Shown here: in pieces, positions 1 to 64,000 of the stretch
Position numbering within the stretch: the first letter of the stretch is position 1
Layout: the number at the start of each line of letters is the position of its first letter
Assembly (NCBI GenBank): GCA_035084275.1
Contig: CM068761.1
Location: 9,176,001 to 9,240,000 of the forward strand
Direction of reading: 5' to 3'
DNA from: Hydrolagus colliei
Taxonomy: Eukaryota
Length of the DNA stretch: 64,000 nucleotides
Notes under the pieces: model-generated
What the model was told of the DNA's origin: nothing
The model's input: only the letters and a program-made list of their open reading frames with translations
Database searches by the model: none
Program-made: the position numbers and the translations under genes

Positions 1-52
1 ACCCAACACAAGAACAAAGAACAGGAGCAATAATAATCCCTGAAGGACTCAC

Positions 53-101
53 AGTGGAGGCAAGTCATCAATGTGGCGAGAAATGGAATCCAAGGCGCCA
101 T
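53..101 (-). CDS. IGLV: Ig light-chain leader exon of a cluster continuing off the left edge
   Basis: ATG at 101 encodes MAPWIPFLATLMTCLH+T, then GTGAGT donor. Same as the leader of cluster A (13374-13422). Confidence 0.93.
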
Positions 102-179
102 GGTGAGGGTTACGGGATCGGTCACAAATTCCAACCGTTTCCTGACAACAACTGACTCTGGGTATCAGCCCGTGGCTCA

Positions 180-234
180 GTTTATGAACTGACCCAATTC
201 TGAACGTCACACAGCGCTGATCAGTTATGCAAAT
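180..234 (-). promoter_or_regulatory. IgL V promoter (octamer ATTTGCAT 227-234, CCAAT, CATAAA TATA-like)
   Basis: Plus-strand ATGCAAAT at 227-234 is ATTTGCAT on the coding strand, the light-chain orientation, ~126 bp upstream of the ATG. Confidence 0.85.
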
Positions 235-1621
235 CCCCCGGGGCCGCCTGGCCCGGCCCGTTCACCTCCACCCGAGAGCCGGGTGACCAGCGGCTCATTG
301 ACAACACTCCACACTCACAGAAATAAAGCACAGGATCAGTGGATTCTCAACTCGAATCTGAGACGTTTATACTTTTGTTGTTCGGTTGGCGGATCATTTA
401 CCAGCGACACATCAATTCAAACAATATGGAGGAAATGGTCATCCGGAAATATCACCAAATATTCACATTCAAAAACTGTGGCATTTTTATGAATAAATGA
501 CATATTTATATAACGTGGTAGATTTGTTGAATTGCAGCTGAAAAGGGTGAAGAATTATAAACTAAATCATGTTTTATAGATAAGTACAAATATTCAAATA
601 TCCCAGTTTGGACTTGGATTCCATTGTAGGTATTTGCTTGTAATAAGTAATAAGAATAATATTTCTTGCATTTGCTGTAGAGAATTTCTTGTCTTCTAAA
701 CGCCTCAGGAACTTCACAGGATGTACTGTTATTGGAAGGCAAGATGGGTTAGTCAAATGCGCTCAGCAATGTCCCACAACCAGGCATCGATTGAAGTGAC
801 CAATTTATCATTATTTTATTATTGTTTAAATGGACGTTAAGTTCAGGTTTCTGTTAATAGTGTCCATGTAGGTAAAGCACGAGTTTCCACACATCAAGTT
901 ATGATGTCAACGAGTCAATTTTACGTTTGTATTGACTTTTTCTTGCTGATTTAACCTAACAATCTACAGGAGTCTCAAGTGGTCTGACTCCCCCACGGCC
1001 TCGTCCTACTAACAACAACAACAACAACAAAATTAGATTGATAAAGCGCCTGTCACGTCGGGAGGATGTGAAAGGCTAAACAGAATTTACGTTTGAGATT
1101 GTATCAGCATGGATTCCCGCAGCTCAATGGTTACAGCGTTTGCAAAGAAGAGATGTGGGTTATTTTGCCGGCAAGGCGAAACCTTGAGCAAGGTTCCTGT
1201 TTCCACACTGACTGACAATAGTCCCTCAATTAACAGGCAATTGTAAAATTGGTCATTTCAATCCAGAACAGTTTGTGGAGCGCTGCTGTGCACAGTTTGC
1301 TGCCTGTCTTGTCCACAAAACTACAGTTAATTCACCATCGACTACCCCAATAACACACTCATCACAGCATCCTTTCACACAACATAAAATAAAAATCCAT
1401 GTATTATTAGAAACCAGAGAAAACAATAAAGAATTTACACATTTGATCACTAGTTAACACATATCTGCCGTTTATTGCAAGCTATGACCTCAATGAATCA
1501 CTTCTGCGTTTGTATTGACTTGTTTTTGCTGATTTAACATAACAAGTTACAGCAGTCTGTATAGGTCAGCGCCAAGGGTCCGACCCGCGAAAAAGAATTA
1601 ACGTTTGAGATTGTTTCACCA

Positions 1622-1850
1622 TAGAGTCCTGTAGCTCAATGGTTAGAGCACTTGCAAGCAAGAGATATGGGTTGTTTTCCCAGCAGGGATAAACCTTCAG
1701 AAAAGTTTCCTTTCTCTACACTGTCTGACAATAATCCCTCGAAAAAAACCAATGATACAATTTCAATTCAGGACAATTTGTGGATTCCTCTGTGCGCTGT
1801 TTGCTGTCCATCTCACCAACAAAAATACAGTTAATTCACCATTGCCTACT
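1622..1850 (+). mobile_element. Degenerate tRNA-derived SINE (a related older copy lies at ~1110-1330; both repeat in other units)
   Basis: GAGTCCTGTAGCTCAATGGTTAGAGCAC tRNA-like head plus the CTGTGCGC...GCTG core shared with the 2407 SINE. Confidence 0.65.
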
Positions 1851-2406
1851 CCAATAACACACTCCTCACAGCATCCTATTACACTATCAATAACACATGA
1901 AAAATCCATCTTTATTGGACGTCAGAGAAAAGAATAAACAATTGACACGTTTGATCACTTCATCCTCTTTAAGCAGTTTGTTACTAAACATTAGATGACA
2001 ATTTACAGCATTATTCTATTATACATTCAAAGACAGCAGAGAACATGGTGTGGATGGGTTAGGTGAAGTGCTGATATTATAAGAGTACATACAGTATTAC
2101 AGAAGTGGATTGTGGTGGAGGGAAGCAATTACTTTTCATTGAATAAGGAATAAGATTTCGAATGTAGTCTGATGATTTGCTTTCACAGAACCTTTAATGT
2201 AGCAGGAAAATATGATATGTTTTAACCGTTCACTGCAGTTTTGGAATGTGTTGATGTGTTCCACTTATTCTGAAAAATCCCAGTTTAGCCCCTGATTCCA
2301 CCATAGTTAGTTGGTAAAACTATTGAAATAAATTATATTGACGTCTAGTTATTCCTTATGCGCTGTGCTCGCTTTAGCAGAATAAGTGATTACAGTTTAT
2401 AAACCA

Positions 2407-2710
2407 GAGTCCTGTAGCTGAGTGGTTAGAACTCGCCTTGCAAGCGAGGAATCTGGGTTCAATTCCTGGACGGGTTAAAACTTGGGCAAGTTTCCTTACT
2501 CCACATGCCTAATAAGAATGCCATAAAAAAATTAGTAATTTTATCCACAACTGTATGTGGGACACTGCTGTGCATAATTGGCTGCCGCATTTCACCCACA
2601 TATATACATATACAGTCAATTCATTTTACAGTATATTCTGTTTGTGAAGCGATTTGAAATGTCTAAATGACGCATAAAGCGCAAATAAATCAACAAATCA
2701 ATAATCCTTC
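2407..2710 (+). mobile_element. tRNA(Ala-TGC)-derived SINE; copies start at 15724, 28966, 41627, 59184
   Basis: A box TAGCTGAGTGG, anticodon arm CTCGC-CTTGCAA-GCGAG (TGC), B box GGTTCAATTCC, core GGGACACTGCTGTGCATAATTGGCTGCCGCATTTC (resembles Deu-domain SINEs), and an L2-like tail. Acceptor stem is poor, so not a true tRNA. Confidence 0.8.
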
Positions 2711-4799
2711 CATTAGATATAGCGCATTCTACATTTTATCGGTGTCTCAAATGAAAGGATTATTATTATTATTATTTGGATTTTTTGGCCGAAAATCGTA
2801 TCAAACATAAAAACCTATTGAGAGATTTGAACAAAGCATTGCATCCTGGATCTCTGCAAATACAGGTGTTTGTACCTAATTTCAAGCCCTTAAAAATTAT
2901 ATATTGTGTGATGTTCAATGCAGGCCCTGAGCTCACAATCTTGGTGTCTGGTATTTCATTTCTACCTTACACCACATCAATGTTTAACTCATGTGTCGTC
3001 AATATTTCCAACATCTAAGATTTCAAAACCTGAATATCCAACTCAATAGGCTGCAGATCATCGAGAACTTGGCTTTCATGTCTCCTTCTGCTCCCACAGG
3101 AGGCTTCATGAAATTATCAACCCCACCACTTACAAATCAATGCCACATTCTCTTCACCAAGCTGACTGCCTTGCCTCCTTCAAGGTAGTTATCAGGACCT
3201 TCGACCACCTGTTTGACCTCCCTGCTACCCTCCCTGCCCTCCCAATACACTGATTCAATCCCCTCAACATGACTCCAAATCACTGATAAGACAGCGCCTT
3301 GGGATAATATCTAGATATGAAAGGCAAAACACAAATGTAATTTCATAATTTTTATCTAATTGTGTCTAGCCGTATGGTTATTTCTGGATCATGACTAATC
3401 CCAAGTCAAGGAGCACACAAGCCCATGTGGGCATCGACACCACACTACACTACACTGCGTGAAGGATACTACATAAATGCAAGTTGTTGTTGACGTCGTT
3501 GTTTTAATACTTGTTTTAGAATGCCAACTGGGTGACATTCAGCAAATCTATGTGGTTCTCTAGCTTTTTGCTTCCTATCAATCATCATGTACGGATTGCG
3601 TTAGCATCATACTTTTCCTCATATACTTTTTTTTATCTGCATATATATATACATCCGATGACAAAGTTAAAAATTGAATCATGCACAAATGAAGGATGAT
3701 CTCCAAACCAATCACAGATCATTTCCTAGTGCTGAATTCTACCATTATTAAATTATCTTCCAATCATACTGGTTAGATCATTCTTTCTAAATCCATAATA
3801 ATGATACATTTTGGATTACATTCTTTTAGCTCCTTATTTGGGAGGTTGGCTCGACGGTCGTTGTGAAAATCAGCCCATTAGCTTATTGCAACATGGCAGA
3901 AAGAGCCAAAAACAGAATTATAAATTTTAATTTGGTGGAAGGATGTCTAATATACTACAAATTCTTATTCTCATCCAAAGTAGAGCACGTCTGAAAATGC
4001 AATGAACCTCCCCACCCTGCACACAACGCTGCATTGGAGTATCAACATTGACAATATATGTTCCAACTGTAGACGTGGTGCTGGAACTCCCAATCCTCTG
4101 AATCTTGGGGAGAATGCCTGCAACTGTGCCAGACAGTCACACTGGCACATACAGTCATCTGGCATGCCTTTAGTCAGAAAGTGAATAAATGACGTTGAAC
4201 CAATCACACATCATTCCCTGGTCCTAAATTCTATCCATAGTAGTTTACCTGCCAATTGCACCCTATAGGACCCTTCTTTATCTGTCCAAAGTTATAATAC
4301 ATTGATCGTTACTTTAATGTTCACGTTACATTTGTAGGATGGCAAATGGATCAATGAATATTCTGCATATTTGCAGCAGCCCATTCAGACGCAACAGTTT
4401 TCCACAAGCAGCCATGAAGTGAATCAAAATATCAACAATAAATTACAGTTGTATAGCTCTGAATGATTAATTCTAATTTGGGGGCATCTTGTCCAGGATG
4501 TGGCAAATGCTCCTTTTACCTTTTCAAATGTGTCATATTTTAGATCCAGATAAACTACCAGACTGAGATCTCATTGTAGCAATGGCACCTCCAACAAAAC
4601 AGCAAATCTGCAGCACAGCATCAGTGTCAACATTTACAATATATGTATATGTTCCAATTCCATGTTTGGTGCTTGAAACCCCAACCCTCTGATTCAGAGG
4701 GTAATTCCAATTGAGCCAGGCTTACAAACTGACACAGGTGTCAATGTTCCTTCTTGCCTTCCACCTGGAGCGTTCCAAATGCATGACTAAGCTACTAAA

Positions 4800-6930
4800 T
4801 TAAGTCTCGTGGCACAAGGGTAGAGCACTCACCTTGCAAGCGAATAATGTAGGATGAGTCGACCTTGACATTGTGGAGGGCTTTAAATGTGAGGACCAGG
4901 ATGTTGAATTGGATCCTCTGGATGATGGGGAGCCAATAGAGTCAGGCGAGGATGGGGTAGATGGGGTCACAGAGTTTGGAACGGTAGAGAACATGAGCCG
5001 CAGAGTTCTGGATTATCTGCAGCCTGCGGAGGGAGGGGTTGGGAAGGCCAACCAGCAGGGCATTTGTGTAATCTATCTGGGGTGTAGTGAAGCCATAGAT
5101 GAGGGTTTCAGTGTCTTTGGGGGTGAGGTAGTGGCAGAGTAGAGCAATGTTGCAGATGGGGAAAGGTAGAGCGAATCATTGATTGGATGTGGAGGAGGAA
5201 AAACAGTGGAGTGTTCAACAAGACACCTAGGATCCTGACTGGCTTTGTGAGTTTGAGAGTGCCACCATGGAGGTTGATGCTGTCAGCGCCTGGTGCAAGA
5301 AGTCACTGGCATGAGCCAGTCAGTAGCGCCTCTGTCTTGTTGACATTCAACTGTAGAAATTTAGCTCTCTTCCAGGACTTGATGTCTGACCACTGTCAGG
5401 AGAGTGGTAGTCCAAGAGTCGAAGGCAGAGGCAGAGTGACAGAGTTGGGTGTCATCTGCATACATGTGGAAGTTAAACCAATATCTGCAGATGATGTCAG
5501 GTTGTAGATGTTGTAGCTGTTGATTTTGAAAAGTAAGGGACAAGGACAGAGCCCTGGTGGATGCCATGGGGTGACAGTGCGGGGCTGGAGGAGAAGCCGT
5601 TGGGAGTGATAATGTGTAGGCAATGAGAGAGGTACAACAACATTAACAGCTTTGATTTATATAGCGTCCTCCACGCTGGAAGGTGTCTCAGAGAGCTTCA
5701 CAATAGCGCATCCTGGGACGAGCCAGGGGTAGAGGTAGAAAGGTGACCAAAGCCATGGTCAACGATAAAGGTCTTCAGCTGGGACCTGAAACTTAGCAAA
5801 GAGGGGGGAGGTGAAGGTAGTGAAGAAGGGAATTCCAGAGCCTTGGGGCATAGTGGCTGAATGCATGGTCACGAAGGTGGAGCGGAGGATTCGGGGGACT
5901 TGTGGGAGGCCAGACACACTGGAGCAAAGGTAACGGGTGCTGGTTTGAGTTGACGGGAGGTCAGAGATGTAGGGGTGTGCAGAGGAGTGGAAGGATTTGA
6001 AGACAAGGGTGAGGATCTTGAAGTCGATCCTCTCTGGGATATGCAGCCAGTGAAGTCTGGCCAGGACTGGGGTAATGGGGGAGCGACGTTTTGTGCAGGT
6101 GGGAATACAGGCAGCAGAGTTCTGAATGAGGTGGACTCTGGATTGTGGAGGAAGGGAGACCAGCGAGGAGAGCACTGGAATAGTGCTGTCGAGAGGTGTC
6201 AAAGGCGTGGACCAGGATTATGTTGGCTTTTAGGGTGGGGTATTGCCGGAGACGGGTGCTGCATTGGAGGTGGAAGAAGGCGTGCTGGTGAGGGAGTGGA
6301 TGTGAGGGAGGAAGTACAGTTGGGGGTCGAACTTGACCCCAGGTTATGCACAGGTTCACAGAGTTTTACGGGCAGGTGACAGCAGTGGGAATGGAGACAT
6401 TGACAAGAGGCAAAGAGTATGAGTGGGAGTCGAATCAGGCAAGGACAGGTCTGTGGAGATTGACCAGCCAGGAGATGCGGTGTAGGAGGACATTGTTAAA
6501 GGCAGCAGAGAGGTCAATGAGTACAGGAGGGAAATGAGCGAAGCTGGGAAGCAATGACCCATTGGAGAGGAATGGGAGGTTGGCGATGGGGCAATAGCTA
6601 GAGATTAGTAATGCATCAAGAGTAGGTTTTGTCAGATGGTGATGATGAGAGCAGTTTTTAGAGGAATGGGGATGCTGCTGGTGGATGCACAGAGGGGAAT
6701 TTGATGATGTCAGTTAAGAGGGGGGAAAGGAGTTGGAGCTGGGAGATGAGAAGAGGGGTGGGGATGGGGTCAAGGGAGCAGGTGGTTGGTTTGATTTTGC
6801 AGAGGATAGCAGAGAAGGTGGGGGAAGAGGTATCTAGTGGGGGTGGGAGGGAGATGGATCCGATGGAGTGTGAGTGTGGGCTGAACGAATCCCTTTTCAA
6901 TTTCACCGACAAATGTACAGTCAACTCACT
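4800..6930 (-). mobile_element. Decayed L2-clade LINE ORF2 fragments, at least two pieces (equivalents ~18117-20210, ~31335-33530, ~45260-47270)
   Basis: Frameshifted motifs CKIKPTTCSLDPIPT, FHMYADDTQL and PITPVLARLHWL..PERIDFKIL; L2-type 3' tail reads in reverse at ~5630-5700. Confidence 0.85.
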
Positions 6931-7269
6931 TTAAAGAATATTTTGTGATGCACTGTAAGTAGTCTAGAAGACTTGAAAAGAGCTATACCACATTAAAAAA
7001 AATTATTATTAAAATTTATTGTTAATAAAATTCCAATATTATCAATTCCTTGCTCTACTGAAATCGAGGACTACTCCAAATCTAGCTACTCCCAAGCATC
7101 TCTTATATCCCAAATACAGACCTTCAAGTGTCTCTTAGTTCTCTGCCACACGTTGTCCCAGCATTCTCCAACTTACTGCCCCTCAGACCCATTTCTCATT
7201 GTCTCCCTTGTAGTTTTTCCCCATTATTATAAATCTTTTTTCTGGCTACTGACCTATGATTTCCGCCCC

Positions 7270-9105
7270 CCCACCCCCACCCACTCCTGATAAGGAGTGA
7301 TTGGTGGTGTCACAGAGTATAGGGACGAAGAGGTAGTGTTTGGAGATAACAATGCTGTGGAGATAGATTCAAGCGAGTGGGTTGTGTGTTTTATGATCGA
7401 TATGGTGGTGTTTGGTGAAAAGGGGGAAATGTAGAAGCGGCAAATGGTAGGGGTCGAGTGTGTGCCGAAGGTGGGGAAGGATCTGCGTTTGGGGTGAGGG
7501 GACAGGATTGGGGTTGGGTCAGAGGCTGCTCAATGGATTTGGAAGAGGCAAGAAAGGAACAGTATGTTCTCATCTCATCCGGCCATATATCCAGGTGGAC
7601 CATTACGTGACATTTGAGCCTGTTTCATTCGATGGCCTGAACCTTACCCCAGAGGAGTAGATGCGGCTGGTGTAACAGAGTGAGGATTGTGATTTGGACG
7701 TGGTTCTTGAGGTGAGGAGGGCAAGGGCATTGAGAGTAGTTAAGGGAGTGTTATGGAGGAAAAGTATTGAGCAGGATCAGTCAGTGTGTGATCACATTTC
7801 CCTGGTTTTAGTCCAAATTAACCAACCGCCATCACTTCATCTCCATACATCATTTTACCTTCTGCCCAGGCAGTCACCTGTGTTTTACCCCAAGGCTTAA
7901 ACCAGGGTCACTTTTTCCTTAGAGTATTTACACGCTATCTCTCCCTAATATAAGTTGCAAGAATGTTGGATTTATCCCAATGCACGCCAATCAAATCCAA
8001 ATATATCTATTCTCCTCTTCATCATTCTCCTTGTAACACTGAGACAACTCATGTTTTATTCAGTTGTTTGTCAGACATCAACTCCTGGTTCAATACAAAT
8101 TTCCGGCAGTTATATTTCAACGAGACGGAAACCATACACTTTGGCTACTATCAGTATTATTTCGACTGTCGATCTGACCTGTTCGGCCACCGACAGCACA
8201 CACCACCTTCCCCTCTACCACAGCCACTCCCCACATATTCCAAACATGTACCATATCTTTAGTGAACCCAGGTGTCAGGTTCAATATGATTCACAGCAGG
8301 AATCTACTCCCAAGCCAGTTTGACTTTTTGCCAATTCTGTCATATTGCCCAGCTACACAACACACTGAATGCAGTTGGATTCTTGCCCCATGTCTCTGTC
8401 ACCTCCACTCTCGACTACTCATTACCCTCCTATTCTCCACTGTCCAAAAATCGAAAGTTTGGTCTGTTGTAGGCGGAGGGGGGTGGGGGGGGGGGGGGGG
8501 GGGGGGGAGGGCAAGGTAAGAATCAGAGGTCGTCCAGCAGACAATGGAGCTAAATGTGGAAGTGTTGATGAATCGAAATCAGCCTACTGTTGCGGAACTT
8601 TGAAGGTGTTTTCAGTAGGCAGTGTTGGAAGCAGTTTTGAAGTAAAGGTGGTAGTCAAAAAAGTGGAAGAGGTTAGGTCCATTGGAGAAGAACTTGAATC
8701 ATTAGCAATTGGGTGTGGAGAAAGTTCAAGAGAAAAAGTAATGGGATTATGGTCAGTTACAATGATGGAAACAGAGAAGGAAAGATGCGACAAATGTTTT
8801 TATAATACAAACATTAGGGGAGGCACAGAAGAGAGATGGAGGAAAGGCAAGAACTGGAAGATGCTGCACAGCGGATTTTGCTCATGTCAAACACATAACA
8901 ATATTAAGTGCTGAGAAATGCGATTGGGAGTGAAGCGCACGATAATCAATGCAATCTGTTGGGATGGCACTATACTAATGTAATTCTGTTGTTAGTTGCC
9001 CCTGTCCCTGGCTCGGTCCCGGGATCCATTGTTGTGAAGTGCTCTCAAACGCTGTCAGGTGAGGAGTGCGCTATATAAATCAAAGATGTTGTTGTTGTCA
9101 CCTTT
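7270..9105. mobile_element. Mixed-orientation old L2 LINE remnants (endonuclease-like pieces on minus, RT C-terminal piece and 3' tail on plus); repeated in each unit
   Basis: Degenerate peptides such as IVTDHNPITFSLEL and PGVRFNMIHSRNLLP...HLHSRL; tail GCGCTATATAAATCAAAGATGTTGTTGTTG at ~9067-9097. Confidence 0.6.
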
Positions 9106-9630
9106 CTTATTTGTCATGAGTGGATACGAATGCAGTGACAGTGGAGATCAGAGGAAAGTGTTCCTTTCTCTCCTTAACCCAACATATTGCACAATTTATC
9201 TCTTACCCTCTCACAGCTCGAAATCAGATTATCCAAATCACATCATGTTGTGGCTGTATTATTATTTTCGACTTTCTTTGTCTTTTTTCAGTGGATTTAA
9301 GGGCAGATGGCCACCAAACATTCTTCGGATTCTGTTGTCACTTACATGTCCTTAGGTATCCTCAGGAAGCGTCGTTCGATAACGAATCAATTGAATGAAC
9401 TGACTCGTTATCTGGTCAATTTAGCAAAGATAAATCGTATTTTATACTGATTTAGTTTTCTGGTAACATTTCTGAGTATTGTCCTGGGATGCAGTTCATA
9501 GATTGTAATGGATGTCAAGACCACCAAAGGCCTTTCCTGGTGGGACAATTATAAACATCATCTCACTGGAGGCGTTTGCCCAGCGACGCTCCTGTCACTG
9601 TTACCAGTGGGCCATGTTCCCAGAAATTAA

Positions 9631-9744
9631 ACCCGCCCAATGAGGCGAGAACCCGCCCAATGAGGCGAGAAGCCGCCCAATGAGGCGAGAACCCGCCCAA
9701 TGAGGCGAGAAGCCGCCCAATGAGGCGAGATCCCGCCCAATCAG
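9631..9744. repeat. 20-bp minisatellite ACCCGCCCAATGAGGCGAGA (GC box overlapping CCAAT), 5 full units plus 1 partial
   Basis: Directly visible. Counterparts at ~22903-22973 (4 boxes), ~36233-36345 (6) and ~51951-51983 (2, one mutated). Confidence 0.92.
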
Positions 9745-10736
9745 CAAACAATGGCAGCGGGTCTCAGGGCGACTCAATTTATTGGTGGATCCCCTCCCCC
9801 CAGCGGTGCGTATTGGCTGCGTATTGGCATCCACCCCCAGCACGTTAGGTTGGCGGTCAGGTGTCCATCACCCCGAGAACACGCCCCCCTCCCCGGCCAG
9901 CCAGTCACCCTTTCCTGCCTCGGGGCCCCGCGCTATTGTATTTCATGTTCCTGAGGCCTCCACTGCACCAATTTATAATATTCCTGACAACCCTTGGAGA
10001 GTTATAAGGAATTAAGATACAAACAGTCGGTTTGGTGGGTTAGCGTTGACACGTGTTGACTGTAAAGCAATTAAAAGCATCTGTATCATGGCTGAAAATA
10101 CCAGCAGCCGCGGGTCGTTAACATGAATGGTTTTGCTGAGAGTGGATCGGAGAACATGTCAATATGAGGGATTGGATAAGGGAACTGTATAATGGGCTGC
10201 AGTGAAATATTGTTCTCACTCGTTTATTTCCTGACTGTCAGTGACAGCGGAAGGGGGGGGGGGAGGGGGGGATACGTTGTGGATTTGAGCGAAAGAACAT
10301 TGAGATGACGCTCCAACAAGAGCTTTCCGTCCAATATTAATAGTAAATGGCAACTGATAATCTGCGGCAAATTGGGTAAATGTTGGAATTTAACCCGACA
10401 ATAACCACACAGTTTTCTATTGGAATTACCAGCCACCTTCCCGCTGCTTGTTCAGCTCGCACCAAGTGTGTAGTCATGGCGTTGGCTTGCGGAACAGTCA
10501 TCATTTGTCAGTAAATAAAATGATCAATAAAACAGTGTCATTGATGGCAATGAATCTGTGACTTTATTAAGCGGAGCTACTTAATAATGAAACAATGTGA
10601 TTGTTACGAGCCAGGAAACTAGCAAGACGCAGAAATGGCAATCAGCTATTCCTAGATAATTGTACATTAATTAAGAATCCGCGAATCGCTGCGATCATTT
10701 AAAATAATGAATGAAACACAAGTAAAACAAGTTTTT

Positions 10737-10742
10737 TTTATT
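10737..10742 (-). promoter_or_regulatory. PolyA signal of cluster A (equivalents 23972-23977, 37326-37331, 54361-54366)
   Basis: AATAAA on the minus strand ~170 nt after each C stop codon, conserved in all four clusters. Confidence 0.8.
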
Positions 10743-10908
10743 GCAAACTCAAACTACTCCACATTTTGATCTGAATTACAACTGCATCGAAATACAAACG
10801 GCGCGATACTGTGACACAGTTTGGCTCGTTATCAAAATGTGGGAATGTCGAATTGAACATTTCTCAAGAAGGCTCCGTGGGCAGTACAGTTCAGTACAGT
10901 TCCCGGAA

Positions 10909-11231
10909 TCATACACAGGTGGATCTGGCGATGGTTGTTTTAAGAGGATCTGCCCGAGCCTCGTGTTTGACCAGACAGGAATACAGCTCGTGTGACTCCC
11001 ACTCGGAGGCTGGCAGAGTCAGATAACTGCTCACACTGTACGTGTTGTCCACCTGCTGCTTGATCGCACTCGTTTCAACACCTTCACTTCTGGCACTGCC
11101 ATCCACAGTCCACTTGACCTCCACAGCTCCCGGGGTAAAATCATTCACCAGACACACCAGGGTCGCCTTGCTCTTTGCTGTGATTTGATCTGGTGACGGC
11201 GGAAGGACAGTCACCGAAGGTGCCCGTGGGT
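10909..11231 (-). CDS. IGLC: Ig light-chain constant exon, cluster A (type II/lambda-like)
   Basis: TTTCCAG acceptor; 323 nt encoding (N)PRAPSVTVLPPSPDQITAKSKATLVCLVNDFTPG..W..SSYLTL..YSCLVKHE..TCV*. Canonical C1-set Cys/Trp residues and penultimate Cys. Confidence 0.97.
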
Positions 11232-12893
11232 CTGGAAATAAAGATTGAGTTTTAAAAACATCTGCTGAGAACTTTATCATTTCTCTCTGATGGTTTAGCA
11301 ACATAAAGTGCTCCTCTCTTCACTCCCAATTGATGCGAATCTCAAACTAATCTCGCCTATATACCGGCCACTAACTTTACCATTTTGCTAAGATCGATAG
11401 TTACCTACAAACTCTGGCAGCTGGTATTGTGATAGATGTGATTCTGTTTCAGGTAAATCATTACTATGTTTAGCAGAAACACGTTGATGTTATTCAAACA
11501 ACTGCTTGTTGTGTTAAAATGATAAGAAATAGATTAATTACGGCTGGAAAACACGCGAAAAATACTGTCGGGATCAATGTGATGAGTGTTGTGGATGCGA
11601 GTGTATAATGATTACACTCTAAACGTTCAGATCAAACCAATTGATAATGAGTTACAGTGATTAGAGCTCCTGCGATAGAATCCTCTTAAAATAACAATAT
11701 ATTTGTTGCAGAAACAGTGTGTTTAGAGTTGACCAGTCACCAGTGAGTTGTGGTCAGACTTCAATTGCACTTTATACCATCATGTTCACTGTGTTTACAG
11801 CTCCCGCTGGATATTATTCTAATCTTTCGCATTTCTATTCTAAACCAATTCTGAATTTGATAATCAATGTGAATTATCAGCGATGATTTGATCCTGTCGA
11901 TAAAATAACCATTATTAATCAGAAACTATCCACAACATTGCGTTTAAAGTTGGAGATGAAGTATAGTTGGTGTTTGGGCTGGCCATGGGCCAGTGTACCT
12001 CCCGCCCACATTCGCTGTTCACTGTTCTCAACATTTACAGATGAACTTACAGCTTTGCTGCAGTTGGCGATTTGGGTTTTATTTTCCTTCAATAACAATT
12101 ACCTGGTCAGTAAAGCCGTCGGTGAAAAAAAGATGATTCACTTTATGGCTGTTTGTGGGACATTGCTGAACACAATAACACGATGGCCACAAATGCACAG
12201 TCACTCACTGTGCAGTAAATACTGTGAAGTTCATTGAAATATCTCGACCATAGGGTGACAGTTATTATTGTTGTTATTGCTATTATACATGCAGTATTAT
12301 TAAGAACAATACAGTCAACGTTTCCATCCGATCTCTTTAAAGTAAGCCAAAGAACTGTCTGTTGCTAATGTTTGGATGATCCTGGCAGCAAAGTCTGGCC
12401 TCTCAGCTTTCTCTCTATGTCAGATCTGCAGAGATGTGTGAGGCCACCTATTCAACACCGTTAGTAGCAATAAATAATCCTTTAATATTCTGCTATCATG
12501 AACTAATTCGTTGGTCACGGGCTGAGATTTGCTACGGGAATGTCGGGTTTGTAACAAGATTCGATGCGAATCGGAATACAATCGGTTACAATACAACACC
12601 ATCTACATTGGTGTCGCGGTTGCCTGGCGGGAGGATTTCGCAAATGACCAAAACAAGTGAAACTGAATTAAAATAGGAGAATATCGCATTCAATTGATAC
12701 AATGGAATTCATACGGTAAACTTCTCACCACCAAGAATTCAAACATATACCTATCACGTTAGAAAGGTTATCAATGAGGTCAGAATATTGATGCAAATGA
12801 TTTTTCGAAAAATAATTGAGCTCAATGTAAAATACAGCGCCAGATAAACGATGAATAAAAACCCAATCTGCACCAAATCAGGAATATACTTAC

Positions 12894-13422
12894 TGCCAAT
12901 CCCCACTCTGGTCCCTTTACCGAAGAATAAGCCCGATTCCCACACAGCACAGTAATAATCAGCGGCGTCATCCCCCTGAACACTGGAGATGATTAAATCG
13001 CCAGACCTGGAATCCCTGGAGCCCGAGAATCGATCGGAAATTCCCGACATCCTGGTGAAGCTGTTCACTCCATTAGTGTACAGGAGATACTGAGGAGCAT
13101 TCCCCGGCCTTTGCTGGTACCAATACACAGTTTCGCTGCTAATACTGCCCCCAGTCATGGTACATCCCAGGGTCAACTTCTCTCCCAGGGAGGTAGAGAC
13201 CGACGGCGGCTGATGTAAGGCTGGCAGCGAGTTTACACCTGTAAAACAGTAAGTCAGGAGAACACATAACAATACATGATGATTCTCAAATAAAAGGCAA
13301 CTCAAAGCTCTCAGCCCATGTACCCAACACAAGAACAAAGAACAGGAGCAATAATAATCCCTGAAGGACTCACAGTGGAGGCAAGTCATCAATGTGGCGA
13401 GAAATGGAATCCAAGGCGCCAT
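12894..13422 (-). CDS. IGLV: Leader (13422-13374) plus germline-joined VJ exon (13238-12894), cluster A; CDR3 AVWESGLF
   Basis: GTGAGT/TTTTACAG intron; V with C..WYQQ..DYYC running in frame into FGKGTRVGIG, then GTAAGT donor. Spliced L+VJ+C is 717 nt (238 aa). Confidence 0.97.
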
Positions 13423-13500
13423 GGTGAGGGTTGCGGGATCGGTCACAAACTCCAACCGTTTCCTGACAACAACTGACTCTGGGTATCAGCCCGTGGCTCA

Positions 13501-13555
13501 GTTTATGAACTGACCCAATTCTGAACGTCACACGGCGCTGATCAGTTATGCAAAT
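13501..13555 (-). promoter_or_regulatory. IgL V promoter, cluster A (octamer 13548-13555)
   Basis: ATTTGCAT on the coding strand, CCAAT, TGACGTTCA and CATAAA. Confidence 0.85.
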
Positions 13556-16500
13556 CCCCCGGGGCCGCCTGGCCCGGCCCGTTCACCTCCACCCGAGAGC
13601 CGGGTGACCAGCGGCTCATTGACAACACTTCACACTCACAGGAATAAAGCACAGGATCAGTGGATTCTCAACTCGAATCTGAGACGTTTATACTTTTGTT
13701 GTTCGGTTAGCGGATCATTTACCAGCGACACATCAATTCAAACAATGTGGAGGAAATGGTCATCCGGAAATATCACCAAATATTCACATTCAAAAACTGT
13801 GGCATTTTTATGAATAAATGACATATTTATATAACGTGGTAGATTTGTTGAATTGCAGCTGGAAAGGGTGAAGAATTATAAACTAAATCATGTTTTATAG
13901 ATAAGTACAAATATTCAAATATCCCAGTTTGGACTTGGATTCCATTGTAGGTATTTGCTTGTAATAAGTAATAAGAATAATATTTCTTGCATTTGCTGTA
14001 GAGAATTTCTTGTCTTCTAAACGACTCAGGAACTTCACAGGATGTACTGTTATTGGAAGGCAAGATGGGTTAGTCAAATGCGCTCAGCAATGTCCCACAA
14101 CCAGGCATCGATTGAAGTGACCAAGTTATCATTTATTTTATTATTGTTTAAATGGACGTTGAAAGGTTTCTGTTAATAGTTTCCATGGAGGTAAAGCACG
14201 AGTTTCCACACATCAAGTTATGATGTCAACGAGTCAATTTTAAGTTTGTATTGACTTTTTCTTGCTGATTTAACCTAACAATTTAAAGGAGTCTCAAGAG
14301 GTCTGACTGCCCCACGGCTCCGTCCTACTAACAACAACAACAACAACAAAATTACATTGATAAAGCGCCTTTCACGTCGGGAGGATGTGAAAGGCTAAAC
14401 AGAATTTACGTTTGAGATTGTATCAGCATGGATTCCCGCAGCTCAATGGTTACAGCGTTTGCAAAGAAGAGATATGGGTTATTTTGCCGGCAAGGCGAAA
14501 CCTTGAGCAAGGTTCCTGTTTCCACACTGACTGACAATAGTCCCTCGATTAACAGGCAATTAAAATTGGTCATTTGAATCCAGAACAGTTTGTGGAGCGC
14601 TGCTGTGCGCAGTTTGCTGCCTGTCTTGTCCACAAAACTACAGTTAATTCACCATCGACTACCCCAATAACACACTCATCACAGTATCCTTTCACACGAC
14701 ATAAAAGAAAAATCCATGTATTATTAGAAATCAGGTAAAACAATAAAGAATTTACACATTTGATCACTAGTTAACACATATCTGCCGTTTATTGCAAGCT
14801 ATGACCTCAATGAATCACTTCTGCGTTTGTAATGACTTGTTTTTGCTGATTTAACATAACAAGTTACAGCAGTCTGTATAGGTCAGCGCCAAGGGTCCGA
14901 CCCGCGAAAAAGAATTAACGTTTGAGATTGTTTCACCATAGAGTCCTGTAGCTCAATGGTTAGAGCACTTGCAAGCAAGAGATATGGGTTGTTTTCCCGG
15001 CAGGGCGAAACCTTCAGAAAAGTTTCCTTTCTCTACACTGTCTGACAATAATCCCTCGAAAAAAACCAATGATACAATTTCAATTCAGGACAATTTGTGG
15101 ATTCCTCTGTGCGCTGTTTGCTGTCCATCTCACCAACAAAAATACAGTTAATTCACCATTGCCTACTCCAATAACACACTCCTCACAGCATCCTATTACA
15201 CTATCAATAACACATGAAAAATCCATCTTTATTGGACGTCAGAGAAAAGAATATACAATTGACACGTTTGATCACTTCATCCTCTTTAAGCAGTTTGTTA
15301 CTAAACATTAGATGACAATTTACAGCATTATTCTATTATACATTCAAAGACAGCAGAGAACATGGTGTGGATGGGTTAGGTGAAGTGCTGATATTATAAG
15401 AGTACATACAGTATTACAGAAGTGGATTGTGGTGGAGGGAAGCAATTACTTTTCATTGAATAAGGAATAAGATTTCGAATGTAGTCTGATGATTTGCTTT
15501 CACAGAACCTTTAATGTAGCAGGAAAATATGATATGTTTTAACCGTTCACTGCAGTTTTGGAATGTGTTGATGTGTTCCACTTATTCTGAAAAATCCCAG
15601 TTTAGCCCCTGATTCCACCATAGTTAGTTGGTAAAACTATTGAAATAAATTATATTGACGTCTAGTTATTCCTTATGCGCTGTGCTCGCTTTAGCAGAAT
15701 AAGTGATTACAGTTTATAAACCAGAGTCCTGTAGCTGAGTGGTTAGAACTCGCCTTGCAAGCGAGGAATCTGGGTTCAATTCCCGGACGGGTTAAAACTT
15801 GGGCAAGTTTCCTTACTCCACATGCCTAATAAGAATGCCTTAAAAAAATTAGTAATTTTATCTACAACTGTATGTGGGACACTGCTGTGCATAATTGGCT
15901 GCCGCATTTCACCCCCATATATACATATACAGTCAATTCATTTTACAGTATATTCTGTTTGTGAAGCGATTTGAAATGTCTAAATGACGCATAAAGCGCA
16001 AATAAATCAACAAATCAATAATCCTTCCATTAGATATAGCGCATTCCACATTTTATCGGTGTCTCAAATGAAAGGATTATTATTATTATTATTTGGATTT
16101 TTTGGCCGAAAATCGTATCAAATGTAAAAACCTATTGAGAGATTTGAACAAAGCATTGCATCCTGAAGCTCTGCAAATACAGGTGTTTGTACCTAATTTC
16201 AAGCCCTTAAAAATTATATATTGTGTGATGTTCAATGCAGGCCCTGAGCTCACAATCTTGGTGTCTGGTATTTCATTTCTACCTTACACCACATCAATGT
16301 TTAACTCATGTGTCGTCAATATTTCCAACATCTAAGATTTCAAAACCTGAATATCCAACTCAATAGGCTGCAGATCATCGAGAACTTTGCTTTCATGTCT
16401 CCTTCTGCTCCTACAGGAGGCTTCAAGAAATTATCAACCCCACCCCTTACAAATCAATGCCACATTCTCTTCACCAAGCTGACTGCCTTGCCTCCTTCAA

Positions 16501-19500
16501 GGTAGTTATCAGGACCTTCGACCACCTGTTTGACCTCCCTGCTACCTTCCCTGCCCTCCCAATACACTGATTCAATCCCCTCAACATGACTCCAAATCAC
16601 TGACAAGACAGCGCCTTGGGATAATATCTAGATATGAAAGGCAAAACACAAATGTAATTTCATAATTGTTATCTAATTGTGTCTAGCCGTATGGTTATTT
16701 CTGGATCATGACTAATCCCAAGTCAATGAGCACACAAGCCCATGTGGGCATCGACACCACACTACACTACACTGCGTGAAGGATACTACATAAATGCAAG
16801 TTGTTGTTGACATCGTTGTTTTAATACTTGTTTTAGAATGCCAACTGGGTGACATTCAGCAAATCTATGTGGTTCTCTAGCTTTTTGCTTCCTATCAATC
16901 ATCATGTACGGATTGCGTTAGCATCATACTTTTCCTCATATACTTTTTTTTATCTGCATATATATATACATCCGATGACAAAGTTAAAAATTGAATCATG
17001 CACAAATGAAGGATGATCTCCAAACCAATCACAGATCATTTCCTAGTGCTGAATTCTACCATTATTAAATTATCTTCCAATCATACTGGTTAGATCATTC
17101 TTTCTAAATCCATAATAATGATACATTTTGGATTACATTCTTTTAGCTCCTTATTTGGGAGGTTGGCTCGATGGTCGTTGTGAAAATCAGCCCATTAGCT
17201 TATTGCAACATGGCAGAAAGAGCCAAAAACAGAATTATAAATTTTAATTTGGTGGAAGGATGTCTAATATACTACAAATTCTTATTCTCATCCAAAGTAG
17301 AGCAAGTCTGAAAATGCAATGAACCTCCCCACCCTGTACACAACGCTGCATTGGAGTATCAACATTGACAATATATGTTCCAACTGTAGACGTGGTGCTG
17401 GAACTCCCAATGCTCTGAATCTTGGGTAGAATGCCTGCAACTGTGCCAGACAGTCACACTGGCACATACAGTCATCTGGCATGCCTTTAGTCAGAAAGTG
17501 AATAAATGACGTTGAACCAATCACACATCATTCCCTGGTCCTAAATTCTATGCATAGCAGTTTACCTGCCAATTGCACCCTATAGGACCCTTCTTTATCT
17601 GTCCAAAGTTATAATACATTGATCGTTACTTTAATGTTCACGTTACATTTGTAGGATGGCAAATGGATCAATGAATATTCTGCATATTTGCAGCAGCCCA
17701 TTCAGACGCAACAGTTTTCCACAAGCAGCCATGAAGTGAATCAAAATATCAACAATAAATTACAGTTGTATAGCACTGAATGATGAATTCTAATTTGGGT
17801 GCATCTTGTCCAGGATGTGGCAAATGCTCCTTTTACCTTTTCAAATGTGTCATATTTTAGATCCAGATAAACTACCAGACTGAGATCTCATTGTAGCAAT
17901 GGCACCTCCAACAAAATAGCAAATCTGCAGCACAGCATCAGTGTCAACATTTACAATATATGTATATGTTCCAATTCCATGTTTGGTGCTTGAAACCCCA
18001 ACCCTCTGATTCAGAGGGTAATTCCAATTGAGCCAGGCTTACAAACTGACACAGGTGTCAATGTTCCTTCTTGCCTTCCACCTGGAGCGTTCCAAATGCA
18101 TGACTAAGCTGCTAAATTAAGTCTCGTGGCACAAGGGTAGAGCACTCACCTTGCAAGCGAATAATGTAGGATGAGTCGACCTTGACATTGTGGAGGGCTT
18201 TAAATGTGAGGACCAGGATGTTGAATTGGATCCTCTGGATGATGGGGAGCCAATAGAGTCAGGCGAGGATGGGGTAGATGGGGTCACAGAGTTTGGAACG
18301 GTAGAGAACATGAGCCGCAGAGTTCTGGATTATCTGCAGCCTGCGGAGGGAGGGGTTGGGAAGGCCAACCAGCAGGGCATTTGTATAATCTATCTGGGGT
18401 GTAGTGAAGCCATAGATGAGGGTTTCAGTGTCTTTGGGGGTGAGGTAGTGGCAGAGTAGGGCAATGTTGCAGATGGGGAAAGGCAGAGCGAATCATTGAT
18501 TGGATGTGGAGGAGGAAAAACAGTGGAGTGTTCAACAAGACACCTAGGATCCTGACTGGCTTTGTGAGTTTGAGAGTGCCACCATGGAGGTTGATGCTGT
18601 CAGCGCCTGGTGCAAGAAGTCACTGGCATGAGCCAGTCAGTAGCGCCTCTGTCTTGTTGACATTCAACTGTAGAAATTTAGCTCTCTTCCAGGACTTGAT
18701 GTCTGACCACTGTCAGGAGAGTGGTAGTCCAAGAGTCCAAGGCAGAGGCAGAGTGACAGAGTTGGGTGTCATCTGCATACATGTGGAAGTTAAACCAATA
18801 TCTGCAGATGATGTCAGGTTGTAGATGTTGTAGCTGTTGATTTTGAAAAGTAAGGGACAAGGACAGAGCCCTGGTGGATGCCATGGGGTGACAGTGCGGG
18901 GCTGGAGGAGAAGCCGTTGGTGGTGACAACGTGTAGGCAATGAGAGAGGTACAACAACATTAACAGCTTTGATTTATATAGCGTCCTCCACGCTGGAAGG
19001 TGTCTCAGAGAGCTTCACAATAGCGCATCCTGGGACGAGCCAGGGGTAAAGGTCTTCAGCTGGGACCTGAAACTTAGCAAAGAGGGGAGAGGTGAAGGTA
19101 GTGAAGAAGGGAATTCCAGAGCCTTGGGGCATAGTGGCTGAATGCATGGTCACGAAGGTGGAGCGGAGGATTTGGGGGACTTGTGGGAGGCCAGACACAC
19201 TGGAGCAAAGGTAACGGGTGCTGGTTTGAGTTGACGGGAGGTCAGAGATGTAGGGGTGTGCAGAGGAGTGGAAGGATATGAAGACAAGGGTGAGGATCTT
19301 GAAGTCGATCCTCTCTGGGATACGGAGCCAGTGAAGTCTGGCCAGGACTGGGGTAATGGGGGAGCGACGTTTTGTGCAGGTGGGAATACAGGCAGCAGAG
19401 TTCAGAATGAGCTGGACTCTGGATTGTGGAGGAAGGGAGACCAGCGAGGAGGGCACTGGATTAGCCCTGTCGAGAGGTGTCAAAGGCGTGGACCAGGATT

Positions 19501-22500
19501 TTGTTGGCTTTTAGGGTGGGGTATTGCCGGAGACGGGTGCTGCATTGGAGGTGGAAGAAGGCAGAGCTGGTGAGGGAGTGGATGTGAGGGAGGAAGTACA
19601 GTTGGGGGTCGAACTTGACCCCAGGTTATGCACAGGTTCACAGAGTTTTTCGGTCAGGTGACAGCAGTGGGAATGGAGACATTGACAAGAGCCAAAGAGT
19701 ATGAGTGGGAGTCGAATCAGGCAAGGACAGGTCTGTGGAGATTGACCAGCCAGGAGATGCGGTTTAGGAGGACATTGTTAAAGGCAGCAGAGAGGTCAAT
19801 GAGTACAGGAGGGAAATGAGCGAAGCTGGGAAGCAATGACCCATTGGAGAGGAATGGGAGGTTGGCGATGGGGCAATAGCTAGAGATTAGTAATGCATCA
19901 AGAGTAGGTTTTGTCAGATGGTGATGATGAGAGCAGTTTTTAGAGGAATGGGGATGCTGCTGGTGGATGCACAGAGGGGAATTTGATGATGTCAGTTAAG
20001 AGGGGGGAAAGGAGTTGGAGCTGGGAGATGAGAAGAGGGGTGGGGATGGGGTCAAGGGAGCAGGTGGTTGGTTTGATTTTGCAGAGGATAGCAGAGAAGG
20101 TGGGGGAAGAGGTATCTAGTGGGGGTGGGAGGGAGATGGATCCTATGGAGTGTGAGTGTGGGCTGAACGAATCCCTTTTGAATTTCACCGACAAATGTAC
20201 AGTCAACTCACTTTAAAGAATATTTTGTGATGCACTGTAAGTAGTCTAGAAGACTTGAAAAGAGCTATACCACATTTTAAAAAATTATTATTAAAATTTA
20301 TTGTTAATAAAATTCCAATATTATCAATTCCTTGCTCTACTGAAATCGAGAACTACTCCAAATCTAGCTACTCCCAAGCATCTCTTATATCCCAAATACA
20401 GACCTTCAAGTGTCTCTTAGTTCTCTGCCACACGTTGTCCAAGCATTCTCCAACTTACTGCCCCTCAGACCCATTTCTCATTGTCTCCCTTGTAGTTTTT
20501 CCCCATTATTATAAATCTTTTTTCTGGCTACTGACCTATGGTTTCCGCCCCCCACCCCCACCCACTCCTGATAAGGAGTGATTGGTGGTGTCACAGAGTA
20601 TAGGGACGAAGAGGTAGTGTTTGGAGATAACAATGCTGTGGAGATGGATTCAAGCGAGCGGGTTGTGTGTTTTATGATCGATATGGTGGTGTTTGGTGAA
20701 AAGGGGGAAATGTAGAAGCGGCAAATGGTAGGGGTCGAGTGTGTGCCGAAGGTGGGGAAGGATCTGCGTTTGGGGTGAGGGGACAGGATTGGGGTTGGGT
20801 CAGAGGCTGCTCAATGGATTTGGAAGAGGCAAGAAAGGAACAGTATGTTCTCATCTCATCCGGCCATATATCCAGGTGGACCATTATGTGACATTTGAGC
20901 CTGTTCCATTCGATGGCCTGAACCTTACCCCAGAGGAGTAGATGCGGCTGGTGTAACAGAGTGAGGATTGTGATTTGGACGTGGTTCTTGAGGTGAGGAG
21001 GGCAAGGACATTGAGAGTAGTTAAGGGAGTGTTATGGAGGAAAAGTATTGAGCAGGATCAGTCAGTGTGTGATCACATTTCCCTGGTTTTAGTCCAAATA
21101 AACAACCGCCATCACTTCATCTCCATACATCATTTTACCTTCTGCCCAGGCAGTCACCTGTGTTTTACCCCAAGGCTTAAACCAGGGTCACTTTTTCCTT
21201 AGAGTATTTACACGCTATCTCTCCCTAATATAAGTTGCAAGAATGTTGGATTTATCCCAATGCACGCCAATCAAATCCAAATATATCTATTCTCCTCTTC
21301 ATCCTTCTCCTTGTAACACTGAGACAACTCATGTTTCATTCAGTTGTTTGTCAGACATCAACTCCTGGTTCAATACCAATTTCCGGCAGTTATATTTCAA
21401 CGAGACGGAAACCATACACTTTGGCTACTATCAGTATTATTTCGACTGTCGATCTGACCTGTTCGGCCACCGACAGCACACACCACCTTCCCCTCTACCA
21501 CAGCCACTTCCCACATATTCCAACCATGTACCATATCTTTAGTGAACCCAGGTGTCAGGTTCAATATGATTCACAGCAGGAATCTACTCCCAAGCCAGTT
21601 TGACTTTCTGCCAACTCTGTCATATTGCCCAGCTACACAACACACTGAATGCAGTTGGATTCTTGCCCCATTTCTCTGTCACCTCCACTCTCGACTACTC
21701 ATTACCCTCCTATTCTCCACTGTCCAAAAATCGAAAGTTTGGTCTGTTGTAGGCGGAGGGGGGGGGGGGGGGGGGGGGGAGGGCAAGGTAAGAATCAGAG
21801 GTCGTCCAGCAGACAATGGAGCTAAATGTGGAAGTGTTGATGAATCGAAATCAGCCTACTGTTGCGGAACTTTGAAGGTGTTTTCAGTAGGCAGTGTTGG
21901 AAGCAGTTTTGAAGTAAAGGTGGTAGTCAAAAAAGTGGAAGAGGTTAGGTCCATTGGAGAAGAACTTGAATCATTAGCAATTGGGTGTGGAGAAAGTTCA
22001 AGAGAAAAAGTAATGGGATTATGGTCAGTTACAATGATGGAAACAGAGAAGGAAAGATGCGACAAATGTTTTTATAATACAAACATTAGGGGAGGCACAG
22101 AAGAGAGATGGAGGGAAGGCAAGAACTGGAAGATGCTGCACAGCGGATTTTGGTCATGTCAAACACATAACAATATTAAGTGCTGAGAAATGCGATTGGG
22201 AGTGAAGCGCACGATAATCAATGCAATCTGTTGGGATGGCACTATACTAATGTAATTCTGTTGTTAGTTGACCCTGTCCCTGGCTCGGTCCCGGGATCCA
22301 TTGTTGTGAAGTGCTCTCAAACGCTGTCAGGTGAGGAGTGCGCTATATAAATCAAAGATGTTGTTGTTGTCACCTTTCTTATTTGTCATGAGTGGATACG
22401 AATGCAGTGACAGTGGAGATCAGAGGAAAGTGTTCCTTTCTCTCCTTAACCCAACATATTGCACAATTTATCTCTTACCCTCTCACAGCCCGAAATCAGA

Positions 22501-24143
22501 TTATCTAAATCACATCATGTTGTGGCTGTATTATTATTTTCGACGTTCTTTGTCTTTTTTCAGTGGATTTAAGGGCAGATGGCCACCAAACATTCTTCGG
22601 ATTCTGTTGTCACTTACATGTCCTTAGGTATCCTCAGGAAGTGTCGTTCGATAACGAATCAATTGAATGAACTGACTCGTTATCTGGTCAATTTAGCAAA
22701 GATAAATCGTATTTTATACTGATTTAGTTTTCTGGTAACATTTCTGAGTATTGTCCTGGGATGCAGTTCATAGATTGTAATGGATGTCAAGACCACCAAA
22801 GGCCTTTCCTGGTGGGACAATTATAAACATCATCTCACTGGAGGCGTTTGCCCAGCGACGCTCCTGTCACTGTTACCAGTGGGCCATGCGCCCAGAAATT
22901 AAACACGCCCAATGAGGCGACAACCCGCCCAATGAGGCAAGAAGCCACCCAATGTGGCGAGATCCCGCCCAATCACCAAACATTGGCAGCGGGTCTCAGG
23001 GCGACTCAATTTATTGGTGGATCCCCTCCCCCCAGCGGTGCGTATTGGCTGCGTATTGGCATCCACCCCCAGCACGTTAGGTTGGCGGTCAGGTGTCCAT
23101 CACACCGAGAACACTCCCCCCTCCCCGGCCAGCCAGTCACCCTTTCCTGCCTCGGGGCCCCGCGCTATTGTATTTCATGTTCCTGAGGCCTCCACTGCAC
23201 CAATTTATAATATTACTGACAACCCTTGGAGAGTTATAAGGAATTAAGATACAAACAGTCGGTTTGGGGGGTTAGCGCTGACACGTGTTGACTGTAAAGC
23301 AATTAAAAGCATCTGCATCATGTCTGAAAATACCAGCAGCCGCGGCTCGGTAACATGAATGGTTTTGCTGAGAGTGGATCGGAGAACATGTCAAGATGAG
23401 GGATTGGATAAGGGAACTGTATAATGAGCTGCAGTGAAATATTGTTCTCACTCGTTTATTTCCTGACTGTCAGTGACAGCGGGAGGGTGGGGGGGGGAGG
23501 GGGCGATACGTTGTGGATTTGAGCGAAAGAACATTGAGATGACGCTCCAACAAGAGCTTTCCGTCCAATATTAATAGTAAATGGCAACTGATAATCTGCG
23601 GCAAATTGGGTGAATGTTGGAATTTAACCCGACAATAACCACACAGTTTGCTATTGGAATTACCAGCCACCTTCCCGCTGCTTGTTCAGCTCGCACCAAG
23701 TGTGTAGTCATGGCGTTCGCTTGCGGAACAGTCATCATTTGTCAGTAAATAAAATGATCAATAAAACAGTGTCATTGATGGCAATGAATCTGTGACTTTA
23801 TTAAGCGGAGCTACTTAATAATGAAACAATGTGATTGTTACGAGCCAGGAAACTAGCAAGACGCAGAAATGGCAATCAGCTATTCCTAGATAATTGTACA
23901 TTAATTAAGAATCCGCGAATCGCTGCGATCATTTAAAATAATGAATGAAACACAAGTAAAACAAGTTTTGTTTTATTGCAAACTCAAACTGCTCCACATT
24001 TTGATCTGAATTACAACTGCATCGAAATACAAACGGCGCGATACTGTGACACAGTTTGGCTCGTTATACAAATGTGGGAATGTCGAATTGAACATTTCTC
24101 AAGAAGGCTCCGTGGGCAGTACAGTTCATTACAGTTCCCGGAA

Positions 24144-24466
24144 TCATACACAGGTGGATCTGGCGATGGTTGTTTTAAGAGGATCTGCCCGAGCCTCGTG
24201 TTTGACCAGACAGGAATACAGCTCGTGTGACTCCCACTCGGAGGCTGGCAGAGTCAGATAACTGCTCACACTGTACGTGTTGTCCACCTCCTGCTTGATC
24301 GCACTCGTTTCAACACCTTCACTTCTGGCACTGCCATCCACAGTCCACTTGACCTCCACAGCTCCCGGGGTAAAATCATTCACCAGACACACCAGGGTCG
24401 CCTTGCTCTTTGCTGTGATTTGATCTGGTGACGGCGGAAGGACAGTCACCGAAGGGGCCCGTGGGT
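24144..24466 (-). CDS. IGLC: Ig light-chain constant exon, cluster B
   Basis: 323-nt intact exon, canonical acceptor, nearly identical to cluster A (KQEVD vs KQQVD). Confidence 0.97.
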
Positions 24467-26125
24467 CTGGAAATAAAGATTCAGTTTTAAAAACATCTGC
24501 TGAGAACTTTATCATTTCTCTCTGATGGTTTAGCAATATAAAGTGCTCCTCTCTTCACTCCCAATTGATGCGAATCTCAAACTAATCTCGCCTATATACC
24601 GGCTACTAACTTTACCATTTTGCTAAGATCGATAGTTACCTACAAACTCTGGCGGCTGGTATTGTGACAGATGTGATTCTGTTTCAGGTAAATCATTACT
24701 ATGTTTAGCAGAAACACGTTGATGTTATTCAAACAACTGCTTGTGTTAAAATGAGAAGAAATAGATTAATTACGGCTGGAAAACATGCGGAAAATACTGT
24801 CGGGATCAATGTGATGAGTGTTGTGGATGCGGGTGTATAATGATTACACTCTAAACGTTCAGATCAAACCAAGTGAGAATGAGTTACAGCGATTAGAGCT
24901 CCTGCGATAGAATCCTCTTAAAATAACAAGATATTTGTTGCAGAAACAGTGTGTTTAGAGTTGACCAGTCACCCGTGAGTTGTGGTCAGCCTTCAGTTGC
25001 ACTTTACACCATCATGTTCACTGTGTTTACAGCTCCCGCTGGATATTATTCTAATCTTTCGCATTTCTATTCTAAACCAATTCTGAATTTGATAATCAAT
25101 GTGAATTATTAGCGATGATTTGATCCTGTCGATAAAATAACCATTATTAATAAGAAATTATCCACAACATTGCGTTTCAAGTTAGAGATGAAATAAAGTT
25201 GGTGTTTGGGCTGTCCATGGGCCAGTGTACCTCCCGCCCACATTCGCTGTTCACTGTTCTCAACAGTTACACATCAACTTACAGCTTTGCTGCAGTTGGC
25301 GATTTGGGTTTTATTTTCCTTCAATAACAATTACCTGGTCAGTAAAGCCGTCGGTGAAAAAAAGATGATTCACTTTATGGCTGTTTGTGGGACATTGCTG
25401 AACACAATGACACGATGGCCACAAATGCACAGTGACTCACTGTAGAGTAAATACTGTGAAGTTTATTGAAATATCTCGATCACAGGGTGACAGTTATTAT
25501 TGCTGTTATTGCTATTATACATGCAGTATTATTAAGAACAATACAGTCAACGTTTCCATTCGATCTCATTAAAATAAGCCAAAGAACTGTCTGTTGCTAA
25601 TGTTTGGATGATCCTGGCAGCAAAGTCTGGCCTCTCAGCTTTCTCTCTGTGTCAGATCTGCAGAGATGTGTGAGGCCACCTATTCAACACCGTTAGCAGC
25701 AATAAATAATCCTTTAATATTCTGCTATCATGAACTAATTCGTGGGTCACGGGCTGAGATTTCGTTTGGGAATGTCGGGTTTGTAATAAGATTCGATGAG
25801 AATCGGAATACAATCGGTTACAATACAACACCATCTACATTGATGTCGCGGTTGCCTGGCGGGAGGATTTCGCAAATGACCAAAACAAGTGAAACTGAAT
25901 TAAAATAGGAGAATATCGCATTCAATTGATACAATGGAATTCATACGGTAAACTTCTCACCACCAAGAATTCAAACATATACCTATCACGTTAGAAAGGT
26001 TATCAATGAGGTCAGAATATTAATGCAAATGATTTTTCGAAAAATAATTGAGCTCAATGTAAAATACAGCGCCAGATAAATGATGAATAAAAACCCAATC
26101 TGTACCAAATCAGGAATATACTTAC

Positions 26126-26654
26126 TGCCAATCCCCACTCTGGTCCCTTTACCGAAGAATAAGCCCGATTGCCACACAGCACAGTAATAATCAGCGGCGT
26201 CATCCCCCTGAACACTGGAGATGATTAAATCGCCAGACCTGGAATCCCTGGAGCCCGAGAATCGATCGGAAACTCCCGACATCCTGGTGAAGCTGTTCAC
26301 TCCATTAGTGTACAGGAGATACTGAGGAGCATTCCCCGGCCTTTGCTGGTACCAATACACATATTTGCTGCTAATACTGCCCCCAGTCATGGTACAACCC
26401 AGGGTCAACTTCTCTCCCAGGGAGGTAGAGACCGACGGCGGCTGATGTAAGGCTGGCAGCGAGTTTACACCTGTAAAACAGTAAGTCAGGAGAACACATA
26501 ACAATACATGATGATTCTCAAATAACAGGCAAATCAAAGCTCTCAGCCCATGTACCCAACACAAGAACAAGGAACTGGAGCAATAATAATCCCTGAAGGA
26601 CTCACAGTGGAGGCAAGTCATCAATGTGGCGAGAAATGGAACCCAAGGCGCCAT
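26126..26654 (-). CDS. IGLV: Leader (26654-26606) plus germline-joined VJ exon (26470-26126), cluster B; CDR3 AVWQSGLF
   Basis: Intact frame, canonical splice sites, FGKG J motif fused to V. Confidence 0.97.
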
Positions 26655-26732
26655 GGTGAGGGTTACGGGATCGGTCACAAACTCCAACCGTTTCCTGACA
26701 ACAACTGACTCTGGGTATCAGCCCGTGGCTCA

Positions 26733-26787
26733 GTTTATGAACTGACCCAATTCTGAACGTCACACGGCGCTGATCAGTTATGCAAAT
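26733..26787 (-). promoter_or_regulatory. IgL V promoter, cluster B (octamer 26780-26787)
   Basis: ATTTGCAT on the coding strand; same layout as cluster A. Confidence 0.85.
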
Positions 26788-29700
26788 CCCCCGGGGCCGC
26801 CTGGCCCGGCCCGTTCACCTCCACCCGAGAGCCGGGTGACCAGCGGCTCATTGACAACACTTCACACTCACAGGAATAAAGCACAGGATCAGTGGATTCT
26901 CAACTCGAATCTGAGACGTTTATACTTTTGTTGTTCGGTTAGCGGATCATTTACCAGCGACACATCAATTCAAACAATGTGGAGGAAATGGTCATCCGGA
27001 AATATCACCAAATATTCACATTCAAAAACTGTGGCATTTTTATGAATAAATGACATATTTATATAACTTGGTAGATTTGTTAAATTGCAGCTGGAAAGGG
27101 TGAATAATTATAAACTAAATCATGTTTTATAGATAAGTACAAATATTCAAATATCCCAGTTTGGACTTGGATTCCATTGTAGGTATTTGCTTGTAATAAG
27201 TAATAAGAATAATATTTCTTGCATTTGCTGTAGAGAATTTCTTGTCTTCTAAACGCCTCAGGAACTTCACAGGATGTACTGTTATTGGAGGGCAAGATGG
27301 GTTAGTCAAATGCGCTCAGCAATGTCCCACAACCAGGCATGGATTGAAGTGACCAATTTATCATTTATTTTATTATTGTTTAAATGGCCGTTAAAAGGTT
27401 TCTGTTAATAGTTTCCATGGAGGTAAAGCACGAGTTTCCACACATCAAGTTATGATGTCAACGAGTCAATTTTACGTTTGCATTGACTTTTTCTTGCTGA
27501 TTTAACCTAACAATTTACAGGAGTCTCGAGAGGTCTGACTGCCCCACGGCTCCGTCCTACTAACAACAACAACAACAACAAAATTACATTCATAAAGCGC
27601 CTGTCACGTCGGGAGGATGTGAAAGGCTAAACAGAATTTACGTTTGAGATTGTATCAGCATGGATTCCCGCAGCGCAATGGTTACAGCGTTTGCAAAGAA
27701 GAGATATGGGTTATTTTGCCGGCAAGGCGAAACCTTGAGCAAGGTTCCTGTTTCCACACTGACTGACAATAGTCCCTCGATTAACAGGCAATTGTAAAAT
27801 TGGTCATTTCAATCCAGAACAGTTTGTGGAGCGCTGCTGTGCGCAGTTTGCTGCCTGTCTTGTCCACAAAACTACAGTTAATTCACCATCGACTACCCCA
27901 ATAACACACTCATCACAGTATCCTTTCACACGACATAAAAGAAAAATCCATGTATTATTAGAAATCAGGTAACACAATAAAGAATTTACACATTTGATCA
28001 CTAGTTAACACATATCTGCCGTTTATTGCAAGCTATGACCTCAATGAATCACTTCTGCGTTTGTAATGACTTGTTTTTGCTGATATAACATAACAAGTTA
28101 CAGCAGTCTGTATAGGTCAGCGCCAAGGGTCCGACCCGCGAAACAGAATTAACGTTTGAGATTGTTTCATCATAGAGTCCTGTAGCTCAATGGTTAGAGC
28201 ACTTGCAAGCAAGAGATATGGGTTGTTTTCACGGCTGGGCGAAACCTTCAGAAAAGTTTCCTTTCTCCACACTGTCTGACAATAATGCCTCGAAAAAAAG
28301 CAATGATAAAATGGGTCATTTCAATTCAGGACAATTTGTGGATTCCTCTGTGCGCTGTTTGCTGTCCATCTCACCAACACAAATACAGTTAATTCACCAT
28401 TGCCTACTCCAGTAACACACTCCTCACAGCATCCTATTATGCTATCAATAACACATGAAAAATCCATCTTTATTGGACGTTAGAGAAAAGAATAAATAAT
28501 TGACACGTTTGATGATCACTTCATCCTCTTTAAGCAGCGTGTTACTAAACATTAGATGACAATATACAGCATTATTCTATTATACATTCAAAGACAGCAG
28601 AGAACATGGTGTGGATGGGTTAGGTGAAGTGCTGATATTATAAGATTACATACAGTATTACAGAAGTGGATTGTGGTGGAGGGAAGCAATTACGTTTCAT
28701 TGAATGAGGAATAAGATTTCGAATGTAGTCTGATGATTTGCTTTCACAGAACCTTTAATGTAGCAGGAAAATATGATATGTTTTAACCGTTCACTGCAGT
28801 TTTAGAATGTGTTGATGTGTTCCACTTATTCTGAAAACTCCCAGTTTAGCCCCTGATTCCACCTGTTAGTTGGTAAAAGTATTGAAATAAATTATATTGA
28901 CGTCTAGTTATTCCTTATGCGCTGTGCTCGCTTTAGCAGAATAAGTGATTACAGTTTATAAACCAGAGTCCTGTAGCTGAGTGGTTAGAACTCGCCTTGC
29001 AAGCGAGGAATCTGGGTTCAATTCCCGGACGGGTTAAAACTGGGCAAGTTTCCTTACTCCACATGCCTAATAAGAATGACCTAAAAAAATGAGTAATTTT
29101 ATCCACAACTGTATGTGGGACACTGCTGTATATAATTGGCTGCCGCATTTCACCCACATATATACATATACAGTGAATTCGTTTTACAGTATATTTTGTT
29201 TGTGAAGCGATTTGAAATGTCTAAATGACGTAAAAAGCACAAATCAATAATCCTTGCATTAGATATAGCGCATTCCACATCTTATCGGTGTCTCAAATGA
29301 AAGGATTATTATTATTATTGTTGTTTGGATTTTTTGGCCGAAAATCGTATCAATGTAAAAACTTGTTGAGAGATTTGAAAAAAGCATTACATCCTGAAGC
29401 TCTGCAAATACATGTGTTTGTACCTAATTTCAGGCCCTTAAAAATTATATATTGAATGATTTTGAGCAGGCCCTCAGCTCAAAATCTTGTATTTCATTTC
29501 TACCCTACACCACATCAATGTTTCACTCATGTGCCGTCAATATTTCCAGCATCTAAGTTTTCAAAATCTGAATATCCAACTCCATAGGCTGCAGATCATC
29601 GAGAACTTTGCTTTCATGTCTCCTTCTGCTCCTATAGGAGGCTCCATGAAATTATCAACCCCACCCCTTACAAATCAATGCCACATTCTCTTCACCAAGC

Positions 29701-31709
29701 TGACTGCCTTGCTTCCTTCAAGGTAGGTATCAGGACCTTCGACCACCTGATTGACCTCCCTGCTACCCTCTCTGCCCTCCCAATCCCCTGATTCAATCCC
29801 GTCCACATGGCTCCAAATCACTGACAAGACAGCGCCTTGGGATAATATCTAGATACGAAACGCAAAACACAAATGTAATTTCATAATTTTTACCTAATTG
29901 TGTCTAGCCGTATGGTTGTTTCTGGATCATGACTATTCCCAAGTCAAAGAGCACACAAGCCCATGTGGGCATCGACACCACACTACACTGCGTGAAGGGT
30001 ACTACATAAATGCAAGTTGTTGTTGATGTCGTTGTTTTAATACTTGTTTTAGAATGCCAACTGGGTGACATTAAGCAACTCTATGTGGTTCTCTAGCTTT
30101 TTGCTTCCTTCCAATCATCATGTACGGATTGCGTTATCATCATACATTTACTTGTATACTTTTTTTTACCTGCATATATATACATCCGATGACAAAGTTA
30201 AAAATTGAATCATGCACCAATGAAGAATGACCTCCAACCCCATCACAGATCATTTCCTTGTGCTGAATTCTACCATTATTAAATTATCTTCCAATCATAC
30301 TAGTTAGATCATTATTTCTAAATCCATAATAATGATACATTTTGGATTACATTCTTTCAGCTCCTTATTTGGGTGGAAGGCTCGAAGTTCGTTGTGGACA
30401 TCAGCCCATTAGTTTATTGCAACATGGCAGAAAGAGCCATAAACAAAATGATAAATTTTAATTTGGTGGAAGGATGTCTAACATACTACAAATGCTTATT
30501 CTCATCCAAAGTAGAGCACGTCTGAGAATACAATGAACATCCCCACCCTGTACACAACGCTGCATTGGAGTGTCAACATTGACAATGTATGTTCCAACTG
30601 TAGACGTGGAGCTGGAACTCCCATTCCTCTGAATCTTGGGGAGAATGAATGCCTCCAACTGTGCCAGACAGTCACACTGGCACATACAGTCATCTGGCAT
30701 GCCTTTAGTCAGAAAGTCAATAAATGACGTTGAACCAAACACACATCATTCCCTGCTGCTAAAGTCTATCCATAGTAGTTTACCTGCCAATTGCACCCTT
30801 TAGCATCCTTCTTTACCTGTCGAAAGTTATAATACATTTACCGTTACTTTAATGTTCACGTTATATTTGTAGGATGGCAAATGGATCAATTAATATTCTG
30901 CATATTTGCAGCAGCCCATTAGGACGCAACAGTTTTCCACAAGCAGCGATGAAGTGAATAAAAATATCAACAACAAATTACAGTTGTATAGCACTGAATG
31001 ATGAATTCTAATTTGAGGGCATCTTGTCCATGATGTGGCAAATGCTCCTTTTACCTTTTCAAATGTGTCATATTTTAGATCCAGATAAACTAACAAACTG
31101 AGATCTGATCAGAACAATGGCAATTCCAACAATGCAGCCAATCTGTAGCACAGCATCAGTGTCAATATTGGCAATATATGTAGATGTTCCAATTCCACGT
31201 TTGGTGCTTGAAACCCCAACCCTCTGATTCAGAGGGTAATTCCAATTGAGCCAGGCTTACAAACTGACACAGGTGTCAATGTTCCTTCTTGCCTTCCACG
31301 TGGAGCGATCCAAATGCATGACTAAGATGCTAAATTAAGTCTTGTGGCACAAGGGTAGAGCACTCACCTTGCAAGAGAATAATGTAGGATGAGTCAACAT
31401 TGTGGAGTGCTTTAAATGTGAGGACCAGGATGTTGAATAGGATCCTCTGGATGATGGGGAGCCAATAGAGTCAGGCGAGGATGGGGTAGATCGGGTCACA
31501 GAGTTTGGAACGGTAGAGAACATGGGCCGCAGAGTTCTGGATTATCTGCAGCCTGCGGAGGGAAGAGTTGGGAAGGCCAACCAGCAGGGCATTTGCGTAA
31601 TCTATCTGGGGTGTAATGAAGCCATAGATTAGGGTTTCGGTGTCTTTGAAATAAGTAGTGGCAGAGTTGGGCAATGTTGCAGGGATGGGGAAAGGCAGAG
31701 CGAATCATT

Positions 31710-31791
31710 GATTGGATGTGGAGGAGGATGATTGGATGTGGAGGAGGAAAATTGGATGGATGTGGAGGACATTGATTGGATGTGGAGGAGG
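31710..31791. repeat. Local ~21-bp tandem expansion (ATTGGATGTGGAGGAGG), about 4 copies, inside an L2 remnant
   Basis: Single copy at ~5182 and ~18499; expanded only here. Confidence 0.75.
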
Positions 31792-34700
31792 AAAAACAGT
31801 TGAGTGTCCAACAATACACCTAGGTTCCTGAATGGCTTTGTGAGTTTGAGAGTGCCACCATACAGGTTGATGCTGCCAGCGCCTGGTGCAAGAAGTCACA
31901 GGCATGAGCCAGTCAGTAGGGCCTCTGTCTTGTTGACATTCAACTGTAGAAATTTAGCTCTCTTCCAGGACTTGATGTCTGACCACTGTCAGGAGAGTGG
32001 TAGTCCAAGAGTCGAAGGCAGAGGCAGAGTGACAGAGTTGGGTGTCATCTGCTAACATGTTAAACCAATGTCTGCAGATGATGTCACGTTGTAGATATTG
32101 TAGCTGTTGATTTTGAAAAGTAAGGGACAAGGACAGAGCCCTGGTGGATGCCACGGGGTGACAGTGCGTGGGCTGGAGGGGAAGCCATTGGTCTTGACAA
32201 CGTATCGGCATTGAGAGAGGTACAACAACAATAAAAGCTTTGATTTATGTAGCGTCCTCCAGGCCGGACGGGGTCTCAGAGTGCTTCACAATAGCGGACC
32301 CTGGGACGAGCCAGGGGTAGAGGTAGAACGGTGACCAAAGGCACGGTCAAAGATAAAGGTCTTCAGCTGAGACCTGAAACTGAGCAAAGAGGGGGGAGGT
32401 GAAGGTAGTGAAGAAGGGAATTCCAGATCCTTGGGGCATAGTGGCTGAATGCATGGTCGCGAAGGTGGAGCGGAGGATTCGGGGGACTTGTGGGAGGCCA
32501 GACAAACTGGAGCAAAGGTAACGGGTGCTGGTGTGAGTTGACGGGAGGTCAGAGATGTAGGGGTGTGCAGAGGAGTGGAAGAATTTGAAGACAAGGGTGA
32601 GGAACTTGAAGTTGATCCTCTCGGGATATGGAGCCAGTGAAGTCTGGCCAGGACTGGGGTAATGGGGGAGCGACGTTTGGTGCAGGTGGGAATGCAGGCA
32701 GCAGAGTTCAGAATGAGCTGGACTCTGGATTGTGGAGGACGGGAGACCAGCGAGGAAGGCATTGGAATAGTCCTGTCGAGAGGTGTCAAAGGCGTGGGCC
32801 AGGATTTCGTTGGCTTTTAGGGTGAGGTATTGCCGGAGACGGGTGATCCATTGGAGGTGGAAGAAGGTAGTGCTGGTGAGGGAGTGGATGTGAGGGAGGA
32901 CGTCCAGTTGGGGGTCGAACCTGATGCCTAGTTATGCACAGGTTCACAGAGTTTTACGGGCAGACTGGGAAGGTGAGGAGGTGAGAGCAGTGCGAATGGA
33001 GACGTTGACAAAAGCCAAAGAGTATGAGTGGGAGTCGAATCAGGCAAGGACAGGTCTGTGGAGATTGACCAGCCAGGAGATGCGGTGTAGGAGGACATTG
33101 TTAAAGGCAGCAGAGAGGTCAAGGAGTACAGGAGGGAAATGAGCGAAGCTGGGAAGCAATGACCCATTGGAGAGGAATGGGAGGTTGGCGATGTGGCCAT
33201 AGCTAGAGATTAATAATGCATCAAGAGTACGTTTGATCAGATGGTGATGGTGAGAGCAGTTTTTAGAGGAATGGGGATGCTGCTGGTGGATGCACAGAGG
33301 GGAATTTGATGATGTCAGTTAAGAGGGGGGAAAGGAGATGGAGCTGGGAGATGAGAAGAGTGGTGGGGATGGGGTCAAGGGAGCAGGTGGTTGGTTTGAT
33401 TTTGCAGAGGAGAGCAGAGAAGGTGGGGGAAGAGGTATCTAGTGGGGGTGGGAGGGAGATGGATCCTGTGGAGTGTGAGTGTGGGCTGAACGAATCCCTT
33501 TTCATTTTCACCGACAAATGAACAGTCAACTCACCATAAAAAATATTTTGTGAAGCAGTGTAAGAAGTCTAGAAGACTTGAAAAGAGCTACACCACATTT
33601 AAAAAAATTATTATTAAAATTTATTGTTAATAAAATTTCATAATTATCAATTCCTTGCTCCACTGATATCGAGGACTACTCCAAATCTAGCTACTCCCAA
33701 GCATCTCTTATATCCCAAATACAGACCTTCAAGTGTCTCATGGTTCTCTGCCACACGGTGTTCAAGCATTCTCCAACTCACTTCCCCTCAGACCCATTTC
33801 TCATTGTCTCCCCTGTAGTTTTTGCCAATTATTATAACTATTTTTTTCAGGCTACTGACCTATGGTTTCCGCCCCCCTACCCCACCCACTCCTGATAAGG
33901 AGTGATTGGTAGTGTCACAGAGTAGAGGCGCGAAGAGGTAGTGTTTGGAGATAACAATGCTGTGGAGATGGATTCAAGCGAGTGGGTTGTGTGTTTTATG
34001 GTCGATATGGTGGTGTTTGGGGACAAAAGGGGGAAATGTAGAAGCGGGAAATGGTAGAGGTCGAGTGTGTGCAGAAGGTAGGGAAGGATCTGCGTTTGGG
34101 GTGAGGGGAGAGGGTTGGGGTTGGGTCAGAGGTTGCTCAATGGATTTGGAAGAGGCAAGAGAGGAGCAGTATGTTCTCATCTCATCCGGCCACATATGCA
34201 GGTGGACCATTATGTGACATTTGAGCCTGTTTCATTCGATGGCCTGAACCTTACCCCAGAGGAGTAGACGCGGCTGGTGTAACAGACTGAGGATTGTGAT
34301 TTGGATGTGGTTCATGAGGTGAGGAGGGCAAGGGCATTGAGAGTAGTTAAGGGAGTGTTATGGATGAAAAGGATTGAGCAGGATCAGTCAGTGTGTGACC
34401 ACATTTCCCTGGTTTTAGTCCAAATTAACCAACCGCCATCACTTCATCTCCATAAATCGTTTTACTTTCTGCCCAGGCAGTCACCTGTGTTTTACCCCAA
34501 GGCTTAAACCAGGGTCACTTTTTCCTTAGATTATTTACACCCTATCTCTCCCTAATATAATTTGCAAGAATGCTGGATTTATCCCAATGCACGCCAATCA
34601 AATCCAAATCTATCTATTCTCCTCTTCAACCTTCTCCTTGTAACACTGAGACAACTCATGTTTTATTTGGTTGTTTGTCAGACATCAACTCCTGGTTCAA

Positions 34701-37497
34701 TACCAATTTCCGACAGTTACATTTCAACGAGACGGAAACCATACACTTTGGCTACTATCAGTATTTTTTCGACTGTCGATCTGACCTGTTCGGCCACCCA
34801 TAGCACCTTCCCGTCTACCACAACCACTCCCCACATATTCCAACCATATACCATATCTTTGGTGAACTCATGTGTCAGGTTCAATTTGCTTCATACGAGG
34901 AATCTACTCCCAAGCCAGTATGACTTTCTGCCAATTCTGTCATATTGCCCAGCTACACAACACATTGAATACAGTTGGAATATTGCCCCATGTCTCTGTC
35001 ACCTCCACTCTCGACTACTCATTAGCCTCCCCTTCTCCACTGTCCAGAAAATCCAAAGTTGGTCTGCTGTAGGCGGAGGGGTGGGGGGGGGGGGGGGGGG
35101 GGGGGGGTCTGGGGTGGAGGGCAAGGTGAGAATCAGAGGTCGTCCAGCAGACAATGGAGCTAAATGTGGAAGTGTTGATGAATCGAAATCAGCCTACTGT
35201 TGCAGAACTTTGAAGGTGTTTTCAGTAGGCAGTGTTGGAAGCAGTTTTGAAGTAAAAGTGGTAGTCAAAAAAGTGGAAGAGGTTAGGTCCATTGGAGAAG
35301 AACTTGAATCATTAGCAATTGGGTGTGGAGAAAGTTGAAGAGAAAAAGTAATGGGATTATGGTCAGTTACAATGATGGAAACAGAGAAGGAAAGATGCGA
35401 CAAATGTTTTTATAATACAAACATTAGGGGAGGCACAGAAGAGAGGCAAGGCAAGAACTGGAAGATGCTGCACAGCGGATTTTGCTCATGTCAAACACAT
35501 AACAATATTAAGTGCTGAGAAATGCGATTGGGAGTGAAGCGCACGATAATCAATGCAATCTGTTGGGATGGCACTATACTAATGTAATTTTGTTGTTAGT
35601 TGACCCTGTCCCTGGCTCGGTCCTGGGATCCATTATTGTGAAGTGCTCTCAAACGCTGTCAGGTGAGGAGTGCGCTATATAAATCAAAGATGTTGTTGTT
35701 GTCACCTTTCTTATTTGTCATGAGTGGATACGAATGCAGTGACAGTGGAGATCAGAGGAAAGTGATCCTTTCTCTCCTTAACCCAACATATTGCACAATT
35801 TATCTCTTACACTCTCACAGCCCGAAATCAGATTATCTAAATCACATTATGTTGTGGCCGTATTATTATTTTTGACTTTTTTTGTCTTTGTTCAGTGGAT
35901 TTAAGGGCAGATGGCCACCAAACATTCTTCGGATTCTGTTGTCACTTACATGTCCTTAGGTATCCTCAGGAAGCGTCGTTCGATAACGAATCAATTGAAT
36001 GAACTGACTCGTTATGTGGTCAATTTAGCAAAGATAAATCGTATTTTATTCTGATTTAGTTTTCTGGTAACATTTCTGAGTATTGTCCTGGGATGCAGTT
36101 CATAGATTGTAATGGATGTCAAGACCACCAAAGGCCTTTCCTGGTGGGACAATTATAAACATCATCTCATTGGAGGCGTTTGCCCAGCGACGCTCCTGTA
36201 ACTGTTACCAGTGGGCCATGTGCCCAGAAATTAAACACGCCCAATGAGGCGACAACCCGCCCAATGAGGCGAGAAGCCGCCCAATGAGGCGAGATCCCGC
36301 CCAATGAGGCGAGAAGCCGCCCAATGAGGCGAGATCCCGCCCAATCAGCAAACATTGGCAGCGGGTCTCAGGGCGACTGAATTTATTGGTGGATCCCCTC
36401 CCCCCAGCGGTGCGTATTGACTGCGTATTGGCATCCACCCCCAGCACGTTAGGTTGGCGGTCAGGTGTCCATCACCCCGAGAACACGCCCCCCTCCCCGG
36501 CCAGCCAGTCACCCTTTCCTGCCTCGGGGCCCCGCGCTATTGTATTTCATGTTCCCGAGGCCTCCACTGCATCAATTTATAATAATCCTGACAACGATGG
36601 AGAGTTATAAGGAATTAAGATAAAAACAGTCGGTTTGGGGGGTTAGCGCTGACACGTGTTGAGTGTAAAGCAATTAAAAGCATCAGCATCATGTCTAAAA
36701 ATACCAGCAGCCGCGGGTCGGTAACATGAATGGTTTTGCTGAGAGTGGATCGGAGAACATGTCAATATGAGGGATTGGATAAGGGAACTGTATAATGGGC
36801 TGCAGTGAAATATTGTTCTCACTCGTTTATTTCCTGACTGTCAGTGACAGCGGGTGGGGGATACGTTGTCGGTTTGAGCCAAAGAACATTGAGATGACGC
36901 TCCAACAAGAGCTTTCCGTCCAATATTAATAGTAAATGGCAACTGATAATCTGCGGCAAATTGGGTGAATGTTGGAATTTAACCCGCCAATAACCACACA
37001 GTTTTCTATTGGAATTACCAGCCACCTTCCCGCTGCTTGTTCAGCTCGCACCAAGTGTGTAGTCATGGCGTTGGCTTGCGGAACAGTCATTATTTGTCAG
37101 TAAATAAAATGATCAATAAAACAGTGTCAGTGATGGCAATGAATCTGTGACTTTATTAAGCGGAGCTACTTAATAATTAAACAATGTGATTGTTAAGAGC
37201 CAGGAAACTAGCAAGACGCAGAAATGGCAATCAGCTATTCCTAGATAATTGTACATTAATTAGTAATCCGCGAATCGCTGCGATAATTTAAAATAGAGAA
37301 TGAAACAGAAGTAAAACAAGTTTTTTTTATTGCAAACTCAAACTACTCCACATTTTGATTGGAATTACATGAGCATCGAAATACAGACGGCGCGATACTG
37401 TGACACAGTTTGGATCGATATAAAAATGTGGGAATGTCGAATTGAACATTTCTCAACAAGGCTCCGTGGGCAGTACAGTTCAGTACAGTTCCCGGAA

Positions 37498-37820
37498 TCA
37501 TACACAGGTGGATCTGGCGATGGTTGTTTTAAGAGGATCTGCCCGAGCCTCGTGTTTGACCAGACAGGAATACAGCTCGTGTGTCTCCCACTCGGAGGCT
37601 GGCAGAGTCAGATAACTGCTCACACTGTACGTGTTGTCCTCCTCCTGCTTGATCGCACTCGTTTCAACACCTTCACTTCTGGCGCTGCCATCCACAGTCC
37701 ACTTGACCTCCACAGCTCCCGGGGTAAAATCATTCACCAGACACACCAGGGTCGCCTTGCTCTTTGCTGTGATTTGATCTGGTGACGGCGGAAGGACAGT
37801 CACCGAAGGGGCCCGTGGGT
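37498..37820 (-). CDS. IGLC: Ig light-chain constant exon, cluster C
   Basis: 323-nt intact exon; KQEED and SEWET variants. Confidence 0.97.
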
Positions 37821-39377
37821 CTGGAAATAAAGATTCAGTTTTAAAAATATCTGTTGAGAACTTTATCATTTCTCTCTGATGGTTTAGCAATATAAAGTGC
37901 TCTCCTCTCCACTCCCAATTAATGCGAATCTCAAACTAATCTCGCCATGTTAACCTCCAATATATAATCCTATATACCGGGCACTGACGTTTCCGTGTTG
38001 TTCCAATTGGAAAGTGAATACAAATCTGTGCGGCTGATGTTCTGATAGATGTGGTTCTATTACAGCTGAATCATTAAGGTGTTTAGCACAAGTACGTTTA
38101 TTTTATTCGAACAATTTTTACGTCGAGATGACAATATATCGCTTAAATAGGCCAAAACAAACGGTTACGAAAGATTGTAGATTCCCTATCCAAATAAAAT
38201 ATTTCATGATCGAGAGGCGTGGGTTTGAACAAATATCCTGCAATAATATAATTTAATGACACCTGTTAACTGATCCGAAGGATACTACATAAATCAGAGG
38301 AAGTTGGGAAAATGTTAATTTCAAATGCTTCGTTTTATGCCGACCGATTTCTGCTCAGATTTGAACTCTCGGGGCAACTGTGATTGTTTTTGTGGATCTG
38401 GTTCTACAATCATTCTGAACATTCAGTTCAAACCGATTGAGAATGAGTTAGAGAGATTAGGACTGGCTGCGATAGAATCTCCTTCAAATCACATCAAATT
38501 TGTAACGGGAACATTTGTGGGGACTTCATCCCCACGTTCTCAAATACAAAATGTATAACTATATAAAATGAGTTTTGATTGATTGGTTGATTGATTGATT
38601 GATTAATTGATTGATTGAATAGTTACTCATGAGACAGTAATTATTTTGAAGTATTGCAATATCTCGACCACATGATAACGATTTGTATTACTATTATTAT
38701 TTTATATACAATATTATTAACCCCAATATATTGCACTAAAGCTTTGAATCCCCGGAGGAGACTGATATTTCTGGGATGTATTTTCTTCACAATCTGGTTT
38801 TTAAAATATCAAGAAAACTGGCTTATGTTACTGTTTGGATGAACGGGGCAGGAATGTCTCCGCTCTCAGCTTTTGCTCTGCGTGTCAGATCTGCAGAGGT
38901 GTGTGGGGCCACCGAATTAACAACATTAGCACAATAACTAACAATTTAATATTCTGAAATATGCACTAATCTAGTGGTCAAGGGGTGGTTTTGTGCTTTC
39001 AGAATGTTGGGTCACATCAAGATTCCTGAATAATAATAACAAAATTAGTTACAATACAACAGCATCTACATTTATGTCACTCCATTGCGCGTCAGGAAAA
39101 TTTCGCAAATTATGTGAAGAAGCGAAGTTGAACAAAAAGTACATACGTGTGCCCCACACTGCCCGCCTCGCCTCACCACACACACTCACTCACATAGATC
39201 ATTTTGATTCAAGTGGTACAATAGTATTCTCAGCACAGCTCATTAAAATATACACTCATGATATGACAACCGTTATGAATAAGGTCTGAATAAAATAAGA
39301 ATAGAGCTTAACATAAAATACAGCAACAGCTAAACTATTGCTCAATTTAATCTGTAACAAATCACAAATATACTTAC

Positions 39378-39909
39378 TGCCAATCCCCACTCTGGTCCCT
39401 TTACCGAAGATAAACGTGTTCGAAACCCAAGCACCACAGTAATAATCAGCGGCGTCATCCCCCTGAACACTGGAGATGATTAAATCGCCAGACCTGGAAT
39501 CCCTGGAGCCCGAGAATCGATCGGAAACTCCCGACATCCTGGTGAAGCTGTTCACTCCATTAGTGTACAGGAGATACTGAGGAGCATTCCCCGGCCTTTG
39601 CTGGTACCAAAACACAGTATAGCTGCTAATACTGCCCCCAGTCATGGTACAACCCAGGGTCAACTTCTCTCCCAGGGAGGTAGAGACCGACGGCGGCTGA
39701 TGTAAGGCTGGCAGCGAGTTTACACCTGTAAAACAGTAAGTCAGGAGAACACATAACAATACATGATGATTCTCAAATAAAAGGCAAATCAAAGCTCTCA
39801 GCCCATGTACCCAACACAAGAACAAGGAACAGGAGCAATAATAATCCCTGAAGGACTCACAGTGGAGGCAAGTCATCAATGTGGCGAGAAATGGAACCCA
39901 AGGCGCCAT
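39378..39909 (-). CDS. IGLV: Leader (39909-39861) plus germline-joined VJ exon (39725-39378), cluster C; CDR3 GAWVSNTFI
   Basis: 348-nt VJ exon in frame, canonical splice sites. Confidence 0.97.
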
Positions 39910-39987
39910 GGTGAGGGTTGCGAGATCGGTCACAAACTCCAACCGTTTCCTGACAACAACTGACTCTGGGTATCAGCCCGTGGCTCA

Positions 39988-40042
39988 GTTTATGAACTGA
40001 CCCAATTCTGAACGTCACACGGCGCTGATCAGTTATGCAAAT
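39988..40042 (-). promoter_or_regulatory. IgL V promoter, cluster C (octamer 40035-40042)
   Basis: ATTTGCAT on the coding strand; same layout as cluster A. Confidence 0.85.
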
Positions 40043-43000
40043 CCCCCGGGGCCGCCTGGCCCGGCCCGTTCACCTCCACCCGAGAGCCGGGTGACCAGCG
40101 GCTCATTGACAACACTTCACACTCACAGGAATAAAGCACAGGATCAGTGGATTCTCAACTCAAATCTGAGACGTTTATACTTTTGTTGTTCGGTTAGCGG
40201 ATCATTTACCAGCGACACATCAATTCAAACAATATGGAGGAAATGGTCATCCGGAAATATCACCAAATATTCATATTCAAAAACTGTGGTATTTTGATGA
40301 ATAAATAACATATCTTGCATAACATGGTAGATACCCTGACTTGTAGCTGAAAGGGTGAAGAATTATACACTAAATAATGTCTTATAAATAAGTACAAATA
40401 TTCAAAAGTCACATTTTGGACTTGGATTGCATTATAGGTATTTCTTTGTAATAAATAATAAGAATAATGTTTCTTGCATTTAAGAGAGATTTTCATTTCT
40501 TCTCGTCGCATCAGGAGCTTCACAGAATGTACAGTACTGTGTATTGGTGAGCGAAATGAAACAATCAAATGCGTACAGCAGTGTTCATAACAGTTTAGGA
40601 TTGAAGTGAGCAATTTGTTATTGTTTTTGGTATTTTTCAAATGCACATTAAATTCAGGTTTCTGTTAATACAGGGAGACAAAACATTAGTTAACACATAT
40701 CTGCCGTTTATTGCAAGCTATGACCTCAATGAATCACTTCTGCGTTTGTATTGACTTGTTTTTGCTGATTTAACATAACAAGTTACAGCAGTCTGTAAAG
40801 GTCAGCGCCAAGGCTCCGACCTGCAAACAGAATTAACGTTTGAAACAATTTTCATCATAGAGTCCTGTAGCTCAATGGTTAGAGCACTTGCAACCAAGAG
40901 ATAAGGATTATTTTCCCGGCAGGGCGAAACCTTGAGAAATGTTTCCTTTCTCCACACTGTCTGACAATAATCCCTCGAAACAAAAATTGGAAATTTCAAT
41001 CCAAGACACATTGTGGGACACTGCTGTGCGCAATTTACTGACTCTCTCACCAACAAAAATACAGTTAATCCACAATTGAGCCCATTAACAAACTCCTCAC
41101 AGCATCCTATTACACCATCAATAATACATGAAAAATCCATATATCATTAGATATCAGAGAAAAAAACAATTGACCTTTTGATCACTTCATCCTTTTTAAA
41201 CAGCTTATTACCAAACACTAGATGGTAATATACAGCATTATTCTATTATACTTTCAAAGACAGCAGAGAACAAGGTGTGGATGGGTTAGGTGAAGTGCTG
41301 ATATTGTAAGGGTACATATTACAGAAGTAGAATGTGGTGGAGGGAAGCAATTACTTTTTATTCAATGAAGAATAATATTTCGAATATAGTCTGATGACTT
41401 GCTTTCACGGAATCTTTAATATAACAGGAAAATATTGTACGTTTTAACCACTTAGTGCAGTTTTAGAATGTGTTGATGTGTTCCACTTATTCTGAAAATA
41501 TCCAGTTTAGCCTCTAACTCCGCCTATTAGTGGGTATAATTATGTAAATAAATACTATTGACGTCTCGTTATTCCTTATGCGCTGTGCTCGCTTTAGCAG
41601 AATAAGTGATTACAGGTTATAAATTGGAGTCCTGTAGCTGAATGGTTAGAACTCGCCTTGCAAGCGAGCGATGTGGGTTCAATTTCCAGACGGGTTAAAC
41701 CTTGGGCAAGTTTCATTACTTCACACGCCTAATAACAAGCCCTCAAAAACAATTAGTAAATTCAATCCACAACTGTATGTGAGACACTGCTGTGCACAAT
41801 TGGCTGCCGCATTTCGCCCACAGATATACAGTCAATTCATTTTACAGTATATTCTGTTTGTGAAGCGATTTTAAAAGTCTAAATAACGTGAAAAGCGCTA
41901 ATAAATAAACACTGTATTTGATATAGCGCATTCCACATCTTATCGACGTCTCAAATGAAAGGATTATTATTATTATTATTATTTCGATTTTTCGGCCGAA
42001 AATCGTATCAAATGTAAAAACCTGTTGAGAGATTTCAAAAAAGCATTATATCCTGAAGCTCTACAAATACAGGTGTTTGTATCTAATTTCAGGCCCTTAA
42101 AAATTATATATTGAGAGATGTTAAATGCTGGCCCTCCACATAGCTCCAAATCACTGACGAGACACTGCCTTGGGACAATATCTAAATATGAAAGGTAAAA
42201 CACAAATCTAATTTCATAATTTTTACATATTTGTGTCTAGCCGTATGGTTATTTCTGGATCATGACTAATCCCAAGTCAAGGAGCACACAAGCCCATGTG
42301 CGTATCTACACCACACTACATTGTGTGAAGGATGCTACATAAACGTGAGTTTTTGTTGATGTTGTTGTTTGAATACTTGTTTTAGAATGCCAACTGGGTG
42401 ACATTCAGCAAATCTATGTGGTTCTCTAGCTCTTTGCTTCCTTTCAATCATCATGTACGTATTGCGTCAGCATCACAATTTTCCTCATACCCTTTTGTTT
42501 GCACACATATATATCTGAAGACAAAGTTAAAAAATGAATCATGCACAAATGAAGGATGACCTCCAAACCAATCACAGATCATTTCCTAGTGCTGAATTCT
42601 ACCATTATTAAATTACCTTGCAATCATGCTGGTTGGATTATTCTTTCTAAATCCATAATACTGATACATTTAGGATTACATTCATTCAGCTCCTTATTTG
42701 GGAGGATGGCTCGAAGGTCGTTGTTGACATCAGCCCATTAGTTTATTGCAACATGGCAGAAAGAGCCATGAACGGAATGACAATTGTTTATTTGGTGGAA
42801 GGATGTCTAGGATACTGCAAAAGCTTATCCTCATCCAAGGTAGAGCAAGTCCAAAAATGCAGTACACCTCCCCACCCTGCATTGCAGTGTCAGCATTGAC
42901 AATGTATGTTCCAACTGTAGACATGGTACTGGAACTCCGAATCCTCTGAATCTTGGGGGGGAATGCTCCCAACTGTGCCAGACAGTCACACTGACACATA

Positions 43001-43537
43001 TAGTCATCTGGCATGCCTTTAGTCAGAAAGTGAATAAATGACGTTGAACCAGTCACACATCATTACCTTGTCCTAAATTCTTCTCATAGTAGTTTAAATG
43101 CCAATTGCACCATTTAGACCCCATCCTTACGTGTCCAAAAATTATAATATATTTACTGTTACTATAATGTTCACGTTATATTTGAAGGTTGGACCATTGC
43201 ATGGATCAATCAATATTCTGCATGTTTGCAGTAGCCAATTCAAACAGTTTTCCACAAACAGCAATGAAATGAATAAAAATACCAACTACAGATTACAGAT
43301 GTATATCACTGAATGATGAATTTTAATTTGGGGCATCTTGTCAGGATGTTGCAAATGCTCATTTTACCTTTTCAAATGTGTCATATTTTAGATCCAGATA
43401 AACTGCCAAACTGAGATCTAATCAGAACAATGGCACCTCCAACAATGCAGCAAACCTGCAGCACAGCATCAGTGTCAATATTGTCAATATATGTATATGT
43501 TCCAATTACAGGTTTGGTGCTTGAAACCACCAACCAT

Positions 43538-45258
43538 CTTCTCCGTCTACCCCGCCTCGAGGATCCTCTCCTCCAACTCCCGCTGCGAGAGATGCTGGAT
43601 TTCCTCATGACCAAAATCGAGGGAATCAACTCTGCAGTAATTGACCCCCAACTTCCACCTCATCGCCACCTCCCTCCCACACCCCATCTCCTACCCACCC
43701 CTCCTTCCATAGCTTGAACACAATCTTCCCATCCTCCATCATTGAGACTATCTTCTCAATGAAGCTCACCACCTGCTCCCTAGATCCCATCCCCATCCAT
43801 CTCCTCATCACCCAGCTTCACCTTCTAGCCCCTCTAATCACTGACACTATCAAACAGTGCCTCTCATCCAGGAATGTTCCCATTGCCTTCAAAACCACCA
43901 CCATCACCCCCATCCTAAAAAAGCCTTCCCTTGATGCATCGTAGCTTTCTAGCTATCGGCCCATCTCCAACTTCCCATTCCTTTCCAATGTCCTTGAAAG
44001 AGTGGTTGCCTCCCAGTTCCGGTCCTTCTTCACACAGTACTTACTCCTGGAACCCCTCCAATCAGGTTTCCATGCTCTCCACAGCACGGAAACTGCCCTG
44101 GTCACAGTCACAAACAACATTCTAACCATCTGTGACCAGGGCTCCCTTTGCCTCCTCGTCCTCCTTGACCTATTCTTTGCCTTCGCTACCGTGGACCAGG
44201 GTATCCTCCTCCACTGCCTCTCCTCCCTCCGGAACCTGCAAGGATCTGTCGTCGAATGGTTCTATCTCTCCCACCGCCTTCACTTCATCTCTTCCAATGG
44301 CTTCTCCTCCAGCCCCCTCACAGTCACATGTGGCGTTCCCCGGGGCTACGTCCTCGGCCCCCTGCTCTTCACCCTCTTGCGATATTACCCATAGACATGG
44401 GGTGAATTTTCACATGTATGCGGATGACACCCAAATCTGCATATCCGCATCAACCCTCGATTCCACTGGCGTTCTGATTGGATGTCTGTCCGACATCGAG
44501 TCCTGGACCAGGGCAAATTTCCTGCAACTCAAAGTTAACAAGACGGAAGCCCTCCTGATTGGCTCACGTCAGCACCACCGCACGTCAGGCGCCAAAAACT
44601 TCAGCGTTCAAGGCTGCTTTGTCCAACTCTCAAAACCAATCAGGAATCTGGGAGTGTTGTTTGACTCTGAGCTGTCCTTCCTCCCCCATATCTGCTCATG
44701 ACTGGCACAGCCTTCCATCACCTCCGCAATATTGCCAGACTCCGCCACAACCCATGCCGCCATAACCCTCTTTCACATCTTTATCACTTCCAGGCTCGAC
44801 TACAGGAACTCCCTCCTCGTCGGCCTCCGCAGCTCCTCCCTTCACAGGCTGCAAATTATTTGGAACTCTGCAGCCCGTGTACTCTCCCGTACCAGGCTTC
44901 GCAACACATCGCTCCCAACCTCGCCCGTCTCCATTGGCTCCCCGTCACCCAGAGGATCGAAATCAACATACATGTCTTCACTTTCAAGGCCATTCACGGC
45001 CTTGCCCCCTCCTGTCTCTCTGACCGACTGTCTCCCTATCAGCCTGCCCGCACCCTCCGTTCAGCAGACTCAGGGCTGCTTCGCGTCCACCACCCTAACC
45101 ACCCAACCATCGGTGGCCGGGCTTTCAGCCTGTCTGCTCCCATACTGTGGAACTCCCTTCTGCAGCCCATTCACCTTGCTTCCTCCCTTTCCTACTTCAA
45201 GGCCGGTCTCAAGACCTACCTCTTCGTTCACGGCTTTGGCTGTCCCACTTACTGTCCC
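43538..45258 (+). mobile_element. L2-clade LINE ORF2 fragment private to the C-D spacer
   Basis: KLTTCSLDPIP, YRPISNFPFLS, QSGF...HSTETAL, LLDL..AFATVD, FHMYADDTQ, RLDY, all frameshifted. Replaces ~230 bp present in other spacers. Confidence 0.88.
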
Positions 45259-47447
45259 TCTGGATGATGGGGAGCCAATAGAGTCAGGTGAGGATGGGGT
45301 AGATGAGGTCACAGAGTTTGGAATGGCAGAGGACATGCGCCGCAGAGTTCTGCATTATCTGCAGCCTGCGGAGTGAGGAAGTGGGAAGGCCAACCAGGAA
45401 GTTTGTATAATCTAGTTTGTATAATCTAGCTGGGATGTAATGAAGGCATGGATGATGGTTTCAGTGGCTTTGGGGATGAGGTAGTGGCAGAGTCAGGCAA
45501 TGTTGCAGAGATGGGGAAAGGCAGAGCAAGTCATTGATTGGATGTGGGGGAGGTAAGACAGTTGATTGTTGAACGAGACACCTAAGTTCCTGACTGACTT
45601 TATCAGGTTGAGTGTGTCACCATGGAGGTTGATGCTGCCAGCGCCTGGTGCAAGAAGGCACTGGCATGAGCCAGTCAGTGGGGCCTCTGTCTTGTTGACA
45701 TTCAACTGTAGATGGTTAGCTCTCTTCCAGGACTTGATTCCTGAAGAACTGTCTGTCACGACAGTGGTAGTCCAAGAGATGAGGGCAGAGGCAGAGTGAC
45801 AGAGTTGGGTGTCATCCGCATATATGTGGAAGTTAAACTAATGTCTGCAGACGACGTCACGTTGTAGATGTTGTAGCTGTTGATTTTGAAAAGTAAGAGA
45901 CAAGGACAGAGCCCTGGTGGAAGCCGCGGGGTGACAGTGTGGGGGCAGGAGGAGAAGCCATTGGTGGTGGCAATGTGGTGACATGAGAGAGGTACAACAA
46001 CAACAACTTCGATTTATATAGTGCCCTCCATGCCAGACGGCGTATCAGAGCACTCCACAATAGCGGATTCTGGTACCAAACCAGGGGGAGAGGGAGAAAG
46101 GTGACCAAATTTGCGGTCAAATAGAGAGGTCTTCAGCTGGGACCTGGACTGAGAAAAGAGGGAGCGAGGTGAAGGTAATGAGGAAGGGAATTCCAGAGCC
46201 TCGGTCCTTAGTGGCTGAATGAACAGCCACCGAGGGTGGAGCAGAGGATTCGGGTAACTTCGAGTAGGCCAGACCCACTGGAGCAAAGGCAAAGGGTGCT
46301 GGTTGAGGGAAGTAGGGGTGTGCAGTGGATTGGAGGGATTTGAAGACAAGGTTGAGGATCTTGAAGTCGATCCTTCTGGCATAGTGATCCAGTAAAGTCT
46401 GGAAAGGATTGGGGTAATGGGGGAGCGAAATTTGGTGTGGGTGAGAATGTGGGCAGCAGACTTCTGAATGAGTTGGACTCTATGGATTGTGGAGCAGGGG
46501 AGAATGGCGAGGAGTGCATTGGAAAAGAGGTGTCAAAGGCGTGGACCAGGATTTCAGTGGCTTTTGGGGTGAGGTATTGTTGGAGATGGGTGATCTGTCG
46601 GAGGTGGAAGAAGGCAGTGCTGGTGACGGACTGGATGTGAGGGAAGAAAGACCGTTGGAGGTCGAACCTGATGCCTAGGTTGTGCACAGGTTTGCAGAGT
46701 TTTACGGGCAGACTGTGAAGGTGAGGAGGTGAGAGCAGTGAAAAATTGAGACATTGGCGAGAACCAAAGAGTATGATTGGGTGTCGAGCCAGGCAAGGGC
46801 ACGTGTGTGTTGATTGACAAGCCAGGAGAGACAGTGCAGGAGGACCTTGTTAAAGGCAGCAAAGAGGTCAAGGAGTACAGGAGGGAAATGAGCGAAGCGG
46901 GAAGCAATGACTCATTGGAGAGGAAGGGTGGTTGGAGATGTGGCAATAGCTAGAGAGTAGTAATGCGTTGAGAGTAGGTTTGATCAGATGAGGGTGATGA
47001 CAGCAGTTTTTAGAGGAATGGGGATGCTGCTGGTGGATAGGCAGAGGTTGATGATGTCAGTTAAGAGGGGAGAATAGGCGACAGAGCTGGAAGATGAGAA
47101 GAGGGGTTAGGGATGGGATCAAGGGAACAGGTTTGTTTGTTTTATTTTGCGGAGGAGCAGAAAAGGCTGGTGGAGAGATATCCAGTGGGGGTGGGAGGGA
47201 GATGGATCCTAGAGGAGAGTTAGAAGATGTGGGCTGAACGAATCCACTCCATTTTCACAGACAAATATACAGTCAACTTATTTTAAAGTATATTTTGTTA
47301 AGCGCTTTCGGAAGTCTAGAAGACGTAAAAAGCACTATACCACATTCAAAGATTGTTATTATCAATTCCTTGCTCCACTACTCCAAACCTAGCTCCTCCA
47401 CGACCATCATCTCTGATCACTTAAATCCCAAATAGAGAACTTCAAGT

Positions 47448-49222
47448 AGATTCATAGATTCATAGAATTTTATGGCACAAAAGGAGGCCATTCGGCGCAT
47501 CTAGTCTGTGCCGGCTCTTTGAAAAGAGCGATTCAATCCCACTTCCCTGCCCGCTCCCCATAACCTAATAGACCTGTTCTCCCTAAATAAAGATCTAATT
47601 CCCTTTTAAAAGTTGTTATCGAATCAGCCTCCACCACCTTTTCAGGCAATGCATTCCAGATTCGACCAACTCGCTGAGTGAAAAAATTTCTCCTCAGCTC
47701 CCCTCTGCTTCGGCTTGAAACTATTTTAAATCTGTGACCAAGAGTCACAGATTCGCCCACGAGTGGAAATAGTTTTACTCTATTTGCCCTGTCGAAACCC
47801 CTCATGATCTTATAAACCTCTATTAGGTCTCACCTCAATCTTCTCTGCTCCAGAGAGAATAACCCTAGCCTATCTAGCCTCTCCTCATAGCTGAAGTCCC
47901 TCAATCCTGGCACCATCCTAGTAAATCTTCTTTGTACCTTTTCCAATGTCTTCACATCCTTTCTGTAGTGTCGTGACCAGAATTGAACACAGTATTCCAG
48001 CTGAGGCCTTACCAAAGTCTTATAGAGGTTAGTCAGCACTTCCTGACTTTTGTACTATAGACCCCTATTTATAAAGCCTAGTATCCCATATGCCTTCTTA
48101 ACAGCCTTGTCTGCCTGTCCTGCCACCTTCAACGAGTCACTAACACAAATCTCCAGGTCTCTCTGTTCCTTCACACCATTTAAAATTGTACTATCTAGCC
48201 TATATTGCCTCCCTTTATTTCTTCTCCCAAAATGCATCACCTCACAATTCTCTGCATTAAACTTCATTTGCCATGTGTCTGCCTACTTTACCAATTTGTC
48301 TATATCCTCTTGCAGATGGCTACTATCCTCCTCACTGTTTACTATTCTCCCTAACTTAGTGTCATCTGCAAACTTGGAAACTGTACTCCGTACACCCAAG
48401 TCCAGATCAGTGATGTAGATTACAAACAGCAATGGTCCCAAAACTGATCCCTGTGGCACACCACTGCTCACTTCCCTCCAGTCTCAAAAACAGCCGCTCA
48501 CTACAACTCTCTGCTTTCTGTCACGCAGCCAGTTGTGGATCCACGCTGCCACTGTCCCTTTTACGCCATGGGCTTTTAATTTCCTAATAAGTCTCTCATG
48601 TGGCACTTTGTCAAATGCCTTTTGAAAGTCCATGTAAACTACATCAACTGCGCTACCTTTATCCACCCATTCCGTTACCTCATCAAAAAATTCTATCAGA
48701 TTTGTAAGGCAAGATTTGCCTTTAACAAATCCATGTTGACTGTCCTTCATTAGCCTATATCTTTCTAAGTGAAGATCTACCTTGTCCCTGATTATGCACT
48801 CTCGAAGTTTGCCCACTACCGACGTTAGACTGACTGGTCTGTAGTTACCAGGCTTGTCCTTCTGCCCCTTTTTATATAAGGGAGTAACATTAGCTATCCC
48901 CCAGTCCTCTGGCACGACTCCTGTGTCCAAGGAAGATTGAAAGATCGTGGCCATAGTCCCTGCTATTTGCTCCCGTGCCTCCCTTAGTAACATAGGGTGC
49001 ATCCCAACCGGACCAGGTGACTTATCCACCTTGAGTGACGTCATCCTTTTTAGAACATCCTCTCTGGTTATAATTATTCCATCCTTTTCTCCTACCCTCT
49101 CCTCCAATACCATAGCATTGGCTGTATCCTTTTTTTTTGTGAAAACAGAGGCGAAGTACTCATTCAGTACATCAGCCATGCCCTCTGCCACCACAATGAG
49201 ATTGTGGAGGCAGAGGGCATGA
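47448..49222 (-). mobile_element. 5'-truncated CR1 LINE (RT region and 3' end) private to the C-D spacer
   Basis: PGNYRPVSLTSVVGK, QHGFVKGKSCLTNLIEFF, VYMDFQKAFDKVPH, GVPQGSVLGPLLF, KFADDTKL and an (ATTCTATG)-type tail. Flanks rejoin the uninterrupted CTTCAAGT|GTCTC site of other units. Confidence 0.93.
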
Positions 49223-52175
49223 GTGTCTCATAGTTCTCTGCCACACGTTATTCAAGCATTCTCCAACTGACTTCCCTTCAGACCCATTTCTCATTGTCTC
49301 CCCTATAGCTCTTTTGCCAATTAATATAACTCTGTTTTTTTCCAGCTACTGAACCCCCCACCCACCCCCACTTTCCCCCCACCCCCTCCCCACGAAAGTG
49401 ATGACGATAAGGAGTGATTGGTGGTGTCATAGAGTAGAGGTAGTGTTTGGAGATAACAAGGGTGTGGGGATGGATTCAAAGGAGTGGTTTGTGTGTTTCA
49501 TGGTCGATATGGTGGTGTTTGGAGAAAAGTGGGAAATGTGGAAGCGGCGAAGGTAGGGGTTGAGTGTGTGCAGAAGGTGGGGAAGAAGCTGTGTTTGGGG
49601 TTGAGGGTGGTGGTGGGTCAGAGGCTGCTCAATGGATTTGGAAGAGGCAAGGGAGGAACAGTATATTCTAATCTCATCTGGCCACATAGGCAGGTGGACC
49701 ACTAAGTCAAATTTGAGCATATTGCATTCGATGCCCTCCACCTTACCCCAGAGGAGTGAGTGCGGTAACAGAGTGAGAATTGTGATTTGGATGTGGTTGC
49801 TGAGGTGAGGGGGCAAGGGCATTGACAGTAGTTGAGGGAGTGTTATGGAGGAAAAGGATTGAGCAGGATCAGTCAGTGTGTGACCACATTTCTCTGGTTT
49901 GAGTCCAAATTAGCCAACCACCATCACTTCATCTCCATAAATCATTTTACTTCCTGCCCAGGCAGTCACCTATGGTTTATCCCAAGGCTTAATCCTGAGT
50001 TTCCTTTTTTCCTTAGAGTATTTACTCGCTACCTCTCCCTAATGCAGGAATGTTGGATTTATTTATCCCAATGCTTGACAATCAAATCCAAGTCTATCCA
50101 TCTATCCTCCTCTTCATCCTTCTCCTTGTAACACTGGAACAAATCATGTTTTATTTAGCTGCTTGTCAAATATCAAGTCCTGGTTCAACGCCAATTTCCA
50201 GCAGCTGCATTTCGACAAGATGGAAACCATACATTTTGGCTCCTATCAGTATTTTTTCTACTGTGGATCTGACCTGTTCAGCCACCCACAGCACATTCCC
50301 CCCAACCACCCCACCTCCACCTCCACGACCACCACCACCTACCTATCCCTAAAATGTACCAAACCTGTATTGAACTCGGGTGTCAAGTTCGATTTGGTTC
50401 ATAGGATGAATCTCCTCACAAACCAACACGACTTTCTTCCACCTGTGTCATATTGCCCAGCTACACAACACACTGAATGCAGTTGGAAACTTCCCAATGC
50501 CTCTGTCACCTCCTTTCTCGACTACTGAATAGTCTCCCCTTCTCCACTGTACACAAAATCAAAGGTTCGCTTGTGGAGGGGGAGGGGAGAGGGGTGTGTA
50601 GCGTAAGAATCAGCGGCCCTCCAGCAGGTAATAGAGCTGTATTTGGGTGTGTTGATGAGTGGAAACCACCTACGTTTGCAGAACTTTGAATGTGTTTTCA
50701 GTAAGCAGTGTTGGAAACAGTTTTGAAGTGAACGTGGTAATGAAAAGAGAGAAAGAGTTTAGCAGAGAGTGTGGAGAAGAAGTTGGATCATCAGCAGTAT
50801 GGTGATGAGAAAGGTCAAGAGAGAAAGTAATGGGATTATGGTCAATTACAATGTTGGAAATCGAGAAGGAAAGATGCAATAAATGTGTGTATAATACAAA
50901 CACTAGGGGAGGCACAGGAGAAAGATGGAGGGAAGGCAAGAAGAGGCAAATGCTGCCTAACGGATTTTGCTCATGACAAATAAATGAAAATAATAAGTGC
51001 TTCGAAATGCCATTGGGTGTGAAGGGCACTATAATCAATGCAATATGTTGGGACGTCCTGAAGTCGTGAAAGGCTCTATACTCATCTAATTTTGTTGTTA
51101 GTTGCACCTGCCCCTGGCTGGGTCCCAGGATCCATTGTTGTGAAGCGCTCTGAAACGCTGTCCCGTGTGGAGTGTGCTATATAAATCAAAGATGTTGTTT
51201 TTGTAGTTGTTGCTTTTATTATTTGTCATGAGAGGTTACGAATGCAGTGACAGTGGAGATCAGAAGAAATTGTTCAGCTCCCTCCTCAACCTAACATATT
51301 GCACAATTTATCTCTTACCCTCTCACAGATTATTTCAATCACATTATTTTGTTTTTGCCATTATTATTTTCGACTTTCTTTGTCTTTTTTTCATTGGACC
51401 TTATGGAGATAACTCCCAAACATGTTTCTGATCTGTTGTCCGTTACAGTTCCTTCGTGAGACAAAATAATGGGTATCCTCAGGTTATTTTGTAATCGATT
51501 AATTGAACGAACTGATGCATGTTATCTGGTCAATTTAGCAAAGATAAATCATATTTGATTCTGATTTAGTTTTCTGGTACCATTCCTGAGTATTGTCCTG
51601 GGATGCAGTTCATAGATTGTAATGGATGTCAAGACCACCAAAGACCTTTCCTGGTGGGACAATTATAAACATCATCTCACTGGAGGCGTTTGCCCAGCGA
51701 CGCTCCCTGTCACTGTTACCAGTCGGACATCTGCCCAGAAAATAAACTACGTTTATCTCCCAATGTCAACCAAATATTTGCCACAGAAGAGCCCAATATA
51801 ATGGTATCCTAATGGGTAGTCTATCTAGACCAGTGCTGTTGATAATGTGTAAGAAAAGGTCTTCAAAATCAAACGTTTCCAGGTTTAAATAATACTTTTT
51901 GAAAAGCGGACAGCCGCCCAAAGATGTTTTGTTATTCCAGTGTGGGAAATAAACGCGCCGAATGAGGCGAGAACCCGCCCAATCAGCAAACATTGGCAGC
52001 GGGTCTCAGGGCGACTCAATTTATTGGTGGATCCCCTCCCCCCAGCGGTGCGTATTGGCTGCGTATTGGCATCCACCCCCAGCACGTTAGGTTGGCGGTC
52101 AGCTGTCCATCACCCCGAGAACACGCCCCCCTCCCCGGCCAGCCAGTCACCCTTTCCTGCCTCGGGGCCCCGCGC

Positions 52176-53508
52176 CAAGGCCGTACGCAGGGGGGGTGCG
52201 ACGGGTGCGTACGCACCCCCCCAAATTATAAAAGGTCCACATTTTCCGGGGTAGAGAATTGTATTTTTTATCAAATTTAAATACCAAGTAAATTTATTGA
52301 GCATTTGTGTAACAATCAGTTCTTCAAAACTATGTATAAATTATAAACTCACATCTTTGAATGATTTAGTATTAATATAAAATTATCGAGTCGCACACCA
52401 GAATCGGCGTCTCCCCAAAACATACCGCGTCGATAGACCAGTCCATGACGCGGCGAGTCTGTGACTCGTGATTGGATAAACATAGGCGCCAAGACTCAAA
52501 CCCTCGTTTGGAAATCATCCCGTAAACAGCCACAAGGGGCAGCACCAATTCTGGAGTTAAAATCATATTTTCATCTGATCACCGTAAGTAAAAATTACTC
52601 AAGTGTTGAGAGGTGTGGCTGTAATGCTAGCAAACAATGACGACATATTTACAAGCTATTGAGAAATTAAAGCTTTTGAGAAGCCAACAAAAAAGTTATA
52701 TGCTGGACGGGAATGCCTATCTTTAAAAAAGATACTCATGGACGTAGGCCTATGCTTTAGCGCCTATGTCTACGTGGTGTGTCAATCGGAAATCATCCCG
52801 TATACAGTCACTACATAAAAAGGTAGCACCACTTTGTGGAAGCTGAAATCGTATTTTAATCTGATAAATGTAAGTAAAAATGATTTAAGTTTTGATAGGC
52901 GTGTTTCTGAAATATCATGTTTCTTGTTTTGTCTTGATTATCACATTTGATTTATATTATTAAAGATGTATTCCTGTAATTAAAAATTGCTTTTAGAGAC
53001 GTCCACTGGCATGCAAAAAAATATGACCGCAAAGATAAACAGTGCGACTTTATTTCACATTCAGTTTTGTACCCAGAGTGAAAAAAACATCAATGTCGCA
53101 CGAATTTGGCATAAAAATAGTTTCACCGTCATCTGATCGAGCGAACTCGGGCATTGACAACCACACTTCTGCACTGATCCCTTCTCTCCATGCAGCCTGA
53201 ACACTCCCGCCTGCCAATACCCCAATCGCGCTCCAGAGTATCGAGTATTCGACCTTCCAAAAAAATTTAGACACGGACTACCGGGGAAAATAAAAACACT
53301 GAATAAATACTGATGCTCTTAAACACCAAGGGCATGAAACATTTACCGTTCATATTGGATCTTCTGAACCGATTAAATAAGACCTCAAACTGTGTAAAAC
53401 GTCGGAGCCTCGAGGGGGCTTCGGGGTCAGCCCCCAAGCCGCCGGCCATTGTTGGTCCCATCACTAGCAATTCGCACCCCCCCAAAAAAAATCCTGCGTA
53501 CGGCCCTG
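52176..53508. mobile_element. Non-autonomous DNA transposon (TIR element, hAT-like termini), 1333 bp
   Basis: 16-bp TIRs CAAGGCCGTACGCAGG / CCTGCGTACGGCCCTG (1 mismatch). CGCGC is duplicated at 52171-52175 and 53509-53513; the empty site GGGGCCCCGCGCTATTG is present in the other three units. Confidence 0.85.
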
Positions 53509-54532
53509 CGCGCTATTGTATTTCATGTTCCTGAGGCCTCCACTGCATCAATTTATAATAATCCTGACAACGATGGAGAGTTATAAGGAATTAAGATACA
53601 AACAGTCGGTTTGGGGGGTTAGCGCTGACACGTGTTGAGTGTAAAGCAATTAAAAGCATCTGCATCATGGCTGAAAATACCAGCAGCCGCGGGTCGGTAA
53701 CATGAATGGTTTTGCTGAGAGTGGATCGGAGAACATGTCAATATGAGGGATTGGATAAGGGAACTGTATAATGGGCTGCAGTGAAATATTGTTCTCACTC
53801 GTTTATTTCCTGACTGTCAGTGACAGCGGGAGGGGGCGAGGGGGGGATACGTTGTGGATTTGAGCCAAAGAACATTGAAATGACGCTCCAACAAGAGCTT
53901 TCCGTCCAATATTAATAGTAAATGGCAACTGATAATCTGCGGAAAATTGGGTGAATGTTGGAATTTAACCCGCCAATAACCACACAGTTTGCTATTGGGA
54001 TTACCAGCCACCTTCCCGCTGCTTGTTCAGCTCGCACCAAGTGTGTAGTCATGGCGTTGGCTTGCGGAACAACAACAACAACAACAACAAATTACATTTA
54101 TAGAGCGCCTTTCAGGAACATTCTTTATTTGTCAGTAAATAATATGATCAATAAAACAGTGTCAGTGATGGCAATGAATCTGTGACTTTATTAAGCGGAG
54201 CTACTTAATAATGAAACAATGTGATTGTTAAGAGCCAGGAAACTAGCAAGAGGCAGAAATGGCATTCAGCTATTCCTAGATAATTGTACATTAATTAGTA
54301 ATCCGCGAATCGCTGCGATAATTTAAAATAGAGAATGAAACAGAAGTAAAACAAGTTTTTTTTATTGCAAACTCAAACTACTCCACATTTTGATTGGAAT
54401 TACATCAGCATCGAAATACAGACGGCGCGATACTGTGACACAGTTTGGCTCGATATCAAAATGTGGGAATGTCGAATTGAACATTTCTCAACAAGGCTCC
54501 GTGGGCAGTACAGTTCAGTACAGTTCCCGGAA

Positions 54533-54855
54533 TCATACACAGGTGGATCTGGCGATGGTTGTTTTAAGAGGATCTGCCCGAGCCTCGTGTGTGACCAGAC
54601 AGGAATACAGCTCGTGTGACTCCCACTCGGAGGCTGGCAGAGTCAGATAACTGCTCACACTGTACGTGTTGTCCACCTCCTGCTTGATCGCACTCGTTTC
54701 AACACCTTCACTTCTGGCACTGCCATCCACAGTCCACTTGACCTCCACAGCTCCCGGGGTAAAATCATTCACCAGACACACCAGGGTCGCCTTGCTCTTT
54801 GCTGTGATTTGATCTGGTGACGGCGGAAGGACAGTCACCGAAGGGGCCCGTGGGT
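54533..54855 (-). CDS. IGLC: Ig light-chain constant exon, cluster D
   Basis: 323-nt intact exon; LVTHE variant. Confidence 0.97.
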
Positions 54856-56333
54856 CTGGAAATAAAGATTCCGTTTTGAAAACATCTGCTGAGAACTTTA
54901 TCATTTCCCTCTGATGGTTTAGCAATATAAAGTGCTCCCCTCTTCACTCCCAATTGATGCGAATCTGAACCTAATCTCGCCACGTTAACCTCCAATATGT
55001 AATCTTTATCTTTTACATTTTGCTACAATTTAAATAGCAATCTGTGCGCTCACTATTGTGATAGATGCTTCTATTGCAACTGAAGCATTGGTATGTTGAG
55101 CACAAGCAAATATAAATTATTGAAACAAGTTTTTTCCGTAGGAGAAAACAACAGAATTCGGTTAATTACGGCCAGAAAACACACTGTACAGAAATATGCA
55201 GCCATTGTAGATTCGCTAAACAAATCGAAAGGAAATATTTCATTAGCAAGAGGCGTGGGTTTGAATAAATATCTTGTAATTGGGTATAATTTACAGACCA
55301 AAGGTTAACAGATCGAATGGATAACAGAAAGGAGTAAAAAGGTTACATTCAAATGCTTTCTGCCGAGTATTTGATTTCGAAACAATTTTTAAACTCTGAG
55401 GAAGAATGTGGTTATTGTTGTGGATGTGTAATGGTTCCACTCTGAGATTCACGTGGATCCAAGTGAGAATGCGTTACAGTGATTAGAGCTACTGGGATAG
55501 AATCGTCTTGAAACAACAACATATTTGTTGCAGAAAGTGTTGACCAGGCACCAGTGTGTTGTGGTTAGACTTCAGTTGCATTTTACACCATCACGTTCAC
55601 CGTGTTTTACAGTTCCCGCTGGATATTATTGTAATCTTTTGTATTTCTATTCGAAACGATCCGTGTCTCTGTTATAACATGAAGTATTAGTGATCCATAT
55701 ACTGATAATAAAATATACATGATTAACAATAAATTAGTATCAGTATTACCATTGTCATTATCATTATACACGGAATATTACTCAGACGAGTAAATTGACT
55801 AAAACAGTTCCATCCCGGAGGTGATTGATATTTGTGTGATGTAGTTTCTATGCAAGCTTCGTAACTATCAAATACAAGCATTCACATTATTATTGTTAGT
55901 ATTATAGACGTGTTGCCAGTGTTTGGAGATAACAACAACAATAATAATTGTAATAATAATAATCCTTGCATTTGATATGCACTTCTCTCGTCTTCTGTTC
56001 ATCTCAAACTTGCAATAAGATTGGTCAATAAGAATAATATGATCTATTACAATTCAACACACTCCATATTGATATCGTTCCTTTCGGGTCAGGAGGATTT
56101 CGCAAAATTATCTAAAACGGCGAAACTGAGATAAAAGAATATTACATTGGTACTGTATACAAGAACCTGTAGTCCAATAACATTCTAGCCAGACATATGC
56201 TTAAATATACTGATGACATTGCAACGGTTAGGAATAAGTTCAGAATTTATTTCACTGAATTCTATGAAGTTATATAAAAACAGAGTTCATCATCGAATAC
56301 TGCACCGGATAAATTATTTAGCAAAATACTTAC

Positions 56334-56877
56334 TGCCAATCCCCAGCTTGGTCCCCGCACCGAAAATACATTGATCCTTTCCCGAAATTGCGTAATACAA
56401 AAAACAGTAATAATCAGCGGCGTCATCCCCCTGAACACTGGAGATGATTAAATCGCCAGACCTGGAATCCCTGGAGCCCGAGAATCGATCGGAAACTCCC
56501 GACATCCTGGTGAAGTTGTTCACTCCATCAGTGTACAGGAGATACTGAGGAGCATTCCCCAGCCTTTGCTGGTACCAATACACTTTAAAATGGTTGATAC
56601 TGAGCCCAGTCTTGGTACAACCCAGGGTCAACTTCTCTCCCAGGGAGGTAGAGACCGACAGCGGCTGATGTAAGACTGGCAGCGAGTTTACACCTGTAAA
56701 ACAGTAAGTCAGGAGAACACATAACAATATATGATGATTCTCAAATAAAAGGCAAATCAAAGCTCTCAGCCCATGTACCCAACACAAGAACAAGGAACTG
56801 GAGCAATAATAATCCCTGAAGGACTCACAGTGGAGGCAAGTCATCAATGTGGCGAGAAATGGAACCCAAGGCGCCAT
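56334..56877 (-). CDS. IGLV: Leader (56877-56829) plus germline-joined VJ exon (56693-56334), cluster D; CDR3 FLYYAISGKDQCI, J FGAGTKLGIG
   Basis: 360-nt VJ exon in frame, canonical splice sites; spliced product 243 aa. Confidence 0.96.
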
Positions 56878-56955
56878 GGTGAGGGTTACGGGATCGGTCA
56901 CAAACTCCAACCGTTTCCTGACAACAACTGACTCTGGGTATCAGCCCGTGGCTCA

Positions 56956-57010
56956 GTTTATGAACTGACCCAATTCTGAACGTCACACGGCGCTGATCAG
57001 TTATGCAAAT
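56956..57010 (-). promoter_or_regulatory. IgL V promoter, cluster D (octamer 57003-57010)
   Basis: ATTTGCAT on the coding strand; same layout as cluster A. Confidence 0.85.
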
Positions 57011-60000
57011 CCCCCGGGGCCGCCTGGCCCGGCCCGTTCACCTCCACCCGAGAGCCGGGTGACCAGCGGCTCATTGACAACACTTCACACTCACAGGAAT
57101 AAAGCACAGGATCAGTGGATTCTCAACTCAAATCTGAGACGTTTATACTTTTGTTGTTCGGTTAGCGGATCATTTACCAGCGACACATCAATTCAAACAA
57201 TGTGGAGGAAATGGTCATCCGGAAATATCACCAAATATTCACATTAAAAAACTGTGGTATTTTGATGAATAAATAACATATTTATATAACGTGGTAGATT
57301 TGTTGAATTGCAGCTGGAAAGGGTGAAGAATTATAAACTAAATCAAGTTTTATAGATAAGTACAAATATTCAAATATCCCAGTTTGGACTTGGATTCCAT
57401 TGTAGGTATTTACTTGTAATAAGTAATCAGACTAATATTTCTTGCATTTGCTGTAGAGATTTTCATGTCTTCTAAACGCCGCAGGAGCTTCTCAGGATGT
57501 ACTGTTATTGGAGGGCAAGATGGGTTAGTCAAATGCGATCAGCAATGTCCCACAACCAGGCAAGGATTGAAGTGACCTATTTATCATTGATTTTATTATG
57601 TTTTAAATGGACGTGAAGTTCAGGTTTCTGTTAATATTTTCCATGGAGGTAAAGCACGAGTTTCCACACATGAAATTATGATGTCAACGAGTCACTTTTA
57701 CGTTTGCATTGACTTTTTCTTGCTGATTTAACCTAACAATTTATAGGAGTCTTAAGAGGTCTGACTGCCCCACGGCTCCGTCCTACTAACAACAACAACA
57801 ACAAAATTACATGCATAAAGCGCCTTTCACGTCGGGAGGATGTGAAAGGCTAAGCAGAATTTACGTTTGAGATTGTATCAGCATGGATTCCCGCAGCTCA
57901 ATGGTTACAGCGTTTGCAAAGAAGAGATATGGGTTATTTTGCCGGCAAGGCGAAACCTTGAGCAAGGTTCCTGTTTCCACGCTGACTGACAATAATCCCT
58001 CGATTTACAGGCAATTGTAAAATTGGTCATTTCAATCCAGAACAGTTTGTGGAGCGCTGCTGTGCGCAGTTTGCTGCCTGTCTTGTCCACAAAACTACAG
58101 TTAATTCACCATCGACTACCCCAATAATACACTTATCACAGTATCCTTTCACACGACATAAAAGAAAAATCCATGTATTATTAGAAATCAGAGAAAACAA
58201 TGAAAAGTTTACACATTTGATCACTAGTTAACACATATCTGCCGTTTATTGCAAGCTATGACTTCAATGAGTCACTTCTGCGTTTGTATTGACTTGTTTT
58301 TGCTGATTTAACATAACAAGTTACAGCAGTCTGTATAGGTCAGCGCCAAGGCTGCGACCTGCGAAACAGAATTAACGTTTGAGATTGTTTCATCACAGTC
58401 CTGTAGCTCAATGGTTAGAGCACTTGCAAGCAAGAGATATGGGTTGTTTTCCCGGCAGGGCGAGACCTTCAGAAAAGTTTCCATTCTCCACACTGTCTGA
58501 CAATAATCCCTCGAAAATAAACAATAATAAAATTAGTCATTTCAATTCAGGACAATTTGTGGATTCCTCTCTGCGCAGTTTGCTGTCCATCTCACCAACA
58601 AAAATACAGTTAATTCACCATTGCCTAATCCAATAATACACTCCTCACAGCATCCTATTACACTCTCAATAACACGTGAAAAATCCATGTTTATTAGACG
58701 TCAGAGAAAAGAATAAATAATTGACACGTTTGATCACTTCATCCTCTTTAAGCAGCTTGTTACTAAACATTAGATGACAACATACAGCATTATTCTATTA
58801 TACATGGAAAGACAGCAGAGAACATGGTGTGGATGGGTTAGGTGAAGTGCTGATATTATAAGATTACATACAATATTACAGAAGTGGATTGTGGTGGAGG
58901 GAAGCAATTACGTTTCATTGAATGAGGAATACGATTTCGAATGTAGTCTGATGATTTGCTTTCACAGAACCTTTAATGTAGCAGGAAAATATGATATGAT
59001 CTAACCGTTCACTGCAGTTTTAGAATGTGTTGATGTGTTCCACTTATTCTGAAAACTCCCAGTTTAGCCCCTGATTCCACCTGTTAGTTGGTAAAACTAT
59101 TGAAATAAATTATATTGACGTCTAGTTATTCCTTATGCGCTGTGCTCGCTTTCGCAGAATAAGTGATTACAGTTTATAACCCAGAGTCCTCTAGCTGAGT
59201 GGTTAGAACTCGCCTTGCAAGCGAGGAATCTGGGTTCAATTCCCAGACGGGTTAAAACTTGGGCAAGTTTCCTTACTCCACATGCCTAATACGAATGCCC
59301 TAAAAAAAGAGTAATTTTATCCACAACTGTATGTGGGACACTGCTGTGCACAATTGGCTGCCGCATTTCACCCACAGATATACCGTCAATTCATTTTACA
59401 GTATATTCTGTTTGTGAAGCGATTTGAAATGTCTAAGTGACGCATAAAGCGCAAATAAATCAACAAATCAATAATCCTTACATTAGATATAGCGCATTCC
59501 ACATCTTATCGGTGTCTCAAATTAAAAGATTATTATTATTATTATTATTTGGATTTTTTCGCCGAAAATCGTATCAAATGTAAAAACCTGTTGAGAGATT
59601 TGAAAAAGCATTACAGCCTGAAGCTCTGCAAATACAGGTGTTTGTACCTAATTTCGGGCCCTTAAAAATTATATATTAAGTGATGTTCATTGCAGGCCTT
59701 GAGCTCAAAATCTTGGTGTCTGGTATTTCATTTCTACCCTACACCACATCAATGTTTCACTCATGTGCCGTCAATATTTCCAGCATCTAAGATTTCAAAA
59801 CCTGAATATTCAACTCCATAGGCTGCAGATCATCGAGAACTTTGCTTTCATGTCTCCTTCTGCTCCTATAGGAGGCTTCATGAAATTATCAACTCCACCC
59901 CTTACAAATCAATTCCACATTCTCTTCACCAAGCCGACTGCCTTGCCTCCTTCACGGTAGGTATCAGGACCTTCGACCACCTGTTTGGCCTCACTGCTAC

Positions 60001-60272
60001 CCTCCCTGCCCTCCCAATACCCTGATTCAATCCCCTCCACATGGCTCCAAATCACTGACAAGACAGCGCCTTGGGATAATATCTAGATATGAAAGGCAAA
60101 ACACAAATGTAATTTCATAATTTTTATCTAATTGTGTCTAGCCGTATGGTTATTTCTGGATCATGACTAATCCCAAATCAAGGGGCACACAAGCCCATGT
60201 GGGCATCGACACCACACTACACTGCGTGAAGGGTACTACATAAATGCAAGTTGTTGTTTATGTCGTTGTTTT

Positions 60273-60680
60273 CCGCATGGAGGAAGTCCAGCATCTCCTC
60301 GCAGTTGGAATTGGAGGAGAGAATGCGTGAGGCATGGTTAGGTAGACAGAGGAGATAGATAGTGGTGGAGAAGAGGAGCCTGGAGTTATCCTAGGCCTCC
60401 AAAATTAACTTAGAGTGGAAGGAGGACCTGGCGGAGGCAAGGACGAAACGTGGGCAAGTTTCCTCACTCCAGATGCCTGATAATAATCCCTCAAAAAAGC
60501 AATAATAAAAAATGGTAATTTCAATGCACAATTGTGGGACACTGCTGTGCACAATTAGCTGCCCCATTTTACCAACAAATATACAGTCAATTCATTTTAC
60601 AGTATAGTCAATGAACTGCTTTGAGACATCTAGAAGATGTGAAAAACGCTATATCAAATGCAAGGATTATTATTGTTGTA
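60273..60680. mobile_element. L2 fragment (minus, ~60273-60445) followed by a SINE 3' part (plus)
   Basis: Reverse complement of 60275-60330 resembles 43555-43610; the SINE core GGGACACTGCTGTGCACAATT and tail follow. Confidence 0.6.
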
Positions 60681-60759
60681 CGATTGGCAGATCACTTTTC
60701 TGTGGCTGATAATCTCTACAAAACATAATAAGAATTTGGTCACTGAAATTATTTATTGG

Positions 60760-62352
60760 AATGAAGTTTAAAACAGAGAAGTATGAGGTGATACACTTTG
60801 GGAGAAGAAATGAGGGGAGGGTGTGAAGGAACAGAGAGAACTGGGGATTTGTGTTAGTGACTCTTTGAAAGTGGCAGAACAGGTAGACAAAGCCGTTAAG
60901 AAGGCATATGGGATACTAGGCTTTTTAAATAGGGGTATAGAGTACAAAAGTCAGGAAGTGCTGATAAACCTCTATAAGACTTTGGTTAGGCCTCAGCTAG
61001 AGTACTGTGTACAATTCTGGTCACCACACTTTAGGAAGGATATTAAGGCATTGGAAAGGGTACAGAGGAGATTTACTAGGATGGTACCAAGAATGAGGGA
61101 CTTCAGCTACGAGGAAAGGCTAGATATGGCTGAATGGAATTCAATGTTAGCAAGTGTGAAATTATTCACCTAGGTAGCAAGAATAAAAGAATAGATTCTT
61201 TTCTAGAGAGGGAGAAGTTAGATAGTGTTAGTGTTCAAAGGGATTTGGGTATCCTTGTACACCAGTTTCAAAAAGTTGGTTTGCAGGTGCAGCAAGCAAC
61301 TAAGAAGGCGAACGGCATGCTAGCGTTCATTTCAAAAGGTTTAGAGTACAAGAGTAGGGAAGTCTTGCTGCAACTGTATAGGGCTCTGGTGAGACCGAGA
61401 GTATTGTGTGCAGTTTTGGTCTCCTTATTTAATAAAGGACATATTGCCTTAGAGGGGGTACAGCGTAGATTCACTAGGTTAGTTCCTGGGATAAGGGGAC
61501 TGATCTATGAGGATAGGTTGAATAAACTAAGGCTGTATTCTCTAGAGTACAGAAGAATTATTGAAACGTGTGAGATTCTTAAAGGGCTAGATAAAGTAGA
61601 CACTGAGGAACTGTTTCCCCTGGTAAGAGAATCTATAACCAGAGATCACAGTCTTAAAATTAAGGGTCAGCCTTTTAGAACAGAGTTGAGGAAACATTTC
61701 TTCACTCAGAGGGTAGTGAATTTATGGAATTCACTATCCCAGAAGGCTGTAGATGCTCAGTCCTTGAATATTTTCAAGGCTGAGACTAATAGATTTTTGA
61801 AAAATAGAGGGATTAGGGGATAGGGCAGGTAATTAGGGTTAGGTGAGAAGATCAGCCATGATCTTATTGAATGGTGGGGCAGGCTCGAAGAGCCGAACGG
61901 CCTACTCCTGCTCCTAATTCTTATGTTCTTCTAGGCTAGGCTTATTCTCTCTAGAACAAAGAAGATTGAGAGAAGACCTAATAGAGGTTGATAAGATTAT
62001 GAGAGGTTTCAACAGGGTGAATAGGGAAAGACTGTTTCCACTGGTGGGCGAATCAGTGACTAGTGGTCACCGATTTAAAATAGTTTCAAAACGAAGCAGA
62101 GGGGAGCTGAGGAGAAATGTTTTCACTCAGCGGGTTGTTCGAATCTGGAATGCATTGCCTGAAAAGGTGGTGGAGGCAGATTCCATAACAGCTTTTAAAA
62201 GGGAACTAGATCTTTATATAGGAAGAGCAGGTCTGTTAGGTTATGGGGAGAGAGCTGGGCAGTGGGATTGAGTTGCTCTGTTTAAAGAGCCGGCACAGAC
62301 TAGATGGGCCGAATGGCCTCCTTTTGTGCCGTATAATTCTATGATTCTATGA
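60760..62352 (+). mobile_element. CR1 LINE 3' fragment (same family as 47448-49222), interrupted by a second CR1
   Basis: [29 protein letters not shown] continues after the insertion as ..REDLIEV.KIMRGF..; tail ATTCTATGATTCTATG. Confidence 0.9.
61126..61930 (+). mobile_element. Second-subfamily CR1 LINE fragment nested in the host CR1
   Basis: EFNVSKCEIIHLG..KKANGMLAFI..LYRALVRP..EGVQRRFTRL, with its own 3' end CCTACTCCTGCTCCTAATTCTTATGTTCTT. Confidence 0.85.
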
Positions 62353-63424
62353 CTGGGCAGGAAATAACAAAGGTGTGGATAAGGTATTCAAGGGCATTGA
62401 GAAGTGAGCAATGTGACAGATTGGAAGAAAAACAGTCTTGGTCAGGGACTGAACTTGAGGAAGGAAGGAGAGCTGGGGATGTGTACTGGTTCAGTGACTT
62501 TGAGAGAGAACGGGAAGTTAAGAAAGTCAAAACCAGAAGTGAGGATGTTGGCAGTAGCCAAAAAATAATAAAGTAATCCTTGTATTATAATAATAATAAT
62601 AATATACAGCGCCTTTCACATCTGGAGGATTTCTCAAGGCTCTTCATGGGATTTTATTGTTAAGTATAGTTTTGTGAACAAATGTAGCAGCACACACATA
62701 CAAACTTGAGGAAAAACTAATTTTAATGGATTCTTGGCCAGGATTGTTGTAGGGATGCAATGTTTAGCTGCACGAAATTGAGGTTCATCCAGGCCTTGAC
62801 AAGCAGGTGGACAAAATATCAGTGAACTAGGGTGGTTTGTGTTCATGACATACATGTGGAAGTGAACCCCTTATCTGCAGCTGCCGTTACTATGAGGGAG
62901 CATATAGATCAGGAAAACAAAGGGACCTTCATATACTCTGCAAGGAACAATGTGCGGGTGAGAGGAGAAAACGTCAGAGGAGATAAAGGAGCGGCAGTTG
63001 GGATTGGAACCAGGAGCCTCCGTCCCACAGAGGTAGATATTGAGCAACTGATCAATAGGGAAGAGGGGAAACACTCATAAGATGAATAAGGATTTAACCC
63101 AGAGGAGTGTTACCAAGACATCACACTTACACAGTGTTTTATAATAATCTTTTTCTTATAAAACAAAACTATTTCTCAGTTTTATTTATATCATTTGTAA
63201 ATAAAGTTGTATTCTGGATACACCTGACTTGGAGGAAATAAATTCTTGAAACTGCATGTTGTTTACCTATCAAACACGCAGTCACTAACCTTTGCAGTAA
63301 ATTGTGATGTGTTTTGAGACATCCTCCTGACATGAAAGGCCCCGTATCAAACATAAGGAATATTATCGATTTATTATTATCTACGTTGTTCATTTCTGTT
63401 TTATGTTATTTATTTCAAATGTGA

Positions 63425-63649
<225 letters not shown>

Positions 63650-64000
63650 TGAATATCATAGCACTAGCTTCACTCTTTCACTGATAATGATAATATACTA
63701 ATACACTCACCCTTTCCTCTCACCCTCACATTGTTTGATATAGAGTCTTATCAACAACAACTGCAACAAAATTACATTTATAGAGCGCCTTTCACATCAG
63801 GAGGACATACCAAGTCTTCGAGACATCTCAAAGCGCTTCACAGAATAGACCATCAAGTGAATTGACTATATTTTGTGGGCGAAACGTGGCAGCCATTAAT
63901 GTACAGCATTGTCCCACAAACTGTCATTAATTCAGTGACAAAATTATTACTATTTATATTTTGGTTGAAGGGATTATTACCCCTGGAAAAGCCGACTGCC

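Follow-up and report, generated by a model that had tools for sequence, protein, structure and literature searches.

A tandem array of germline-joined lambda light-chain genes in the ratfish Hydrolagus colliei, and a split homologue in the horn shark

How did antibody light-chain genes of the ratfish Hydrolagus colliei come to carry V and J already fused in the genome, and what has happened to the copies since? The window, i.e., the whole stretch of 64000 nucleotides analyzed here (assembly GCA_035084275.1, contig CM068761.1, positions 9176001 to 9240000 of the forward strand), contained a head-to-tail array with four complete lambda light-chain genes, all on the minus strand. It very probably belongs to the chimaera lambda (type II / NS3) locus, made of self-contained 13-kb pre-joined cluster genes that would have been joined in a germ cell and then tandemly multiplied. 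Nothing found in the sequence spoke against a germline-joined lambda cluster explanation. The features were placed as follows.

53 to 234, minus strand: cluster 0, only its 5' part at the left window edge (motif search, self-BLAST), with octamer 234-227, ATG 101 and leader exon 101-53; the remainder lies past the edge.
10737 to 13555, minus strand: cluster 1 (gene model, Pfam), with octamer 13555-13548, TATA-like CATAAA 13507-13502, leader exon 13422-13374, leader intron 13373-13239, VJ exon 13238-12894, J-C intron 12893-11232 (1662 bp), C exon 11231-10909 and AATAAA 10742-10737.
13556 to 23971, no strand: intergenic spacer of the repeat unit, holding LINE remnants and tRNA-derived SINEs; equivalent spacers at 235-10736 and 26788-37325.
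23972 to 26787, minus strand: cluster 2 (gene model), with octamer 26787-26780, leader exon 26654-26606, VJ exon 26470-26126, J-C intron of 1659 bp, C exon 24466-24144 and AATAAA 23977-23972.
37326 to 40042, minus strand: cluster 3 (gene model), with octamer 40042-40035, leader exon 39909-39861, VJ exon 39725-39378, J-C intron of 1557 bp, C exon 37820-37498 and AATAAA 37331-37326.
40043 to 54360, no strand: longer and older spacer between clusters 3 and 4, 81-87% identical to the other spacers (self-BLAST).
54361 to 57010, minus strand: cluster 4, the terminal copy (gene model), with octamer 57010-57003, leader exon 56877-56829, VJ exon 56693-56334, J-C intron of 1478 bp, C exon 54855-54533 and AATAAA 54366-54361.
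57011 to 60272, no strand: spacer upstream of cluster 4, 94-95% identical to the standard spacer.

Self-BLAST displayed the tandem repetition, as positions 1-5736 matched 13322-19053 at 98.6% identity and positions 1-3505 matched 56777-60272 at 94.5%. ATG-to-ATG intervals from cluster 0 through cluster 4 were 13321, 13232, 13255 and 16968 bp. The first-pass annotation had described four clusters in a head-to-tail unit of about 13.3 kb, between the end of the cluster 1 polyA signal (10737) and the start of the cluster 4 octamer (57010). Its four intact genes stand, but it missed a fifth copy that is cut off by the left window edge (ATG 101), and its unit length holds for three intervals (13.2-13.3 kb) but not for the last, of 17 kb. 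This 17.0 kb interval was the site of inserted LINE fragments, with additional reverse-transcriptase segments at 43945-44698 (plus strand) and 48487-49227 (minus strand; Pfam RVT_1, E = 2e-12 and 2e-16). The standard spacers were 94-98% identical to one another, and Rfam tRNA-like matches fell at 1625, 2408, 14942, 15725 and 28967. A six-frame scan of the spacers gave no Ig-like reading frame; the long reading frames considered as possible further genes were low-complexity or LINE-derived, with RVT_1 as the only Pfam result. Repeat homology stopped at 60272, which marks the end of the array. An exon of DDT adjoins this end, and a simple motif search did not find DDT exon 1.

All four complete genes followed one plan: a leader exon, a 135-bp intron, a single in-frame VJ exon, a J-C intron of 1478-1662 bp and a C exon. 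Each unit thus contained one VJ and one C under its own promoter, with canonical GT/AG splice sites throughout (GTGAGT...ACAG and GTAAGT...CCAG) and AATAAA 167 bp past the stop codon. The octamer ATTTGCAT lay 133 bp upstream of the ATG in all five copies, cluster 0 included; its 7 occurrences in the whole window did not differ significantly from the 5.4 expected, and position alone was informative. The gene models therefore bear out, in every cluster, the in-frame V-J fusion, splice sites, octamer promoter and polyA signal that had first been reported. Spliced proteins of clusters 1 to 4 were 238, 238, 239 and 243 amino acids long, without stops, and retained Cys23, Trp41, the YYC motif, FG(K/A)GT and a C-terminal ...STCV, whose penultimate cysteine is needed for the disulfide between heavy and light chains. 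Behind the leader, Pfam resolved one V-set (E = 6e-16) and one C1-set domain (E = 2e-28). CDR3 was AVWESGLF in cluster 1, AVWQSGLF in cluster 2, GAWVSNTFI in cluster 3 and FLYYAISGKDQCI in cluster 4, and J was FGKGTRVGIG in cluster 1 and FGAGTKLGIG in cluster 4.

The window proteins were 95% identical over all 238 residues to a deposited H. colliei immunoglobulin light chain (AAA59369.1). Behind it came sandbar-shark lambda and chondrichthyan proteins annotated as 'lambda-1 light chain-like'. Of the 120 matches listed, almost every one was named as a lambda or light chain from a cartilaginous fish, and among solved structures human lambda chains matched best. The genes are accordingly classed as lambda (type II) light chains, a grouping made from sequence matches; the BLAST comparison that had been proposed for the isotype thus came out in favor of lambda. 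The isotype is that of the known H. colliei type II genes (AAA59369.1, AAA59371.1, AAA59368.1), and AAA59369.1 also shares V family and CDR3 length with the window. None of the four proteins was identical to any deposited H. colliei sequence, and they would thus represent further paralogues. The germline-joined lambda arrangement is real but already known, having been published on ratfish by Rast et al. in 1994 (Immunogenetics 40:83-99, as cited in PMC5192425).

Recombination signal sequences (RSSs) were searched on both strands, allowing at most 1 heptamer mismatch, at most 3 nonamer mismatches and spacers of 12 or 23 +/-1. The scan yielded 11 weak matches against 5.7 +/- 2.8 in shuffled sequence, all with 3 nonamer mismatches; several were one site recurring per unit, and 0 of the 11 abutted a V end or a J start. 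Matches such as those at 55558 on the minus strand (cluster 4 intron) and 25403 on the plus strand (cluster 2 intron) were dismissed, none lying at coding V or J and their total being at chance level. The lack of RSSs claimed for the window was therefore upheld, at thresholds sensitive enough to catch the genuine RSSs of a horn-shark homologue. This homologue (L003) carried the same V family as the window, but with V and J split: its V coding end at 10505 was followed by CACAGCG, a 23-bp spacer and ACAAAACTA, and its J coding start at 10809 was preceded by AGTTTTTGT, a 12-bp spacer and CACCGTG, leaving a V-J gap of 303 bp. Conventional split clusters, with V and J about 300-400 bp apart (PMC2192082), have a V with its RSS and a separate J with its RSS, as found in the horn-shark locus and not in the window. 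Read from sequence, the horn-shark locus has a lambda-type RSS arrangement, and its V-J segment is exactly what the window lacks. As this V family is still split in horn shark (V 23-bp RSS, J 12-bp RSS), the joined state is best read as derived.

Joining took place in DNA, as had been proposed, since the leader and J-C introns were retained; a processed (retroposed) copy was ruled out by the 135-bp leader intron and the J-C intron with their canonical splice sites. Clusters 1 and 2 differed by one base at the junction while their J-C introns differed by about 3.1% (96.7% identity), so the join would be older than the duplication that separates them. The join is thus read as inherited, and cluster 2 as a recent duplicate of cluster 1. 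Junctions were 8, 9 or 13 residues long and varied in sequence as well among clusters, and no diagnostic P or N nucleotides were identifiable in them without a split ratfish counterpart for comparison. Reviews describe lambda (type II) genes as joined in the germline of each species studied (PMC5192425; PMC4279169), and RAG-like activity in germ cells has been put forward as the source of such joins (PMC2193156); the first-pass account of this literature agrees with these sources.

Joined homologues were present in independent assemblies of five other species (elephant shark, skate, sevengill shark, catshark and basking shark). Among the 6 species checked, 5 had the octamer 127-133 bp upstream of the ATG, and this was so for both V families; at the skate locus, no exact octamer copy was present on the strand searched. 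The elephant-shark locus (Callorhinchus milii, GCA_018977255.1) had the layout of the window, with two head-to-tail joined VJ-C units, a C-to-C spacing of 13.3 kb, an octamer 133 bp upstream of the ATG, and C exons 90-91% identical to the window at the DNA level, but it used the other of the two V families (AFTLTQPPSIS...). Homology of the 13.3-kb spacers of ratfish and elephant shark was considered and rejected, since alignment was limited to the C exon and to dispersed SINE/LINE repeats. The equal spacing is probably a coincidence, because the spacers share dispersed repeats only.

Copies in the array were not uniformly divergent. The promoter-to-FR3 block and the C-exon block were 97-100% identical across all copies, while the CDR3-J-intron segment between them fell into three old lineages (intron identity 70-79%), the cluster 3 J-C intron being only 71-77% identical to those of clusters 1 and 2. 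C exons differed by 0.3-1.5% with few replacements. CDR1 and CDR3 held 21 of the 35 variable protein columns, and C had 4 among its 107 columns. Within the V block, the 39 bp of CDR1 had 3-13 differences and the remaining 760 bp had 8-14 (binomial p = 0.008 to 1e-13). For CDR1 and CDR3, nonsynonymous divergence was 0.23 and 0.54, respectively, compared with 0.007-0.021 for frameworks, and the CDR1 excess took in synonymous changes (pS 0.15), falling short of formal positive selection. Germline hypermutation was rejected as a cause of the 20-50% divergence among J-C introns, since clusters 1 and 2 differed by about 3.1% in this intron against about 4% in spacers; the intron mutates no faster, and its lineages are simply old.

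Serine codons in cluster 1 were AGY 4 / TCN 1 in CDRs and AGY 1 / TCN 10 in frameworks (Fisher p = 0.013, for few codons in a set of four non-independent paralogues). Joined skate genes appear somatically mutated (PMC2192082). Together, the AGY bias in CDRs and this skate analogy suggest that somatic hypermutation probably still acts on the ratfish genes. The repertoire had been called hard-wired; this description suits the junction and the germline CDRs, but beyond those it is probably modified by somatic hypermutation.

Four other accounts of the array were weighed. Fused VJ exons could represent a primordial V gene that was never split, older than the insertion of the RAG transposon, rather than secondary re-joins. 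This question was posed as open in PMC2193156, and the presence of joined lambda genes in chimaeras and elasmobranchs alike, with similar CDR3 lengths in 5 of the 6 relatives examined, is in its favor. A never-split origin is nevertheless improbable, as the horn-shark member of the V family is split, its RSSs having a 23-bp spacer at V and a 12-bp spacer at J. Tetrapod lambda loci share this RSS arrangement. Grouping of the ratfish genes with the lambda genes of all jawed vertebrates makes a split lambda ancestor the simplest one, and the junctional differences among clusters are those that imprecise joining predicts. That the assembly captured somatically rearranged alleles of lymphocytes is extremely unlikely: four adjacent clusters were all joined and in frame, and one B-cell clone's rearrangement would not be fixed in a consensus assembly. 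Moreover, the junction common to clusters 1 and 2 despite about 3-4% non-coding divergence must have been copied by an old genomic duplication, a ratfish protein deposited in GenBank in 1994 matches the junction length (GVWESGYVFGKGT), and the joined homologues of five other species come from independent assemblies.

Silent or decaying copies, as opposed to a repertoire in use, are very improbable as well, given that all four reading frames, all splice sites and the polyA signal were intact, that the octamer position was common to homologues in four other species, that the low C-exon divergence included few replacements, and that differences clustered in CDRs and were not scattered as in pseudogenes. 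An assembly artefact, in which haplotypes or reads were laid end to end, might be suspected from the 98.6% identity between the units of clusters 0 and 1, a value within the allelic range in some species. We give it hardly any weight, because copies differed in CDR1, CDR3, intron lineage (70-79% identity) and transposon content, one spacer was just 81-87% identical to the others, and the independently assembled elephant-shark genome had a similar tandem layout.

Under the germline-joined lambda cluster explanation, the octamer-containing promoter of each unit would drive the leader exon, pre-joined VJ exon and C exon. Expression would proceed without RAG cutting, since V RSS, V-J gap (about 300 bp) and J RSS are all absent. 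The joined state most likely goes back to an ancient V(D)J-type recombination event in a germ cell; the joined gene was then inherited and, as the repeat structure shows, multiplied via tandem duplication and unequal crossing-over. Diversity would come from the choice among clusters, which differ chiefly in germline CDR1 and CDR3, probably from somatic hypermutation, to which CDR serine codons appear biased, and, as is well established, from pairing with heavy chains. Gene conversion or recombination may keep the promoter-leader-V and C blocks near-identical, while the CDR3-J-intron segment between the homogenized blocks persists as three old lineages. A further, tentative and rather doubtful proposal is that the array is no mere amplified unit but a managed germline repertoire, in which gene conversion would time and again overwrite the C block and the promoter-leader-V block of about 750 bp in all copies, and selection would keep three old CDR3-J-intron cassettes and drive CDR1 apart. 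With the split horn-shark cluster, lambda joins would then have arisen more than once, each time out of split ancestors, and their junctions would have lasted as fixed specificities over tens of millions of years.

Tetrapod IGL, e.g., human 22q11.2, is of an isotype orthologous to the window genes. The likeness extends to the lambda-type RSS arrangement of the split shark homologue, the penultimate C-terminal cysteine and a nearby DDT, which in human also maps near IGL (22q11.2). Tetrapod IGL loci are translocons, made of many split V segments plus J-C cassettes, that require RAG in each B cell, whereas each unit in the window is a complete pre-joined gene. Among joined systems in cartilaginous fishes, the sigma-2 (type I) clusters of skate (Raja; Anderson et al. 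1995) differ from the window in isotype and, with at least 89 clusters each in a separate clone, from its contiguous array (PMC2192082). Nurse shark NS4 (kappa; Lee et al. 2000, PMC2193156) is also of another isotype, but mixes split and joined relatives as ratfish and horn shark do. The proposed origin of joined genes, in which RAG-like recombination in germ cells fuses split clusters, was modeled on NS4, whose split and joined genes are close enough within one species for the joining steps to be reconstructed.

Antigen-receptor genes are as a rule assembled somatically; antibody genes already joined in the germline are the classic exception, and they bear on the origin of RAG recombination and on RAG action in germ cells. 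The window brings no new principle to this subject. It places at least five ratfish lambda clusters on one contiguous map that reaches the array edge beside DDT. Homogenized V and C blocks, CDR3-J-intron cassettes of old origin and CDR1s that have diverged make the evolution of the array visible in one view. No account of split lambda genes in sharks turned up in our literature search, and the split horn-shark lambda cluster contradicts review statements that all lambda genes studied are joined. Together, ratfish and horn shark form a direct before-and-after pair for the study of germline joining.

Ig-like reading frames were confined to the minus strand in a six-frame scan of the window, with a V domain running uninterrupted into an FG(K/A)GT J motif in four frames and a C domain in four further frames. 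Reading the DNA directly and locating the conserved junction motifs yielded four complete genes (cl1 to cl4). In each gene model an octamer (ATTTGCAT) stood 133 bp upstream of the ATG, with a TATA-like CATAAA 41 bp further downstream; the leader exon had 49 nt (donor GTGAGT) and the leader intron 135 bp. The VJ exon measured 345-360 nt (3' end ...ATTGGCA/GTAAGT) and the J-C intron 1478-1662 bp. The 323-nt C exon, preceded by ...TTTCCAG, started in phase 1, and a polyA signal (AATAAA) lay 167 bp past the stop codon. Spliced products (238, 238, 239 and 243 aa) were all stop-free and displayed V-set and C1-set domains, the canonical Cys23/Trp41/YYC residues and a penultimate Cys at the C-terminus. 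The first-pass annotation had described V fused in frame to J in one exon in four clusters, with canonical splice sites, octamer, polyA signal and both leader and J-C introns; all of these were recovered in the four models, and its limits, 10737 and 57010, fell exactly on the polyA signal of cl1 and the octamer of cl4.

The array formed a head-to-tail repeat in self-BLAST (98.6% identity between 1-5736 and 13322-19053). Units 1 to 3 were 94-98% identical to one another over their full length, while the 40-54 kb stretch was longer and only 81-87% identical to the other units. ATG-to-ATG distances were 13321, 13232, 13255 and 16968 bp, so that the annotated unit of about 13.3 kb held for three intervals but not for the fourth; likewise, the count of four clusters was right for complete genes but left aside a copy severed at the window's left end.

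Elements of the array outside the four gene models
101, minus strand: ATG of the fifth, severed copy (octamer 234-227)
43945-44698, plus strand: LINE reverse-transcriptase fragment (Pfam RVT_1)
48487-49227, minus strand: LINE reverse-transcriptase fragment (Pfam RVT_1)
1625, 2408, 14942, 15725, 28967, 58397 and 59185, plus strand: tRNA-like elements (Rfam tRNA matches)

The two LINE fragments are additional sequence within the 16968-bp interval between cl3 and cl4 and account for its spacing of about 17 kb. The tRNA-like matches recurred in the spacers, one or two per unit, and probably represent SINEs of tRNA origin. Frames at 60814-62268 (plus strand) were similar to sequence at about 47.5-48.2 kb and inverted relative to it.

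The best database match of the spliced proteins was GenBank AAA59369.1, 'immunoglobulin light chain [Hydrolagus colliei]' (95% identity, full length); AAA59371.1, a second ratfish V family with a nearly unchanged C region, scored 67%, and after it came elephant-shark light chains, 'lambda-1 light chain-like' predictions from many sharks and rays, and sandbar-shark lambda. Among solved structures, human lambda chains matched best. These matches place the window in the spotted ratfish or a very close relative. Since the best matches were chondrichthyan and human lambda chains, with no other isotype on top, the lambda-like label was retained and the genes are assigned by protein similarity to lambda light chains, alias type II or NS3 (nomenclature as given in PMC5192425 and PMC5985310). 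Regions encoding the protein-search matches were taken from public assemblies for comparison.

Homologous loci in relatives (V family as in the window unless stated)
Elephant shark (Callorhinchus milii), L001: joined; other V family; two VJ-C genes in tandem and the C exon of a third
Thorny skate, L002: joined
Horn shark, L003: split
Sevengill shark, L004: joined
Cloudy catshark, L005: joined
Basking shark, L006: joined
Horn shark, L007: joined; other V family, on one chromosome with L003 and 1.25 Mb from it

The C-to-C spacing of the elephant-shark locus (L001 137-13763) was 13.3 kb, as in the ratfish units, although alignment between the two was limited to dispersed repeats and the C exon. 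Where relatives had joined genes of the V family found in the window, their CDR3s closely resembled those of the window (e.g., skate AVWKDAVIFGKGTRLGIG vs AVWESGLFFGKGTRVGIG in the window). The octamer lay 127-133 bp upstream of the ATG in ratfish, elephant shark, horn shark, sevengill shark, catshark and basking shark, a constancy of position that speaks for a functional promoter; the thorny skate locus had no exact octamer copy on the strand examined. A second ATTTGCAT octamer occurred inside the J-C intron, 13-145 bp past the J splice donor, in cl1 and cl2 (12791-12798 and 26023-26030, minus strand), in both elephant-shark clusters (L001 10614 and 23014) and in the horn-shark cluster (L003 10860). 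It could be a regulatory element; the J-C introns of cl3 and cl4 held no exact copy.

Both strands of the window were scanned for recombination signals (CAC-anchored heptamer with at most 1 mismatch, nonamer with at most 3, spacer of 12 or 23 +/-1 bp). The 11 matches, against 5.7 +/- 2.8 in shuffled sequence, included several that were one site recurring per unit, and all had three nonamer mismatches. In agreement with the annotated absence of RSS, none of them lay at a V end or J start anywhere in the window on either strand. The thresholds were adequate, since both signals of the split horn-shark homologue would pass them. In that cluster (Heterodontus francisci GCA_036365525.1, CM071058.1 55936925-55960622 reversed; region 10482-10850), V coding sequence ended at 10505, before an RSS with a 23-bp spacer (heptamer CACAGCG, nonamer ACAAAACTA), and J started at 10809, after an RSS with a 12-bp spacer (nonamer AGTTTTTGT, heptamer CACCGTG). 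The arrangement is of the lambda type, and the V-J gap of 303 bp agrees with the range of 300-400 bp that PMC2192082 gives for split shark clusters. It is precisely this RSS-gap-RSS segment, the part that V-J recombination removes, that the ratfish genes lack, so the simplest reading derives the joined state from the split one.

Several observations argue that the joins would be inherited rather than somatic. The junctions of cl1 and cl2 were one base apart (GAA vs CAA) while divergence was 3.1% in their J-C introns and about 4% in their spacers, which makes the join older than the duplication. All four neighbouring clusters were joined in frame, and a ratfish sequence deposited in 1994 had a junction of the same length as in the window.

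Divergence among the copies was concentrated in the CDRs. Of 244 aligned protein columns, 35 were variable (CDR1, 7; CDR3, 14; the 107-residue C region, 4; elsewhere, 10), and nonsynonymous divergence reached 0.225 in CDR1 and 0.54 in CDR3, compared with 0.007-0.021 in the frameworks and 0.008 in C. The CDR3 of cl4 (56400-56340, minus strand) had 13 residues (FLYYAISGKDQCI) with one additional cysteine, about 10 nt above what the untrimmed V end and J start of the horn-shark split gene would yield, and its J also differed (FGAGTKLGIG).

Sliding windows along the aligned gene regions of cl1 to cl4 displayed a mosaic. A V block that began about 330 bp upstream of the ATG and ended with FR3 was 97-100% identical in the four copies, CDR1 excepted. 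A C block that took in about 126 bp of upstream DNA, the C exon itself and the 3'UTR was 94-99% identical, with similarity extending 1.0-1.4 kb past the polyA signal (cl1 coordinates about 13750-13000 and 11358-9500, with equivalents in cl2 to cl4). The J-C intron was colinear, with BLAST segments 70-79% identical between cl1/cl2, cl3 and cl4; DNA upstream of the V block was only 72-89% identical in cl3, and intron and cl3 upstream flank together spanned 50-89% identity. A faster-mutating intron would not explain this pattern, because the recent duplicates cl1 and cl2 diverged ordinarily there. We infer that the three CDR3-J-intron segments represent old lineages flanked by homogenised V and C blocks. 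Gene conversion or recombination would most simply account for the homogenisation, with tracts ending where homology ends, at CDR3; the mosaic looks like short-tract gene conversion halting there. Within the V block, CDR1 held 3, 3 and 13 differences in 39 bp vs 8, 8 and 14 in the other 760 bp (binomial p = 0.008, 0.008 and 1e-13). Germline differences are likewise CDR-focused in joined type I genes of skate, according to PMC2192082.

The annotation of the array as a hard-wired repertoire stood insofar as junctional and combinatorial diversity were absent, but somatic hypermutation would be expected on top of the germline set. Serine codons of cl1 were AGY in 4/5 cases in the CDRs and TCN in 10/11 cases in the frameworks (Fisher p = 0.013). 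In other V genes, as reportedly described by Wagner, Milstein and Neuberger in 1995, such a bias is known to put AID hotspots in the CDRs. This expectation rests on the AGY bias and on joined skate genes, reported as potentially somatically mutated in PMC2192082.

Repeat homology ended at 60272 in self-BLAST, with LINE remnants beyond, followed by exon 2 of the D-dopachrome tautomerase gene (DDT).

63425-63649, plus strand: DDT exon 2 (MIF family), encoding residues 36-94 (Pfam MIF E = 5.5e-17; E = 7e-21 against human DDT structures)

cl4 is therefore the terminal cluster, as well as the most divergent one. DDT exon 1 was not found in the window by a simple motif search. Human DDT is located at 22q11.2 near the IGL locus. 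The DDT flank fits orthology of the ratfish array to the tetrapod lambda locus and suggests conserved linkage.

A type II family was reportedly isolated from Hydrolagus colliei by Rast et al. in 1994. The same work is cited for a mixture of rearranging and germline-fused light-chain loci in PMC5192425, and the joins are attributed to RAG-like activity in germ cells (Lee et al. 2000, PMC2193156). The array was thus confirmed and its germline-joined lambda reading supported, as a correct rediscovery of what was already known for ratfish. A 2025 paper (PMC12227049) still describes the way in which shark Ig miniclusters are distributed in the genome as 'not well known'; annotated public assemblies already display tandem Ig arrays, the elephant shark being an example. 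The additions made here are modest: a contiguous map, the homogenisation mosaic, the DDT flank and the split horn-shark relative.

What the first reader, a model, noticed from the sequence alone, without database searches (positions are those of the whole stretch)
56580..56615. CDR1-focused runs of contiguous substitutions in germline V genes, resembling shark somatic hypermutation
Seen: D versus A has 13 substitutions in ~30 nt of CDR1 (ATG ACT GGG GGC AGT ATT AGC AGC GAA ACT to AAG ACT GGG CTC AGT ATC AAC CAT TTT AAA), including a run of 6 adjacent changes. The remaining ~260 nt of V up to the second Cys has only 7. A, B and C differ in the same two codons right after AGC AGC (GAA ACT, AAA TAT, TAT ACT), nearly all replacement changes. 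Known: AGC is an AID WRC hotspot, and shark light-chain hypermutation characteristically yields tandem substitutions. Inference: strong diversifying selection, micro-conversion, or AID-like mutation fixed in the germline.
Basis: partly seen in the sequence, partly recalled or inferred. Interest (0 to 1): 0.72.

Follow-up and report, generated by a model that had tools for sequence, protein, structure and literature searches.

The report
Germline CDR1 variation in ratfish lambda genes
Four tandem, already-joined antibody lambda light-chain genes of a ratfish are almost identical except in short patches of the antigen-binding loops. This pattern is real but already known for cartilaginous fish, and selection plus gene conversion explains it better than antibody-style hypermutation in the germline.

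Summary
Gene D differs from gene A at 13 positions within CDR1, including a run of 6, against 7 in the other 251 nt of V (P = 2.6e-8). A, B and C differ at the same two CDR1 codons, always by replacement changes.

The window is a minus-strand tandem array of four germline-joined (VJ-fused) lambda/type II clusters. The animal is a chimaera (95-96% identical to a Hydrolagus colliei light chain), not a shark.

The array is a mosaic:
- The promoter-leader-intron-V block and the C-exon block are at most 1-3% divergent, synonymous sites and the leader intron included.
- The J-C introns of C and D are 30-45% divergent.
- CDR1 and CDR3-J are unhomogenised islands inside the V block.

The run of 6 is what four saturated codons give (9 of 12 nt differ; P = 0.36-0.45). 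WRC/GYW enrichment appears in one polarised test (P = 0.009). It does not appear in unpolarised tests or in three other species. The leader intron is spared.

The same CDR patches with 2-4-nt runs occur in elephant shark, skate and stingray germline lambda genes. CDR-focused, replacement-rich differences among germline-joined clusters were reported in 1995.

Verdict: this is an ordinary new member of a known kind, and the hypermutation reading is not supported.

The parts
56578..56616 (-). CDR1 of lambda gene D (TKTGLSINHFKVY). This is the 39-nt Cys-to-Trp interval that holds the reported 13-substitution patch, at window 56584-56612.
56334..56693 (-). Germline-joined VJ exon of gene D. It covers FR1 to J in one open frame with no RSS. 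CDR2 is 56500-56532. CDR3+J is 56334-56403, with a CDR3 five codons longer than in A/B, an extra Cys, and the J motif FGAGTKLGIG.
56829..56877 (-). Leader exon of gene D. The leader intron is 56694-56828 and the octamer ATTTGCAT is at 57003-57010.
54533..54855 (-). C-lambda exon of gene D (C1-set domain). The J-C intron is 54856-56333.
12894..13422 (-). Gene A: leader exon 13374-13422, VJ exon 12894-13238, CDR1 13123-13161 (TMTGGSISSETVY), hypervariable codons 13129-13134.
10909..11231 (-). C-lambda exon of gene A.
26126..26654 (-). Gene B: leader exon 26606-26654, VJ exon 26126-26470, CDR1 26355-26393 (TMTGGSISSKYVY). Its C exon is 24144-24466.
39378..39909 (-). Gene C: leader exon 39861-39909, VJ exon 39378-39725, CDR1 39610-39648 (TMTGGSISSYTVF). 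Its C exon is 37498-37820.
56404..57197 (-). Homogenised promoter-leader-intron-V block of unit D. The equivalents are about 12949-13742 in A, 26181-26974 in B and 39436-40229 in C. Outside CDR1 it is at most 1.5% divergent between units, although the flanks are up to 25-45% divergent.
53540..54932 (-). Homogenised C-exon + 3' flank block of unit D, equivalent to 9934-11308 in A. Divergence between units is 1-4%.
1..420 (-). Promoter and leader of a fifth cluster, cut off by the window start (position 1 aligns with 13322 of unit A).

Best explanation
The window holds a tandem array of lambda (type II) light-chain clusters whose V and J are already fused in the germline. Each gene therefore encodes one fixed V domain. 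For this isotype, the diversity available before somatic mutation is the set of differences between clusters.

The array evolves in concert. Gene conversion or unequal crossing-over keeps the promoter, leader, leader intron, frameworks and C exon nearly identical. The antigen-contact patches stay different: the CDR1 tip (about Kabat L29-L32) and CDR3-J.

Among A, B and C, the two-codon differences are replacement-only changes at the classical hypervariable positions. I read this as diversifying selection.

Gene D is an older lineage, with its own J, J-C intron and CDR3. Its frameworks have been overwritten by its neighbours. Its CDR1 is a 29-nt patch of separate ancestry, saturated at four codons with dN about equal to dS. 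That patch is either a relic that conversion never crossed or a micro-conversion from a paralogue outside the window.

Shown: the mosaic, the clustering, the replacement bias, and recurrence of the pattern in other species. Inferred: that selection, and possibly the dense mismatches themselves, keep the patches from being homogenised, and which of the two origins applies to D's patch.
For: Identity and organisation:
- Each gene has a leader, a fused VJ exon and a C exon, with an octamer upstream. Units repeat about every 13.2 kb on the minus strand.
- The proteins carry V-set and C1-set domains, and the best PDB matches are lambda chains.
- A-C are 95-96% identical to H. colliei AAA59369.1.
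- Lambda genes are germline-joined in all cartilaginous fish studied (PMC5192425).

Mosaic structure:
- The V block shows 10/790 differences for A-C, against 82/447 just upstream and 357/1136 in the J-C intron (P = 5e-28 and 2e-78).
- The C block is 1-4% divergent.
- Framework synonymous divergence (pS) is 0-0.02, and the leader intron shows 2-4 differences in 135 nt.
- Incompatible site partitions occur within 500 bp: AB|CD against AC|BD.

CDR1:
- Among A/B/C, pN is 0.10-0.16 and pS is 0.
- For D, pS is 0.29-0.34 and pN is 0.31-0.35. This matches the roughly 32% divergence of D's J-C intron.

Generality:
- Callorhinchus milii: two joined lambda genes are identical over about 750 bp except for two CDR3 patches that include a 4-nt run, in a 94% background.
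- Rhinoraja longicauda: CDR1 and CDR3 patches with 2- and 4-nt runs.
- Hemitrygon akajei: CDR variable-site density is 25% against 14.6% in non-coding DNA (P = 0.0105). The codon after AGT AGC has five states.
- Anderson et al. 1995 reported CDR-focused, replacement-rich differences among at least 89 germline-joined skate clusters (PMC2192082 abstract).
Against: - No donor for D's CDR1 patch exists in the 64 kb (no shared k-mer of 11 or more). No D-like CDR1 appeared among the 188 hits (120 inspected).
- D's CDR1 departs from a motif (T-M/L-S/T-G-G-S-I/L-G/S-S) conserved across cartilaginous-fish lambda chains. It is therefore derived, not an ancient alternative type.
- Synonymous sites in FR1 and FR2 right next to the patch are identical between D and B/C (0 synonymous differences over the frameworks' ~54 synonymous sites). 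A relic would have to be trimmed to within a few nucleotides of the patch.
- A polarised test gives a modest WRC/GYW excess in the V block.
- Only four paralogues are available.
Confidence: 0.65

Rival explanations
1. AID-like, hypermutation-type mutagenesis acted on these transcribable joined genes in germ cells, or mutated somatic copies fed back into the germline. This left CDR1-focused tandem substitutions that became fixed.
For: - CDR serines are AGY codons and framework serines are TCN codons: 4:1 against 1:10, P = 0.013. D has lost 3 of the 4 CDR AGY codons, two of them by AGC>AAC.
- Polarised lineage-specific changes in the leader-intron-V block fall on WRC/GYW targets 9/24 times, against 25/175 in control flanks (P = 0.009). 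Without CDR1 the count is 5/12, all G>A or C>T (P = 0.027).
- Runs of 2-4 nt in germline CDR patches recur in three other species.
- Somatic hypermutation in sharks gives tandem changes (PMC5931798).
- RAG-like activity in shark germ cells has been proposed (PMC2193156).
Against: - Unpolarised tests show no WRC/GYW excess in any window pair, in C. milii or in Rhinoraja (P = 0.23-0.86).
- Six polarised Hemitrygon paralogues give 1/16 CDR changes at hotspots, against 97/649 in non-coding DNA.
- The leader intron has 17 hotspot positions but only 1 D-specific change.
- In Hemitrygon, the first 1 kb of the J-C intron is no more variable than the rest (15.7% against 15.5%).
- The run of 6 exceeds the 2-4 nt typical of shark tandem events and is expected from saturation (P = 0.36-0.45).
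- Control flanks also carry tandem pairs (10 among 175 singletons).
- In Hemitrygon, adjacency is explained by local density.
Confidence: 0.08
2. Ordinary point mutations accumulated stepwise in CDR1 after recent duplication and were driven to fixation by very strong positive selection alone. No conversion or block event was involved.
For: - All A/B/C CDR1 differences are nonsynonymous.
- They sit at positions that are hypervariable in other species.
- CDR variable-site density exceeds the neutral density in Hemitrygon.
Against: - For D this needs 13 fixed changes in 39 nt while neighbouring intron and synonymous sites changed 0-3%, a rate at least 10-15 times neutral. It would also raise apparent synonymous change to pS about 0.3, including one clean silent change, ATT>ATC.
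- It does not explain the sharp steps in divergence or the identical synonymous sites and intron beside 30-45% divergent J-C introns.
- In C. milii, 7 substitutions plus an indel sit in CDR3 with 0 differences in about 740 flanking nt.
Confidence: 0.15
3. Assembly or somatic artefact: the variant CDR1 reflects mis-assembled reads or hypermutated B-cell DNA rather than the germline.
For: Tandem near-identical 13-kb units are hard to assemble. No reads were available to check.
Against: - The window has no gaps.
- D also differs coherently in CDR3, J, the J-C intron and its spacer.
- An independent H. colliei sequence varies at the same two CDR1 codons and shares D's CDR2 Asp.
- The same pattern is seen in four other genome assemblies.
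- Polyclonal somatic variants would not reach the consensus (inference).
Confidence: 0.03

Closest known systems
Germline-joined lambda (type II) light-chain clusters of cartilaginous fish, including Hydrolagus colliei AAA59369.1
   Same: The organisation is the same: leader, fused VJ exon, intron, C exon, repeated as clusters. Genes A-C are 95-96% identical in protein to the H. colliei sequence. Lambda genes are joined in all species studied.
   Different: These are new genomic paralogues. Gene D has an atypical CDR1, a long CDR3 with an extra Cys, and a different J.
[quoted passage not shown] 1995, PMC2192082)
   Same: Differences between germline-joined clusters are concentrated in the CDRs, and replacement changes exceed neutral ones. 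That is the same phenomenon as here.
   Different: The isotype and lineage differ. That abstract does not describe a mosaic of homogenised blocks with CDR islands.
Somatic hypermutation with tandem substitutions in sharks (Lee et al. 2002, as cited in PMC5931798)
   Same: Both show contiguous base changes, CDR enrichment and AGC/WRC motifs in the CDRs.
   Different: Shark hypermutation is somatic, gives runs of 2-4 nt, and spreads over the V region and its flanks. Here the changes are in germline consensus sequence and confined to a 29-nt patch. The intron is spared, and hotspot enrichment is not reproducible.
Concerted evolution with diversifying selection in immune multigene families (MHC and Ig V genes; Ohta-type models; from my own knowledge)
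   Same: Conserved parts are homogenised by conversion, while ligand-contact codons stay diverse. Divergence shows sharp steps, and site partitions are incompatible.
   Different: No donor was found for D's patch. Tract ends were inferred from only four copies.
Soma-to-germline feedback hypothesis for V genes (Steele and colleagues; e.g. PMC5704389, PMC7064991)
   Same: It rests on the same observation: germline V genes show a Wu-Kabat pattern resembling selected somatic mutants.
   Different: The hypothesis is unproven. Nothing here requires it, and the introns show no such footprint.

Membership tests
Immunoglobulin lambda (type II) light chain, germline-joined cluster | V-set domain followed by a C1-set domain, with closest relatives being lambda chains | tested here: met
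   Pfam V-set E = 6e-16 and C1-set E = 2e-28. The top hits are H. colliei and C. milii Ig light/lambda chains. The best PDB matches are lambda chains.
Immunoglobulin lambda (type II) light chain, germline-joined cluster | V and J are contiguous in one exon, with no recombination signal sequences between them | tested here: met
   In all four genes a continuous open frame runs from FR1 through FGxGT..GIG to a GTAAGT splice donor.
Immunoglobulin lambda (type II) light chain, germline-joined cluster | Cluster organisation (L-VJ-C repeated), each cluster with its own octamer promoter | tested here: met
   There are four complete units plus one truncated unit, repeating every 13.2-17 kb. ATTTGCAT lies about 125 nt upstream of each ATG.
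AID / somatic-hypermutation footprint | Changes enriched at WRC/GYW targets relative to neighbouring unselected DNA | tested here: inconclusive
   The polarised test gives 9/24 against 25/175 (P = 0.009). Unpolarised tests give P = 0.23-0.86. Hemitrygon gives 1/16 against 97/649.
AID / somatic-hypermutation footprint | Mutation domain spreading about 1-2 kb downstream of the promoter, including the leader and J-C introns | tested here: not met
   The leader intron has 1 D-specific change in 135 nt despite 17 hotspot positions. In Hemitrygon the J-C intron shows no gradient.
AID / somatic-hypermutation footprint | Excess of 2-5-nt tandem substitutions beyond what local substitution density gives | tested here: not met
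   A run of 6 or more has P = 0.36-0.45 under four-codon saturation, and adjacent pairs give P = 0.17. In Hemitrygon, adjacency matches local density. Control flanks also contain tandem pairs.
AID / somatic-hypermutation footprint | AID expressed and the locus transcribed in the cells where the mutations arise (here, germ cells) | not testable with these tools
   No expression data or reads were available.
Concerted evolution by gene conversion or unequal crossing-over | Sharp steps in paralogue divergence that include synonymous and intronic sites | tested here: met
   V and C blocks are at most 1-4% divergent against 18-45% in the flanks (P down to 1e-106). Framework pS is 0-0.02.
Concerted evolution by gene conversion or unequal crossing-over | Phylogenetically incompatible sites within short distances | tested here: met
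   AB|CD at columns 3, 14, 20 and 148 against AC|BD at columns 390 and 479. AAA59369.1 shares variants with A, B, C and D in turn.
Concerted evolution by gene conversion or unequal crossing-over | An identifiable donor for the converted patch (D's CDR1) | tested here: not met
   No match of 11 nt or more exists elsewhere in the window. The rest of the genome was not available.
Diversifying selection on CDRs | Nonsynonymous rate exceeds the synonymous or neutral rate at contact codons, recurrently at the same positions | tested here: met
   A/B/C CDR1 has pN 0.10-0.16 against pS 0 and a neutral rate of about 0.015. The same positions vary in Hemitrygon and Rhinoraja. CDR variable-site density is 25% against 14.6% (P = 0.0105). 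For D's patch, dN is about equal to dS.

The most novel reading that the evidence does not exclude
A germline-active process creates short clustered or contiguous changes specifically in the CDRs of non-rearranging (germline-joined) light-chain genes of cartilaginous fish. One possible form is AID or error-prone repair acting on octamer-driven transcription in germ cells. Another is very short patch conversion. Either would renew an inherited repertoire while conversion keeps the frameworks uniform. The near-perfect flanks around multi-nucleotide CDR patches in ratfish, elephant shark and skate do not exclude this.
Probability: 0.08. Interest if true: 0.85.

Novelty: new member of a known kind. 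Interest (0 to 1): 0.3.

Why it matters
Germline-joined light chains cannot use V-J recombination, so their inherited CDRs are the whole pre-immune contribution of this isotype.

The window gives a clean genomic picture of how that diversity is kept. Frameworks, promoter and C exon are homogenised, while 10-30-nt antigen-contact patches stay different. The same picture appears in four cartilaginous-fish lineages.

This is useful for annotating these arrays and as a model of conversion acting against diversifying selection. It does not, on present evidence, reveal a new mutational mechanism. If germline hypermutation were shown, it would matter greatly, but the tests possible here argue against it.

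Tried and rejected
- Donor search for D's CDR1 patch in the window: nothing of 11 nt or more was found. Donor searches for the C. milii CDR3 patches in about 47 kb also found none.
- D-like CDR1 among homologues: only one other member of this V family exists in the protein collection (AAA59369.1), and it is A-like. The genome of the window is not in that collection, so no further paralogues could be fetched.
- A codon-deletion (shifted-alignment) explanation for GAA ACT / AAA TAT / TAT ACT was considered and rejected. It needs three independent one-codon deletions, and the 13-residue CDR1 length is ancestral.
- D's CDR1 as an ancient alternative lambda CDR1 type was rejected, because the A-type motif is the one conserved across Chondrichthyes.
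- Relaxed constraint or pseudogenisation of D does not explain a 15-fold local excess of changes. D's ORF, splice sites and octamer are intact.
- The polarised WRC/GYW signal was followed up with unpolarised tests and a six-paralogue stingray data set and did not hold.
- Full texts of Rast 1994, Hohman 1993, Lee 2002 and Lee 2008 could not be read. Statements about them rest on citing papers or on my own knowledge.

Full report
**What is there**

The reported letters lie on the minus strand. A FR2 motif search found four copies, at 13.1, 26.3, 39.6 and 56.6 kb. Self-BLAST shows a tandem array of units about 13.2 kb long, with the C-D interval about 17 kb, and a fifth unit truncated at the window start.

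Each unit has, in order:
- an octamer ATTTGCAT;
- a 49-nt leader exon;
- a 135-nt leader intron;
- a single exon running from FR1 through CDR3 and J (FGxGT..GIG) to a GTAAGT donor;
- a 1.5-1.7-kb J-C intron;
- a C exon.

V and J are therefore fused in the germline, with no RSS. The spliced proteins carry V-set and C1-set domains. Their closest solved relatives are lambda chains. The best database hit is a Hydrolagus colliei light chain, AAA59369.1, which is 95-96% identical to genes A-C and 88% identical to D. The next hits are Callorhinchus and elasmobranch lambda chains.

The animal is therefore a chimaera, H. colliei or a close relative, not a shark. Lambda (type II) genes are reported to be germline-joined in every cartilaginous fish studied (PMC5192425).

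**Checking the observation**

In a four-way MAFFT alignment, A and D differ at 13 positions inside CDR1, all within 29 nt, including a run of six. They differ at 7 positions in the remaining 251 nt of the V exon up to the second Cys.

The clustering cannot be chance. The hypergeometric P is 2.6e-8, and no permutation out of 200,000 reached 13 differences in a 30-nt window.

A, B and C differ at the two codons after AGC AGC (E-T, K-Y, Y-T). C also has Y>F at the last CDR1 codon. All of these are replacement changes. The independent H. colliei sequence has E-Y at the same two codons.

Divergence along the units is a mosaic.

- **V block.** From about 320 bp upstream of the ATG to the end of FR3, all four units differ by at most 1.5% outside CDR1. 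This includes the leader intron (2-4 differences in 135 nt) and framework synonymous sites (pS 0-0.02).
- **C block.** The C exon plus about 1.4 kb downstream is 1-4% divergent.
- **Between the blocks.** The J-C introns of C and D differ from A/B and from each other by 30-45% in alignable columns, with many indels. The region upstream of C's V block is 10-25% divergent.

The steps are abrupt. For A-C, the counts are 10/790 in the V block, 82/447 upstream and 357/1136 in the intron (P = 5e-28 and 2e-78). Within the promoter-leader region, sites supporting AB|CD lie next to sites supporting AC|BD.

Purifying selection cannot hold intron and synonymous sites at 1% beside 30% neighbours. This is concerted evolution by conversion or unequal exchange. 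Within the homogenised V block, CDR1 and CDR3-J are the islands that were not homogenised.

Gene D also has its own J (FGAGTKLGIG against FGKGTRVGIG), a CDR3 five codons longer with an extra Cys, and its own J-C intron. It is an older lineage whose conserved parts now look like its neighbours.

**Testing the hypermutation reading**

- **Tandem runs.** Given 13 changes in CDR1, a run of 6 or more has P = 0.053 (30 nt) or 0.014 (39 nt). The last four codons differ at 9 of 12 nt, which is the 75% expected at saturation. Under that condition a run of 6 or more has P = 0.36-0.45. Adjacent pairs are not in excess (P = 0.17). Control flanks also contain tandem pairs, 10 among 175 lineage-specific changes. 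Shark somatic tandem events are 2-4 nt long (PMC5931798).
- **Hotspots, polarised test.** Polarising by the majority state, 9 of 24 lineage-specific changes in the leader-intron-V block fall on WRC/GYW targets, against 25 of 175 in control flanks (P = 0.009). Without CDR1 the count is 5 of 12, all G>A or C>T (P = 0.027). This is the only result in favour of the reading.
- **Hotspots, other tests.** Unpolarised tests on all six window pairs, on a C. milii pair and on a Rhinoraja pair show no excess (P = 0.23-0.86). A polarised analysis of six Hemitrygon paralogues gives 1/16 for CDR1+2, against 97/649 for non-coding DNA.
- **Spread.** The leader intron has 17 hotspot positions 100-200 nt from CDR1 but only one D-specific change. 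In Hemitrygon, the first 1 kb of the J-C intron is as variable as the rest (15.7% against 15.5%). A transcription-coupled mutator should mark these introns.
- **Codon bias.** CDR serines are AGY and framework serines are TCN (4:1 against 1:10, P = 0.013). This is the known bias that targets somatic mutation to CDRs and is conserved in cartilaginous fish (PMC5118421). It shows that the genes are built for mutation in B cells, not that they were mutated in germ cells.

**What the patch in D looks like**

In D's CDR1, pS (0.29-0.34) equals pN (0.31-0.35). Framework pS is 0-0.02. The 33% divergence of CDR1 equals that of D's J-C intron (32%) and of CDR3+J (38%).

Selection on single point mutations would raise dN only. 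It would also need a rate 10-15 times neutral. The patch therefore behaves as a block with a different history from its flanks.

Two origins are possible:
- It is a relic that conversion never crossed.
- It is a micro-conversion from a paralogue outside the window.

Several observations bear on the choice:
- No donor lies in the 64 kb.
- D-specific changes outside CDR1 also cluster near it, at a median distance of 59 nt. P is 0.0096 over the whole block and 0.064 within the transcribed part. This fits a tract of about 200 nt.
- Against a simple relic, synonymous sites in the adjoining FR1 and FR2 are identical to those of B/C.
- D's CDR1 departs from a motif conserved across cartilaginous-fish lambda chains, so it is derived.

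I cannot decide between the two origins with four copies.

**Related loci**

- **Callorhinchus milii.** Lambda clusters are also joined and tandem, about 12 kb apart. Two genes 20.5 kb apart are identical over about 750 bp of promoter, leader, intron, VJ and intron, except for two CDR3 patches: CTGG/GGAA, and CAT GAC ATC / TAT --- CCC. The surrounding 3.2 kb is 94% identical.
- **Rhinoraja longicauda.** Two neighbouring genes in a 95.5% background differ by 6 changes in 13 nt of CDR1 (including GG>AA) and by 7 in 13 nt of CDR3 (including CTGA>AAAG). FR2-FR3 has 1 change in 185 nt.
- **Protein-level paralogues.** Genome-annotated paralogues of Hemitrygon (12) and Rhinoraja (8 and 6) vary mainly at the CDR1 tip, the start of CDR2, and CDR3.
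- **Hemitrygon DNA.** In six Hemitrygon genes, the codon after AGT AGC has five states. CDR1+2 variable-site density is 25% against 14.6% in non-coding DNA (P = 0.0105). Adjacency is explained by local density.
- **Prior report.** Anderson et al. (1995) reported, for at least 89 germline-joined skate clusters, that differences concentrate in the CDRs and that replacements exceed neutral changes (PMC2192082 abstract).

**Conclusion**

The finding is a correct and careful reading of real sequence. It describes a known property of germline-joined light-chain families in cartilaginous fish, here in new ratfish paralogues.

The best explanation is diversifying selection on antigen-contact codons in a family that is otherwise homogenised by conversion. 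D's CDR1 is a block of separate ancestry.

One possibility is that dense contiguous mismatches are what survives homogenisation, because isolated differences are co-converted while dense patches block or escape heteroduplex repair. If so, that would also explain why the surviving differences look like runs. This is inference and was not tested.

The germline-AID reading keeps a small probability because of one polarised hotspot test and the recurrence of 2-4-nt runs across species.

Noticed in passing
window 1-420: Promoter and leader of a fifth lambda cluster, cut off by the window edge (position 1 aligns with 13322 of unit A). The array therefore continues beyond the window.
   Followed up: partly
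window 44132-44701 (+) and 48484-49194 (-): Reverse-transcriptase (RVT_1) ORF fragments (E = 3.9e-6 and 1.5e-16) lie in the enlarged spacer between units C and D. This is probably a LINE-type insertion and accounts for the 17-kb interval. Inverted matches link 47452-48177 with 60820-62352.
   Followed up: partly
window 9630-9741, 22902-22973, 36234-36345: A 20-bp minisatellite, AACCCGCCCAATGAGGCGAG (3.6-5.6 copies), occurs once per spacer in units A, B and C. It was not detected in unit D.
   Followed up: no
window 56334-56403 (gene D CDR3+J): D's CDR3 is five codons longer than in A/B and contains an unpaired Cys (CFLYYAISGKDQCIFGAG). Its J differs by two 3-nt contiguous runs (AAA>GCG, GAG>AGC). 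D also has Pro>Leu in FR1 and FR2. The gene may be functionally divergent or under relaxed constraint, yet its ORF, splice sites and octamer are intact.
   Followed up: partly
L002:1561-2312 vs L002:22115-22870 (Callorhinchus milii): Two germline-joined lambda genes are 100% identical over about 750 bp, except for a 4-nt run and an 8-nt indel-containing patch in CDR3. The background is 94% identical. This is the sharpest example of the mosaic.
   Followed up: partly
L005-L010 (Hemitrygon akajei), CDR1 codon after AGT AGC: This one codon has five states (ATT, AAT, TAT, AGA, ACA) among six paralogues, several of them differing by adjacent doublets. It is the same structural position as the hypervariable codons in the window.
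   Followed up: yes
window 4000-8000, 18000-20000, 32000-34000: G-rich stretches with strong GC skew (0.19-0.39) recur once per unit in the inter-cluster spacer. They look like an interspersed repeat and had no Pfam hit.
   Followed up: no
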